A stretch of 64,000 bases of DNA. Origin: Octopus sinensis (taxonomy: Eukaryota). The DNA lies in the NCBI RefSeq assembly GCF_006345805.1, contig NC_043001.1:104346001-104410000 (forward strand), in the 5' to 3' direction. The translations under genes and the position numbers were made by a program. This document shows, in pieces, positions 1 to 64,000 of this stretch. Positions within the stretch are counted from its first letter, which is position 1, and the number at the start of each line of letters is the position of its first letter. A model generated the notes under the pieces. It was not told the origin of the DNA. It saw only the letters and a program-made list of their open reading frames with translations, and made no database searches.

Positions 1-640
1 TATTCAGTTTTGGATGCTGGTAGCACAGGGCTTGGAATTTTTCAGCATTAAACTGCATATTATTATCCTCAGCCCATTTGTAAATTGAGTCCAACATCTG
101 CTGCAGATGTGCAACATTGCTGGGGTTCTGTATTTTCTGCAAGACTTTCATATCATCTGTGTAGCCTGCAAGGGTGGCTATCCGGGCACTTGAGGGCATA
201 TCTGAGAAGGCCACTATAAAAAGCAGTGGTCCCAAGACAGTGCCCTGTGGAACACCGCTCACTATTTGTGTTTTCATAGAGGCGGCTCCATTAACCACTA
301 CTGCCTGACTCCTATCTTTCAGAAAGTCATGTAACCCACTCTCCAAGTTTTCCAGCTATGCCGAGATCATGCAGTTTGTGGCATATCATACCATGATCCA
401 CCTTGTCAAAAGCTTTTGCAAAATCAAGGTACATTACGTGCACATTTGAGTTGTTGAGTAACTGCCTCAACACCCAGTCATAATGTTGTAAGAGCTGGGT
501 CAAGCAGCTCCTACCTGGTCGAAAGCCATACTGGGTATCATTCAGCAAATTATTTTCTTCAAGGAATGCGATTAGTTTCCCTCTGACTATTCGTTCCATG
601 ACATTGTTGATGTGTGAAGTTTTTCTGGAAAAAGTGAAAA
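1..640 (-). mobile_element. CR1/L2-type non-LTR retrotransposon RT fragment, frameshifted
   Basis: QYGFRPGRSCLTQLL, YLDFAKAFDKVDH, then after a +1 frameshift SGVPQGTVLGPLLF and YTDD motifs. Confidence 0.9.
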
Positions 641-767
641 GTAAGGGGGGGGGAGGGGGGGTAATTGAAATTTTGAAAATGCGAATTTTGAAAATCTAGC
701 CACAGTTAGAATGCTTTTGATATGTCTGACACTCTTAGAGATATTAATTAGGAAAAAAAGAACTTAC

Positions 768-880
768 TCATTTGTTCCTTCAGTTATGTCATTCGTTACA
801 TTATTTTTGCCCTTCAGTCGAGTCACATCATGCTTTTTGGTCGCATAGCGTGGAATATTAGCAACGATATTCTCAATTTC
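768..880 (-). CDS. Candidate 113-nt exon EIENIVANIPRYATKKHDVTRLKGKNNVTNDITEGTN(E/D), phase 0>2; N-terminal part resembles exon X
   Basis: cctttgattttccag acceptor and TGA|gtaagt donor, open frame (part of ORF 764..1024). Confidence 0.55.
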
Positions 881-1109
881 CTGGAAAATCAAAGGATGAA
901 AAATTTCCAAATTGAAAATAATTAAGGACGTGGTAACAACAACAGTGCAATCATTGTCACCATCTTCATCATAACAAAAGACAAAGGCATGGAAGGGGAA
1001 GAGTATAAAAATAATAATTCCCAAGGCTTAGAAGTTTCCTAGAGAAAGATATAATAAATAGTAATGTGTAGAAATCTCTTCAGTACCATTAAATATGAGA
1101 AACAAAGTC

Positions 1110-1392
1110 AAACAGAAATTAAGCCAGTGATTATGAATATGATGGCAGTGATTGGTTGATAATGCTGATGATGATGAAGCTGATAATGTTGATATTGGTG
1201 ATGATGGCAGAGATTGGTTGATAATGCTGATGATGTCAGAGACTGGCTGATAATGCTACTGCTGATGAAACTGATAATGTTGATAATGCTGCTGATGATA
1301 ATGCTGATAATGTTGATAAAGCAGACAATGGCAGGAATTGGTTGATAATGCAGATAATGGCAGTAATTGGTTGGTAATGCTGATGGTGAAGA
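1110..1392. repeat. Degenerate GAT/ATAATGCTG-rich minisatellite
   Basis: Recurrent gattggttgataatgctgatgatg-like units. Confidence 0.8.
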
Positions 1393-1412
1393 CCAGGACA
1401 GGCAAACCTCAC

Positions 1413-1448
1413 CTTTATTGGCAATTGGTTCCAAAATATGTAACTTAA
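1413..1448 (-). CDS. Candidate 36-nt symmetric exon (LSYIFWNQLPIK in phase 0, or VKLHILEPIANK in phase 1)
   Basis: atcatttttcaag acceptor and AAAG|gtgagg donor. Confidence 0.4.
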
Positions 1449-2058
1449 CTTGAAAAATGATACAACATGGAAAATCATTTAAAAAATTCAATAGTTTAAA
1501 TCCATTTTAATAAATGGCGTGTACATATTTTTATATCATCACCATCATTTAACATCCTTTTTCCATGCTGGTAAGGCAGAAGAGCTGCACCAGGCACCAA
1601 TTGTCTGTTTAAGCATGTTTATACAGCTGGATGCTCTTCCTAATGCCAACCATGCTACAGAGTGTACTGGGTGCTTCTTACGTGATGCCAACACAGGTGC
1701 CTTTTGCATGTATTTTATATGATTTTCCACTTCAGTATTGGGTTTTAGGTGGTTTTTTTAAAAATTTGTTTTTAAATGTTTGCTGAGACAGATGTAATGT
1801 CAAATAAATTGAATAAAGCTAAGGTTTCTTTTTTCACCATTAATTTCTTTAAAGGGACATTACTAGAATTGACATAAGTTGAGGTATGCCTGTACATGTT
1901 TTCCTAAGTTGCTGCAAATAGCTTAACAGTATCTATCTGTTTGGAACAATTCCTTTCATTGATTGCTACAAGGTCTGGTCAATCATATCACAAACTTTAC
2001 ACTGAATGAATATATTTTCATCCATCAAATTTACAACAGGTCTTCCCTCCTCCCTTAA

Positions 2059-2872
2059 TCCTTTCATTACTATATTCCTAATTAAAACACACTCCTTATG
2101 AGTTTAAATTAAATTTTTAAATAATCATGAATTAAGACTGGTTTCATTAAACAACTGTAACTTTTTTATTTATTGACATGTTAATGTGATTTTTGGAGCA
2201 CAATTGAAGAAAAGGTTCTTAATTCTATTGCATAACGACTCTAATTACAATTAAGTACATGGAAACCACAAGCTGTCTTTTTTTCTCAGTTAGTTTATTT
2301 TCTGCATAGCGGTTTGTTTTCATAGTGATTGCTTCAACTTATGTTTGCTTGATTTTTTCCCTATCCTCTGTTGAAAAGCCATCAAATTCAGAGTCACTGT
2401 TTTATAGCATAAAATTGTTACCGATTTTAAAAGTTGAAAAAAAAATCGCTAAAGAAAAAATGTGGAAAAAATCTCGCAAAATTCGCACAGCTTAGATATC
2501 ACATGAAACAATATCAGATATTGTAACTCAACTATTTACAAAGTAAAATCACATGTTTTCATGAATGTACTGAAGAGATTTGTGCTGAAATTCACATTTA
2601 AATATCAATGGGTTTTGGAAAATTACTATTTTTAAATCTCACAATGAGAGATATTCAGCAACAGTACATTGTAGTAAAGATTGTTTGCCAACATAACATG
2701 GCAGTCTTGGTTTAGGACGAATGTTGTTAAATTACAGCAACATTCATCCTAAACCAGGACTGCCATGTTATGTTGGCAAATAATCTTTACTATCAATGGG
2801 TTTGTTCAGTCAGTTTCGACTGCGTTGGTCATTTGAGCCAAAAAATTTCTGGCCAGGCTGGTAATGAAAGGG
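2059..2872. mobile_element. piggyBac-type non-autonomous element (MITE)
   Basis: TTAA on both sides; TIRs (T/C)CCTTTCATTAC ... GTAATGAAAGGG. Confidence 0.75.
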
Positions 2873-4089
2873 TTAATGATTATTATTCCGTTCCTCTATG
2901 TTAACAGATGGTGGGGTGAAGGTGCAGTAATGTTTCTGGCTCAAAATTTGCACTGTGGGATATTATCTTGTTGTAAGAGGAAAACACTGACTGACATATC
3001 TTTTTAATCGGTTACAACGTTCTTTGTTTATAGCCCCTTTTTAAATAAATTTTCACCAATACCTAGGTTTTGTACCACTTATTACTTGGATAGGGAGACA
3101 GAGACCATTTGAAGAACAGTTTTTCTACTTTCAAGGGAACATCTACATGGTCATTCAATCTACTAAAATTAATAACCAAGGTTCCAGCAACTCATGTCCT
3201 TGTTGTAAAACCAATGGAAGGACACTGGATGGTTATCCTAGATGCACTATGTCTTAAAGGAACAACTTTGGCCATTATCTAATCCAGTAGTTCTCAACCA
3301 TTTTTTGCCTATGGACCCTTTTGATTGCTATTTTACTAGGATAAACTCTCATAATCATTCCATGTTTGAAATATCTTATATTTTCATAATTAAATATTAT
3401 TGGGAACTGTATTTTTTTTTTACTTGTTTCAGTCATTTGATTGTGGCCATATTGGAGCATCACCTTAAAGGGAGTTAGTTGAAGAAATCGACCCCAGGAC
3501 TTATTCTTTGTAAGCCTAGTACTTATTCTGTTGGTCTCTTTTGCTGAACTGCCTAGTTATGGGGACACAGACACACTAGCATCAGTTGTCAAGTGATGGT
3601 AGGGGGACAAACACAAATACATACAAATCATCATCATCATTTAATGTCCACTTTCCATGGTGGCATGCCGACTGAGGACTGGCAAGCCAGGAGGCTGCAC
3701 CAGGCTCCAATCTGATCCAGCAAGGTTTCTACAGCTGGATGCCCTTCCTAATGCCAACCACTCTGAGAGTGTAGTGGGTGCTTTTTACGTGCCACTGGCA
3801 CTGACCACACTTCTATGGTGCCTTTTACATGTACAACGGGCTGTTTCTGTCTACCAAATCCACTTACAAGGCTTTGGTTGGCCTGAGGCTATAGTAGAAA
3901 AAATTGTTAAAATATAATCAGTTTACTGCAGATAAATTTGAACAAAATCTTGTATGGAAGCCCAGTTGAGAACCATTCGTCCACTGAATCAAAACTGATA
4001 TGGGAGTGAAACAACAACAGCAGTAGCAGCAGCAGCAGCAGCCGCCACCGCTACTGCTGCTACTTTAGCGTAATGTTAATGTTTCTTTC

Positions 4090-4330
4090 TTGAACCATGC
4101 CAGGCTCTTGAGGGCTGGTTTCCCAGTTTCAATGACGACTATATTCCCCACCTGTATGGGACACCAGTCTGTTGCAGGATAACTCATTCTTGCCAGCTGA
4201 GTGGACTGGAGCAACGTGAAAATGAAGTGTTTTGCTCAAGAACACAATGCATCACCCAGTCCAGGAATTGAAATCACAATCTTCCGATCATAAGTCCAAC
4301 ACCCTAACCACTCAGCCACATGCCTCCACA
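4090..4330 (-). mobile_element. tRNA-derived SINE
   Basis: Reverse strand begins ggaggcatgtggctgagtggttagggtg (A-box-like), with a B-box-like tcaattcctgg and a gtgttcttgagcaaaacact core. Confidence 0.7.
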
Positions 4331-4398
4331 ATTTTAGTGTAAAAGGTAGTCTAAATAATGAAGAAAGCCAACTGTGAAGTAGGCATTGTTTTACAAAC

Positions 4399-4444
4399 CT
4401 TGATTAATAAATCTATTTGCAGGAAATAGTTATCCAGTTTAAAC
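4399..4444 (-). CDS. Candidate 46-nt exon FKLDNYFLQIDLLIK, phase 2>0
   Basis: attttgttttacag acceptor and AAG|gtttgt donor. Phase-compatible with the 11.3-kb exon upstream and the 1.4/0.8-kb exons downstream. Confidence 0.45.
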
Positions 4445-4744
4445 CTGTAAAACAAAATTGAATAGTTACTGACATGTGACTTCAGATTTAGGGAGAAAAA
4501 TAGAGTTGATTAATTTGATGTCAGTATATCACTGGTATTTATTTTATTAGCCCCCAAATGACAAAAGGTGAGGCCAGCAGCAATAAGATTTGAATCAACA
4601 GAATAAAATTGTAAATTGGCAGAAACAAAATATCACTAAACATTTTACAAGACACTAGTTTTACAGCCAAATTAGTGAATATCATTAATCTACTCATAAT
4701 GTATGCATGTGCATGTGTGGTGTTTGTAAAATGTATATATATAT

Positions 4745-5180
4745 ATCATCATCATCATCATCATCATTTAGCATCCGCTTTCCATGCTAGCATGGGTTGG
4801 ACGGTTCAACTGGGGTCTGGGAAGCCAGAAGGCTGCACCAGGCCCAGTCTGATCTGGCAGTGTTTCTATGGCTGGATGCCCTTCTTAACGCCAACTACTC
4901 CGTGAGTGTAGTGGGTGCTTTTTACGTGCCACCCGCACAGGTGCCAGACGGGCCTGGCAAACGGCCACGGACGGATGGTGCTTTTTACCTGCCACTGGCA
5001 CGAGGGCCAGGCAAGGCTGGCAATGGCCACAATTGGATGGTACTTTTTACGTGCCACCGGCACGGAGGCCAGTCGGGGCGGCGCTGGCCACGGCCACGAT
5101 CGGATGGTTCGCTTACGTGTCACCGGCACTGGTATCGCAGCTGCAATTTCCATTGATGTTGATCGACTTCGATTTTGGTT
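4745..5180 (-). mobile_element. 5'-truncated RTE LINE 3'UTR with (GAT)n tail and internal ~40-bp repeats; the most abundant repeat here (also ~1540, 3626, 6745, 9230, 9762, 10072, 12100, 13445, 16283, 16745, 16984, 23180, 25780, 30330, 32150, 34850, 37010, 38315, 45642, 59127)
   Basis: The same sequence directly follows the RTE ORF2 C-terminus at 42780-43190 and at 10072-11125, 44250-45605 and 49630-51400. Confidence 0.85.
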
Positions 5181-5370
5181 CTGATTTATATATATATATA
5201 TATAATAATTAGTATTTTGGACTAATAGGTATAAGTTGATTAATGTGTTTAAATGTTGAGTAGAGTACTGGCACAGTTTAGGCTACAAATTGTCATCTGC
5301 AGTCGTGCTATACTCCCTTTGGATCTATTTCAGGAATTCTGCAATGTTAGTTAGGGTAATTATATTAATT

Positions 5371-5524
5371 AAGTAACAAGAAGGTGGATTTACTACTAAA
5401 CTTTATTCAGTAGAATGTTTCTTTCCGCCTGTCCTACCATTGTCCTTTATAAAGGACAACAGCAGGACAGGTCGAAACGAATGTTGTACAAAGTGAAGTT
5501 TAATACCAAATCCATCTTCTCATT

Positions 5525-5528
<4 letters not shown>
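5371..5528. repeat. Imperfect 158-bp palindrome (foldback) centred at 5449/5450
   Basis: Perfect core ttgtcctttataaaggacaa; arms aagtaacaagaaggtggattt / aaatccatcttctcattactt. Confidence 0.8.
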
Positions 5529-5571
<43 letters not shown>

Positions 5572-5704
5572 AAATTCAATAAAGGAAGAGAGATTCAGGT
5601 ATCAAGTTATTTCTGGTCAAAACCAACACATATTCAAGCTGAGAGCATAACAATATATATACATATATATTTATTATATCACATATATTTTTCTTCATAC
5701 AGTC

Positions 5705-5761
<57 letters not shown>

Positions 5762-6010
5762 TTGTGGTGAAATCCTGACACCCCTGTGGGATACCAAGTC
5801 AGCTGTCCTAAACCTTTTAAAAGGTGCATGTGTACTGACAGTGAGAGGTACAGTATGGTACATGCAGATGCTTTGTGAAGACAGTCAGAGAAGTCGTTGA
5901 GAAGAGACTGGAATTACGTATTGGTCATTTGTTAAATGAGTATACCAGAAATGCACAATTACAATAAAACATCATAACACACACACACATATATATATAT
6001 ATATACATAA

Positions 6011-6052
<42 letters not shown>

Positions 6053-6056
<4 letters not shown>

Positions 6057-6482
6057 AGCAGATAAGTTGAATGCTTATTTATTTATTTATTTTCACTTCC
6101 CCATCAATCATACATGCTTTCTTATCTATCTAACTATTTTTAACTAATTTCTATATCTATCTAATTATTTTAACTAATTTATCCATTACCCATCTCGCCT
6201 CTCGTGTATTCATCAACCATCGTGTATTCGCGCCTTCTTCCTCCGGACAATCTTTACTTAAAAAACGCAGCCCCAAACTTCTGCTCTTACATTCATTCAT
6301 TCATCTAGCAGATAAGTTGAATGCTTATTTATTTATTTATTTTCACTTCCCCATCAATCATACATGCTTTCTTATCTATCTAACTATTTTTAACTAATTT
6401 CTATATCTATCTAATTATTTTAACTAATTTATCCATTACCCATCTCGCCTCTCGTGTATTCATCAACCATCGTGTATTCGCG
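6053..6482. repeat. 180-bp direct duplication (6053-6232 and 6303-6482)
   Basis: Both copies run atctagcagataagttg...cgtgtattcgcg and appear identical. Confidence 0.9.
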
Positions 6483-7739
6483 GTGCACCCGCCCTGCCCA
6501 CCCCCACCACCAATACCGGATATCTCTATATTTTTGCTCCATCCATACCGGATGTCGCTTCTCCCACCACCATAATAGGTGTCTACTCTTCGAACCCCCC
6601 TCTTCAATACGCTATTTCACCATGCATTACCCCTCTCTTGATATCCTATGTTCTACTTGCCTAGAACCTGTCATCATTTCTCTGAACCACCCCTCCCCAC
6701 TGGTGCTCCCCTATATTTCTGCACCCCCCCCCACATAAAAAAGCACCATCCGAACGTGGCCGATGCCAGACCCCTCTGGCACCTGTGCAGGTGGCACGTA
6801 AAAAACACCCACTACACTTGCGGAGTGGTTGGCGTTAGGAAGGGCATCCAGCCGTAGAAACTCTGCCAGACTAGACTGGAGCCTGGGGCAGTCCCTAGCT
6901 CCCCAGACCCCGGTCGAAACCGTCCAACACGTGCTAGCGCGGAAAACGGACGTTAAACGATGATGATGATGATGATGATGATATACACATGCATATATAT
7001 ACATATGCACATATATATATGCATACTTACATATATATACACACACACACATATATATATATACACACATATATACATACATACACACATACACATATAC
7101 ACACACACATACACACACACACATATATACAAGAGTTACAGAATGGAGCAGATAAGATCTGGGCTACATATGTTTCATAGTAAGCAGAACCTCAGAAGTG
7201 GTAAATATCCAGGCAAGGTGTCTACCACAGGCTACTCTTCTGGCCAAGGGCATCTTGATTAAATGAATGTTTACATTACAGCAAGGAGGCACATGTTAAT
7301 GCAACCCTGGTTGCCTATCATGAAAAACAAAAAAGATTTTTTTTCAGCTTATCATACTTCAATACGTAAAAAAAAAATCCACAACCTTCCCTCTCAATAA
7401 ACCACTGTTGTCCTTGTAAATTGTTTTTCATGTTTACTACGGATTGCTTGAAGCTAACTTTCTTCCTACACCTCGATCCTCGGATCTTACATTTATAAAT
7501 ATATATATAAAGTGTGAGAGAAAGAATTTTATGTAATGACAAGTTTATTTAGCAAGAGAATAAAAAAGGAGGAGGTTTGTCAATGTTGTACAGTGTGAGG
7601 ACCAAGGCAATGTATCAGAGAAAATTGTGATGCTTTGGGAGAGAAGTATGTATGTATGGATAATGGTATATTTGCACTTACTGACTCTGAAAAGAAGGAG
7701 CCGTGGCAATGAAAGGCTGTTAAACATGAAGAATGATTG

Positions 7740-9215
7740 GGAGAAAGGTGCACCAGCTATCCTAGTAAGCAGTACAGAAAAGTGTCATACGCAATGACTG
7801 GTGGAGCAGTGGTATAGTAAGTTGTTACAAGGATAAAAGAGATATCTTACAGAAGCATCAAACTGTTGGACCAAATCATGAAAGTTGTATAAAACGTAAC
7901 AGCTAAATTAATTAGAAACAGAATTAAACTTGACAAGATGCAGTATGTTTTTGTGTAGAGAAGTACTACTGATGCCCCTTCTTTGTCACACAACTGTATA
8001 AGTATTTAACTAAAAGTAAGCCATTATACTTGGCATTCATCGACCACCATACTCTGTGAGCTGGTGGTCTCTTAAGAAGCTAAAGGTAGATAACTGGCTT
8101 GTGTCATACAAGCCATGTACATGGGTACAGCCAGTTAAGGTGAAAGTTAGTCATGAATAGAGATGAATTTAGAATACAAGTAGGTGTCCAGTAGGACTCA
8201 GTTCTTTGTCTCCTCTTATTCATCATTATCCTAGCAGAGGAATTTAAAATCAGCTGCCCTTGGGAACTACTATAATGCTGATGACCTCATTCTCATAGTG
8301 GAATCTGCAATAGAATCCAGGTGTGGAAGCAAGAGCTGGAACAAAGGCCTTGAAGTTAACTAAGTAAAGACTAAAGTTTTGGCTAACAGCAAAGCAGAGA
8401 GGATTCTACTCTCTTCAGGTAAACGGTTCTGCTGGATACGTAGGAAAACTGTACCCAGTGAAAAGTTATGGACACACAAGAGATGCAGTGGAATCACTGA
8501 TAGTTAATGGAAAAAGTAGTATTAGTGAGAGGAAAATGTACAAGAGCAACAAACACTAAGGATACACTGGAAATAAATTTTCTGAAACACCTTGGAGGCT
8601 CCCTAGAAGTAGTAGATAGTTTCAGTTACCCAATTGACCTAATTAGTAGTGGCAGAGGATGATCTGAAAGTATAGTTGCTAGAATAGGAAGAGGATGGAG
8701 AAAGTTCAGAGCGCTATTACCTCTGTTGACAACAAGAGGTCTCTCTCTCAGAGTGAAAAGCAGATTGTATGATGCTTGTATAAGAACAGCAATGTACAAG
8801 AATAGCAGTGAGATGTGGGCTGTGACTACAGAGGGCATGTGAAGACGAGAGAGGAATGAAAGTAATATGTTCCACTGGATGAACAAAGTCACAGTGAACT
8901 CAGTTTTGCTGAGGTGGATGGGTCTTCTTAAGAATCTCATATTGCCAGGCATCTCAGTTCGTTTTCATCTCCTCTATGTGGCCCAACATCTTGAGATTGG
9001 GTCCTCACTACTTCACCCTTGTTTTCTTGGGTTTCTTCTTCCACAAGGGTGGTCAGCACTTCTTTATATAGCTGTCATCATTCATACACATCACACTCTT
9101 CACACTTGCATGCTACATCTGATTTCTCTACTGCCCAACTTTTCTCTTAGCACACTTGCACTTTATCATACTGGCACACTGATGTCACACATCTATCAGA
9201 GCATACTAGCTTCAT
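7740..9215. mobile_element. Degraded RTE ORF2: plus-strand part 7740-8900, inverted 3' part 8960-9215
   Basis: Remnants of GSVLSPLLF, PWELL and LSLRVKxRLYDAC motifs on plus; C-terminal motifs on minus. Confidence 0.75.
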
Positions 9216-10035
9216 TTTATATCTGTATAATCATCATCCTCATTTATTGTCTGTTGTCTATGCTGGCATGGGTTAGACGGTTAGACTGGGGGCTGGCAAG
9301 CTGGAAGGCTACACCAGACTCCAGTCTGATTTGGCATGGTTTCTATAGCTGGATATCCTTCCTAATGCCAACCACTATGAGAGAGTAATGAGTGCTTTTA
9401 CATGACACCAGCACGGGTGTCATTTGTGTAACACTGGTATCTGCCACGACAGTGATTTTCCTCGGCTTGACAGGTCTTCTCAAGCACAACATAATGTCAG
9501 TCATTGCCTCCGTGAGGCCAAGCACTCAAGCCAGAGGTCTCAGTCATTGCCTCTGTGAGACACAACACTCAAAACGAGCTCAGCCACTTTTCCCCCATGA
9601 TGCCCAACACTCAAATAATGCTTCAAATGTCTCAGTCATTGCCTTCATGAGGCCCATATCTGGCATGACTGATTTTGCTTGGCATGAAGGGTTTTCATCT
9701 CAAGCACAACATAATGCCAAAGGTCTTGTTCATTGCCTCTGAAGTATTATATATATATATCATCATCATCATCATCATCATCGTTTAGCGTCCGTTTTCC
9801 ATGCTAGAATGGGTTGGACGGGTCAACTGGGGTCTGTGAAGCTGGAAGGCTTCGTCAGGCCCAGTCAGATCTGGCAGTGTTTCTACGGCTGGATGCCCTT
9901 CCTAACGCCAACCACTCCGCGAGTGTAGTGGGTGTTTTTTACGTGCCACCTGCACAGGTGCCAGACAGAGCTGGCGAACGGCCACGAACGGATGGTGCTT
10001 TTACGTGTCACCGGCACGGGGCCAGGCGATGCTGG

Positions 10036-10071
<36 letters not shown>

Positions 10072-10075
<4 letters not shown>

Positions 10076-11125
10076 TCATCATCATCATCATCATCGTTTA
10101 ACGTCCGTTTTCCTTGCTGGCATGGGTTGGACGGTTCGACTGGGGTCTGGGAAGCCAGGAGGCTGCATCAGGCCCCAATCAGAACTGGTAGTGTTTCTAC
10201 AGCTGGATGTGCTTCCTAACACCAACTACTCTGAGAGTGTAGTGGGTGGTTTTTATGTGCTACTGGCACAAGGGGCCAGAGGAACTGGCATCAACCACGA
10301 CCAGGTGGTGCTTCTTACATGCCACCAGCAAGGAAGCCAGTCAAGGCAGTAATGGCATCAGCCACGTTCAGATGGTGCTTTTTACATACCACCAGCATGG
10401 AGCTCACAACTACAATTTCGATTTGATTTGATTTTGATATTGCTGATGTTGATGAACTAGACTCAATAGGTCTCCTCAAGCATGGCATATCACCCTATGA
10501 TCCAAGGTACTTGTGAGTAGGCTGGTTATGTGACACTAGTGTAGGTTACAGCTGTGGACTCCTTTTATTTGCCAGGTCTTCTCAGTCACAGCATACCTCC
10601 AGAGGTCTCAATCTTTTCTCATTGCCTCTGTGAGGCCCAACATTCGAAGGTCATGCTTCACCACCTCATCTCATGTCTTCCTGGGTCTCCCTCTACCCCG
10701 GATTCCTTCCACTGTTTGGGAGTGGCACTTCTTCACACATCTCTCTTCGTCCATCTGCAGTACATGACCATAACAATGCAAACATCTCTCTTGCACTCCA
10801 CATCCGATGCTTCTTATGTCTACCATTTCTATCAGGGCGCTTACATTCTGTTGTGTGTGCACACTGACATTACACATCCAGCGGATCATGTTAGCTTCAT
10901 TTCTTTCAAGCCTGCGCATGTCTTCAGCAGTCACAGCCCATGTTTTACTGCTGTGATGTATGGCAGTTCACACACCTGCATCATACAGTCTACCTTTCAC
11001 TTTGAGCGAGAGGCCCTTTGTCACCAGTAGGAGTAGAAGATTTCTGAACTTTGCCCAGGCTACTCTTATTTTAGTGGTAACACTCTCTGAGCATCCACCC
11101 ACCACTACAGATTTGGTCACCTAGG
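10072..11125 (-). mobile_element. RTE LINE 3' portion
   Basis: ORF 10671..10934 MTAEDMRRLERNEANMIRWMCNVSV...GRGRPRKT contiguous with the 3'UTR and tail. Confidence 0.9.
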
Positions 11126-11253
11126 TAGCGGAATCTGTATATATATGTGCACACACACACATGCACATATACATATGCATAATATATTTTTGATAGTAAG
11201 AAAGAAGAGATGGATTGACAGACAGAAAGACAGAGAAACAGAGTGACACATAC

Positions 11254-11297
11254 TCTTTATGCTTTGAACTGATGACTGCAAGTTTTTTCATTGTAGG
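11254..11297 (-). CDS. Candidate 44-nt exon PTMKKLAVISSKHK(E), phase 0>2
   Basis: catctttctttttcag acceptor and AGA|gtatgt donor. Only the phase-0 frame is open. Confidence 0.5.
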
Positions 11298-11484
11298 CTG
11301 AAAAAGAAAGATGAAACACAATATTTAAAATTTAAAAATAAAAAGACAAAATATTCACTTTTAAACAAAATTCAATTCAACTCATCAAAAATTTTAAAGG
11401 TTAACATTTATTTCAAAATTCATATTTAATAAAATCTCAGCAAATTTACATTTTTCATTCTTCTGATTTTCATTTTTTTTTGTT

Positions 11485-11963
11485 TAGAATCCAGGTGTGG
11501 AAGCAAAAGCTAGAACAAAGGCCTTGAAGTTAACTAAGTAAAGACTAAAGTTTTAGCTAACAGCAAAGCAGATAGGATTCTACTCTCTTCAGGTAAATGG
11601 TTCTGCTGGATATGTAGGAAAACTGTACCCAGTGAAAAGTTATGGACACACAAGAGATGCAGTGGAATCACTGATAGTTAATGGAAAAAGTAGTATTAGT
11701 AAGAGGAAAACGCACAAGAGCAACAAACACTAAGAATACACTGGAAATAAATTTTCTGAAACACCTTGGAGGCTCCCTAGAAGTAGTAGATAGTTTCTGT
11801 TACCCAATTGACCTAATTAATAGTACTCAGTTTAGGATCCAGGTGTGGAAGCAAAAGCTGTAACAAAGGCCTTGAAGTTAACTAAGTTTTAGCTAACAGC
11901 AAAGTAGATAGGATTCTACTCTCTTCAGGTAAATGGTTCTGCTGGACATGTAGGAAAACTGTA
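11485..11963 (+). repeat. Local duplicates of an RTE fragment (copy of 8311-8650, a second partial copy 11835-11963, a third at ~13224-13410)
   Basis: Near-identical text including shared idiosyncratic deletions. Confidence 0.8.
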
Positions 11964-12408
11964 GGATATCAGTGATTCTCAACTATTTTTTGCCCTTGGA
12001 TGCCTTTTATTCCTATTTCGCTCACTGGATCTCCATAGCCATTCGATATATATATATATCTCATTGTATTTTTATTATTAAATATTATTAGGAACTGTCA
12101 TCATAATCATTTAACAAATGTTGTCCATACTAGTAAGCTGGAAGAGTGCATCAGACCCCTGTCTGATTTGGCATGGGTTCTACAGCTGGATGCCTTTCCT
12201 TAAGCCAACCACTTTGAGAGTGGAACGGGTGCTTTTTAAGCCAGCGGCATGTAAAATGTAAGCAATTTATTGCACATAAATTTTAACAAGAAGATCTTAT
12301 ATGGACTGCCAAGGGCCATATGGACTCTGGTTGAGATCTACTGGTTTATATATTAATTAAAAGAAAAATTTGTAAGTAAACCAAAAGAAGAGAGGTAGTG
12401 GCCATTAC

Positions 12409-12498
12409 TTTTGCAAGCCCTGTTGAAATTATGCAGACAGATTGTTTATGTCTGGAGAAAATCACGGGCAGGGAAAGAACAGGAGGCCTGATTGAATG
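12409..12498 (-). CDS. Weak candidate exon (90 nt HSIRPPVLSLPVIFSRHKQSVCIISTGLAK, or 43 nt from 12451)
   Basis: Two pyrimidine-rich acceptors and an AAA|gtaatg donor ending in phase 0. No paralogous support. Confidence 0.25.
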
Positions 12499-12855
12499 CT
12501 TGTGATACAAAAAAGAAAAGAAAAACTCTGCTAAAGACACTCAAGGATTGCCAGTGTTAAATTAAGATGGAGTTAAGAATACTACTAATATAACAATTAT
12601 CAATTTACTATAGAAGTTAGCCAAGATTTTAGGAAAAAATTAATTACCATAGAGTATTTGAATCAAAATTTAGACCAAAGTAGTTAAGTCTGATATTAGA
12701 TAGTTATAGAATATAGTAAAGCTTAATTGAGACAAAATCAAACATGAATTTTATTAAACAGACCCAAAGCAATTTGTTTTCTTCAGATCTATAGACGTAT
12801 ATTAGCCGTCCATAGTCCAAACCAGTCCAAATGCCAAGACAGCGAATCAACTGAC

Positions 12856-15504
12856 TGATATTTAATTTTCTGAAATAAATAAAAGAATTATAAAAATATA
12901 ATAAAACAAATTCATTAAGAAAATACTTTTTAACAAGTTATAAAATATTCTTCAACTATCTGTTTAGTATAAAATATTCCAAATCCTTTCTCTTTAACAA
13001 GATGGAAAGGCAAACCACAATAATCTCAACACCATACCTGTAAACTCCAGCCTCACAGGAATATTATCTGGTCAAAATATTAGTCAATGTTTGCTGCTCT
13101 TGAGTTGGCAAATATATAGAGAAGGGGTACACTAGGCTCATCCTATATCTCTGTATAGATTATCTAAGATTAGATGCTATAAATGGGGCCAATCTGAGAT
13201 TCTCTTCAGTATCGTAAAACAGTTAAAATGTTTAGCTAATAGCATAGTAGATAGGATTCTACTCTCTTCGGGTAAATGGTTCTGCTGGATACGTAGGAAA
13301 ACTGTAGGATATCAGTGGTTCTCAACTATTTTTTTGCCCTTGGATGCCTTTTGTTCCTATTTCACTCATTGGATCACCATAGCCATTCGATATATATATA
13401 TATAATATATATATAAATATCTCACTGTATATAAATATCTCATTTTAGTACCATTTGAGCATGATCGTTACCAGCATCGCCTTACTGGCACTTGTGCCGG
13501 TGGCACATGAACAAAACATTTGAATGAGGTCGTTGCCAGTGCCGCTGGACTGACTCCTGTGCAGGTGGCATGTAAAAAACACCATTTCGAGCGTGGCTGT
13601 TGCCAGTACTGCCAGACTGGCCCTCGTGCCGGTGGCATGTAAATTCACCCACTACACTCTTGGAGTGGTTGGTGTTAGGAAGGGCATTTGTAGAAACTCT
13701 GCCAGATTAGATTGGAGCCTGGCGCAGCCATCTGGTTTGCCAGTCCTCAGTCAAATCGTCCAACCCATGCTAGCATGGAAAGCGGACGTTAAATGATGAT
13801 GATGATGATGATGAATGTGAGACTGGTAAAATATAAAAAGATGATAATACAAGGTAGCTTACAAGTTAAACAGATGATTTAGAAGATTATAGAGTAGAGA
13901 TAATACAAAAGCTGGATAATTATTTTTCATGTAAGAAAGGAAAATCTCGATGTATTTATCAAACTCTAAATAGAAAAAATAATAATTTCTTACATCATCA
14001 CAAAATCATGGAACTGGAAAGAAGAGTGCAATCAATTTAATAGATCCTAATATTTCTTAAGTGCTTATCATATGACATCTGGAGGTATGAAAAGCAAAAT
14101 TAACTCTGATAAGATATGAACTCAGATCTTAGAGATCTGAGTTCATATATGAGATAACTAAATAAATCTTACCTTATCTGACCATAGGAGCCTCACCCAA
14201 ACATAGAAAATGTTTTATGCACAATGATTATAAACATTTTAGGGGTGTGCTTATATAATAAACAAGGGTGGGGCAAATACAAATACAACATCAAAACAGA
14301 CTCACTCAAAGATTCAACCACATTGTATTCTGAGGATTTACATGCCTCCAAATGTAATCTTCAGAAAGATTCAAACACTATTTCTTTCATAAACACTTTC
14401 ATCAAATTGACTAACAGTAAGGGATTGGGTATGGCTGTGTGGTAAGAGGCTTGCTTCTTCCCAACCACATGGTTCCAAGTTCAGTCCTACTGCATGGTAC
14501 CTTGGGTAAGTATCTTCTATTAAAGCCCTGGATCAACCAAAGCCTTGTGAGTAGATTTGGTAGATGGAAACTGAAAGAAGCTTGTCATGTATATGTGTGT
14601 ATGTGTGTGTGTATTTGTGTGTGTATATACATGTGTGTGTATGCACATCTCTGTGTATGGTTGCGCCTCACCACAGCTTGATAACTGGTGTTGGTGTGTT
14701 TACATTCCCATAATTTAGCAGTTTGGCAAAAGAGACTGATAGAATAAGGCTTAAGAAAAAACTAAGTACTGGGGCTTAATTCATTTGATTAAAAATTCTT
14801 CAAATGGGTGCCCCAGCATGGCCGCAGTCTAATGACTGAAACAAGTAAAACTTAAAAGATAAAAGATATCATGAAGTGCAAGGAAGACTGTGTGGTAAGA
14901 AATTAGTTTCTAACTACATGGTTTCAGGGTACCTTGGGCAGGTGTCTTCTTTTGTAGCCGCAGACCCAACCAAAACCTTGTCAGTCGATTGGGAAGATGG
15001 ATACTGAAAAAAGCCCACTGTGTATATACATGTGTGTGTGTATATATACAGGTGTGGTGTGTGTGTGTGTGTGCTACCATCTCTTTAACTTGACTTCATG
15101 TAATAGTTTGTAAACGAGTGTCACTGTTACGCAAGTGGTGTCCTTTGTTTGCTATCTGCCATGGAAACATGTCTGGTTATGGAGAAATATTATCTTGAAT
15201 GGAAACGAGTGAGGACTGGCAATCGAAAGGGCATCAGGCTGTGAAAAATATGCCTCAACAACTTCTGTCCAATCCATGACAACATGGAAAAATAGATGTT
15301 AGAATGAAGCTGATGTTGATGATGATGATGATTATGACAACGATGATAATCCCTATATCATTATCCAATTTATACATCAGTCTTCTCATTACTTAAAAGC
15401 AAAAAGTAAATTTAAACAATATGTGATAATATTACTTACTCAAATTTTTGTCTTTCAATGATGCTGGGGAGCTTTTCTATGTCCCTCACAAATTGTTTGT
15501 ATTC
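12856..15504 (-). CDS. Cassette U7: X 15504-15440 (EYKQFVRDIEKLPSIIERQKFE) + shortened Z-like exon starting at 12869 (KLNI...)
   Basis: catttctag|GAATAC..TTTGA|gtaagt (65 nt). At 12869 a strong acceptor tttatttcag|AAAATTA is followed 14 nt later by gtcagttgattc, resembling the Z donor gttagttgatac. The Z assignment is tentative. Confidence 0.55.
14428..14865 (+). mobile_element. tRNA-derived CORE-type SINE (octopus OR2-like)
   Basis: gtatggctgtgtggtaag head, accttgggtaagtatctt core, internal (GT)n, ccccagcatggccgcagtctaatgactgaaacaagtaaaa tail. Family name from memory. Confidence 0.75.
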
Positions 15505-15847
15505 CTAGAAATGTTTACAAAGAAGGCATTTATTGTGACTTTATAACAAAAGCAATAGATTTCACACCTATAATTCCATTTTAATTTGTACATTGACTGT
15601 TCAATGAAACTGGACATTTGTTATTTTTATCTTTTAATCTAAGACTCATGAAAGGGGGAGAGGAAAATATTCTCAAATGCAAGTCTTATCTCAGGTATAG
15701 CTGTGTGATAAGAAACTTGCTTCCCAACCACATGGTTCTGGGTTCAATTCCTCTGTGTGGTATCTTCGGCAAGTGTCTTCTATTAAAGCCTTGGGCCAAC
15801 CAGAGCAGTGTAATCGAATTTGGTAGAGAGAAACTGAAAGAAGCCTG

Positions 15848-15887
15848 ACATCTATCTATCTATCTATCTATCTATCTACCTATCCAC

Positions 15888-15930
<43 letters not shown>

Positions 15931-16018
15931 CCTACCTACCTACCTACCTACCTACCTACCTACCTACCTACCTACCTACCTACTACCTACCTACCTATCT
16001 ATCTATCTATATATATAT

Positions 16019-16060
<42 letters not shown>

Positions 16061-16070
16061 CATATATACA
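15848..16070. repeat. Compound microsatellite (TCTA)n(TACC)n(TA)n
   Basis: Seen directly in the sequence. Confidence 0.95.
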
Positions 16071-16213
16071 TATAAGAAAAAAAAAGAAAAAGAAAAAAGC
16101 ATTTTTTTCTGATGGCCAGATAACTGAAGAGATGGCGGCGTGGGTTTCTACCCCAGCATCTGAAACTTGGAGTTTTATCATGGCTACCGAATAATTCACA
16201 TATTACACTTACA

Positions 16214-16251
<38 letters not shown>

Positions 16252-16689
16252 TACATATAAACACACACACACACACACATATATCATCATCATCGTCGTT
16301 TAACGTCCGTTCTCCATGCTAGCATGGGTTGGACGGTTTGACCGGGGTTCTGGGAAGCCAGAAGGCTGCACCAGGCTCCAGTCTAATTTGGCAATGTTTC
16401 TACAGCTGGATGCCCTTCCTAACGCCAACCACTCCGTGAGTGTAGTGGGTGCTTTTTACGTGCCACCTGCACAGGTGCCAGGCGGGGCTGGCAACGGCCA
16501 CGGTCAGATTGGTGTATTTTATGTGCCACCGGCACGGAAGCCAGACGGGCGGTGCTGGCATCGGCCATGAGTTGGATAGTGCTTTTTACGTACCACCAGA
16601 CCAGGGATCCTGGCTGGTTCAATTCGATTTCGATTTCGCTTGCCCCAACATGTCTTCACAAGCAAAGGGGGTTGGCAAGGGTGCCTGTC

Positions 16690-16729
<40 letters not shown>

Positions 16730-16889
16730 TATATATATACCTCCCTGTTAGGAAGGGCATCCAGCTATAGAAACCATGCCAAATCACACTGGGGTCTGGT
16801 GCAGCCTTCTAGCTTGTCGGCCCTGGTCAAACCATCAAACCCATGCCAGCATGGACAATGGACGTTAGATGACGATGATATACATACAT

Positions 16890-16968
<79 letters not shown>

Positions 16969-17182
16969 TATATATATACATATATTAGGAAGGGCATCCA
17001 GCTGTAGAAACATTGCCAGATCAAACTGGGCCTGGTGCAGCCTTCTGGCTTCCCAGACCCCAGTTGAACTGTCCAACCCATGCTAGCATGGAAAGCGGAC
17101 GCTAAACGATGATGATATATATATACATATATATATACACACATATATATATATACATATATATATAAACATATATATATAC

Positions 17183-17241
<59 letters not shown>

Positions 17242-17793
17242 ACACACATATATATATACATATATATATATATACATATACACACATACATATATATACA
17301 CATACATATATATATACACACACACGTGTGTCTTTGTCTGTGATTGTGCCCTACCACTGTTTGACAACCAGTGTTGGTGTGCTTACATCTCTGTAACTTA
17401 GCAGTTTGGCAAAAGAGACCAATAGAATAAGTAAGTATTGAGGTTGATTCACTCAACTAAAACATCATAAAGGTGCCCCAGAGACACTGCAAAGCATTCC
17501 ATCTGATGTCTTTTATTTTTAACTTGTTTCAGTTATAGGAGTGTGGCCATGCTGGGGCACTGCTTTGGAGGGTTTAATCAAACAAATTGACCCCAGAACT
17601 TCAGCCACCAATAGAGTGACCAGGACTTCGGCTGGTGATTCATTCACTGAGCATGAATGGATGAAAATATCCTGGTATATGAGGCCAGAACATAGAGAGC
17701 TAGAACACATACTGCAAGGCATTTTAGCCAACACTCTAATAACCAGCCAATTTGCTACCTTATACAATATATTAATAAATAGTATGAACTAAC

Positions 17794-17841
17794 CTCGTTG
17801 TATTCAAAATAACTTTGTGCTAGTTTTCTGCAAAAGAAGAA

Positions 17842-17881
<40 letters not shown>

Positions 17882-18143
17882 GTTTCAAATTTTGCCACAA
17901 GGGCAGCAACTTTGGGGTTAGGGATGAATCAATTACATTGACCCCAGTGTTCAACTGGTACTTATTTTATTGACCCTGAAAGGATGAAAGGTCAAGTCAA
18001 CTTTGGCAGGATTTGAACACAGAATGCAGTGACAGGCGAAATACCACTAAGCATTTCGTCTGGCATGCTAAGTAGTAGTAGGAATAATAATAATAACAAT
18101 GACAATAATAATAATAATGATAATAATAATAATAATAGTAATG

Positions 18144-18181
<38 letters not shown>

Positions 18182-18639
18182 TATAATAACAACAATAGTA
18201 ATGATAATAATAATAATAATAGGAGTCGGGAAGACACTCGGCAAGAAATGGAAGCAAATTTGAAAGAAGATAAAAAAAAAAAAAAAAATAATAATAATAA
18301 TAATAAGGAACTGGAAATTATTTAGGGAAGATCCTTGGCTTACCATCCATGCAGAAAGTGCAGAAGATTGTCTTAACTGCTATGTCACACATATTGAGAA
18401 GAGCATTGTCACTGTGAATTTTCTTTCCCCCCTTTCCCCCCCTTTATTTTTTTGTATATTTTTATGCTTTCTTTTTTCTCTGCATCTTTTTTCCCCTTTC
18501 TCTCTTTCACATGGCTTTGTAAATAAACAATTTGGTGTGTCTATTTTAATGGCCTACCAATGTATATAGTGCGTTTCTCTGCCCTAAGTGTTAGGTAGAC
18601 ACTCGGCAAGAAATGGAAACAAAATTGTAAGAAGACGAA

Positions 18640-18687
<48 letters not shown>

Positions 18688-21600
18688 TTCTTTATTGGCT
18701 ACAAGGGACAAGTGCAGTTGAACACAAAAATTGAGTGAACAATAAAATAGCAATGACAATTAACAAGAAAATTCTAACAACTAAAATCCACAGGAACCCC
18801 ACAAATCCTGATTATCCCAACCACCAGGTGCACCTCAGAAGGCACTCTCTCCTTCTCAACTCCTCCAGTTTACAAGTGAATATTCAAAATAAGCTCATTC
18901 ACACAGGCCATCCTCACCATATTCAACAAATATACCAGGGGGCAATACTTTCCTCTCCATCCTCACTTTCCTTTGCAAGTAGAATTTGAAAAGGTTGATA
19001 AGGGCTTGGCCAAAGAGGAAGGTGTCTGTCTTGAGGCCTTTCAATACCGTCCACTACACTACCTCCTTCACCACAACCACCAGACAGAGAACTACCTTCT
19101 CTTCCTGGCCAAAAGAATGCATCAAGGCAATCTTTACAATGGACTTGGCTGATCCATCCTACATTTGTCAACAGCTGTTTCACAAAACTCCACCAGTCAG
19201 CAATGCATGGACATTGGACGAGTGCATGCAGAATGATTTTGTCACCCAGTGCACATCTTTGACAGGTGCATCTAACAGCACTTCCGTGTCTGTAGAGCTT
19301 GTCTTGAACCAGCAGAGCTTCCCAGTAGCACTGTCAGGCCAGGGATTTCTGGAAATTATCCATAGGCTCCAGCCCTAAAGTCCTCTGGAAAAGACCAGCT
19401 AGCTGACACCCAGAATTTCTCTGAGGATGTTGTCACTCTTGCTTGCTACTAATCCCCTTTAAAATGCCAATGTGGAACTTCCACTGACTGAATTGCCTGA
19501 CAGGCAGAGGGCTGTGTGTGATTGCTAGCACTTGAGGTACCAAGTGCCCTTTCTTAGTCTACACTTACCCAGGACTGTAACTCTGTCAATGAGACAAGCT
19601 GCAGAAAATCCTGTCTGACAAACAGCGACCACACCTGTTCCTCATTAAGAAAATGCTGGAGATGGTACAGCCTCAGCACATATCTGTGCATTATTAGCCA
19701 TAGTATGTCCAGTCCTCCATTCAGCAGCTGTTGACAGCAGAGGGACCAACTGACAAGTGGAACACGCCCCTTCCACAGAAGATGGAAAAGCAAGCACTCC
19801 AGCTTGATCAGTCACAAAGCAGGTAAGGGATGACCACAGGGTGCTGGTATATGATGGAAGTGATGTATGCATTTGTTAGAGCTGCTTTTGTTGCTGGTTT
19901 GGTTGCTGAGGCTTTTGGGGACCTGGCGTTGGCAGCAAGAGGCTTTCATGGTTCCCTGTCTACTGTTGGGATCAGAAAACTACCAAGTGGCCTGTTTCCC
20001 CATACAGGTGGCACTGTAGCTTTCTACCTTCAAAGTAACATATAGCTCTTCCCCTCCTGGATCTTATGAATTGCATCTGGTTTAATGTGGAGTAGCCCTT
20101 CCACACTGGTCCTTGACCAATTTCCACAATGGGTTCGCTTCACCTTCAGGAGGCTATTACTCCTTTCCATAACTATGCATGCCAAAATCCACCATAAATT
20201 TTCCTCTAGTGGAATTCCTGAGATCTTTATGCGCACCATCCTCCATCCTAAATATGATGGGTGGAGCATGTAGTTTTCACTCTGATAGTGAATCACAGAG
20301 TATTTAGCAAATCAGAAATTCAGACTTGAAGAGCACTGAAATACTCACAAACTGTTTTGCTCCTGAGACATGCTGCATGTTGGGCATTATGTCTTTCAAT
20401 GCACCTTCCACATCTGCCTGACTAGCTGTCTCCAGATACTCTGTATTTATAAAAACACATTTATAGATAACTTGCTGTGCTTGTGATGCTTCAGTGAAGT
20501 AGTTCTTTGCCTCAAAGAACAAGAACTGGCATTAGTGTGAGATCAAAGAACTGGTAGAAAAGTGACTTCAGACAGTGCAACATGATGGCCTCTACTTTGA
20601 ATGCTAGGCTGCGTTTGTTGTAACTTGATTAGAAAAAGCAAATGTTACCAAAATATTGCAAAACTTTTGACTGAATACAATATTAATTCATTTCTCACTC
20701 CATATGTATTAAAATGTTTATTCTATCATTAAGGCTTTTCAATATTCTTCCATCCCCATCTTTAGAACCTCGCAGTGTTTCATATACAAAGCCCTCCATA
20801 AATGCATGGCATGTTATAAATGCAGTTTTAATGTTCCAAATGAAACGATGGAGATGCATAAAAAAACATTTTCATCTCAAAAGATGAAGTTACTAATCTG
20901 AAAAACTTATAATCACATCTGCAATAAATCATCTCAAACATTTACATATTTAAGAAACATTATTCTCAAATTAAAAATACAGCCTTTCTCATTTACAAAA
21001 CAAACAGCCAAAGAAACAAAGAAATAAACAAAACATGTTACTGTGGACCTGTTTAGTTCTGTAGAGTGTTAGAGTAATGAAGAATGTGGCCAGACTGGAG
21101 TTTATATTCTGGTAGTCCTTGTAGTGTGAATGGACACCATACAGATTAATGAACCAAAGCTACATAGAAATCATAAAAGAGGATCACACCCTCAACATGT
21201 CTGAGGTGTAGAATAACACTTGGGGCATTTGATTGCTCATTTCCATTTTGTGCAGTGTTTCACATGTCACATTGGCACAGCAATTTTTCTTCTTCTTAAA
21301 CAAATATTGTTATCAAACAACCACCACATATAATCTTGAAGCAGATGGAGTACATAAGTCTTAGTTGTAGTTGCTGATGTTTTGTCCCAAACACAGCTCT
21401 CATCCAGCACACTTATAATCAAACATGTTGTAGCCATAATGAATTTCTCGCTTTTTTAAACAGTACATTTGGCATTACATTATGCAATGTGTCCTTCATG
21501 CTTTAAAATGATAGGGTATGATTTCAATGAAATTTAGCTCTTTTTTCTGGCAGCTGGAGCAACCTATAGAGATTTCGTTTTGGACATCTGGGTTGAATTA

Positions 21601-24600
21601 ATGCAGTAAATTATGAGTGTGTAGAGATTCTTTTATTGCCAAAGATGATAGTATTCGTCTTTTGTCCTTTCAATCTCGTCTCATACACAACCACTTTTGC
21701 CATGGCCACCAGACAGAAGAAAACTAGCTCACCTTTACAAGTAAAGGAAGGTGATGGTGTGATCTTCAATATGGACTCACATTATAGACAGATTGTCCTA
21801 AGCATCGTAACAGTTATTGAGTGAGCATTACTGACATCCAGAGTAGCAGGCATTTCAAGAATGCTCAAACATTCAACACATGTATGCAGAATGGTTTTAT
21901 TTCTCTCTTCATCTTATTATAATTATTATGGCCAGGTTCCAACCCAAGCTGCAACAACAAAGTCCATCCTGCACACTTGCCAGTCCATCATCATTGCCTC
22001 TAGGTCCTGGATATGTTCCAAGCCGGTGTCTGCAATCAAGTTGTCAATGTAAGTGTGTGATGATGCTTTCTTCTTCTTACATCAGGATGAAGTGGGTTCC
22101 ACACACTATTTTGGATGCTTCCAGTTCAGGATGTTGCATGCAGTGACCAGACAGTTGCAGCTGTCTTTGCTTGATCTCCTTGCGAATTTTTGACAGGTCT
22201 CCATAAAGGCATTTGTTTGTCATACGTTGCTGCCATTTCTGATTTAGGGCCAATTGTAGGATCGTTGTGTAGTATCCATTTAGCCAATTTGACAATTTCT
22301 TTGTCAGCATCCATGTTTCACTGCAATATAAAAGCACTGATTCAACAGTTGCAATGAACAGCTTGATTTTGGCAGACCCTCTTTAGTTTGCAATAGGCTG
22401 TCCATGCTTGTGCCTTCCAAGTTGATGGTACTTCTCTGCTTGTAGAGTCTATCTCAACCAGCCATTGTCCACCTTGATAGCACAGTGGAGCCAAGGATTT
22501 CTGGAAATTGTTCACAGTACCCAAGAGAGAAATTTTCTGGGATACAGCTGCTAGTTCACTCTCATTAGTACTCAGAGCTTTTCCAAGAATGTCTTTCCTA
22601 CCACTATTCCTCTATGAATAACATAGAAATTTCACAAAGTGCATTGCCCAACAAGGAGAGGTCTATGGGTGATGGGCTACATTCCAGATACCAGATGCCC
22701 ATAGGTCCCCGTTTGATCCAGGACAGCAGTTCTGATAAATAATTGAGCTGTGTAAAGACATACTTCACAGAAAGCACTAGACCATCTCTATAGGTGCTGC
22801 AGGATCCAGTCACAGTATACTGAGACCTTGGTATGGAAAGTGATGGCAGTAGATAGACTGCCTGACCTGTAGAGAAACATTCCAAGGAACAAATGAATGT
22901 CATGTGAGAAGTGTGCAGTAAGGTATTTTGCTGCATGTCATTTACTAGTGAACCAGTATTAAAAAATGAACAAAAGAATATTTAAAATTACACTTCTATA
23001 AATTCCTGAAATTTTCATTCAAGTCAATGAACTGAGTTCCAATTTTGTGCCGTTCTGTACATTGGTCAGTCCTTGGATGGTTCCAGCAATATATCAAATT
23101 TTCTATAAAAAGATGTTAGTAACCCTTTTCTTCAACTTTTAACCACCACCACTGCCACTGCCTCCTCCACCACCACCTGTCTGTTTTGGCTTGCTTTCTA
23201 CAGCTGGATGCCCCTCCTAATGCCAATGACTCCACAGAGTGTACCAGGTGCCTTTTATGTGTCAACAGCACTGGCCATGATTATGATTTCATTTAGTGTG
23301 ATGTAACTTCTCAAGCACAGAAAATTGTCAAAAGTCACAATCATTTGACATTGCCTCTGTGAAACTCAACAACCAAAGATCATATTTCACTACCTCATCC
23401 CATGTCTTCCAGGGTCTACCTCTTCCACAGTTAGTGAACTGTGCTTCTTTATGCATCTGTCCTCATCCATATGCAACACATAACAATGCCAGTGCAGTCT
23501 TCTCTTTTGCACACTACATCTGATGCCTCTTATACCCAATTTTTCTCTCAGGACACTCACACTCTGTTGTACAAGCACTCTGATATTATCCATTCAGCAG
23601 GGCATGCTAGTTTCATTTCTTTCAAGCCTTTGCAAGTCCTCTGCAATCACAGCCTGTTTCACTGCCATGTAGCATGGCTGTTCACACACAGGCATCATAC
23701 AATCTGCCATTCACTCTGAGGGAGAGACCCTTTGTTATCAACAAAGGCAGAAGCCCTCTCAACTTCACCCAACCCATTCTTATTCTAGCAGCTATGCTCT
23801 CAGAGCATCTTCCTTCTCCGCTGCTGACTTGATCATCAAGGTAATAGAAGCCATCTACTACTTCTAAATACACCCTCGGAAAGTTGATGAAGTCAATTCT
23901 TTGTACATTCCTAGTGTTTATTGTGTCTACACATCTGCAACATACAGAGACTACTTTCTCTATTAACCTTCCTCCGATACAGCTACACTTCTTATATGTC
24001 CATGCTTGCACTAGGTACACATTATGAAGCTTCTACCTACACCTTTTCTGCATATTGAGCAAGGCCGTCTCCCTAAAGGGACTTGTGATTTGTCTGTTCT
24101 ATTAACTAAGACTTTGGTCTCAGTTAAATTACCTCTAAGGCTCTTATCTTCCAGATCTGGCTTCCACAACTGGAATTTTTTCTCTAGTTCTTATAGTAAT
24201 TCAACTATAAGAACAAGGTCATCAGCAAAAAAGAGCTCCCAATGGCAGCCCATCTTAAGTTCTTCTGTTATGGCCTGGAGGACTATAATGATCAAGAAGC
24301 GAGTGGAAACTGATCCCTGATGAACTCCTACCTGTACACTGAATTCATAGCTAAGGAAGGTGGACGTTAAATGATGATGATGACGACTCATTGTCAAATT
24401 TCCTCTTGCTGGCAGCATCCCTGTACATGGCTTGTACGCCTCACCAACCACTCATCTATCCCTAGCTTCCACATTAAACATCAGATAAAGGAGTAGGGGA
24501 CCCTATCAAAGTCTTTCTCCATGTCAACAAGAGCCACGTACAGAGGTTTACCAGAAATATAGCATCAGTAGTGCTTCTCCCTGGCACAAAACCAAACTGC

Positions 24601-25392
24601 ATCTCATTTAGACTCTCTTCCGAGTTAGTTTAGCTATGATATTCTCTGTAACTTTCATTGCCTGGTCTAACAATTTGATACTTCTGAAATTATTTCTGTC
24701 TAAGGCATCATCTTTACCATTGTAGCAGTTGATTGTCATGCTGTTACAGCAGCTATTGAGTATGACTCCCCCATGGACAATCTGATTAACTAGACAGGTG
24801 ACTAGACCATATCCCACTCTGCCAGATATATTAAGCATCTCAGCAGTGATACCTGATGAGCCAGGGGCTTTCCTTGTCTTCATATCCTTCATAGCTTTAT
24901 CTACCAAGCTACTATCTATTTGGACAGCTGCTCTCATTTTTATCAATTTTCATAGTGACATTTCCAAGCCTTCAAATTCATAAAACCCAGCTTTCAAATT
25001 AAAATTGGTGGAGTTCCTCCAACATATCATGTAAATTTGAATTTCAGTATAGTTTAAAACATTATTCAATTTTAACATTTTAAATTTCAAATGAAAAGAA
25101 ACTGTGAAGTAAAATTGAGCTGGGACTGAAAATTTCTTCCTTTATCTCTGCACGCACTTGGGCCTTATATCTTTTATCTTCTAGTTAAATATAAATATAA
25201 AAAAGGTGTAGTAAAAGCTAGATGAACAGGATTCTGCATATCTGCTTATGTCATCATATTCATGGGTTGTAGTCTTACATTGAATTACAAATAAAATTCA
25301 AATTAAAGATGTCATAAAATTACTTACATGACCTCTTTACTTCGAATAATTTCTGGATAGTCTTCAATTTTGCTCTTCAAGAAGTAATATTC
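17794..25392 (-). CDS. Cassette U6: X 25392-25328 + Z 17827-17794; EYYFLKSKIEDYPEIIRSKEVI|KLAQSYFEYNE (no T exon found)
   Basis: catttctag|GAATAT..GTCAT|gtaagt (65 nt); ttcttttgcag|AAAACT..AACGAG|gttagt (34 nt). Confidence 0.65.
17880..18070 (-). mobile_element. Second tRNA-derived SINE family (OK/OR1-like); other copies at ~29000, 29860, 33640, 39640, 49120, 53750-54210, 56200
   Basis: Reverse strand: cttagtggtatttcgcc..ttcaaatcctgccaaag..ctttcatcctttc..aataaaataagtaccagttg. Confidence 0.7.
18082..18305. repeat. (AAT)n-rich microsatellite; source of the poly-N/poly-I/poly-Y ORFs
   Basis: Seen directly in the sequence. Confidence 0.95.
18320..18640 (+). mobile_element. 3' fragments of an R4/Dong-like non-LTR element
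   Basis: VQKIVLTAMSHILRRALSL* remnant and a repeated gacactcggcaagaaatggaa end followed by (AAT)n. Confidence 0.45.
18640..20530 (-). mobile_element. Tx1/L1-clade LINE ORF2 C-terminal remnant with AATAAA and (TTA)n tail
   Basis: Frameshifted GLEPMDNFQKSLA.QCY..AL.V.DKLYRHGSAV..TC.RC...D..ILHALVQCP zinc-knuckle region. Confidence 0.75.
21930..22520 (-). mobile_element. Degraded RTE-type LINE fragment (different family)
   Basis: LLYCSETWMLTKKL...LQLSGHC motif (ORF 22077..22337). Confidence 0.7.
23180..24960 (-). mobile_element. Degraded RTE LINE with a small internal insertion at ~24340-24410
   Basis: KAMKDMKTRKAPGSSGITAEML, VGVHQGS, WELFFADDLVL, LSLRVNGRLYDACV. Confidence 0.9.
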
Positions 25393-26520
25393 CTAGAAAT
25401 GTTCACAAATAAAGAATTTGTAGTGACTGCTTCATAAATTCATAACATTATATCTATAGATTTTAGCTGGCAAATGACTCATCTATGAAACTAAACATTA
25501 TCTGACTTAGAGAAACACTTCAGTTGTTTTGTTTGTTGATGTCCATGGTAGCATCAAGTGTGGCATTCTATTATTCTTTTACTTGTTTCAGTCATCTGAC
25601 TGTGACCATGCTGGAGTACCGCCTTAAGGGGATTTTTAGTTGAAGAAATCAACCCCAGGACTTATTCTTTGTAAGCCCATTACTTATCCTATTGGTCTCT
25701 TTTGCTGAACTGCTAAGTTATGGGGACATAGACACACCAGCATTGCTTATCAAGCGATGACTGGGGAAAAAACATAGGCATAGTGCTGCCTGACTGGTCC
25801 TATGTCAGTGATATGTAAAAAGCACCATTTGAGCCTGGTTATTGCCAGTGCTGCATGACTGGCTCCTGTGCCGGTGGCAAGTAAAAAGCACCATTCAAGC
25901 GTGGTCAATGCCAGTACTACTTGACTGGCCCTCATGCCAGTGGCACATAAAAAGCATCCACTACACTCTCAGAGCAGTTGTTATTAGGAAGGGCATCCAG
26001 CTGTAGAAACTTTGCCAGATAATATTGGAGCCTGGTACAGCCTTCTGACTTGCCAGTCCTCAATCAAACTGTCCAACCCATGCCAGTATGGAAAATGGAC
26101 ATATACAAAATGTGACAGTTATTCAGTTGCTATAATAAAACTCCAAGTTTTGGATGTCAGGGCGAAAATCTGCTCCGGCATATGATTGAGAAACAAGCGT
26201 CTTACCACACAACCACGCCTGCACCTATGGTGTATGATTCAAAACAAGACAGGGAAGGAATACAAGAATAATTTCAGAACATATTATTTCAAACAACTCT
26301 ATGGCTTACTAAAATTGAAAATAATGATTTCTAAGACAGCTATGTAATCACAAACATTATAGGTGTGACGTAATCTACATAGTTGTCCCTAGTATCTCAC
26401 TTGTACTTATTCTATGAATCTTGGGAGGATGAAAGGCAAAAGGATGCCTGTAGCTTTGAAAGAAGTCTTTGAAGGGCTGTAACAAACTACTGTAAGGATA
26501 TGCATCAAGAATTGTTCTGA

Positions 26521-26649
26521 TTTTATTACCCACTTCCTAAAAAGGAGCCTCAGACCAGTCACTTGTTTTATTACCCACTTCCTAAAAAGGAGTCTCAGAC
26601 CAGTCACTTGTTTTATTACCCACATCCTAAAAAGGAACCTCAGACCAGC
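26521..26649. repeat. 45-bp tandem repeat, nearly three copies
   Basis: Unit ttttattacccacttcctaaaaaggagcctcagaccagtcacttg. Confidence 0.95.
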
Positions 26650-27302
26650 AAAATTTCCTCAAAAATAAAAAAAAGAATGTTGGATGTATTGAATTTTGTA
26701 GTATCTAGATTAGTGGTTTTGGTGAAAATAAGAATATAGAATGGTTATAACTTCAACAATACTGAGCTTAAGGTCAATATTAGAACTGACCTGGAACTAA
26801 ACAATAAACAAAACCAGAAAATTGAATACAAACCCAATACAAGAAACAAAGACTTTCTCTTCCATTAGTTTCAATATCAAAGCTGTAGTGGGTTCTTTTA
26901 CCTCCACAAATTCAACAACTTTTTGTTGTGTTATTAGAGTTGAATAAATGGGATGCTACACTGAACTCACTTGCATTTCAATTCAGAAATTGTAAACATT
27001 AAACTAGTATATCAAAATCTTGTATACCATCAAGTCTGTTCCTCTTAATGCCGCACCAAATTACCAATATTCGAAAGACATGTAGAATTCCAAAACAAAG
27101 AAGCAAAGCAAAATATGTTTCGAGAAGAAAATTGTCATCAGCTATCATCTTTGAAATGGTACCAGGTTGTATTAAGTTCCTCAATTTCAGACAATGATCC
27201 AAAAGAAAGATAATACTTTCATGATTTTTTTATAAGTTTGTCAGATGAGGCAAGTTAGTTTCAATAACATTTTGGTAGCTCTGCCTCAGATTTCTAAGAA
27301 TT

Positions 27303-30300
27303 TTAGTGTATGATGTTCAACCTGAGTATCTGAAGGTAAAAAATAATTGGTGGAGAGTAACTGCTGATTTGGTCCAAATGAATGAAAGTGAGGAATTTCT
27401 CAATAAGGTCACCCAAGAACCAATCTTTTAAATATTTTGGTAGAAAACAAGAGAAATCACAGTCATGACATCTCTAGTTAGAAACACATCAGAAAGAACA
27501 TGTGACTTAGATGAAACTGCACCTTGTTACATACTGTGATGTCACAGGTAGGCTAATGATAACATTTACCTTATTTCTTAAATGAATTATAAGTCTTTAG
27601 AAAAACCTTCATAGATGACAGAATGTTGAAGGTTTTTGCAGCTTTATTTTTAACCCTTTAGCAGATTATTCAGTCAAAAGCAATGCTTAATTATCCCCGT
27701 TGTTTTGAATTAACCATGCATTATCTCATATATTTGAGACTTTCAATGGTATGACAGTACATTTTAAAAATGACATTGTAGGTTAGGTGTAAAAGGTAAG
27801 AGGTCATTGGTTTTGAACATAAGACAGGTAGGATATTTGGGTTTGATATTATAGCCAGTTTAAATGCTAAAGGGTTAAACATGTATTTGTATGAATTTTT
27901 ATGAACATTAAGGAATTAAAAGCATTAAATTTTATTACAAATGTGAGCACACACACAGTGAGGTAAGAAGTTAGTTTCCAAACCACATGCGTCTGGGCTC
28001 AGACCCAATGTGTGATGCATTCTACTATAGCCTGGGACCAACCAAAGCCTTGTTAGTCGAGTTGGCATGTGTAAACTGAAAGAAGCCCATCATATACACA
28101 TGTGTATGTGTGTGAGTTTATGTCTGTGCTTGGAAACCAGTGTTGTTGTGTTTACATCCTTGTAACTTAGCAGTTTGGCAAAACAGACCAATACAATGAG
28201 TAACAAAAAAATTACTCATTTTTTATGAATTCATTCAACTAAAAATTCTCCAGGGCAGTGTCCAGCCATTGCCACAATCTAATGAGTGAAAGAGAAGGGC
28301 GCATTGAAGGGCTCTGCCTGCATAAATGGAACAAAGGAGAGATAAAAACCTCTGGGGTTAAGATGCTTGTCTGTTTCAGTTCACATTACTACAGTATCTA
28401 TAACATTATTTCTACAGCAACACAAACAGAAGCAAATTATAGAGAAATGCTTTGCCTCACCTAAGAAAGACAAATACAGACTAAATACCTGGCTGGATTT
28501 GATCCCTTGACCCAATAATTTACTCCAATAACTATAGCATTTCTACAGGTCTATCTATCTCAGCAGTTTATAATTAAATAACACCAGATTTATTAACAAC
28601 TCAGTTACTTTCATCTCTGTAATTGTTTAGCCCCAGGCCATACCTGATCCAGGGGACCTGGGTGTGAAAGTGGATGGCTGTATTTTAAATGGGTATGGGA
28701 ATGGTTGGGTAGGGAAGATGTTCAATTTGCAACCACATGATTCCTGATTCAATCCCAATTCCCAGCACCTTGGACAAGTGTTTTCTACCATAGTAATTGT
28801 TTGACAAATTCCTTGTGAATAAAATATGGTAGATGGAAACTGTGTAGAAGACCAGCTGTTGCTTGTACATTGAAGCCTCTGTCTACAGCACAATGTTATC
28901 TAAGGAAAAGACAAAGGCCAATACAGTTCCACAGTAGTGTCACCACAAGCATGGCTGTGAGAAGGGAAAGAGCAGAATGAGATACCAAAAGGCATCCAAT
29001 CAGGACTGCTACTATTATTATCAAATTCCAAAAGTGAAAGGTAAAATTCACTGGTATTTGAACTCAGAATATAGGCAACCAAGACAAATACTGCAAAGCC
29101 TTCTACCCGATGCTGTGATCACTCTGCCAATATACTGCACAGTAAATAAATCGTAACAACTAACCTCAGGGCCTTTGAAGTATTCTTCTGCAAATTTCCT
29201 ACAAAAGAAAGAAACAAATTTTCATCACAACATCGCAATTTTCATCATTATTTCTACATCAACTCACAAAAAGAACCATTACAGAACTGTTCTAAATATA
29301 CAATACATTTGAATAGGTTTAATCTCTAATTATCACCAGGCATCATATTTGTGGATATCTGTAGAGTATGAAACTGGAATGTATTTAGTGTACTAAGATT
29401 TCTCAGTCAGCAAAAGCAGCCATGGTGAGTCGATGTCAGTTTTAGGTTTATCTTAACTGGCTTCTTAACAAGAGCATGACTCTTGCTAATAGGTAAAGCA
29501 TCTTGGTTTTCCAAAAGGAACAAATGAATAAATAATATCACAAAGTATTATAAATGCTTCAAATTTTCATTAAGCTTGAAACTCGTGTTCATTCATTCAA
29601 ATTAAGCTTCATTCAATTATTCTGGCAAAAGACTTTTGTCTTTGAATAACAAGTAATTCTTCATTATCTCCATTCTGTACTGCTCACTGGCCAATCTTTG
29701 GTCAGTTTTGGTAGCATATCAGGCATTTTAAGAAGGGGTTGCAAACCCTTTGATTTAACCCTTCCCCAATTATAGAGACAGAGACACTGTGGATGTGCCC
29801 TAAGGTATTTTACACAGCACAATGACACTAATGCAAAGAAAGTTAGAGTGTTAAGAATTTATCCCTGAATTTGATTGGTAATCTATTTATCAGACCCAGG
29901 AGGATAGAAGGTAATGTTGACTTCTGTGGGATTTGAACTCATAGCAAAGTGTGCTGGAAAGAGAAGTACAACATATTCAATCTGACACTCTCATGATCCT
30001 GTCAATTTCCACCAAACAAATACTTAGTAACTTTTTAATAGTCCACTAAGCAAACATAGCTATGTATGCTCAGAGGAATATTAAAACGGAGATCATTAGT
30101 TATTACAGGTTATTATTTTTATCATTATTCCTTAACTTTGTCCCACCTTGCTCCTCCTTGCCTGGCTGACTGACGTAGCCAACTACCTCCTCTATAGTAA
30201 GACAACTATCTCTGTCTCTCTGTCATACACTAAATTCTTGCCAGGCTCACAGCCATATCTCTCAAATCCACTCCGTCTCTCATCTAAGAGCCCATTGGCA

Positions 30301-31553
30301 ACTAACTCCACTTGTGCTGGTTCCACGTGATGGCACATGTGACACTGCCTTGTAGGAAGTTCCTATGCTACTGCCACATAAAATACGCTAAGTACACGCT
30401 CTAAAGTAGTTGGTGTTAGGAAGGGCTCCCAGCAGCAGAGACCATGCCAAAACATACACATGGAGCCTATTGTGTCCCTCCAGCTTGCCAGTTCCTATCA
30501 AACTATCCAATCCATACCATTAAATGATGATGGTTATACATGATGTTGATGATGGTGGTGGTGTTAAAGGTCTTTACTTGTAGGTAAAAAAATATTTTAC
30601 TTTTTATAATTGAATCAGGGCAAAATGAAGACAGACCAGGTTGAGATGACAATCATTTTAACTGAGAGATCTTGCAGATTTAAACAGGACTATTATATGT
30701 AATATAATCTTTACATGACTTTGTAGCGCAGAAGATTTCAAAGACATAATTTCTTATACATTATTTGTTATTTGTATTAAAATTTCAGATTTGTTTTCAA
30801 TTTCAGTTTCATAAAAATGAGACACTTTCATCAAAAAGCAATCAAGATTGGCAGATTATTTTATCCAAAGTTTGATGTCATCATCTTCAACATCGTAATC
30901 ATCATTTAATATCTGTTTTCCATGCCAGCATAGATTGGATTGTTTTCCAAGAACTGGCAAGGTGGGGAGCTGCAACAAGCTCCGGTCCTCTGCTTTGGTG
31001 AGGTTGTTATGGCTGAATGGACTTCCAACCACTTTCCAGAGTGCATTGGGTGCTTTTGAAGTGGCATCAGCAGAGATACATCTTACATGGCCCCAGGAAA
31101 GGGGAATCTTAATTTTAATCAGAGTTTAAAACGTTTTATTGTTCAATTCATTTCAATGTGAACTGGGGAAAGAAATGATCTTGAACTGAAAATTTCCCAC
31201 TTATTCTATTTCTCCCCTGTCTCTGTTCTGTGTGTGTATGAAATAGGTTTGAGCCTTTTGTCTTGCAGTTAAATACATAGAAACAAAAATGTTGCGCAAC
31301 CAGGACTTACTGAAGTTGAAATACTGAACAGAGATATTTCATGTTGTCTCATATCAACGATGTCATGGCTTCTCTTATTAATTTCTACATTTATAGTTCC
31401 TTATATCATTATCATATTTATACATCACAATCTCCTCATAATTCAAAGTCAAAATCAAACTTAAGCAGAATATTATACACTCCCTTACATTGCCTGTTCT
31501 CGTCCAAACTCTTCTGGATAACGGTTCACTTTGTTCACGAAATGTATATATCT
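27303..31553 (-). CDS. Cassette U5: X 31553-31489 + Z 29198-29165 + T 27329-27303; RYIHFVNKVNRYPEEFGREQAM|KFAEEYFKGPE|ILRLNIIH*
   Basis: catttccag|AGATAT..GCAAT|gtaagg (65 nt); ttcttttgtag|GAAATT..CCTGAG|gttagt (34 nt); ttttaccttcag|ATACTC..CACTAA. Confidence 0.7.
27654..27874. mobile_element. Short piggyBac-type MITE
   Basis: TTAA-CCCTTTAGCA ... TGCTAAAGGG-TTAA. Confidence 0.8.
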
Positions 31554-32637
31554 CTGGAAATGATTACAACAAAAGCATTAGTTTTAACTTTATAATAAAA
31601 GCAATGATTTGATATTAATAATTCTATTTTGGACTGGTTTCGACTCTTCAATGAAACAAAACACTACCTGACTCATAGAAACACTATAGAAAAATAACAA
31701 CTAAATCTTTTCTCTATAAATGCTAAATTCCAGTAAAGAGCTGAAATCATTGACTGATGGGGGATGTTGCCTAACTTGAGAAGTAATGCACTAAAGGGAT
31801 GTAACATAATACTACAAGGCATTTCATCTTACACAGTCAACTGATTTTGATATTCCTTTCTTAAAAAAAGATTCTATGTAGTCACCAAAAGATAGCAACA
31901 AAATCTCCCTTAAATCTTGCAAAAAACTAAAAGGTGTGGCTGTGTGGTAAGTCCATTAGTTTACATTTGAAAGGAGGAATGGGTATTTCTCCTACCAACC
32001 ACAAACTCTACCTCTGCCTATCACCTGAAATGTTATTTCTTGTCTTATGAAAAGATAGAAAGCTATGTTGACCTCAGCAGAATTTTGAATACAGAAATTC
32101 AAGAAAGGTATTATGCTGTCATTTGATCTGCTCAGCTAAATGTTCATCAACTATCATCATCACTCAATGTCTGTTTTCCATGCTGCCATGGGTTGAACTG
32201 TCTAACAGGAGCTGACTAGGCTCCATGTCTACTTTTGTATTGTTTCTATAGCTTGATGCCCTTCCTATTACCAACCACTTTACAGAGTGTACTGGATGCT
32301 TTTATGCAAAACCAGCATGGGTGTGTATACATGGCATTTGACTGGGTGGATTTTATGTGGCACCAACACCCATGAGCTTCCAATATTATGAATGCTCAGT
32401 TAGAGAAGGGTGCAGTGGTATTGCTTGTATGCAAGGACAACAACACCTCTACTTAGCTTGACGTGTCATGTCAAGCACAGCAAACTACCAGGAGTCCCAG
32501 ACCCTGTCATTCCCTCTGTGAGACTCAACATCTGAAGATCCTCTCTCACCACTTCATCCCACATCCTCCTGGGTCTACTCCTTCCAATTTAAAAGTGTTT
32601 AAAATAAGTTTTTCCGAAGAGGTGGGTTAGTTTTCAT

Positions 32638-35600
32638 TTAAATTTGATAACAGTGTTTGTTGTTTGACTTCAATATCTGAAGGGAAAAAACAAGTGGACA
32701 GAGAGGAAACTGTTGATTTGGTCCAAATGCATGAAGGTGAGAGAATTCAAGATAAATGCACCCAAGAAGCAGATGGTGATGTTAAACTGGGTGGCATGTA
32801 AAGCCTGCAGCCAGTTTCCTGATAAAGCAAAGAGTAGTTTGATGAAAACCAAACAGCTGGTCATCTTATGTTCATATGAATGAAATTAATGACCTGTAGA
32901 TTGGAAATCATCATCATCATCATAGTTTTAATGTTCACATTTTACAGCTTTCATGGGTTTGGCAGAATTCATTCATGTAAATGTTTTTTACAGAGTGATG
33001 ACTTAATATGTTTCTTTAGTCTTTAGACTCCCATGGAAAGACATTTGGAGCTAAACCACAATAACTGTAATAGTAACAACAATAGCCACAAACATCACAG
33101 TCAATGCTGCTGCTGATGCTGCTGTTACCCTTACCTTGAGAAGTAAAACAATGCTGAATCTAAAAAGGGTTGTTAAGGGCTCTGGCTAGATGAGATAAAA
33201 TAGATGACAGATAACAAGTCTGTGGTTAGGATGCTTAACTGTTTCAACCCACATTAACAGAGGATCTACTAACTTATTTCCAACAGCTACACAAACTCAA
33301 TATGCTGCCTCATATAAAATAAATAGTGAGAACTAACCGTGCTACTTCCAAAATATTTTTCAGCTAGAGATCTGCAAAAGAAAGAAAGGAACACACATAA
33401 TGACTATCATCATCAACATCATGATCATCATCATTTTTATGTCTCTAGACAAAGAAAAACATCATAAGATTATAACTTTTTGTACAACTTCATCATGAGA
33501 CATGAATTTTCTTTTAATATTGGAACCTACATTTCGACTTCATTTCAATTACTTTCATTTCTGAACCATATTACAAGTTTTATTCCTGGCTTAATGCATG
33601 GTTCCATACCATTAATATTTCAGCAAAGACAGAAATATTGGCTTTTAAATTTGGCACAAGGCCTGCAATGTCAACTGGTACTTATTTTATCAACCCTGAA
33701 AACATGAAAGCCAAAGATGACCTTGGTGAGATATAAACTCAGAATGTGAAGATGGACAAAATACCACTAAGCACTTTGCCTGGCATAGTAACGATTCTGC
33801 CAGCTCACCACCATAGCAAACACAGAAATATTGAACTGATGTCACAACTGGCCTTACTAATTGCATTATTGGTAAGACGTATATATCCTATATATACAAA
33901 ACAAACAGCCAAAGAAACAAAGAAATACAGAAAACATGTTACTGTGGACCTGTTTAGTTCTGTAGAGTGTTAGAGTAATCAAGAATGAGGCCAGACTGGA
34001 GTTTATATTCTGGTAGTCCTTGTAGTGTGAATGGACACCATACAGATTAATGAACCAAAGCTACATAGAAATCATAAGAGGATCACACCTTCAACATGTC
34101 TGAGGTGTAGAATAACACTTGGGGCATTTGATTGCTCATTTCCATTTTGTGCAGTGTTTCACATGTCACATTGGCACAGCAATTTTTCTTCTTCTTAAAC
34201 AAATATTGTTATCAAACAACCACTACATATAATCTTGAAGCAGATGGAGTACATAAGTCTTAGTTGTAGTTGCTGATGTTTTGTCGCAAACACAGCTCTC
34301 ATCCAGCACACTTATAATCAAACATGTTGTAGCCATAATGAATTTCTCGCTTTTTTAAAAGAGGATCACACCCTCAACAGGTCTGATGTGTTGAATAACA
34401 CTTGGGGCATTTGCTTGCTCATTTTCACATGCATAACAATTTTCCTCCTTGTTAAATATTATAAATTAAACACCAAAGATAAACTTGCAGCATGTAGAGT
34501 CTATTGACTTTGGCTGTTGTTGTACATCATAACCACATATTCCCAAAGATGGTCCTTAGGATTCACTTTAGTCATATTCCTGACAATAGCATCTGAATAC
34601 ACTACCAACCTAGGCATGACTTTTGGATTGCCAAAGAAAAAAAAAAGATTAAATTTTTTTTTTTTGTCAGAACATAAAGTATTGCAATTGAGAGGTGAAA
34701 ATCATTTTCACTGACCAGCTGTGGCTATTTAATTCTGCCATGACTACAATGTCACTTGGCCTGATAGGTCTTCTTCTCAAGCACAGCATATTATCGAAAG
34801 GCTCAGTGATTTGTTATTGCCACCATGAGGCTTGATGCTCATCATCAACACCATCATCGTTGTCATTGTTTAATGTCTGCCTTCCATGCTGGCGTGGGAA
34901 AGACAGTTTGACAGGAGCTGGCCAGGCAGGTTTTTGTATTTGTCTTGGAAGGTTTTTACAGCTGGATGTCTTTCTAACACAATCCACCCAGCAGAGTAGA
35001 CATTTTTTGTAGCACTAGCAAAGGTGAGGTGAGTTTTGGTAAGGTTTTTACAGCTGTGTGCTCTTCCAGATGCCAACCACTTAACAGTGTGGATGTGGTG
35101 CTTTTTAAGTGACACATGCACCGATGGGGTCACCAAGTAACTTGCAACAAAAAATCTTTTGAGAGGGAGGGGGCATTGGAGTAGGTAGCTTCGTGTGAGA
35201 TGATAAAAGGGTATAGTGAACCAGAGGAGGGACAAGGTTAACCAGCCAAGGGAGGTAGAGAGAGAGAGATCAGGAATGAGGACAGAAACATGTGTGCTGC
35301 CATAAACGAGATACATAGTTACCCAGCTTGAGGAAAGAGTAGGAGAATGAGAGAGGGAGAGCAGGAGACAGCAGGATAGAGATGGTAGCAAAGTGCTGGG
35401 CATACTCACAAAGGATAACATTCAAAATATAAATGGGATGGTTGAGTAAAAAAGAAAAAGACAGAGATAGATGGTGGCATACCCTATGAGGTTAAATGTA
35501 AATGGCAAGACATTGCCAAAGAATACTATTCTATATTTTCAAGATGAGGAATTATGTACATTATTTACAATAGATGGATAGGTGTCATCACCTTCTTGTT

Positions 35601-38600
35601 TGTTGTTAAAATATTTTGGCTGGTGTACTCTCCAGCCTTCATCAGGTGTTCTGGTGAAATTTCAATGGGTAACTCTGTTCTCAATCCTAAGATATTCCTT
35701 TTTGCTGATGTTATTTTACTATCATTTTCTGTAGATATTACTTCCCAACTCCCTGCTCGGGATGGAACTCAGAATGCAAAGGTTAATAGCCTGCACTCTT
35801 ATACAGAATGCTATGTGCCCATAGGCAATTATAGAGTAAATTTTCGAGTTTATAAACTTAAATTTTTATGTTTTCTTGATATTGGTGTAGCAGCACCGTA
35901 GTCAACTGCTACAAAGAGAAAGTTGAATCTTTTGATAGAAATAACTAGAGGAGTATCAAATTATTGGATCAGGTGATGAAAGTCATAGAGAGGGTCATAG
36001 CTCAACTAATTAGAGGGAGAGTTAGCCTAGATGAGATGCATTTTAGTTCTGTGCCAGACAGAAGCATCGCTGATGTTATATTTCTGCTAAGGCAACTGCA
36101 GAAAATACCTAGCCAAAGATAAACCTCTGTACTTGGCTTTTGTTGACTTGGAGAAAGCCTTTGACAGGGTCCCCCAATCCCTTATCTAGTGGTCAATGCA
36201 GAAACTAGGGATAGACGAGTGGTGGGTAAGAGCTGTACAAGCCCTGTACAGGGATACTGTCATTAAGGTGAGGCTTGGCAATGAGCATTGTGAAGAATTC
36301 TGAGTAGAAGTAAGTGCTCACCAAGGATCACTCCTTAGCCCCCTCTTATTCATTATAGCCCTCCAAGCAATAACAAAGGAATTCAAGACAGGCTGCCCTT
36401 GGGAGCTCCTCTATACTGATGACCTTGCTCTAATAGCTGAGTCACTGCCAGGGTGTGGAAGCAAGGTCTAGAATCGAAGGGTCTTAGGGTTAACCGAGCA
36501 AAAATCAAAGTCTTGGTAAGAAGGCTGTCAGGTAAATAGCCCTGCTTGATCTGTAGAAAACGTGTGGGTAGAAACTCCATACAATGTACCTGGTGTAAGC
36601 TATGGACACATAAAAGGTGCAGCAAAGGAAGGTTAGCTGGGAAAATAATTTTTGTGTGTGGCAGATGCACTGGGGCAATAACCACTGAAAATATACAGAA
36701 AACAGATTCATCACATTTCACCAGGAGAAGCTAGAAGTAGTTAATAGCTTCTGCTACCCAGGCAACCAAGTCTATAGTGGGGGTGGCTGCTCTGAGAGTG
36801 TAGCAACTAGAGTAAGAACAGCCTGGGCAAAGTTCAGGGAGCTCCTACCTTTGCTGGCAACTAACGACCTCTCGCTCAGAGTGGAAGGAAGACTGTATGA
36901 TGCATGTGTGCAAACTGCCATGCTACATGGCAGTGAAACATGGGCCATGAATGTCGATGACATGCATAGGCTTGAAAGAAAATGAAGGTCAAATCGTCCA
37001 CCCATTACATTCTTGGAGTGATTGGTGTTGGGAAGGGCATCCAGCTGTAGAAACATTGCCAGATCAGATTGGAGCCTGGTGCAGCCGCTGGCTCTCCAGA
37101 CCTCAGTCAAACCCTCCAATCCATGCCAGCATGGAAAATGGACATTAAATGATGATGATGATGATGATATCAGCACTAGGTCTCTTTTGAAGGTTATTGT
37201 GACCTAGCATATGTGCTGCCTTTTTAGTTTTCATATTTTTCAGTGGTGTTAACAGAGCTGGACGTGTGTGGCTGCAATCTACCCACTTCAGAGTAAATAT
37301 GATATATATTAACAGGAAGAGGGTTTAGCTATGGATTCACTATTATCACCAGAAATTGAAAATATATACATGGAATACTTTGAGAATTTAACTTTAGGAT
37401 CAACACCACTAAAGCCAACCCCATGGCTTTGATATGTTGATGACACATTTATACTATGGCCCCACCAGGAGGATGTCCAAGTACTGCTAGATTACATGAA
37501 CTCAATAAAGCCATCCATACAGTTCACAGTGGAAAAAGGAAAAAGACAATCAGCTAGCATTCCTGGATGTATTAATAACACACACTAAGTATGGGTTCAG
37601 GGCATCTGAATACCACAATCCAACCTTCATGGATGATACCTCGACTTCAATTTCTATCATCCATACAGTATAAATAGTGGGATTGCTCGGTGCCTAAAAC
37701 ATTGAGCAAAGACTATAAATAGCAATCCTGATATACACCACCAAGAAATGATCAGGCTAAGAAACAATCTACTATGCCACAGCCACCTTGAAAACATAGT
37801 GTCCACTCCTATTAGGAAGTGGAGAGAGGATGAAACCCATAAATTGACCACAGTCTGTGTATCCTATGTCAAAGGCCTCTTGGAAAAGATACCAAAGATA
37901 TGCAGTCCATTTGACATCAAGACAGTATTCAGAGGTAATACAACTCTTCTCAAATATCTCCTCTGAGTAAAACTACCCAGAGAAGAAAATATGGTCAAAA
38001 ACTCCATCCCATGTAGTTGCAGTAGGGTATACAAGGGAAAAACATGCTGCCCCCTTAAAATAAAAGTAGAAGAACATCATAAAGCTGTGATACGAGGGGA
38101 TATTGACAAATCAGGTATCACAGATCATGTATGGAAAAATGCAGACCACCTCCTCCTGTGGGATGAAGTTAAAATTATAGACAGACAACACCACTGGTAA
38201 ATATGAAAACTAAAAGAAGCAGCACATATGCTAGGACACAATAACCTGCTAAGGAGACCTAGTGTAGATATGAATGTAATATGGGAATTGGTATGAAGAA
38301 AATATATTAGGTGCATCATCATCATCATCATTTAGCATCTCCCTTACATGCTAGCATGGGTGGGATGATTTCACAAGACTTCTGTAACTGTTTTGGCAGG
38401 AATTTTACAGCAGAGTGGACTTAGTGCTTTTCACATGGCACAAGTACAGGCAAAGTCAGTAGTGCTTCTTACGTGGCACAAGCACAGGTGAGGTCAGAAG
38501 TGCTTTTTATGAGGCACATGCACAGGTGAGGTCAGTTTTGGCAAGGTTTTGAGAGCTTGATATCCTTCTGAACACCAACCACTTTATAGTGTGGACTGGG

Positions 38601-38772
38601 GACTTTTAAGTGGCGCCTGCACCGACAGGGTCACCAAGTACTTGCAAACCAAAAAAAAAAACTTTCAAGAGGGGAAGAAGCATTGGAGGAGATGATCTTG
38701 TGTTGGATGATGAAAGGTTATAGTGAGACAGATACAGGTGTCTCATTATAGAGGAAGTACAAGGTTATGCAG

Positions 38773-38847
<75 letters not shown>

Positions 38848-41014
38848 AGGAATATAGACAGAAATGGGTGTGCTGCCACAAAGGAGATCCATGGTTACCC
38901 AACCTGAGGGAAGTGCAAGAGAAGGGGAGAGAGAGAGCGAGAGAGAGAGTTGGAGACAGCAGGATAGAGATGGTGGAGAAATACTGTGCAGATTCACAAG
39001 GAACAATGATCAGAATATAAATGGGATGGTTAAATAAAGGAAGAAACAGGTATTGATGGTGGAAAGTGCTGGGGCATACCCCTGAGGTTCAAAGGTCATA
39101 ATATAAGTCGCAGGATATTGCAAAAGAAGAGTGATTAAGGAGTGCAAGTAAGTGGTGAAAATCCAGGGTATATATAGAGTCAGGGGGCTACTGGATAGCA
39201 ATAATACAGAGGAATAGGGGCATGAGGACAGGTCATAATAATAAATGTGAATAGAGAGTGGGGAGTGGAAGTGAGAGGTGAAAACCTGTGTATATACAGA
39301 GTCAGGGGGACTACCAGATAGCAATGATACAGAGAAAATGGGCTATGAGGATAGGATTGGGGAGTGAGTCATAGGCATAGTGCATGAAGGAGGAAATGTG
39401 AGGAAGAGAAAACATGTAGAGCTGCAGATTGGTTTACTGGGGTAGATGGGTGAAAAGTTTTCTTTCTGCGCATGTCTCAATACCATGGAGTATAACCATT
39501 TAAACACAAGCATCACACAGTCTACCTTTCACTCTGAGAGAGAGAGAGTTCTTTTATTGCAAACAGAGGCAATAGATTACTGAACTTCCTCCATCTTATT
39601 CCAGAATGGTCTCAAATTCTGGCACAGTACCAGCAACTTCAGGAGAGGGCTAAGTCAATAACATTGCCCCCATAGCTAAATTTTTACTTATTCTATCAAA
39701 TGTGAAAGGATGAAAGGTAAAGTCAACCTCAACAGAATTTCAACTCAGAATGTAAAGATGGATGAAATGTTACTAAGCATTATGAATGTTGTGCTAAAGC
39801 CTCTGACAAATCACCACCTTATATTGGGTCATCCACAAATAATGTGGTATTTTTGCAGATATATGAACTAAAAGTCGGATGGGGATGGGATAAACTACCT
39901 GCATCAACTTGCTTTTAAAAGCAGGTAATAACTGTACCTTGTACTTATCCTTTTTCTTAGTGCAAGTTTTGAAGAGTGCAGCTCAATTTTAACAGTTATT
40001 TTTTCAAAATTATAATGGAAGTGACAAAGGAGCATATTCAGCATATTTTGCTAAATGAATTCAATAAAGGCAACACAGTAATGGAAAACGTGAGGAATAT
40101 TGGTGCAGTATATGAGGATCAGACAATAAACATAAGCCAGAGTCAACAGTGGATCCAGAAATTCCAAGCCAGAAACTATGGCCTAGAAGATGAGCTTCAA
40201 CCTAGAAGATATGTAGAGCTCAACGAGGATGTCCTGCAAACCCTGGTGGAACAAAATCCCATTGTAACTGTTGAGGAACTAGCAGAGCAGCTTGGATTTG
40301 GTCATCCAACCATTCATAGACACCTGCATGCCAGCACAAAAGTTAACAAATAAAATCAAGGGGTTCCTCACAAACTTTCAAAGTCTATTCATGTGCAGAG
40401 ATTGAACGTGTGCTCTTCTTTGTAGTCACATCTCACAAATGAACCTTCCTTGGACTGAATAGTGACTGGTGATGAGAAATGGGTTCTCTATAAAAATGTC
40501 AAGTGCTGAAGACAGGAGGTAGGGAAAGGGGAAACATTGGCACCCCAGGCTAAAGAAGGTCTTCACCCACATAATGTGTTGTCATCTGTTGGGTGAGATA
40601 TAAAAGGTTTAGTCCACTTTGAACTTTTAAACCTAAACCAAGTGATAACAAAGGAGATCTACTGTGAGCAGCTTTTGTGGCTTAAGTCAACGCTAGAAGA
40701 AAAACGACCATCTTTGGTTTGAAGACGAAAGATGTTCTTCCATCAGGATAATGCTCAGCCACATGCAGACTTCAAAATCATTTGAACAGAAAAAATATGA
40801 ATTCTGTAGATGAAGTCAAAACAGTACAGAAGGAATATGCTTCATAATTGACAAGTCAATTTTGGAAGCAGGGGCCTTACAAGTCTAGCAGATAGATGGA
40901 AGAGCATTGTAGAAAATGAGGGAGTGTATATTTTAGATTGAAAAAGAACTTTGTTTATTCTAATTTTGAAAGCAAAAAACAAAATTTCAAACCTATTATT
41001 TATGGGATGCCCCA

Positions 41015-41059
<45 letters not shown>

Positions 41060-44000
41060 AGTGTGTGTGTGAAGGTTCCTACGGGACAATCTGCTGAGAG
41101 CCACTGACCAGATCTGTGAAAGTCCCATCTCGTCCCAGGGAAACGTGGTGGTGGAACTATGTTGTAGACAGGGCTATTAGAGACAAGAGACAGGCTTGGA
41201 GGGACTGGAAGAATGGCGGTAACAGGGAATTGTATCATACTGCGAAAAGAGAAGCTAGGAGACAGGTTTTTGTAGCCAGAGGGGAAGCAGATAAGAAAAA
41301 ATTTGCCAATGTTCTGCGCCGTGAGGACCAAAGACTTGAGGTATTTTGTGTTGCAAGACAGTGTGTGAGAGAGAATCGTAATGTGGTAGGAGAGAAATGT
41401 GTCCACATGGATGATGGTTCAACTGATCAGGGAGAGAGTCAAATTGGACGAGATGCAGTTCGGTTTCGTGCCAGGGAAAAGCACCACCGATGCCATATTT
41501 CTGGTGACACAGCTGCAGGAGAAATACCTAGCCAAAGATAAACCTCTGTACCTGGCTTTCGTTGACTTGGAGAAAGCCTTTGACAGGGTCCCCCGATCCC
41601 TTATCTGGTGGTCAATGAGGAAACAAGGGATAGATGAATGGTTAGTGAAAGCTGTGCGAGCCATGTACAGAGACGCTGTTAGTAAGGTGACGGTTGGCAA
41701 CGAGTACAGTGAAGAATTCCAGGTAGAGGTTGGGGTTCACCAAGGCTCAGTCCTCAGCCCCCTCCTATTTATGATAGTCCTCCAGGCAATAACGGAGGAA
41801 TTCAAGAAAGGATGCCCCTGGGAGCTCTATGCTGATGACCTTGCTCTAATTGCTGAGTCACTATCAGAACTGGAGAAGAAGTTTCAGACATGGAAGCAAG
41901 GATTAGAATTGAAGGGCCTTAGAGTCAACCTAGCTAAAGGTAGGAAGGTAGACAAATCACAGGTAGATGTGATTTGATCTTCAGGTAGATGGCCCTGCTC
42001 GATCTGTAGAAAAGGCGTAGGTAGGAACTCTATAAGATGCACCAAGTGTAAGCTATGGACACATTAGAGGTGCAGCAATGTCAAAGGAAGGCTAACTCGG
42101 AAGATAGTTTTTGTATGTGGCAGATGCTCTGGTGCAATAAACACTGAAAATGCGCAGAGACCATCTTCCGCCACATTCCAGGGAGAAAATCTAGAAATAG
42201 TTGATAGTTTCCGTTACCTAGGTGATCAAGTCAGTAGCGGGGGCGGGTGTGCTGAAAGTGTAACTGCTAGAGTAAGAATAGCCTGGGCAAAGTTCAGAGA
42301 GCTCTTACCTCTGCTGGTGACAAAAGGCCTCTCGCTCAGAATAAAAGGCAGACTGTATGACACACGTGTACGAACAGCCATGCTACATGGCAGTGAAACA
42401 TGGGCCGTGACTGCTGAGGATATGCGTAAGCTTGCAAGAAATGAAGCCAGTATGCTCCGATGAATGTGTAACGTCAGTGTTCATACCCCACATAGTGTAA
42501 GTACCTTGAGAGAAAAGTTGGGCCTAAGAAGCATCAGATGTGGTGTGCAAGAGAGACGTCTACGCTGGTATGGACATGTGGTAAGAATGGATGAAGATGG
42601 TCGTGTGCCACATCCTAGCGGTTGAGGGAATCTGTGGAAGAGGTAGACCCAGGTAAACCTGGGACGAGGTGGTGAAGCACGACCTTCGCTCTTTAGGTCT
42701 CACCGAGGAAATGACCAGAGACCGAGACCTTTGGAAGTATGCTGTGTGTGAGAAGACCCGGTAGGACAAGTGAGGCCATAACCCGTGACCTCTACCTGGG
42801 ACGTAGTCAGTCCACTTGTGCATACCTTTCCTTCTTGGGACACAAAACTCTATTTGTGAAGACCTGTTGAGGCAAGTGAAAATCAAAATCGAAATCGATC
42901 AACATAAATGGAATTTGTAGTTGTGATACGAGTGCCGGTGGCACGTAAGAGAACCATCCAAACGTGGCCGTAGCCAGCACTGCATTGCCTGGCCTATGTG
43001 CCGGTGGCACGTAAAAAGCACCCACTACACTCATGGAGTGGTTGGCGTTAGGAAGGGAATCCAGCTGTAGAAACACTGCCAGATCTGACTGGGCATGGTG
43101 CAGCCTTCGGGCTTCCCAGACCATAGTTGAACCGTCCAACCCATGCTAGCATGGAAAGCGGACGTTAAACGATGATGATGATGATGATGATATAAACTTA
43201 GATATGTTTCGACCAAAGATTGGTCCAGGCCATGTCTAACTTAATAGCACCACCTGATAGGATTATCTAAATATTGTTTAAGTCAAGTTTTGTTTATGGT
43301 CCATTCAAGTAGTGAGTTCTTGTTGGGTGAGTTGTATCCTATTATGGATAGCTTATCCGGTATTCCTTGAAGAAATCTATCCAGACTCCGTTTAAAGTTG
43401 ATGGGATCTTTTTCTTCTTTAATCTCTTTCGGGACAATGTGAAACAGGGCAGGGCCTGTTGAGGAGAAGAAATTATGTCGCAGTCTACCTATATGCTGTG
43501 ATCCTGAATTGGGCAGGGGACGTATGGCCCATGGTCCCAGCCTTGGATGAACCTTGAAACTAATGTTCAGGTCATTTGGGCAAAGTTGGCGGTATATTCT
43601 CCACATCGTATAAATGATGTACCGCTCACGGTGGTGCTGGAGAGAGTAGAGTTTCAAGGCTTTAAGGCGGTCCCAATAATCGAGATCAGTCATGCCTTCA
43701 ATTCGTTTAGTGAGTGCTCTCTGGGGTGATTCAATCCTTGAGATGTTTTGTTTTGTATGGGGAGACCACAGTGGGCAGCAGTATTCGAGGTGTGGCCGTA
43801 CAAAAGAGGAGAAAAGTGGTATGGTGACACCTTGCTCTCTGGACTGGAAGGTTCTTAATATCCAGGAGCTAATCTTATGAGCTATATCAACCTTATTGTT
43901 GATGTGGACACTCCAATTGAGATTGTCATCAACAATTACGCCTAGGTCTTTGATATTGTTAGAGGGTGTGAGCGCTTCCCCTGAAGGAAGAGAGTATGGC

Positions 44001-44305
44001 TGTTTTAGTATAGACTTTCTTCCAAAATGCATCAGCTCAAATTTTCCATCGTTCAGTTGCATTTTGTTTTTGTCTGTCCATTGACTCACAGCATATAGAT
44101 CAGACTGGAGTTGAGTGCGGTCGTATTCTTCATTAATGATTTGCTGCGGCTTAGTGTCATCAGCAAATATTATCACTTTGCAGTGATTTACGACACTGGA
44201 AAGGTCATTTATGCAAATTATAAAGAGGAGTCCCCTGTATATATGATCCTCATCATCATTGCTTAATGTCTGTTTTCCATGCTGGCATAGGTATGTGTAT
44301 ATATA

Positions 44306-44350
<45 letters not shown>

Positions 44351-46408
44351 TATATAAATACAAAATGGGACAAGAACACTGGCACAGGTATCACAACTAT
44401 AATTTCCATTTGATATTTATTTTGATGTTGATGTACTTGACTCAATAAGTCTCCTCAAGCACAGCAGGTCACCCTACGATCCAAGGTAACCACAACAGAT
44501 CGTTCTGCAATCCAAAGTACTTTGGATGGGCTGGGACTATGCGAAACTGGTGCAGGAAGCAGCCATGAACTCACACTATTTGTCAGGGTTTTGCAGTCAC
44601 AGCATATCTCCAGAGGTCTCAGTCTTTCGTCATTGCCTCTGTGAGGCCCAACATTCGAAGGTCATGCTTGACTACCTCATCACATGTCTTTCTGGGTCTA
44701 CCTCTCCCCCAGATACCTTCATCTGTTTGGGAGTGGCACTTCTTCACACATCTCTCCTCATCCATCCGCAGTACATGACCATATCAGCGCAAACATCTCT
44801 GTTGCACACCACATCTGATACTTCTTATGTCCAGCATTTCTCTCAGGGCGCTTACACTCTGTCGTGTGTGCACACTGACATTACACATCCAGTGGATCAT
44901 GTTAGCATTTCTTTCAAGCCTACACATTTCCTCTGCAGTCACATCCCATGTTTCACTACCGTGAAGCATGGCAGTTCACACACATGCATCATACAATCTA
45001 CCTTTCACTCAGAGCTAGAGACCGTTTGTCACCAGTAAGGGTAGGAGCCTTCTAAACTTTGCCCAGGCTATTCATATTCTAGTGGTGGCACCCTCTGAGC
45101 ATCCACCTCCACTACTAACTTGGTCACTTAGGTAGCGGAAACTATCAACTACTTCTAGTTTCTCCCCCTGGAGTGTGATGGAATCTGTTTTCTGAGTATC
45201 TGTGGTGTCTATTGCCCCTGTGCATCTGCCGCACATGAAAGCTATCTTCTCAGTTAATTTTCCTTTGATGTTGCTGCACCTCTTATGCATCCATAGATTA
45301 CACTGGGTACATCTTATAGAGTTTCTACCTACACCTTTTCTACAGATCGAGCAGGGCCACCTACCCGAGGGGGTGTGTGATGAGTTCGCCTTTCTGCTTA
45401 CTATAACTTTGGTCTTTGCTACACTTACTCTAAGGCCCTTTGATTCTAAGCCTAGCTTCCACACCTGAAATTTCTTTTCTAGTTCCGGTAGTGATTCTGC
45501 TATGAGGGCCAGGTCATCTGCATAAAGGAGCTCCCAGGAGCAACCTGTCTTGAATTCCTCTCTTATTGCCTGGAGGACTATGATGAATAGAAGGCGACTA
45601 AGGGCTATATATATATAATGATAAATATATATATATATATATCATCATCGTCTAATGTCCGCTTTCCATGCTAGCATGGGTTGGACGATTTTGACTAAGG
45701 GCTGGCAAACCAGATGGTTGCACCAGGCTCCAGTCTTCATTTGGCAGAGTTTCTACGGCTGGATGCCCTTCCTAACGCCAACCGCTCCGAGAGTGTAGTG
45801 GGTGCTTTTTACGTGCCACCGGCATGGAGGCCAGTCAGGTGGTACTGGCAATGACCTTGCTCAAATCCTTTTACACATGCCACCAGCACAGGTGCCAGTA
45901 AGGTGACTTTGGTAACGATTACGCTCAAATGGTACCCAGTAACTTTGGTAATGTTCACACTCGAATGGTGCCCATTTATGTGCCACTGGTACGGAAACCA
46001 GTTGGCTGCTCTGGCAATGATTACACTCGGATGATGCTCTTGGCACCCTACTAGCACAGGCACAAGTGCCAGTAAGGCGATGCTGGTAATGATCACGCTC
46101 GAATGGTGCCCTTTACGTGCCACTGGCACGGAAGCCGGTTAGCTGCTCTGTCAATGATCACGCTCGTATTTGTGCTCATTGCACTCTGCCAGCACAGACG
46201 CCAGTTATCGAATTTGATTTTGATTTTGCTTTTGATTGATTTGATTTGATATATATATGATTATATTGTGGTCACATTTATATAACACAATCTCCTCATT
46301 TCAATAAAGTAAAAACCCAATTTAAACAAAATGTAATAAAAATATTTACTTAGCTCTTTCTTTGTCAATATCTTCACTGTTCAGGTCTTTCAAGAGAGGT
46401 TTGTAATT
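32638..46408 (-). CDS. Cassette U4: X 46408-46350 + Z 33371-33338 + T 32676-32638; NYKPLLKDLNSEDIDKERAK|SLAEKYFGSST|ILKSNNKHCYQI*
   Basis: tatttatag|AATTAC..GCTAA|gtaaat (59 nt); ttcttttgcag|ATCTCT..AGCACG|gttagt (34 nt); tttcccttcag|ATATTG. The X-Z intron is expanded to about 13 kb by TE insertions. Confidence 0.62.
35950..37170 (+). mobile_element. Degraded RTE LINE
   Basis: LAFVDLEKAFDRVP, HQGSLLSPLLF and PWELLYTDD remnants plus 3'UTR and tail. Confidence 0.9.
37300..38310 (+). mobile_element. Penelope-like element remnant (RT + GIY-YIG endonuclease)
   Basis: YVDDTF, IQFTVEK, FLDVLI, then IPCSCSRVYKGKT..EEH..SGITDHVW..LKEA. Confidence 0.85.
38776..38848. repeat. (AG)n microsatellite
   Basis: Seen directly in the sequence. 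Confidence 0.95.
39824..41015 (+). mobile_element. Full-length decayed mariner transposon (~1.2 kb)
   Basis: TIRs ttgggtcatccacaaata / tatttatgggatgccccaa; ORF MEVTKEHIQHILLNEF..., VPHKL, IVTGDEKWVLY, HQDNAQPH with stop codons. Confidence 0.92.
41073..43190 (+). mobile_element. Relatively young RTE LINE, 5'-truncated with an internal deletion near 41415
   Basis: ORFs 41116..41541 and 41399..41977 (QFGFVPGKSTTDAIF, VDLEKAFDRVP, GVHQGSVLSPLLF, YADD); 3'UTR and (GAT)n tail. Confidence 0.95.
43250..44236 (-). mobile_element. CR1/L2-type LINE ORF2 C-terminal fragment (297-aa open stretch)
   Basis: FADDTK, LQSDL, KDLGVIVD, VRPHLEYCCPLWSPH, RLKALKLYSL. Confidence 0.92.
44250..45605 (-). mobile_element. 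RTE LINE 3' portion
   Basis: ORF 45072..45464 GRWPCSICRKGVGRNSIRCTQC...; contiguous 3'UTR. Confidence 0.92.
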
Positions 46409-47751
46409 CTATAAATATTCAAAATGAAACCATATGTTTAGACTTTCATAATAAACTGAATGATTTAACATCTGCAGTTCTATTTTACCATGTAATTGAC
46501 TCTTCAATCAAACTGGATATTGCCTCACTTCCTGAAGCAATTGGTTGTTTTGCTTCTCTACATCCACAGCAACATCAAATTTCTGATATTTCAGGAACAT
46601 TGGAATAATTCCAAAACAAATTATTTCAACCAACTTTGTACGGTAGGAAAATTAAAGTAATCATTTCTAAACAATGCACAAGATCACACATTTTGTAGGG
46701 GTCTAAGTATTTGCAACACAGAGCTTGACTAATAAAGGAATGTGGTCTACTAATTAGGGTTTTAACTTCACAATTATAAAGTAATGGCTTTGCTTCCTGG
46801 ACCAAGAGGTACATTATGCCCCTGAGTAAAACGGTTCAGTAAATTTCCCTCTAATCTACTTAGCTGACAATATGCAACAGCTGAGTGATGCTGGAGCCCT
46901 CTCTCAATCCAGCTATCATGTCCTCACTGTTGGGTGAAAGGTAGGATGGTTGAGGAGTTGTTTGTATTGAATTGTCACTGCATAGACACATAAAACACTT
47001 AGTGAAAGTATGGTTTCATGTTACCAGATTATATTATTTTGTGTGAAATAGCTATGGGGTTATTTTTGTGGATTATTTTTCTAAATACTTGACTAATATT
47101 TTCTGAAATCAGAAAGGATGAAAGACAAAATTGACAAATGTGAGATTCAAAATCAGGCAATAATCCCCCACTTCATTACAAGAAGTTGCAAAATATTCAT
47201 TGCATTTTGAATAAAAAAAAAGTTTTGGATATACTGGATCTTACAGTATCCAGATATAGTTTTTGGGTAAGGAAAGAAGACAAAATGGTATCACTTTGAA
47301 CAACATTGCTCATTCAGAACCTAGCTGGAATTAAGCCTTTCAGAGTGAATGCACCCATATCCAGCCTCAATATTCTGTTTAATATTTACACCAACCACAT
47401 CTAACTTCCCATATCATCAAGTCTTAAAGCTGTACCAAATTACTAATATTGAAAAGAGATGTAGAATTCCAAAACAAAGAAGCAAAATATGTTTCAGGAA
47501 GAAAATAAATCTAATCTCTAGTTCCTAACAGAAAAGGGCCATCACAGAAGGCAACATATAATCATTTCATTTGCTAAAATATAGCAGCCAAATTGTTATC
47601 GACTATCATCTTTGAAATAGCATCAGCTTGTATTAAGTTCCTCAATTTCAGACAATGCTCCAAAATAAATTCAATATTTTTTTATAAGTTTGTCAGATGA
47701 GGCAAGTTACTTTTTGTGACATTTTGGTAGCCCTTCAGACTTGTAAAGATT

Positions 47752-50700
47752 TCAATGTATGATGTTCAACCTGATTATCTGAAGGTAAAAAATGAAACCC
47801 AAACTGTTGGTAATCTTTATCACCACATGATTGAAAATGAGGAATTGTACATTAAATGTTTCTGCCATTGATGTTGCTGCTAATACTACTATTAATACTG
47901 CTGCTGCTGTCGCCTCTGCCATCGACAACCAAAACCATTACTACCATACCACTATATTCACCCGAGGACTATTGCTTTGTCAACTGACATTGCTGCAAGT
48001 GTTACCTGTAGTTAGGTTGCAGCCCAATTTTAGACAATATGAAGAGATTACCTGCTAAATTAATCCCAACACAGACATGAATTGATATAGAGGAAGGCCA
48101 AACGCTGAATAAATAAAAAAAAAAAACACCTGCACTGGATTTGATCCTATGATGTAAGAGCATGTAATCCAATATTTTACTCTTGCAACCATAGCATTTC
48201 TGCGAGTGTATATACATTGGCAGTTTATGATTAAATAATACCAGATTTATTAACAAATCAGTTATTTTTAGCTCTGTTGTAATTGTTTAGCCCCAGGACA
48301 GTCCTCTTCCAGCAGACCTATTATCCAAAAGAGTGCTTCTAATGACAAAACCCAATAAGGACACTTATGCAGGGCCTCCATCACTGGTAGGAAAAGGGAA
48401 GGATGAAACCATCACTTGCTTGTTATCATCAGATCATATACCTCAAGTGAATGCTTACTACAGAAGGAATTCCACTGAATGCATCATTGGTACAGCTGGT
48501 GGTATAAGAATGGACAAGGGATCAAACCTAACACCAAAGAACTTGTAAAGCCCATGCAAGAGAGCTTTCAAAGAGTTTGCTGCTATCAAACTTCAAACAC
48601 CAAATTAGATTTGACCCCAGGTTAACATAGAAATAATTATCTTAGGAATTCTGTATTGAGATAGAACCTGGAAGCACATGATTGCAAAGTATACTTTTTA
48701 AATGCATATCAATGCTTGTGTCTGCTTTGTGGCTGTGAAAGTGGATGGCTGTATTTTAAATGGGTGTGGGCATGGTTGGGTAGAGAAGACATTCAATTTG
48801 AAACACATGATTCCTGATTCAATCCCAATGCACAGCACTTTCGACAAGTGTTTTCTACTCCAGTAATTGTTTGACCAATTCCTTGAGAATAAAATTTGGT
48901 AGATGGAAACTGTGTAGAAGACCAGCTGTTGCTTGTACATTGAAGCCTCTGTCTACAGCACAATGTTATCTAAGGAAAAGACAAAGGCCAATACAGCTTC
49001 ACAGCAGTGTCATCACAAGCATGGCTGTGAGAAGGGAAAGAGCAGGATGAGATACCACAAGGCATCCAGTCAGGTGTTTTAACAATCCTGGACTGCTACT
49101 ATTATTATTAAATTCAAAAAGTGAAAGGTAAAATTAACTTCACTGTTATTTGAACTCAGAATTTAGACAACCAAGACAAATACTGCAAAGCCTTCTATCC
49201 GATGCTTGAATCTCTCTGCCAATATACTGCACAGTAAATAAATCGTATCAACTAACCTCATACTCTTTAAAGTGTTGCTCTACCAGCTCCCTGCAAAAGA
49301 AACAAACAAATTTTCATCACATCATCACAATCATCATTATTATTTCTACACCAGCTCACAAAAAGAACCATTACAGAATTGTTATTTTGTGTTTGTAAAT
49401 TTTATTATTTTAATCTAAATCTACAATACATTTGAATAAGTCTAATCTCTATCAGGCATCATATTTGTGGATGTCTGTAGCATATCAAACTGGAATGTAT
49501 TTGAATTATAAGTCTTCCTTCATCGATTATTAATCTTTAGAGAATGTTGAAGGTTTTTGCAGTTTTTCTTCTAAATATATTTGAACAAGTTTTTATGGAC
49601 ATTTATATGTGAATAGTATCAATTTTTCTATGGCTGAATGCCCTTCCTAACATCAATCACTCCAACAGTGTAGTGGGTGCTTTTGCATACCACTGGCATG
49701 GGTGCCATTGATATGACACCAGCATCAGCCATGTCTATGATCTCACTTGGCTTGACAGGTCTTCACAAGCACAGTATATCACCAAAGGTCTTGCTCACTT
49801 GTCACTGCCTCCATGAAGTCCAATGCTTGAACAGTGTCTTTAACATGCCACTGGTATGAGTGCCAGTTCGATGGCACTGGCATTGGTCACAACTATGATC
49901 TCATTAGGCTTGTCAGATCTACTCAAGCACAGCATATTGCCAAAGGTCTCGGTTACTTATCATTGCCTCCATGAGGCACAACTTTTAAAGATCATGCGTG
50001 ATCATCTCGGCCCATATCTTCCTGGGTCTGTTTCTTCCACAGGTTTCCTCCACCATTAGAGGACAGCACTTCTGTCCTTGTCCATGAGCATCGTATCACC
50101 ATACCAATGCAGTCAACTCTCTTACACACCATATCTGATACCTCTTATACCTAAATTTTCTCTCAGGGTGATTACACTGTTGTGCATGCACACTGATATT
50201 ACACATCTAGTGGGGCCTACGAGATTCATTTCTTACAAACCTATGCATGTCCTTGGCAGTCACTGTTTCACTGCCATGTAGCATGGCACTTTGCACCTAG
50301 GCACCATACAATCTTCCACAGCAGAGGTAGGAGCTCTTTGAACTTTGCTCAGCCTATTCTTCTAGCAGCTATGCTCTTGGGGCATCTGACTTGGCCACCT
50401 ACCTTCCACACACAAAAGCTATTTTTCCTGTTAACCTTCCTCTGATATTGCTGCATATCTTATGTGTCTATAGCTTACACTGGGTACATATTATGAAGTT
50501 TCTACCTACACCATTTCTACGGATCAAGCAGGGCCATCTACCTAAAGGTGTGTGTGATTTGTCTGCCTTCCTACTTACTAAGACTTTGGCTTTTGGTAGG
50601 TTAACTCTAAGGCCCTTCGATTCCATTGCTGCACATCTTATGTGTCTATAGCTTACACTGGGTACATCTTATGGAGTTTCTACCTACACCTGTTCTACAG

Positions 50701-51684
50701 ATCAAGCAGGGCCATCTACCTAAAGGGATGTGTAATTTGTCTGTCTTCTTACTTACTAAGGCTTTGGTTTTTGGTAGGTTAACTCTAAGGCCCTTCGATT
50801 CTAGAACTTGCTTCCACACCTGAAACTTCTCTAGTTCTGGAAGTGATTCAGCTTTAAGAAGAAGGTCATCAGCATAGAGGAGCCCCCAGGGACAGCCTCT
50901 CTTGAATTTCTCAGTTATTGCCTGGAGGACTATGATGAACAAGAGGGGACTGTGGCGTCATCCTTGGTGAACCCCTACGCCTACCTGGAGTTCTTTGCTA
51001 TACTTGATGCCAACCCTCAACTTACTGACCACATCCCTGTACTTGGCTTGTACAGCTATCACCAACCACTAGTCGATCCCTAGTTTCTGAATAGACCATC
51101 AGATAAGGTATTGAAGAACCATGTCAAAGGCTTTTTCCAAGTCAACAAAAGTCAAGTACAAAGGTTTATCTTTGGCTAGGTATTTCTCATGCAGCTGTTT
51201 TACCAGAAATATAGCCTCAGTGATGTTTCTTCCAGCACAAAACCAAATTGCATTTCATCCAGACTAACTCTCTCGCTAATTAGTTGGGCTATGATCCAAG
51301 AATCTTAAACCTCTGTAATTATTTCTAAAGTATCACCTTTACCTTTGTAGCAGTTGACTATGGTGCTGCTACACCAGTCACTGGGTATGACTCTTTTGTG
51401 TACCACCTGGTTAAAACATACAAACAAAATTAGTATATTCAAAGTTGCATAACCAGGACTTACTGAAGTTGAAACATATATATTTAATGTTGTCTCATAT
51501 CAACAATGTCATGGCTTCTCTTACTATCCTGACATCATCATCATATTTATATACATCATAGTTTCTCTATAATTGAAGGTAAAAATTAAATTTAAGCAGA
51601 ATCTTATAAAATTACTTACAGGGCTCTTTTCCTTTTTATAGAGTATGGATGGCTGTCCATTTCCTTTTTGAAATTTTCATATGA
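47752..51684 (-). CDS. Cassette U3: X 51684-51620 + Z 49290-49257 + T 47778-47752; SYENFKKEMDSHPYSIKRKRAL|ELVEQHFKEYE|IIRLNIIH*
   Basis: cttttttag|TCATAT..GCCCT|gtaagt (65 nt); ttcttttgcag|GGAGCT..TATGAG|gttagt (34 nt); ttttaccttcag|ATAATC..CATTGA. Confidence 0.7.
49630..51400 (-). mobile_element. Degraded RTE LINE with an internal ~180-bp tandem duplication (50450-50810)
   Basis: PWGLLYADD and GRWPCLIC motifs; the cttacactgggtacat block is repeated. Confidence 0.88.
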
Positions 51685-52191
51685 CTAAAAAAGTTTACAA
51701 TAAAAGCATTTATTGTAGCTTTATAAAAAAAGCAATGATTTGACATTAATAATTCTATTTTGGATTGGTTTCCACTATTCAATGAAACAAAACATTACCT
51801 GACTCACAGAAACACTTAAACAAAAAAGAAGTTAATCTTTTTCTCTATACATTTTAACTTCTAGTAAAGAGCTGAAATCATTGACTGATGGGGGATATTG
51901 CCTAACTTGAGAAGTGATGCAGTAAAGGGATGTGACATAATACTACAAGGCATTTCATCTTGCACTGTCAACTGATTTTGATATTCCCTTCTTAAAAGAA
52001 GATTCTATGCAGTCACTAAAAGATAGCAACAAAATAACCCTGAAATCTTTCAGAAAAAAGGGAGGCTGTGTGGTAAGAGGTCTGTTTCCCAACCACATAG
52101 TTGCAGGTTCAGTCCCACAACATGTAACCACAGGCAAGTGTCTTCTACTATAGCTTTGGGAAACTGAGAGAAGCCTGCCACACACACGTGT

Positions 52192-52226
<35 letters not shown>

Positions 52227-52689
52227 TCTTTGTTTGTCCTGAACCATTGCATGACAACCAGTGTTGGTGTGTTTATGCTCCCATAATCTAGCAGTCCACC
52301 AAAAGTGATCAACAGAATAAGTACCAATCTTAAAAACAACAGGTACAGGGGTTGAGTCATTCCACTAAAAATTCTGAAAGGTGGTACCCCAGCATGGCCA
52401 CAGTCTAGCAACTGAAACAAGATGAAAGATATATTGGATAATGCTGTATCAAGATTCACAGTGAGTTCATTAGCTTCTATTTCAAAGGAGGAATGGGTAC
52501 TTCTCCAACCAGCTACAAACACTACTGCTGCCTATCAGCTAAATTGTTGTATGTTGTGTTATCAGACAGGAAAAGATGGAAAGCTATGTTGACCTCCGCA
52601 CAATTTTGAATACAGAAATTCAAGAAAAGTGTTAAGCTGTCATTTGATTGCTCAGCTAAATCTTTATCAACTATCATCTTTAAAATGTC

Positions 52690-55600
52690 TTAAACACGTT
52701 TGTTAGAAGGGGCAGGTAAGTTTCCATGATATTTTGGTAGCCCTGTCTCAGACTTGTAAGGATTTCCATGTATGTTGTTCAACCTCAACATCTGAAGGAA
52801 AAAACAAATGGATGGAGAGGGAACTGCTGATTTCGTCCAAATGCATGAAGGTGAGAGAATTCATACTAAAAGCACCCAAGAAGCAGATGGTGGTGTTAAA
52901 GTGAGTGGTATGTAAGACCTGTATCCAGTTTTCTGATAAAACAAAGGACTTTGATCAAAACAAAACAGCTGGTCATCTTATGTCCATATGAAGGAAAATA
53001 ACGACCTATAGATTGGAAATCATCATCATCATCATAGTTTTAATATACACATTTCATAGCTTACATGGATCTGGCAAAATTCATTCATATAGTATTTTTA
53101 CAGTGTAAGGATTTAATGTGTGTCCTTGGTCTTTAGACTCTCATGGAAAGACAACTGGAGCTAAACAACAATAACTGTAATAGCCACAAAAGTCACAATC
53201 AATGCTGTTGCTGCTACTGGTGGTTGTGCTGCTGCTGCTACCCCTACTACTTTAAAAAAGGAATACCACCAGCATTTCACCTTCAAAAGCAAAATAATGC
53301 TAAATCTGAAAACAACTTTTAAGGTCTCTGGTTTGTGATATAACAGATGAGAGATAACAAGTCTGTGGTTAGGATGCTTGTCTCTTTCAATTCAACATTA
53401 ACAGAGGATCTTCTAACTTATTTCCAAGACCTACACAAACTCAATATGCTGCCTCGTACAAAATAAATAAGAACTAACCTTGTTACTTCCAAAATGTTTT
53501 TTCGCTAATTTCCTGTGAAAGAAATAAAGGAACACACATTATCATGACTATTGTGATCATCATCACAATCTTTACATCTTCAGACAAAGACAAAAAACCT
53601 ACGATTATAACATTTTGTGCAATTAATTCTATCTTTAGACATGAATTCTTTGAACCTAGATTTGAACTTCATTTCAATTACTTTAATCTCAGAACCTCAT
53701 TAGGAGTTTTATTCTTGGCTATTAATATTTATCTCTCAGCAAAGACTGAAATACTGGTTTCAAAGGCCTGCAATTTCGGGGGAGGGGTAAGTCAATTACA
53801 TCAACATGTAACCACAGGCAAGTGTCTTCTGCTATAGCTTTGGGAAACTGAAAGAAGCCTGCCACACACACGTGTGTGTATGTGTGTGTGTGTGCATCTT
53901 TGTTTGTCCTGAACCATTGCATGACAACCAGTGTTGGTGTGTTTATGCTCCCATAATCTAGCAGTCCACCAAAAATGATCAACAGAATAAGTACCAATCT
54001 TAAAAACAATAGGTACAGGGGTTGAGTCATTCCATTAAAAATTCTGAAAGGTGGTACCCCAGCATGATCAACTGGTACTTATTTTATCGACCTTGAATGG
54101 ATGAAAGGCAGTTAACCTTGGCAGAATTTCTACTCAGGAAGTGAAGATGGACAAAATACCACTAAGCACTTTGCCTGGCATAGTAACAATTCTGCCAGCT
54201 CACCACCATAGCAAACACAGAAATATTGAACTGATGTCACTACTGGCCTTACTAATTGCATTATTGGTAAGACGTATATGTCCTGATTCTTTGATTCTCA
54301 TGAGTTTTCCACTTTGGAATTACAGAATCTTCATTCTATAGCATTATATTAATTCATTTCTCACTCCATATGTATTAAAATGTTTATTCTGTCATTAAGG
54401 CTTTTCTTCCATCCCAACCTTTAGAACCTCGCAGTGTTTCATATACAAGGCCCTCCATAAATGCATGGCATGTTATAAATGCAGTTTTAATGTTCCAAAT
54501 GAAACAATGCAGATGGAGATGCATAAAAAACCATTTTCATCTCAAAAGATGAAGTTAATAATCTGAAAAATATATAATCACATCTGCAATAAATCATCTC
54601 AAACATTTACATATTTAAGAAACATTATTCTCAAATTCAAAATACAGCCTTTCTCATTTACAAAACAAACAGCCAAAGAAACAAAGAAATACAGAAAACA
54701 TGTTACTGTGGACCTGTTTAGTTCTGTAGAGTGTTAGAGTAATGAAGAATGAGGGCAGACTGGAGTTTATATTCTAGTGGTCCTTGTGGTGTAAATGGAC
54801 ACCATACAGATTAATGAACCAAAGCTACATAGAAATCATAAAAGAGGATCACACCCTCAACAGGTCTGAGGTGTAGAATAACACTTGGGGCATTTGCTTG
54901 CTCATTTTCATATGCATAACAATTTGTCTCCTCATAAAATATTATCAATTAAGCACCAAAGATAACCTTTGCAGCATGTAGAGTCCACTGACTTTGGTTG
55001 TTGTTGTACATCATAACAACGTATTCCCAAAGATGATCATGTCTCTGAAGACTGGTCCTTAGGATTCACTTTAACCATGAACAATTCAAAATGATGTGAA
55101 TAAAGAAGCTTTACATTTGCCAGAGTAATCTCATTGCTAAACAGTTAATCATTGTATATTTTTGTAGTATTATCATATTTAATGATGCATATTTTTATGT
55201 CCTTTTAGACTGTATTATTTTCAAAATACAACTCATAAGAATTTAACGATATAATTTCTCATAAATTATTTTACACACATTTGTATTAAGCTTAATATCT
55301 TAAATTTCAAACTGAGAAAGCTAAGATATATCCAGGAAATACAGGAAAACATTGATTGAATCCATCAAACGATTGAGTTTGAATTTCAAATGTAGCTTAA
55401 AATAGTATTTGTTTGTTCTTCTGCTCTCAACACTTCTTGATGATAGCAATCTGTGAAAATATCTCAATTTTAAATTTTAAACTGAAAAAAGGGAGAAATA
55501 AATTCATTCATTCACCTAGCCGTCATATCCACCCACTATTTGCTGTCAGGTTAGAGTATCGCATCTATAGGGTCTAATCAGAAGTGACCATCACTAGACT

Positions 55601-58081
55601 GCCTGACTGGATTTCCAAGAATGACCAACTGAGACAATATTTTGCTCCACCAATTGGCTTGGCTTGAAGAGTCCATCTAGTGATTCTTTCATGCAACATT
55701 CTAATCCGGTACCAGAGATGAAACTCTTCAATGGGCAGAAGTAGAAGTTTGCCCTGGAGAGACTCCCTAGCCTCCAAGCTATGCATCTTGTCAAGTAACA
55801 TTACTCTAGAGACCTTTTGGTACACTGTGGCATGAAAAGTTGCAGCAGAGGCAGTAAAAAAACTCCAAGACTAAGTCATATAAGAACTCTGGGTTTAAGC
55901 TGGACTCTGATATTAGGTTGATCAATAAAGTACAAGGTGGTATCAAAAAGTTTCCAGACTAGTTCTGTAGCATGCCAACAGATAGTAGTAGAAAGCTGCA
56001 CGTGCAGTGAGAGCTAGCAGTGACCTTTATGAGTTAGTGTGCAGATTGACATCTCGATGTTTACTTTGTAAATTGTGGAATTTGTGTTTTTGTGATCATA
56101 TGTATATTGTATATTTTTGTCAATGGATAGGAAGTTGGAACAAAGAGCCAATGTTTAGAGACAAAGAGCCAATGTTTAGATACCTATATCTTTACATTGG
56201 TTTTAAATTTTGGCACAAGACCAAGAGAGCTAAGTCAATTACAATAACCCCAGTGGTCAAATGCTATTTATTCTCTCAACCCCAAAAGGTGAAAAGCAGA
56301 GAATTTGAACCCAGAATGTAAAGAAGCACGACATGCCACTAAGCATTATGCTAAAGACTCTGCCAGCTTGCCACCTTATATATGTATCTCTATATTGTTA
56401 TATTTATGCATCACTATTAGACTGGATGAAAAATGCAACTTTTGAAATTGGTAACCAAGAATCGATATTTTGTTGCGAATTTGTGTTTAAAGAAAGGTGT
56501 ATGAAAATGCTTGTGATTAAATATTTTTTTCAGGCTTTGAAACGCAATTGAAAATTTTAAAAATCGCCATTTTTGGTTGAAGTTTGGATCTCATGGATTA
56601 TAAGTTGTAAGGAATACATATTTCTACATAGCAGAATGCAAAACAGTAAATATAGTATTTTTAAGAGGTTGCATACCAAGTTTCAATACAATTGACTAAT
56701 ATCTTGAGGTTTCACATTGACTGTAAAGAGAACAAGAGAGTGAATTTCTCTCCAGTGCCACTGCAACAGTTATTGTGTGTGGACATACGTCGTACATGTG
56801 TGAAGTTTTCTGCTTTGTACCTTGACTTTAGGCCATTGTATTAAAATTAATGATCATTTTAAATATAGTGTTGATTACATTTAGTGATGACTCATAAGCC
56901 AATAATACATCATGATACTGACTGCCCAATATTTGGTATTCTATGTGATTTAAAGAGCAAGTTTTGCCAACTTACAAGGATGAACTAAAATGTGCTTTAT
57001 TTGAATGAGAAAAAGAAAAGAACGTAGTTAACAGAGATCTTTCAATTAAATAAATTGTCAAAATTGTAGCAGAAAAGATAATTCTTCTTTAGCAAAAGGC
57101 ATCCAATATTTGTGTTATGACTGAGTCAGTTAAACTTGAAAATCTTGATCTTAAAGTACCATGCATTACTAAAATTTGTGAAAAATAGAAAAAATGTGCC
57201 ATCATTTCAAACAAAGTGTAATGTGTTTATAAACAATGCAACAAAAGATTTGACATTTCCTGTTTCAAGTGCAACGCCTTTAAAAACTGTAGTTGTAGTA
57301 GAGCCAAGTACAGGATCAATGAACAAATTGAAAAATGATCATTGGTGGAATAGATCAAGCAGTATCTAAACAGTACATGCAGAGCCTAATTAGAAAGAAT
57401 CAGCCAGATCACAGTCGCCTTTCTGTGTCAGCAAAGGAAAGTTTCAGATTTTCAGCTTAACTCGCTCAATCATAACACAAGGGATGGATGCATTTTGCCT
57501 AAGAAAAATTATCTTTTCTGCTACAATCTTGACAATTTATTTAATTTATTTTAATGAGTGTGTAATCTAGACCTCATGTAACAGATATATTTAGTGAACT
57601 AGTTTAAAAAATGATAAAGAAAACAAAGTCGAGAAGTCTATTTATTTCACACAATTTTGAAATTTCAAGTACATGGTGGAGCCTAAAGATATAAATATTA
57701 GAGCTTGAGATTTTAACACTCTGGTTTTTAAAGGATTTCGCAAAAGAAAATCGATTTGTAACAAGGAATTTAGAATGGCAAATGAGTTATAAATTGATAT
57801 TTTGTTCATTATTCAAAATTTCAAATGGGCTGCGGAGCCTCAAGATGTAAATTTAATAACTTCAACTTTTAACTTTTTAAAGGAGTTTGCAATAAAAGAT
57901 ATATTCTTGAAAAGATATTTTGAAAATCTGTGTAAAAAGTACCTTTTTGCTCCACTCTAATTGCTATGTCTTTATTTCAATAAAGTAAAAATTGAACAAA
58001 ATGTAATAAAAATATTTACTTAGCTCTTTCTCTTTCAATATATGGAAAACGGCACAGTTCAGTCCAAAAATTTCCTAAGCC
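52690..58081 (-). CDS. Cassette U2: X 58081-58020 + Z 53512-53479 + T 52791-52690; GLGNFWTELCRFPYIERERAK|KLAKKHFGSNK|MLRLNNIHGNPYKSETGLPKYHGNLPAPSNKRV*
   Basis: tatttgcag|GGCTTA..GCTAA|gtaaat (62 nt); ctttcacag|GAAATT..AACAAG|gttagt (34 nt); ttttccttcag|ATGTTG. Phases are compatible. Confidence 0.7.
55935..56130 (+). mobile_element. Left-end fragment of a second mariner family
   Basis: TIR caaggtggtatcaaaaagtttccagactagtt, matching the right TIR at 63210-63241. Confidence 0.7.
56900..57546. mobile_element. Unclassified DNA-transposon-like remnant with 61-bp inverted repeats (57044-57104 / 57486-57546)
   Basis: Inverted repeat seen directly; transposase-like residues VLPTYKDELKC and FDISCFKC. 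Confidence 0.4.
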
Positions 58082-58203
58082 CTGCAAATATTCAAAATGA
58101 AAGCATATGCTTAGACTTTTATAATAAACTGAATGATTTAACATCTGCAGTTCTATTTTAAACCATGTAATTGACTCTTCAATCAAACTGGATATTGCCT
58201 CAC

Positions 58204-58315
58204 TTCCTGAAGCAATTGATTGTTTTGCTTCTCTACATCCACAGCAACATCAAATTTCAGATATTTCAAGAACATTGGAATAATTCCAGAACAAATTCTT
58301 TCAACCAGCTTAGGA
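58204..58315 (-). CDS. Candidate exon W upstream of X in U2 (PKLVERICSGIIPMFLKYLKFDVAVDVEKQNNQLLQE; or a short 29-nt form 58232-58204)
   Basis: ttttcctacag acceptor, open 37-codon frame, GAA|gtgagg donor in phase 0, matching exon X. The paralogous copy at 46529-46640 keeps the frame but its acceptor is mutated to CG. Confidence 0.35.
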
Positions 58316-58602
58316 CTGTAGGAAAATTAAAGTAATCATTTCTAAACAATGCACAAGATCACACATTTTGTAGGGGTCTAATTATTTGCAACACAGAGCT
58401 CGACTAATAAAGGAATGTGGTTTACTAATTAGGGTTTTAACTTCACAATTATAAAGTAATGGTTTTGCTTCCTGGACCAAGAGGCACATTATGCCCCTGA
58501 GTAAAACGGTACAGTAAATTTCCCTCTAATCTACTTAGCTGACAATATGCAACAACTGAGTGATGCTGGAGCCCTCTCTCAATCCAGCTATAAGGTCCTC
58601 AC

Positions 58603-58652
58603 TGTTGGGTGAAAGGTAGGATGGTTGAGGAGTTGTTTGTATTGAATTGTCA
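58603..58652 (-). CDS. Candidate 50-nt exon E (phase uncertain); near-identical copy at 46928-46977
   Basis: gtctatgcag acceptor and ACA|gtgagg donor. Phase-1 reading is (L)TIQYKQLLNHPTFHPT; phase-2 reading is DNSIQTTPQPSYLSPN. Confidence 0.3.
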
Positions 58653-58939
58653 CTGCATAGACACATAAAACACTTAGTGAAAGTATAGTTTCATTCTACC
58701 AGGTCATATTATTTTGTGTGAGATAGCTATGGGGTTATTTCGTTAAATACCTTGACTAATATATTATTTCTGAAATCAGAAAAGATGAAAGACAAAATTG
58801 ACAAATGTGAGATTCAAAATCAGTCAATAATCCTCCACTTCATGAAAAGAAGTTGCAAAATATTAATTGGATCTTGCAGTATCCAGATATACTATTTGTG
58901 TAAGGAAAGAAGAAAAAATGGTAACAGCTTCAGCAACAT

Positions 58940-59850
58940 TGATGAAAGATAAAATTGACTACTGTGGAATTCTTTCAAGTGTTCTGCTGTTCACTGCATT
59001 CACAACTCAAGTTTCACAACCTTTAGCATTGCTTTTCATAGATAGGCATTGTATAATCAACTTTTCTTTCTTGAAAGTGAGGCTTCTTGTTACCAACAGA
59101 TGTAAAAGTTCTGTAATCTTCCTCCCATCATCATCATCATCGTTTAGCGTCCGCTTTCCATGCTAGCATGGGTTGGACGGTTCAACTGGGGTCTGGGAAG
59201 CCAGAAGGCTGCACCAGGCCCAGTCTGATCTGGCAATGTTTCTACGACTGGATGCCCTTCCTAACGCCAACCACTCCGTGAGTGTAGTGGGGGCTTTTTA
59301 CGTGCCACTGGCACGGGTGCCAGACTCATCTGGCAAACGGCCACGATTGGATGGTGCTTTTTACGTGCCACTGGCATGGGGGCCAGGCGAGGCTGGCAAC
59401 GGCCACGAACGGATGGTGCTTTTTACGTGCCACCGGCACGAGGCCAGTTGGGGCGGTGCTGGCAACGGCCACATTCAGATGGTTCTCTTACGTGCCACCG
59501 GCACTAGTATCACAGCTGCAATTTCCATTGATGTTGATCGATTTCGATCCCGTTAATTAGTATTCTTGCAACAATACTTTCAGAGCATCCTTTTCCATAG
59601 CTAATCTCATTGCCTAGATTATAGAAACTATTTACTATTTCTAAGGTGACATACTATTTACTGCTCTTGTACATCTGCCACAAACATTCCATTTTTTCTG
59701 TTAACCTCCCTGTGATCCCACTGCACCTCCTATGTGACCATAATCTGCAATGAGCATATGATAAGTGATCTCTATCTACACCCATGTACTTCTGGCCATT
59801 TAGCTAAAAGGATTAGTGTTCTGTCTGTTCTCCTGCTAATTAGAACTTTA
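58940..59850 (-). mobile_element. Old RTE remnant split by a younger RTE 3'UTR insertion (59127-59545)
   Basis: Degenerate ELLHLLVT..GCET motif and Cys-rich GRWP region on either side of the insert. Confidence 0.65.
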
Positions 59851-60229
59851 GTCTTCGCTAAGTTATAAAAATAGAATAAATTTTTGTCTTTGAAATCAAT
59901 GGTGCTGCGTGGCTGAAAATGTTTTTTTTATGGAAGACCAGGTGTTGCCTATGCATGTGTAAAGGGAACTGGTTGCTTCTTTACACTTTTGGGGTGCAAC
60001 TTGGGTGCAATACAATTTCCTTTCTTTTTGTTTCTAGAAACTACCAGTCAGGAACGAAAAGCAAGTTTAAAAATATATATAATTCTTTATTTTCTGTTTC
60101 GACAATGAAACACGATGGTATGCTGATATCCACCTAGTTCAACGCAGCAAGGCTGAATTCAAACGTTTGTAAGCTTTACAACAATTCAGCAGCAGTAGAA
60201 CAGGTTAAATCCTAAGTGTCTGGGACAGG

Positions 60230-60550
60230 AGAATAGGCTGATCACAGGATTCAAAATATACGTCTTTTCTCTTCGATCGCCATGTCGCAAGTCCCCGACG
60301 CAATTAAGGAACGCTATAGAATTTATTCTTCAGTCTCTAGCGCATGTGCATGGGGAAACTTCCTTATGCCTTTCCAGAAGGTTCCAACCCCGCACACGCA
60401 CACTGAAGAAAGACGTTCGGCACACGCACACTGAAGAATGACGTTGCGTGTGCGCACACTGGAATATGACGTCACTACAAAGGTGACGTTCCGCACACGC
60501 AAACTGAAGAATGACATTGTGTGTGCGCACACTGGAACATGACGTCACTA
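60230..60550 (-). promoter_or_regulatory. CpG-rich promoter-like patch with two perfect CRE palindromes (TGACGTCA at 60467-60474 and 60540-60547) in a 73-bp tandem repeat; possible first exon ATG at 60283 (MAIEEKR, donor after 60262)
   Basis: CG dinucleotides are locally abundant in otherwise CpG-poor DNA. Repeated gcacacgcacactgaagaatgacgtt units, a GCGCATGTGC NRF1-like motif, and cgacATGG context on the minus strand. Confidence 0.4.
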
Positions 60551-60554
60551 CACA

Positions 60555-60860
60555 TGTAATCCTTTGCAGTGCTATAAACTAGCACTCTGTCGGTTACAAT
60601 GACAAAAGTTCCAGGTGATCTGATCAATGGATAAGCCTGCTTTTGAAATTAATGTGCAAGTGGCTGAGTACCCCACAGACACACATATTCCTAATGTAGT
60701 TCTCAGGGAGAGTTAGTGTGACACAGGATGTGATTAAGTTGGCAGCTTTTGAATTACAGGTAGAACTCATATTTGTCAGCTGAGTGGAACATGAAATAAA
60801 GTGTCTTGCTCAGGGACACAATATGCCGTTGGGTATTGAATTCACAGCCTTATGAACAGT
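60555..60860 (-). mobile_element. Degenerate SINE related to the 4.1-kb family
   Basis: ccagctgagtgga..tgaaataaagtgtcttgctcagggacaca core. Confidence 0.6.
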
Positions 60861-60955
60861 GTAGCCAAGGGAAATGTGAAGACTGATACAACTTGGCTTC
60901 AGTATCATCAGATGTTTCTGTCAGTAGCTAAAAAAAAAACAAAAAAAAAAACAAA

Positions 60956-61355
60956 GGCGCAGGAGTGGCTGTACGGTAAGTAGCTTGCTAACCAACCACA
61001 TGGTTCCGGGTTCAGTCTCACTGCGTGGCATCTTGGGCAAGTGTCTTCTGCTATAGCCCCAGGCCGACCAATGCCTTGTGAGTGGATTTGGTAGATGGAA
61101 ACTGAAAGAAGCCTGTCGTATATATGTATATATATATATGTGTATGTGTGTGTGTGTTTGTCCGCCTAGCATTGCTTGACAACCTATGCTGGTGTGTTTA
61201 CGTCCCCGTCACTTAGCGGTTCAGCAAAAGAGACCAATAGAATAAGTACTGGGCTTACAAAGAATAAGTCCCGGGGTCGATTTGCTCGACTAAAGGCGGT
61301 GCTCCAGCATGGCCGCAGTCAAATGACTGAAACAAGTAAAAGAGTAAAAGAGAGA
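60956..61355 (+). mobile_element. Full-length young CORE-type SINE (OR2-like); other copies or fragments at ~3400, 14890, 15700, 17330, 17515, 25570, 27955, 28630, 48720, 52060
   Basis: ggcgcaggagtggctg head with A/B boxes, catcttgggcaagtgtc core, ggcggtgctccagcatggccgcagtc..aaacaagtaaaagag tail. Confidence 0.85.
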
Positions 61356-61565
61356 GAGTAAACCAGGAAACCCTCATCTGAAGCATTGTCAATTTTTGTA
61401 ATCAATTGCTCTCGGTTGGAACTACTATTATCAAACAAGAAAGAATGAAAATTAAAGTCACTTTTAAATGTTTAGAACTAAAACAAATACAGCAAGGCAT
61501 TCTCTCTGATGCCCAAACTAATTGGTCAAAATAATATCATAGAAATAAATAGAGTATCAACTAAC

Positions 61566-63524
61566 CTGCATGCATTTAAAATTTTTTCCTGATACATTCC
61601 TGCAAAAGAAATAAACACACATCTTCATTTCACCATCATCACTATCATCAAAAAGAACGGCTATGGTTTCATATATGTATAAAAAAACATTATTTACATC
61701 AGACGGGTATTTGTTTTCATCTTGTTTGTTGTTAACACAATGTTTTGGTTGATATACCCTCAAGCCTTCATCAAGTGTCTTGCAGAAATATCAAACCTGG
61801 GTTCTCATTCCTAATGTATTTTTTGATGTTATTATTATTATTCAGGTCACTGCCTGGGATTGAACTTGGAATCTTGGGGTTAGTAGCCCGCGCTCTTAAC
61901 CACTACACCATATGCCAGTGGGCATATCCGTCATATGTAAATAATGTACATAATTTCTCTTTTCTTAATAAAACTGTATAAAAAAAGTTTCCATGTGTCT
62001 TAAACAAGCCATGTTGATGGTACTTGCAAACCTGCAGACACTATAGAGAACTAGTAATGCTCCTTGGTAAAAATGCTATGTCAAAGATTACTGGTACTTT
62101 TCAAATATCACTGGGCTAAAAGTTCTCAAGAACAGAGCACTTAATTTGTTGCCATTGGTATCCAGAGATTCCTTGAAGAATGTCATCAATTTACCCTGCT
62201 ACTAGTTCGTTAGTTCTCTATAAATTACCAATGTAAAAATTCCACCAGTTGCATTATTCAACAGGTGGGTAGCTGTGAGCATTTGACAACATTCCTGATG
62301 CCAGGCACTAACTACTGGATGCAGTTTAAAATCATACGCAGAATTTTTAGTTAGATATGAGATTGTATCAAAATATTCATGGACTAGTTCTGCAGTATGC
62401 CAACAGATGGCAACACATGACTGCATGCACAGTGACAGCCAGCAATGACTTTTATGAGGCAGTGTGCCAAGTGACATTGCTGTGTTTTCCTCACAAGTTG
62501 TGAAAATTGTGTTTTTGTGATCATGCGTATGTTGTAGTCTGCAATTTTTGTCAGGGACAGGAAGTTGGCACAAAGAGCTAATGTGAAATTTTGTGTTGAA
62601 CTTGGGAAGTCTGCTACAGAGACTTACAGTGATGGCAAGCTTACAGTGATGGTGAAACAGGCCATGCGCAATGTTTCAAGTGGCACAAGCACTTCTGAAG
62701 GGATGACAGAGCTACATCTCAATCAAGAGCATGTTCATCATTTTGTTGATATATATGGTATTGTGCATTGAGAATTTGTCCACCAGGGCTGGACCATTGA
62801 GAGTTCTACTGCAACATTTTGAAGCATTTGAGGGAGAACACTTCACACAAGAAACTGGATCAGTAGAGCGTTAAGAATTGGATCCTTCACGACGACAATG
62901 CACCCTGTCACTGAGCTCTCCTCACTCGTGTGTGTCCCACCAAAAATTGCTTCTACACCTGCCCCATTGACCAGATTTAGCACCTATGGACTTTATCTCT
63001 TCCCCAAGATGAAAATGCAGGTCAAAGGTCACCGTTTTTGAGATCAAGAGCGAGTTGCAGAAGGTCCTCAAGTTGTTAATGGAAAACGACTTCCAGACTG
63101 GATTCCAAAAGTGGTAGGAATGCTGGGATCAGTGTACTGCAGTGCAAGTTGACTATTTTGAAGAAGGTGATGTTAAAACTTTGGTAAATAAGTTATATTT
63201 TATTAAACATAACTAGTCTGGGAACTCTTTGACACCACCTTGAAAATAGAAATATAATGGTGTAATAAGCTAAAGTAGGACTTACTGAAGTGGAAATACT
63301 GAATATACAATTCATTATCTCTTACATCAACCTTGCTAGGGATTCTCTTGCTATTTTCTGCTTATACATCCTTATATCATTATCATTTATACATCAATGT
63401 CTTCTCATTTAATTAAGAATAAAAATGAAATTTAAAAAAGAAGTTATGAAATTATTTACTTAGCTTCTCTTTTGAGAATACCGTTTGGAAGGTTACGTAT
63501 CTCCTCTGCAAAGTCTCTATATTC
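61566..63524 (-). CDS. Cassette U1 of tandem exon array: exon X 63524-63460 + exon Z 61599-61566; EYRDFAEEIRNLPNGILKREAK|NVSGKNFKCMQ (no T exon found)
   Basis: ttttctag|GAATAT...GCTAA|gtaaat (65 nt, phase 0>2); ttcttttgcag|GAATGT...ATGCAG|gttagt (34 nt, phase 2>0). Open frame across the junction, homologous to the other cassettes. Confidence 0.65.
61830..61920 (-). mobile_element. Short tRNA-derived SINE with (TAA)n tail
   Basis: Reverse strand: ggcatatggtgtagtggttaagagcgcgggctactaaccccaagattccaagttcaatccc...aataataataa. Confidence 0.7.
62358..63241 (+). mobile_element. Internally deleted mariner (second family)
   Basis: QRANVKFCVELGKSATET, WILHDDNAPCH and DLAPMDF..FPKMK remnants; TIRs at both ends. 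Confidence 0.85.
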
Positions 63525-64000
63525 CTAGAAAAGTTTACAATAAAAACATTTGTTGTAAATTTATGATAAAAGTTTTGTTTAGGTGTTCAAATTGATGTGG
63601 GCTGGTGTGTGGGGCGAGTTGTGGAGATGAGGAATGAAAATATGTTTCTTGGATTGTGTGAAGTAACTGAACAACACCCACAAACATTTAATAGAAGATT
63701 TTATTGTCACACATTAAGTCAAAACTATGTTAGTCTTTTCCAGATAACAACAGTAATAATTACATATTGGGAGAAAGATACTGCTCAGAGTTTATGGCAA
63801 GCCATTGATACAGTAACATGTGGCTTGCCCAACATAACAAGAAACAATTATGCTATATCCATAGTGACAGAGGTTCCTGCCATCTGATGTGATAAGAATA
63901 GAGACACATCTCACTCAGCTGTGTCAACATTCTGCAATTAATTACTGCTAAAAGAAGCCTTTTTATAAGGCTCAGATTAGCTTCATGCTCTTGCTTGATG

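What the first reader, a model, noticed from the sequence alone, without database searches (positions are those of the whole stretch)
12856..63524. Hidden minus-strand array of seven paralogous mini-exon cassettes (X-Z-T)
Seen: seven exon X copies (15440, 25328, 31489, 46350, 51620, 58020, 63460; 59-65 nt, all phase 0>2), six intact 34-nt exon Z copies (17794, 29165, 33338, 49257, 53479, 61566; all phase 2>0, all with a gttagt donor) and four T exons (27303, 32638, 47752, 52690). All have canonical AG/GT sites, open frames, and indels only in multiples of 3. The order is always X then Z then T. The peptides share xYxxFxxx[ILMV]xxxPxxIxRxxA and xxxx[YH]F motifs. All exons are too short for the ORF track. 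Inference: an unannotated expanded gene family or a cassette system embedded in TE-rich DNA.
Basis: partly seen in the sequence, partly recalled or inferred. Interest (0 to 1): 0.88.

Follow-up and report, generated by a model that had tools for sequence, protein, structure and literature searches.

The report
Repeat exons of one annotated octopus gene
The small "X" and "Z" exons are real, but they are consecutive coding exons of one already annotated, uncharacterised Octopus sinensis gene (LOC115212235) that encodes a long chain of about 32-residue helical repeats; they are not a hidden family of mini-genes, and the "T" exons are not exons.

Summary
All 7 X exons (59-65 nt, phase 0>2) and 6 Z exons (34 nt, phase 2>0, GTTAGT donors) are on the minus strand at the stated coordinates. 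They alternate strictly (X-Z-X-Z...).

Spliced in genomic order they give one open frame. It is 100% identical to residues 1228-1444 of RefSeq XP_036358878.1, "uncharacterized protein LOC115212235 [Octopus sinensis]" (1935 aa, gene range about 310 kb). Four further exons of that gene lie at 12869-768. So the array is annotated, and it belongs to one gene rather than seven.

Each X+Z pair encodes one 31-33 aa helix-loop-helix repeat. The protein has about 33 such repeats in two alternating subtypes. They follow four UBA-like domains and precede an Ala/Glu/Lys-rich tail.

The same exon-pair layout, phases and donor types recur in O. bimaculoides and in Argonauta hians.

The T blocks are intronic. 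They carry 13-nt and about 25-nt indels and early stops, are absent from every gene model, and were not found in the Argonauta locus.

No Pfam, PDB or Foldseek match explains the repeat, and relatives were found only in octopods.

One unexplained feature remains. Between species the exons diverge about twice as fast as their introns, while paralogous introns evolve in concert.

The parts
63460..63524 (-). X exon (65 nt, phase 0>2), subtype A; codes XP_036358878.1 aa 1228-1249
61566..61599 (-). Z exon (34 nt, phase 2>0, GTTAGT donor); aa 1250-1260
58020..58081 (-). X exon (62 nt), subtype B; aa 1261-1281
53479..53512 (-). Z exon (34 nt); aa 1282-1292
51620..51684 (-). X exon (65 nt), subtype A; aa 1293-1314
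49257..49290 (-). Z exon (34 nt); aa 1315-1325
46350..46408 (-). X exon (59 nt), subtype B; aa 1326-1345
33338..33371 (-). Z exon (34 nt); aa 1346-1356. The 13-kb intron upstream of it holds LINE and mariner fragments
31489..31553 (-). X exon (65 nt), subtype A; aa 1357-1378
29165..29198 (-). Z exon (34 nt); aa 1379-1389
25328..25392 (-). X exon (65 nt); aa 1390-1411
17794..17827 (-). Z exon (34 nt); aa 1412-1422
15440..15504 (-). Last X exon (65 nt); aa 1423-1444
12764..12869 (-). Exon that leaves the repeat array (106 nt, phase 2>0). It starts Z-like ('KL...'); aa 1445-1479.
11254..11297 (-). Coding exon (44 nt); aa 1480-1494
4399..4444 (-). Coding exon (46 nt); aa 1495-1509
768..880 (-). 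Coding exon (113 nt); aa 1510-1547. The gene continues beyond the window start
52678..52910 (-). T block: a conserved intronic segment, not an exon
47653..47892 (-). T block: intronic, not an exon
32577..32797 (-). T block: intronic, not an exon
27205..27461 (-). T block: intronic, not an exon

Best explanation
The window is a 64-kb piece of the roughly 310-kb Octopus sinensis gene LOC115212235, transcribed from the minus strand.

**Shown**
- X and Z are the two halves of one protein repeat. X encodes helix 1, the loop and the start of helix 2 ('xYxxFxxx[ILMV]xxxPxxIxRxxA'). Z encodes the rest of helix 2 ('KLAxxYFxxxx').
- X is phase 0>2 and Z is phase 2>0, so every X+Z pair is a frame-neutral module of 31-33 codons. 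The pairs are spliced in series.
- The window holds the last 6.5 of about 33 repeats.
- Two repeat subtypes alternate, so the real period is about 65 aa, or four exons.

**Inferred: origin**
- The array grew by tandem duplication of exon pairs together with their introns.
- Gene conversion still homogenises the introns within each species, while the exons keep their separate identities and diverge fast.

**Inferred: function (weak)**
- The product has four N-terminal UBA-like domains, a long rod of helix-loop-helix repeats, a non-repeat region, and an Ala/Glu/Lys-rich tail of about 290 aa.
- It has no obvious N-terminal signal sequence by eye; no predictor was run.
- I take it to be a large intracellular scaffold or adaptor, possibly ubiquitin-related.

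**T blocks**
- They are intronic sequence inherited with the duplicated unit.
For: - **Identity to a RefSeq protein.** The spliced X-Z chain is open throughout. It is 100% identical to XP_036358878.1 over aa 1228-1444. With four more exons it reproduces at least aa 1228-1542. The gene range is 310 kb.
- **O. bimaculoides.** The orthologous locus L001 is colinear with the window at 85-92% nt identity. All 7 shared exons keep their frame and splice sites. RefSeq model LOC106881217 there joins X-Z-X-Z without T.
- **Argonauta hians.** The models show the same layout: X-type exons of about 62-71 nt with GTAAGT-like donors alternate with 34-nt exons that have GTTAGT or GTCAGT donors. The Octopus nucleotide profiles detect 13 X and 12 Z there.
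- **Repeat structure.** About 33 repeats were parsed, with alternating subtypes A and B.
- **Domains and fold.** UBA_4 (43 bits) and UBA_8 (38 bits) match the N-terminus. An AF2 model with an in-register alignment (pLDDT 73.7) shows helix, loop with a short beta-bridge, helix in each repeat.
- **Concerted evolution of introns.** Intron identity is 0.92-0.96 between paralogs within a species, against 0.90-0.92 between species. Paralogs share species-specific indels.
Against: - I could examine no RNA evidence. The RefSeq and Argonauta models are predictions, and exon skipping or occasional use of T cannot be excluded.
- Between species the exons evolve no slower than the introns: 84.4% against 91.6% identity, dN/dS about 0.55, differences spread 21/15/19 over the three codon positions. 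Purifying selection is therefore weak. By itself that pattern would also fit decaying pseudo-exons.
- The function is unsupported by any homolog of known function.
Confidence: 0.92

Rival explanations
1. One reading: seven separate paralogous units (X-Z-T), each the end of its own small gene or an independent cassette, with T as a terminal exon.
For: - T blocks have a conserved pyrimidine tract plus CAG, followed by a short phase-0 ORF with a stop.
- The units are clearly paralogous, introns included.
Against: - Neither the RefSeq models nor the Argonauta model contains T.
- T ORFs are 8-33 codons long, with 13-nt and about 25-nt indels even between orthologs.
- T is missing from 2 of the 6 Z-to-X introns and was not found in the Argonauta locus examined.
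- No unit has a start codon or upstream exons of its own, and X-Z-X-Z reads through as a single ORF.
Confidence: 0.03
2. An alternative-splicing cassette system. Each X+Z pair is frame-neutral, so pairs could be skipped or chosen combinatorially to give isoforms of variable length or composition. The conserved intron flanks and the T blocks would then act as splicing regulators.
For: - The phase symmetry 0>2>0 holds for every pair.
- Intron flanks are more conserved than the exons.
- T blocks carry a motif complementary to 5' splice sites (aaacttacctg / aaactaacttg).
Against: - The only available models include every exon in series.
- No competing docking or selector pairing was shown.
- Intron similarity is explained by concerted evolution, seen as species-specific indels shared between paralogs.
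- The T motif is not found in Argonauta.
Confidence: 0.12
3. Decaying or non-functional repeats: exons of a gene under no constraint that annotation pipelines chain together.
For: - Exon divergence is at least as high as intron divergence.
- dN/dS is about 0.55, with no third-position excess among the differences.
- Amino-acid identity between O. sinensis and O. bimaculoides is only 68-82% across the protein.
Against: - All 13 window exons are open, as is each of the roughly 33 repeats.
- Splice sites, phases and the core residues (Y2, F5, A21, L24, F29) persist as far as Argonauta.
- Length changes in X are all multiples of 3.
Confidence: 0.05

Closest known systems
RefSeq gene LOC115212235 (XP_036358878.1), Octopus sinensis, 'uncharacterized protein'
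   Same: Identical. All 13 X/Z exons and the four downstream exons reproduce at least aa 1228-1542 exactly.
   Different: Nothing differs. The model has no described function, no literature and no T exons.
O. bimaculoides LOC106877687 / LOC106881215 / LOC106881217 and Argonauta hians GAB1598822/3
   Same: - They are orthologous or homologous repeat arrays with the same exon-pair architecture.
   Different: - The O. bimaculoides gene is split into at least three partial models by runs of N in the held sequence.
- Amino-acid identity is 68-82% to O. bimaculoides and about 25-30% to Argonauta.
Genes whose internal protein repeats are built from tandemly duplicated exon sets (for example nebulin super-repeats or apolipoprotein(a) kringles; from general knowledge)
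   Same: - Frame-neutral exon modules duplicated in tandem together with their introns.
- A higher-order super-repeat.
- Homogenisation between the units.
   Different: - Here each 32-aa repeat is split over two mini-exons of 59-65 nt and 34 nt.
- The introns, not the exons, are what stays homogeneous.
Gene families with exons more divergent than introns (snake-venom PLA2, conotoxins, primate NPIP/morpheus; from general knowledge)
   Same: Exons are more divergent than the flanking introns, both between paralogs (50-55% against 64-72% identity) and between orthologs (84% against 92%).
   Different: - Those are separate secreted or duplicated genes; this is an internal repeat of one apparently intracellular protein.
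- dS is also raised here (0.28), so positive selection is not demonstrated.
UBA-like domains (Pfam UBA_4, UBA_8) and EF-hand pairs
   Same: - The protein's N-terminus does contain UBA-like domains.
- The repeat is a short helix-loop-helix with a beta-bridge in the loop.
- The weak Foldseek hits are mostly EF-hand proteins.
   Different: - The repeats match neither family significantly: hhalign against the protein's own UBA-like domains gives E=0.21.
- There are no Pfam EF-hand, TPR or UBA hits within the repeats.
- The best Foldseek hit has E=0.33 and TM about 0.2.

Membership tests
Coding exons of RefSeq LOC115212235 (O. sinensis) | The spliced exons translate exactly to the deposited protein | tested here: met
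   100% identity over at least aa 1228-1542, with AG/GT boundaries at every exon.
Internal tandem repeat of one gene (as opposed to a multigene family) | The units are joined in one continuous ORF, with no start or stop per unit | tested here: met
   - X-Z-X-Z reads open through all 13 exons.
- The protein has about 33 contiguous repeats.
Internal tandem repeat of one gene | Transcript evidence for the serial junctions | not testable with these tools
   - No RNA-seq or Iso-Seq access.
- Support comes only from three independent gene models.
   - 13-nt and about 25-nt indels, and stops at variable positions.
- Absent from all models.
- Not found in the Argonauta locus.
Mutually exclusive or combinatorial exon cluster (Dscam-like) | Only one, or a subset, of the paralogous exons is included per transcript | not testable with these tools
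   The models include all of them in series. Isoform data are needed.
UBA-like domain (PF14555 / PF22566) | A significant profile match of the repeat unit | tested here: not met
   - The Pfam hits lie only in aa 1-381.
- hhalign of repeats against the N-terminal UBA-like domains gives E=0.21.
EF-hand | A 12-residue DxDxDG...E loop, or a Pfam or structural match | tested here: not met
   - No Pfam hit.
- Foldseek E is 0.3 or worse.
- By eye, the loop is about 3 residues shorter than the canonical one.
TPR or other curated helical repeats | A Pfam or PDB sequence match | tested here: not met
   Nothing found at E<=10 apart from noise.

The most novel reading that the evidence does not exclude
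LOC115212235 is an orphan gene restricted to octopods. Under this reading its mini-exon pairs are kept diverse, by diversifying selection or by conversion templated on paralogs, while gene conversion keeps their introns nearly identical. The frame-neutral pairs may also be used combinatorially in splicing. That would make it an intracellular variable-repeat recognition or adaptor array of a fold not yet described.
Probability: 0.15. Interest if true: 0.55.

Novelty: already known. Interest (0 to 1): 0.22.

Why it matters
As a discovery claim it does not stand: the exons are already in RefSeq.

What remains of interest is modest:
- **Annotation.** This is one large, fast-evolving, uncharacterised gene seen so far only in octopods. 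In O. bimaculoides it is split into at least three partial models, so that annotation could be merged.
- **Repeat family.** The 65-aa double repeat has no Pfam family.
- **Evolution.** Homogenised introns around rapidly diverging mini-exons make a neat case for studying gene conversion against selection in exon-duplicated repeat genes.

Tried and rejected
- **Plus-strand reading of T.** T reads as an exon on the plus strand (tag|...CTGAAG|gtaaaa) in only 2 of 4 copies with an intact GT, and one copy has a stop. Rejected.
- **T or conserved introns as a known ncRNA.** Rfam at gathering thresholds finds nothing in the window.
- **SEP domain in aa about 1555-1610.** This was a resemblance recalled from memory. 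There is no Pfam or PDB sequence support. Dropped.
- **Repeats derived from the N-terminal UBA-like domains.** hhalign gives E=0.21. Not supported.
- **Single-sequence AF2 of P0001.** pLDDT 46, uninformative.
- **First pseudo-alignment from overlapping slices.** It misaligned by register and was replaced by A2.
- **Foldseek against PDB.** No significant hit.
- **Literature.** Searches for the locus and protein identifiers returned no papers.
- **Wider homology searches.** Nothing found outside Octopus and Argonauta: full-sensitivity phmmer on 1.84 billion representatives, and word-indexed searches with the chain, with the N- and C-terminal parts, and with a repeat profile.
Full report
**Observation.**
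- Reading the minus strand at the stated coordinates shows all seven X copies and all six Z copies, each with a pyrimidine tract plus AG and a GT donor.
- The exact bounds give X lengths of 65/62/65/59/65/65/65 nt (phase 0>2). Z is always 34 nt (phase 2>0), and every Z has a GTTAGT donor.
- Nucleotide profiles built from exon plus 60-nt flanks find exactly these 13 copies in the window and no others.
- In transcription order they alternate strictly: X63460, Z61566, X58020, Z53479, X51620, Z49257, X46350, Z33338, X31489, Z29165, X25328, Z17794, X15440.
- The window is AT-rich (about 31-46% GC in 2-kb bins) and full of transposon debris.

**What it is.**
- Joined in that order, the 13 exons give one uninterrupted reading frame of repeats of about 32 aa.
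- A word-indexed search with that chain found O. bimaculoides LOC106881217. It is a 207-aa model made of X-Z-X-Z repeats with no T.
- A full-sensitivity phmmer search of 1.84 billion representative proteins with that protein returned four proteins. The best was a 1935-aa protein, XP_036358878.1, 'uncharacterized protein LOC115212235 [Octopus sinensis]'.
- My spliced chain is 100% identical to its residues 1228-1444.
- Four more exons (12869-12764, 11297-11254, 4444-4399, 880-768) continue the match to at least residue 1542, all with AG/GT boundaries.
- The gene spans about 310 kb in GCA_006345805.1.
- The window is therefore O. sinensis (or a near-identical genome). The exons are annotated, and they belong to one gene.

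**Related species.**
- The O. bimaculoides locus (L001) is colinear with window 64000>46250 at 85-92% nt identity. All seven shared exons keep their frame, AG and GT.
- X and Z copies continue upstream of the annotated gene start there.
- Runs of N in the held L001 sequence explain why the O. bimaculoides gene is split into partial models: LOC106877687 (N-terminus, 79% identity), LOC106881215 and LOC106881217.
- In Argonauta hians the homologous models have the same architecture. X-type exons of about 62-71 nt with GTAAGT-like donors alternate with 34-nt exons that have GTTAGT or GTCAGT donors.
- The Octopus nucleotide profiles recover 13 X and 12 Z copies in the Argonauta locus.

**T.**
- The four T blocks are related segments of about 230 nt, lying in 4 of the 6 Z-to-X introns.
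- In phase 0 they stop after 8, 12, 8 and 33 codons.
- Nine copies (four from the window, five from L001) differ by 13-nt and about 25-nt indels within the proposed ORF, including between orthologs. Similarity runs well beyond the proposed exon edges.
- Orthologous T identity (0.87-0.96) is like the intron average of 0.916.
- T is in no gene model and is undetectable in the Argonauta locus.
- The conserved pyrimidine tract plus CAG is unexplained. So is a motif complementary to 5' splice sites (aaacttacctg / aaactaacttg).

**Protein.**
- XP_036358878.1 has UBA-like domains in its first 381 residues: UBA_4 at 43 bits and UBA_8 at 38 bits, both above the curated cut-offs.
- About 33 contiguous repeats run from aa 378 to 1446. 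A non-repeat stretch follows, then an Ala/Glu/Lys-rich tail.
- Two repeat subtypes alternate strictly, so the true period is about 65 aa, or four exons:
  - A, 33 aa: eYkxFxkevnxypexfgxxxAkkLAekyFKgxe
  - B, 31-32 aa: gYxxllxeLxxxxxIDKErAkxLAxkyFGxxk
- AF2 with an in-register alignment of repeat triplets gives pLDDT 73.7, and 85-94 over residues 80-140. Each repeat is predicted as helix, loop with a short beta-bridge, helix.
- No significant match explains the repeat: Pfam, PDB sequence search, Foldseek against PDB, and hhalign against the protein's own UBA-like domains.
- The function is inferred only from the architecture: an intracellular scaffold or adaptor, possibly ubiquitin-linked.

**Evolution.**
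- Between paralogs, the exons are 50-55% identical while their 60-nt flanks are 64-72% identical.
- For the subtype-B X exons, the 400-nt upstream intron is 92-96% identical among paralogs within a species, against 90-92% between species. Paralogs share species-specific indels, so the introns evolve in concert.
- The exons behave differently: they pair by orthology (85-89%) and are only 46-71% identical between paralogs.
- Between species, the exons are 84.4% identical (298/353) and the introns 91.6% (13128/14328); Fisher p = 1.2e-5.
- dN = 0.15, dS = 0.28, dN/dS = 0.55. Differences fall 21/15/19 over the three codon positions. The transition fractions are similar, 0.65 in exons and 0.62 in introns.
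- Amino-acid identity between O. sinensis and O. bimaculoides is 82% in the N-terminus and 68-76% in the repeats.
- Possible causes are diversifying selection, or conversion from divergent paralogous exons. Conversion would change exons much more than the already similar introns. The present data do not separate these.

**Verdict.**
- X and Z are confirmed and T is rejected.
- The 'hidden, unannotated family or cassette system' reading is replaced by the terminal part of the internal repeat array of an annotated, uncharacterised gene.
- Relatives were found only in Octopus and Argonauta, and there is no literature on these loci.
- The finding is ordinary as a discovery. A modest evolutionary curiosity remains.

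Noticed in passing
window 27205-27461, 32577-32797, 47653-47892, 52678-52910 (minus strand); L001 1885-2122, 2524-2699, 7698-7848, 30404-30614, 35664-35892: The intronic T blocks keep a pyrimidine tract plus CAG. They also carry a motif, aaacttacctg / aaactaacttg, that is the reverse complement of a consensus 5' splice site (CAGGTAAGT / CAAGTTAGT). It resembles the 5' end of U1 snRNA and is complementary to the GTAAGT and GTTAGT donors of the X and Z exons. No function is known, and the motif is absent from the Argonauta locus.
   Followed up: partly
window 58082-58876 and 46409-47258; L001 9182-10075, 15223-15961, 24269-25181, 36780-37701: The introns upstream of subtype-B X exons are 92-96% identical among paralogs within a species and share species-specific indels, so they evolve in concert. 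The adjacent exon cores are under 60% identical.
   Followed up: yes
L001 (O. bimaculoides CM046605.1, 4695974-4743618): N runs at 5665-7698, 10140-11282, 27984-28953, 41292-43300 and 44766-47645 interrupt the array. What is one gene in O. sinensis appears there as at least three partial RefSeq loci: LOC106877687, LOC106881215 and LOC106881217.
   Followed up: partly
window 34400-46250: The 13-kb intron between X46350 and Z33338 is swollen by transposon fragments. These are a reverse-transcriptase ORF at 41399-41977 (+), several related LINE pieces (35883-36987, 41408-42756, 44598-45606), a Mos1/mariner HTH at 39976-40353 (+), and a PHD-like ORF at 45072-45464 (-). The region is also richer in GC (0.41-0.46).
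   Followed up: partly
window 3627-3801, 4750-5173, 9767-10039, 10080-10397, 13447-13814, 16283-16597, 25815-26100, 42933-43186, 45641-45834, 59126-59548: A SINE-like repeat of about 190-420 bp occurs in more than 10 copies in both orientations, at 75-91% identity. It gives spurious ORFs that begin '[24 protein letters not shown]'.
   Followed up: no
window 6053-6232 and 6303-6482; 20680-21460, 33892-34359, 54346-54911: There is a perfect 180-bp direct duplication 250 bp apart. A young repeat of about 470-570 bp is also present in three introns at 94-98% identity.
   Followed up: no
window 12764-12869, 11254-11297, 4399-4444, 768-880 (minus strand): The four non-repeat exons downstream of the array keep the same alternating phase pattern (2>0, 0>2, 2>0, 0>2). 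The first of them starts like a Z exon ('KL...'), which suggests it derives from a Z copy that lost its donor.
   Followed up: partly

What the first reader, a model, noticed from the sequence alone, without database searches (positions are those of the whole stretch)
27303..63524. Architecture puzzle: alternative 3'-terminal cassettes versus one protein of 33-aa (99-nt) repeats
Seen: only 1.1-1.9 kb of mostly TE and intron sequence separates one T exon from the next X exon, with no obvious promoter or start exon, so the units do not look like free-standing genes. Model A: shared upstream exon(s) splice to any one X-Z-T cassette, giving variable C-termini (a reversed protocadherin-like layout). 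Supporting this, T at 27303 and 47752 both read I[LI]RLNIIH* with the stop at the same position but TAA vs TGA. Model B: T is skipped and Z (ends phase 0) joins the next X (starts phase 0); 65+34 = 99 nt gives an in-frame helical repeat protein whose repeat number could vary by splicing. Both models fit the phases.
Basis: inference. Interest (0 to 1): 0.72.

Follow-up and report, generated by a model that had tools for sequence, protein, structure and literature searches.

The report
Octopus giant 33-residue repeat gene
The repeated small exons are the last six and two-thirds repeats of one very large, uncharacterised octopus gene that public annotations already join into a single 33-residue helical-repeat protein. 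The supposed terminal "T" exons look like unused intron sequence, so the puzzle is largely ordinary, apart from exons that change faster than their introns.

Summary
The X (65/62/59 nt) and Z (34 nt) exons are real, lie on the minus strand at the stated places and have the stated phases. Joined X-Z-X-Z with every T skipped, the 13 X/Z exons in the window give an open frame. That frame is 100% identical to residues 1228-1444 of Octopus sinensis XP_036358878.1 (LOC115212235, 1935 aa, "uncharacterized"). Four further exons below the array (12.9 kb, 11.3 kb, 4.4 kb, 0.8 kb) encode the protein's non-repeat C-terminal part. The array is therefore internal, not a set of 3' ends.

T elements follow only 4 of the 6 Z exons. 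They have no conserved poly(A) signal or donor. They diverge between species at the neutral rate, and one orthologous pair differs by a frame-breaking 13-nt indel. The shared I[LI]RLNIIH-stop comes from a recent two-cassette duplication.

The protein has four UBA-like domains, about 32 repeats with no Pfam, PDB-sequence or Foldseek match, and an Ala/Glu/Lys-rich tail. It was found only in Octopus.

One feature is unusual: the repeat exons diverge about twice as fast as the surrounding introns, between both paralogues and orthologues. No transcript data could be examined, so occasional use of T or cassette skipping is not excluded.

The parts
63460..63524 (-). X63 exon, 65 nt, phase 0->2 (EYRDFAEEIRNLPNGILKREAK)
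   Evidence: equals P0003 residues 1228-1249
61566..61599 (-). Z61 exon, 34 nt, phase 2->0 (NVSGKNFKCMQ)
58020..58081 (-). X58 exon, 62 nt (GLGNFWTELCRFPYIERERAK)
53479..53512 (-). Z53 exon, 34 nt (KLAKKHFGSNK)
52690..52791 (-). T52 element: strong acceptor-like site followed by a 33-codon open frame. Not in any annotated mRNA.
   Evidence: It differs from its O. bimaculoides orthologue by a 13-nt indel.
51620..51684 (-). X51 exon, 65 nt (SYENFKKEMDSHPYSIKRKRAL)
49257..49290 (-). Z49 exon, 34 nt (ELVEQHFKEYE)
47752..47778 (-). T47 element (IIRLNIIH-TGA). Not in any annotated mRNA.
46350..46408 (-). X46 exon, 59 nt (NYKPLLKDLNSEDIDKERAK)
33338..33371 (-). Z33 exon, 34 nt (SLAEKYFGSST). It is reached from X46 across a 13-kb intron filled with transposable elements.
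32638..32676 (-). T32 element (ILKSNNKHCYQI*). Not in any annotated mRNA.
31489..31553 (-). X31 exon, 65 nt (RYIHFVNKVNRYPEEFGREQAM)
29165..29198 (-). Z29 exon, 34 nt (KFAEEYFKGPE)
27303..27329 (-). T27 element (ILRLNIIH-TAA). Not in any annotated mRNA.
25328..25392 (-).
17794..17827 (-).
15440..15504 (-). X15 exon, 65 nt (EYKQFVRDIEKLPSIIERQKFE). This is the last repeat exon and it splices directly to C1.
12764..12869 (-). C1, the first non-repeat C-terminal exon (KLNISQLIRCLGIWTGLDYGRLIYVYRSEENKLLW)
11254..11297 (-). C2 exon (PTMKKLAVISSKHKE)
4399..4444 (-). C3 exon (FKLDNYFLQIDLLIK)
768..880 (-). C4 exon (EIENIVANIPRYATKKHDVTRLKGKNNVTNDITEGTNE). The gene continues past the start of the window.

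Best explanation
The window is an internal stretch near the 3' end of one very large gene (about 310 kb) on the minus strand: Octopus sinensis LOC115212235.

Each 33-residue repeat of its protein is split over a 65-nt X exon (phase 0 to 2) and a 34-nt Z exon (phase 2 to 0). Every X-Z pair is therefore a frame-neutral module. The array grew by tandem duplication of such modules, most recently of a two-cassette block. Blocks X58..T47 and X46..T27 are copies, and the second was later inflated by transposable elements.

The mRNA joins X-Z-X-Z in genomic order through all seven X and six Z exons in the window. It then continues into four non-repeat exons (C1-C4) and beyond the window.

The T elements are pieces of the Z-to-X intron that were copied along with some cassettes. 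They begin with a good acceptor-like site but have no partner donor or poly(A) signal. The splicing machinery most likely ignores them, and their short 'reading frames' are accidents. This last point is inferred.

The product has four N-terminal UBA-like domains, about 32 two-helix repeats of an undescribed type, a conserved C-terminal region and an Ala/Glu/Lys-rich tail. Its cellular role is unknown. The most likely role is an elongated helical scaffold whose repeat surfaces change quickly (inferred).
For: Identity with an annotated protein:
- The spliced X/Z frame is open over 13 exons and 216 codons.
- It is 100% identical to XP_036358878.1 residues 1228-1444, and C1-C4 continue to residue 1547. 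All 17 exons have AG/GT borders.
- Every X and Z copy that nhmmer finds in the window is used, in order.

Orthologues built the same way:
- O. vulgaris, 2076 aa.
- O. bimaculoides XP_014787007.2: all 13 mapped exons alternate X and Z and none is a T.
- The older 495-aa O. bimaculoides model also runs from the repeats into the C-terminal exons.
- The O. bimaculoides locus is collinear with the window at 84-94% identity.

Evidence about T:
- There are only 4 copies in the window, and 5 in the O. bimaculoides locus.
- T is absent after Z61 and Z17 in the window, and after four Z exons in the O. bimaculoides locus.
- No poly(A) hexamer is conserved downstream, and T32 has none before the next X.
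- Orthologous T identity is 451/491 (91.9%), against 91.6% for 15 kb of intron.
- T52 and its orthologue differ by a 13-nt indel after codon 4.
- The sequence upstream of T is conserved as nucleotides but not in a common frame (read directly).

Other points:
- No X exon begins with ATG.
- The annotated gene range is 310 kb.
- UBA_4 and UBA_8 score above the Pfam cut-offs in the N-terminus.
Against: No transcript data could be examined, so all support for the Z-to-X junctions comes from gene models. Those models may share evidence, and the O. vulgaris annotation may have used O. sinensis proteins.

The CCTTCAG acceptor with its pyrimidine tract is invariant in all nine T copies of the two species. 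It looks stronger than the mostly TAG acceptors of the X exons it would compete with. Some use of T is therefore conceivable.

The current O. bimaculoides model is a fragment. It starts at an internal ATG and ends by reading into an intron. This shows that annotation of this locus is not robust.
Confidence: 0.88

Rival explanations
1. Model A: upstream exons splice to one X-Z-T cassette, and T supplies the stop and the 3' end. This would give a family of proteins with alternative C-termini, a lola / mod(mdg4)-like or 'reversed protocadherin' layout.
For: T has an invariant, pyrimidine-rich CCTTCAG acceptor. Z ends in phase 0 and T reads to a stop within 8-33 codons. The T27/T47-type stop is kept in four copies across two species.
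Against: T is missing from 2 of 6 Z-to-X introns here and from 4 in O. bimaculoides. No poly(A) signal is conserved and T32 has none. T evolves at the neutral rate. The T52 frame is broken between species. Non-repeat coding exons of the same protein lie downstream of the array. Three species' gene models all skip T. A search with Z+T junction peptides found no such protein, though this is a weak negative.
Confidence: 0.04
2. Model B with regulated variation: the main product is the full repeat protein, but because every X-Z pair is frame-neutral, cassettes are skipped in some tissues so that repeat number varies. In addition or instead, T is used now and then as a premature-termination exon that lowers output.
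For: The phase symmetry of X-Z pairs allows any subset to be joined in frame. O. vulgaris and O. sinensis models differ by four repeats, which could be copy-number difference or skipped exons. T acceptors are strong and conserved.
Against: All X and Z exons in the window are included in the one O. sinensis isoform on record, and its 90% cluster has a single member. T shows no constraint beyond neutral. There is no transcript evidence either way.
Confidence: 0.2
3. A tandem family of small free-standing genes, each X-Z-T unit having its own promoter.
For: Units recur with short spacers. The old O. bimaculoides model placed a Met-containing 'first exon' inside the array.
Against: No X exon begins with ATG, and the frame is open across units. 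The putative first exons of the old model are repeated intronic elements. One copy in the window carries two stop codons, and the newer models dropped them.
Confidence: 0.02

Closest known systems
Exon-duplicated repeat arrays in giant structural genes (titin PEVK exons, nebulin module and super-repeat exons); from general knowledge
   Same: Tandem duplication of frame-neutral exon units, each encoding one short repeat. There is a higher-order duplication unit: here a two-cassette block, in nebulin a seven-module super-repeat. Introns are long and rich in transposable elements. There is scope for repeat-number variation by exon skipping.
   Different: Here each repeat is split over two exons (65 + 34 nt). 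There is no sequence relationship to titin or nebulin. Alternative splicing has not been shown. The protein carries UBA-like domains rather than sarcomeric domains.
Alternative 3'-cassette loci (Drosophila lola, mod(mdg4)); mirror image of clustered protocadherins / UGT1A; from general knowledge
   Same: Superficially, repeated cassettes each end with something that reads to a stop codon.
   Different: Constant exons lie downstream of the array. T is absent from some cassettes, lacks a poly(A) signal and is unconstrained. Annotated mRNAs string all cassettes together.
33-34-residue two-helix repeats (ankyrin, TPR)
   Same: Repeat length of 31-33 residues, and two helices per repeat in the AlphaFold model.
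   Different: No Pfam hit at E<=10. No PDB sequence hit. No Foldseek hit better than E=0.45, TM<0.4.
EF-hand pairs
   Same: The weak top Foldseek hits are EF-hand proteins (calaxin, CDPK calmodulin-like domain, S100, NCS-1). The model shows short bridges between the loops of neighbouring repeats, and the array has a two-repeat periodicity.
   Different: Foldseek probabilities are <=0.13. hhalign against calmodulin gives a probability of 0.3%. There is no Pfam EF-hand hit, and the loops lack the canonical calcium-ligand pattern. This is a lead only.
UBA-like domain proteins (Pfam UBA_4 / UBA_8; p47/UBX-type adaptors)
   Same: The N-terminal 380 residues of the protein (outside the window) score above the gathering thresholds for UBA_4 and UBA_8.
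   Different: No UBX domain was found.

Membership tests
Single gene with tandemly duplicated, frame-neutral repeat exons | Consecutive repeat exons join in one open frame with compatible phases and canonical splice sites | tested here: met
   The frame is open over 13 exons and 216 codons. All X exons run phase 0->2 and all Z exons 2->0, with AG/GT at every border.
Single gene with tandemly duplicated, frame-neutral repeat exons | The joined exons correspond to a recorded mRNA or protein | tested here: met
   100% identity to XP_036358878.1 residues 1228-1547. The O. vulgaris and O. bimaculoides models have the same chain. These are gene models; the transcripts themselves were not seen.
Single gene with tandemly duplicated, frame-neutral repeat exons | Non-repeat exons of the same protein flank the array | tested here: met
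   C1-C4 lie downstream in the window. The N-terminal UBA-like region lies upstream, outside the window.
Alternative 3'-terminal cassette array (lola / mod(mdg4)-like) | Every cassette carries its own terminal exon | tested here: not met
   There are 4 T copies for 6 complete cassettes, and none after Z61 or Z17. T is also absent after four Z exons in O. bimaculoides.
Alternative 3'-terminal cassette array (lola / mod(mdg4)-like) | The terminal exon is followed by a conserved polyadenylation signal | tested here: not met
   No shared AATAAA/ATTAAA position. T32 has none before the next X. Density is not above the background of 1.4 per kb.
Alternative 3'-terminal cassette array (lola / mod(mdg4)-like) | The terminal exon is under selective constraint | tested here: not met
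   Orthologous identity is 91.9% against 91.6% for introns. T52 has a 13-nt frame-breaking indel.
Alternative 3'-terminal cassette array (lola / mod(mdg4)-like) | Transcripts end in the cassettes | not testable with these tools
   No RNA data were available. The protein search with Z+T junction peptides found nothing, but that search is insensitive.
Tandem family of independent small genes | Each unit has a start codon or first exon | tested here: not met
   0 of 7 X exons start with ATG. The 'first exons' of the old O. bimaculoides model are repeated intronic elements, and one copy here has two stops.
Mutually exclusive exon cluster (Dscam-like) | Only one cassette of the cluster is included per mRNA | tested here: not met
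   The annotated proteins of three species include all cassettes in series. Real isoform diversity was not testable.
TPR / ankyrin repeat families | Match to the family profile or fold | tested here: not met
   No Pfam hit. PDB profile search found nothing significant. Best Foldseek result was E=0.45.
EF-hand | Profile match or calcium-binding loop pattern | tested here: not met
   No Pfam hit. hhalign against calmodulin gave a probability of 0.3%. Only insignificant Foldseek hits.
UBA-like domain proteins (Pfam UBA_4, UBA_8) | Score above the Pfam gathering threshold | tested here: met
   On the N-terminal 381 residues, UBA_4 scores 43.2 bits (cut-off 21.8) and UBA_8 scores 38.4 bits (cut-off 26). 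This region lies outside the window.

The most novel reading that the evidence does not exclude
The repeat exons may be kept diverse by selection, since they diverge about twice as fast as their own introns. Because every X-Z pair is frame-neutral, octopus tissues may also splice different subsets of the ~32 cassettes, possibly with T as a regulated stop exon. The result would be a family of variable-length, variable-surface scaffolds made from one gene. That would be a lineage-specific diversification system built on an undescribed helical repeat.
Probability: 0.12. Interest if true: 0.6.

Novelty: new member of a known kind. Interest (0 to 1): 0.3.

Why it matters
The architecture puzzle itself is settled by public gene models, so that part is ordinary.

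Three things remain of modest interest.
- This is a 310-kb, Octopus-restricted gene. Its roughly 32 repeats have no Pfam family, no PDB relative and no mention in the searched literature.
- It gives a clean example of array growth by duplication of two-exon, frame-neutral modules.
- Its coding exons are the least conserved part of each cassette. This points to diversifying selection or to exon-scale sequence exchange, in a gene that carries ubiquitin-associated-like domains.

If the fast change reflects selection on a binding surface, the gene would be a candidate for rapidly evolving recognition functions in cephalopods.

Tried and rejected
- Pfam on the concatenated repeats, on P0002 and on P0003: nothing for the repeats or the C-terminal region.
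- AlphaFold on P0001 as a single sequence: pLDDT 45, unusable. It improved to 83.8 only with an alignment of paralogous four-repeat segments.
- Foldseek against the PDB: no significant match.
- PDB sequence searches with the C-terminal region and with the repeat profile: nothing.
- EF-hand idea: hhalign against calmodulin negative.
- SEP-domain idea for the C-terminus, recalled by eye: not confirmed.
- A Z-like terminal exon at about 12959 after X15: rejected, because P0003 shows that X15 splices to C1 at 12869.
- T as an 8-nt micro-exon or recursive splice site: rejected by reading. Eight nt breaks the frame, and Z-end plus T-start does not rebuild a GT donor.
- T derived from the C1 exon: the T profile does not hit the C1 region.
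- Z+T junction peptide search: only P0001 was returned. The same tool had failed to return P0003 and P0012 for an identical query, so this negative is weak.
- Literature searches on the locus and accession identifiers and on octopus hypervariable tandem exons: nothing relevant.
Full report
**What is in the sequence**

The features lie on the minus strand of an AT-rich animal sequence (35-45% GC) full of transposable elements.

- X is preceded by a pyrimidine-poor tract ending in TAG or CAG and followed by GTAAGT or GTAAAT.
- Z is always 34 nt, preceded by TTTCTTTTGCAG-like tracts and followed by an unusual but invariant GTTAGT donor.
- T begins after an invariant CCTTCAG.

Profile searches with the flanks included find seven X copies, six Z copies and four T copies in the window, with E-values of 1e-38 or lower. 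Coordinates are in the parts list.

X starts in phase 0 and ends in phase 2. Z completes the codon and ends in phase 0. One X plus one Z therefore gives 31-33 codons.

- the 65 + 34 = 99 nt sum;
- the T-to-next-X spacers of 1.1-1.9 kb;
- the two I[LI]RLNIIH stops, TAA and TGA.

- T32 and T52 read quite differently (ILKSNNKHCYQI*, and a 33-codon frame).
- Two of the six Z-to-X introns have no T at all.
- The array continues below 27303 with X25, Z17 and X15.

**How the array is built**

Self-comparison shows that [X58-Z53-T52-X51-Z49-T47] and [X46-Z33-T32-X31-Z29-T27] are tandem copies of a two-cassette block, at an offset of about 20 kb. The second copy is stretched by about 9 kb of inserted repeats between X46 and Z33, including a reverse-transcriptase fragment.

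T27 and T47 are therefore paralogues from that duplication. They are about 83% identical over the 216-nt BLAST segment that contains T and 76% over the whole 260-nt T element. That alone explains a stop codon at the same position.

**What gene it is**

Joining X and Z exons in genomic order and skipping every T gives an uninterrupted frame of 216 codons.

A word-indexed search with that product returned only an O. bimaculoides protein, XP_014787007.2 (207 aa, 72% identity). Its locus is collinear with the window at 84-94% nucleotide identity. All 13 of its exons alternate X and Z, with no T.

A profile of the 33-residue unit was run against 1.84 billion representative proteins. It found one strong hit with 24 matched stretches, E = 9e-150. 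This is XP_036358878.1, "uncharacterized protein LOC115212235" of Octopus sinensis, 1935 aa.

Exact peptide mapping places residues 1228-1547 of that protein on 17 minus-strand exons of the window, all with AG/GT borders. These are the 13 X/Z exons at 100% identity, followed by four non-repeat exons at 12764-12869, 11254-11297, 4399-4444 and 768-880. The window is therefore O. sinensis, and the annotated gene spans about 310 kb.

The O. vulgaris orthologue (2076 aa, "hypothetical predicted protein") has the same chain, with six substitutions in the window's part and four extra repeats further upstream. An older 495-aa O. bimaculoides model also runs from the repeats into the C-terminal exons.

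Every X and Z copy detectable in the window is used by the O. sinensis model, in order.

Because non-repeat coding exons of the same protein lie downstream of the array, the cassettes cannot be the gene's set of 3' ends.

**What the T elements are**

I looked for anything that would make T a working exon.
- *Poly(A) signals.* There is no shared position. T32 has none before the next X, and the density is not above the window's background.
- *Donor sites.* None is conserved downstream (alignment, read directly). An 8-nt exon ending at the AG|GT that follows would break the frame.
- *Constraint.* The two orthologous T pairs are 451/491 identical (91.9%), against 91.6% for 15 kb of orthologous intron.
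- *Reading frame.* T52 and its O. bimaculoides orthologue differ by a 13-nt indel after the fourth codon, which gives unrelated "peptides".
- *Upstream sequence.* The 95 nt upstream of T is conserved among copies as nucleotides, but in different frames.
- *Distribution.* In O. bimaculoides T is absent after four Z exons, including the orthologue of Z61.

The one point in T's favour is that its CCTTCAG acceptor with a long pyrimidine tract is invariant in all nine copies. It looks better than the X acceptors. With so few independent lineages I cannot call this significant.

My reading is that T is intron sequence that travelled with some duplications. It is an acceptor-like decoy without an exon-definition partner. 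This is inference, because I had no transcript data.

A search with Z+T junction peptides found no protein. That tool also missed the window's own protein earlier, so the negative counts for little.

**The protein**

Repeats occupy residues 383-1444 of XP_036358878.1, which is about 32 units with the consensus xYxxFxxxIxxxPxxIxxExAKKLAEKYFxxxx.

The N-terminal 380 residues hold UBA-like domains above the Pfam thresholds (UBA_4, UBA_8). After the repeats comes a conserved segment, then a long Ala/Glu/Lys-rich tail.

The repeats have no Pfam match and no PDB sequence match.

AlphaFold failed on a single sequence (pLDDT 45). With an alignment of twelve paralogous and orthologous four-repeat segments it gave pLDDT 83.8. 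The model has two helices per repeat and short bridges between the loops of neighbouring repeats.

Foldseek against the PDB found nothing significant. The weak top hits are EF-hand proteins, but hhalign against calmodulin is negative. I record that only as a lead.

Apart from octopus proteins, the profile search returned only leucine-rich-repeat and similar noise. The family appears restricted to Octopus, or changes too fast to follow. No paper mentions these loci.

**An unexpected feature: exons change faster than introns**

*Among cassettes in the window:*

| Copies | Upstream 100 nt | Exon | Downstream 100 nt |
|---|---|---|---|
| Seven X | 66.5% | 50.3% | 68.7% |
| Six Z | 66.0% | 54.9% | 67.5% |

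These are mean pairwise identities. Length changes in the exons are in frame.

For the recent pair X31/X51 the exon is 60% identical, against 84% for the flanks.

The intron flanks of X46 and X58 are 87% identical, yet by hand count only 13 of 31 residues of repeats r46 and r58 are shared (read directly). At the protein level X46 instead resembles a repeat about 500 residues upstream in the protein (read directly). This hints at exon-scale exchange, or at homogenised introns around selected exons.

*Between O. sinensis and O. bimaculoides orthologues:*
- Seven exons show 55 differences in 353 nt (15.6%).
- Flanks show 8.1% and 15 kb of intron shows 8.4% (Fisher p = 4e-5).
- Nei-Gojobori estimates on 117 codons give dN = 0.154 (bootstrap 0.10-0.21) and dS = 0.28, against an intron distance of 0.086.
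- dN/dS is 0.55 because dS is also raised, so I do not claim classical dN/dS > 1.

*Between O. sinensis and O. vulgaris:* the repeats differ at 28/1062 residues, against 3/588 in the non-repeat N- and C-terminal parts (p = 0.002).

*Caveat.* Against O. bimaculoides, the C1-C4 exons also differ at 27% of residues. Fast change is therefore not confined to the repeats.

Possible causes are diversifying selection, exchange among cassettes or relaxed constraint. The data here do not separate them.

**Verdict**

- The gene model is already public in three species, so the architecture is not new.
- The repeat family is undescribed, and its fast-evolving exons are a modest curiosity.
- The remaining uncertainty is whether T or cassette skipping is ever used. 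This needs transcript data that I could not reach.

Noticed in passing
It has three more repeat exons (X25, Z17, X15) and four non-repeat C-terminal exons (C1-C4). The coding sequence runs off both ends of the window.
   Followed up: yes
all X and Z exons, e.g. 31489-31553 vs 51620-51684 and 46350-46408 vs 58020-58081: The coding exons are the least conserved part of each cassette. Identity is about 50-55% in the exons against 66-69% in the flanking 100 nt. Between species the exons diverge about twice as fast as introns, and dS is raised as well.
   Followed up: partly
window 29629-29673, 47136-47207, 58803-58868 (minus strand): Copies of the two 'first exons' of the old O. bimaculoides model (MEIRKNRLLFNDKSL..., CNEYFATSFNEVEDYCLILNLTF) sit inside introns of the array. 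The 58.8-kb copy has two stop codons. They look like ab initio padding of that model rather than real exons.
   Followed up: partly
donors of Z exons at 61565, 53478, 49256, 33337, 29164, 17793 (minus strand): All six Z exons here, and all six in the O. bimaculoides model, use GTTAGT donors (T at +3). This is an uncommon donor type kept through every duplication. Most X acceptors are TAG rather than CAG.
   Followed up: no
window ~12930-12959, minus strand: A Z-like open frame (IVEEYFITC*) lies in the X15-to-C1 intron, about 60 nt upstream of the C1 acceptor. It is possibly the decayed Z exon of the last cassette. C1, like a Z exon, starts in phase 2 with Lys-Leu.
   Followed up: partly
window ~34500-46250: The 13-kb X46-to-Z33 intron is inflated by nested repeats, including a reverse-transcriptase fragment (41399-41977, plus strand, RVT_1 E=1.5e-28). 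Copies of the same elements occur at 8-11 kb, 23-25 kb and 50-51 kb.
   Followed up: partly
about 60 nt upstream of T acceptors, e.g. window ~27385-27397, ~32732-32744 and ~52845-52857, minus strand: A 13-nt palindrome, ATTTGGACCAAAT, is conserved in most T-type elements of both species. T52 has one mismatch. Its meaning is unknown and it may be chance.
   Followed up: no
P0012 (O. vulgaris) vs P0003 (O. sinensis), outside the window: The O. vulgaris protein has four extra 33-residue repeats after the repeat ending DIDKDRAK. This is either a copy-number difference between very close species or exons skipped in the O. sinensis model.
   Followed up: no
L001 (O. bimaculoides CM046605.1) 10001-37645: The current RefSeq model XP_014787007.2 is a fragment. 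It starts at an ATG inside an X exon and ends by reading AAG|TAA into the intron after an X exon. The locus has many N gaps. A neighbouring model, LOC106881215 (129/134 aa), is another piece of the same kind of array.
   Followed up: partly
AlphaFold model of P0003 residues 1228-1356 (window exons X63-Z33): The model is confident (pLDDT 84) only when paralogous repeat blocks are used as the alignment. Short bridges link the loops of adjacent repeats, and the weak top Foldseek hits are EF-hand proteins. No sequence evidence supports that resemblance.
   Followed up: partly
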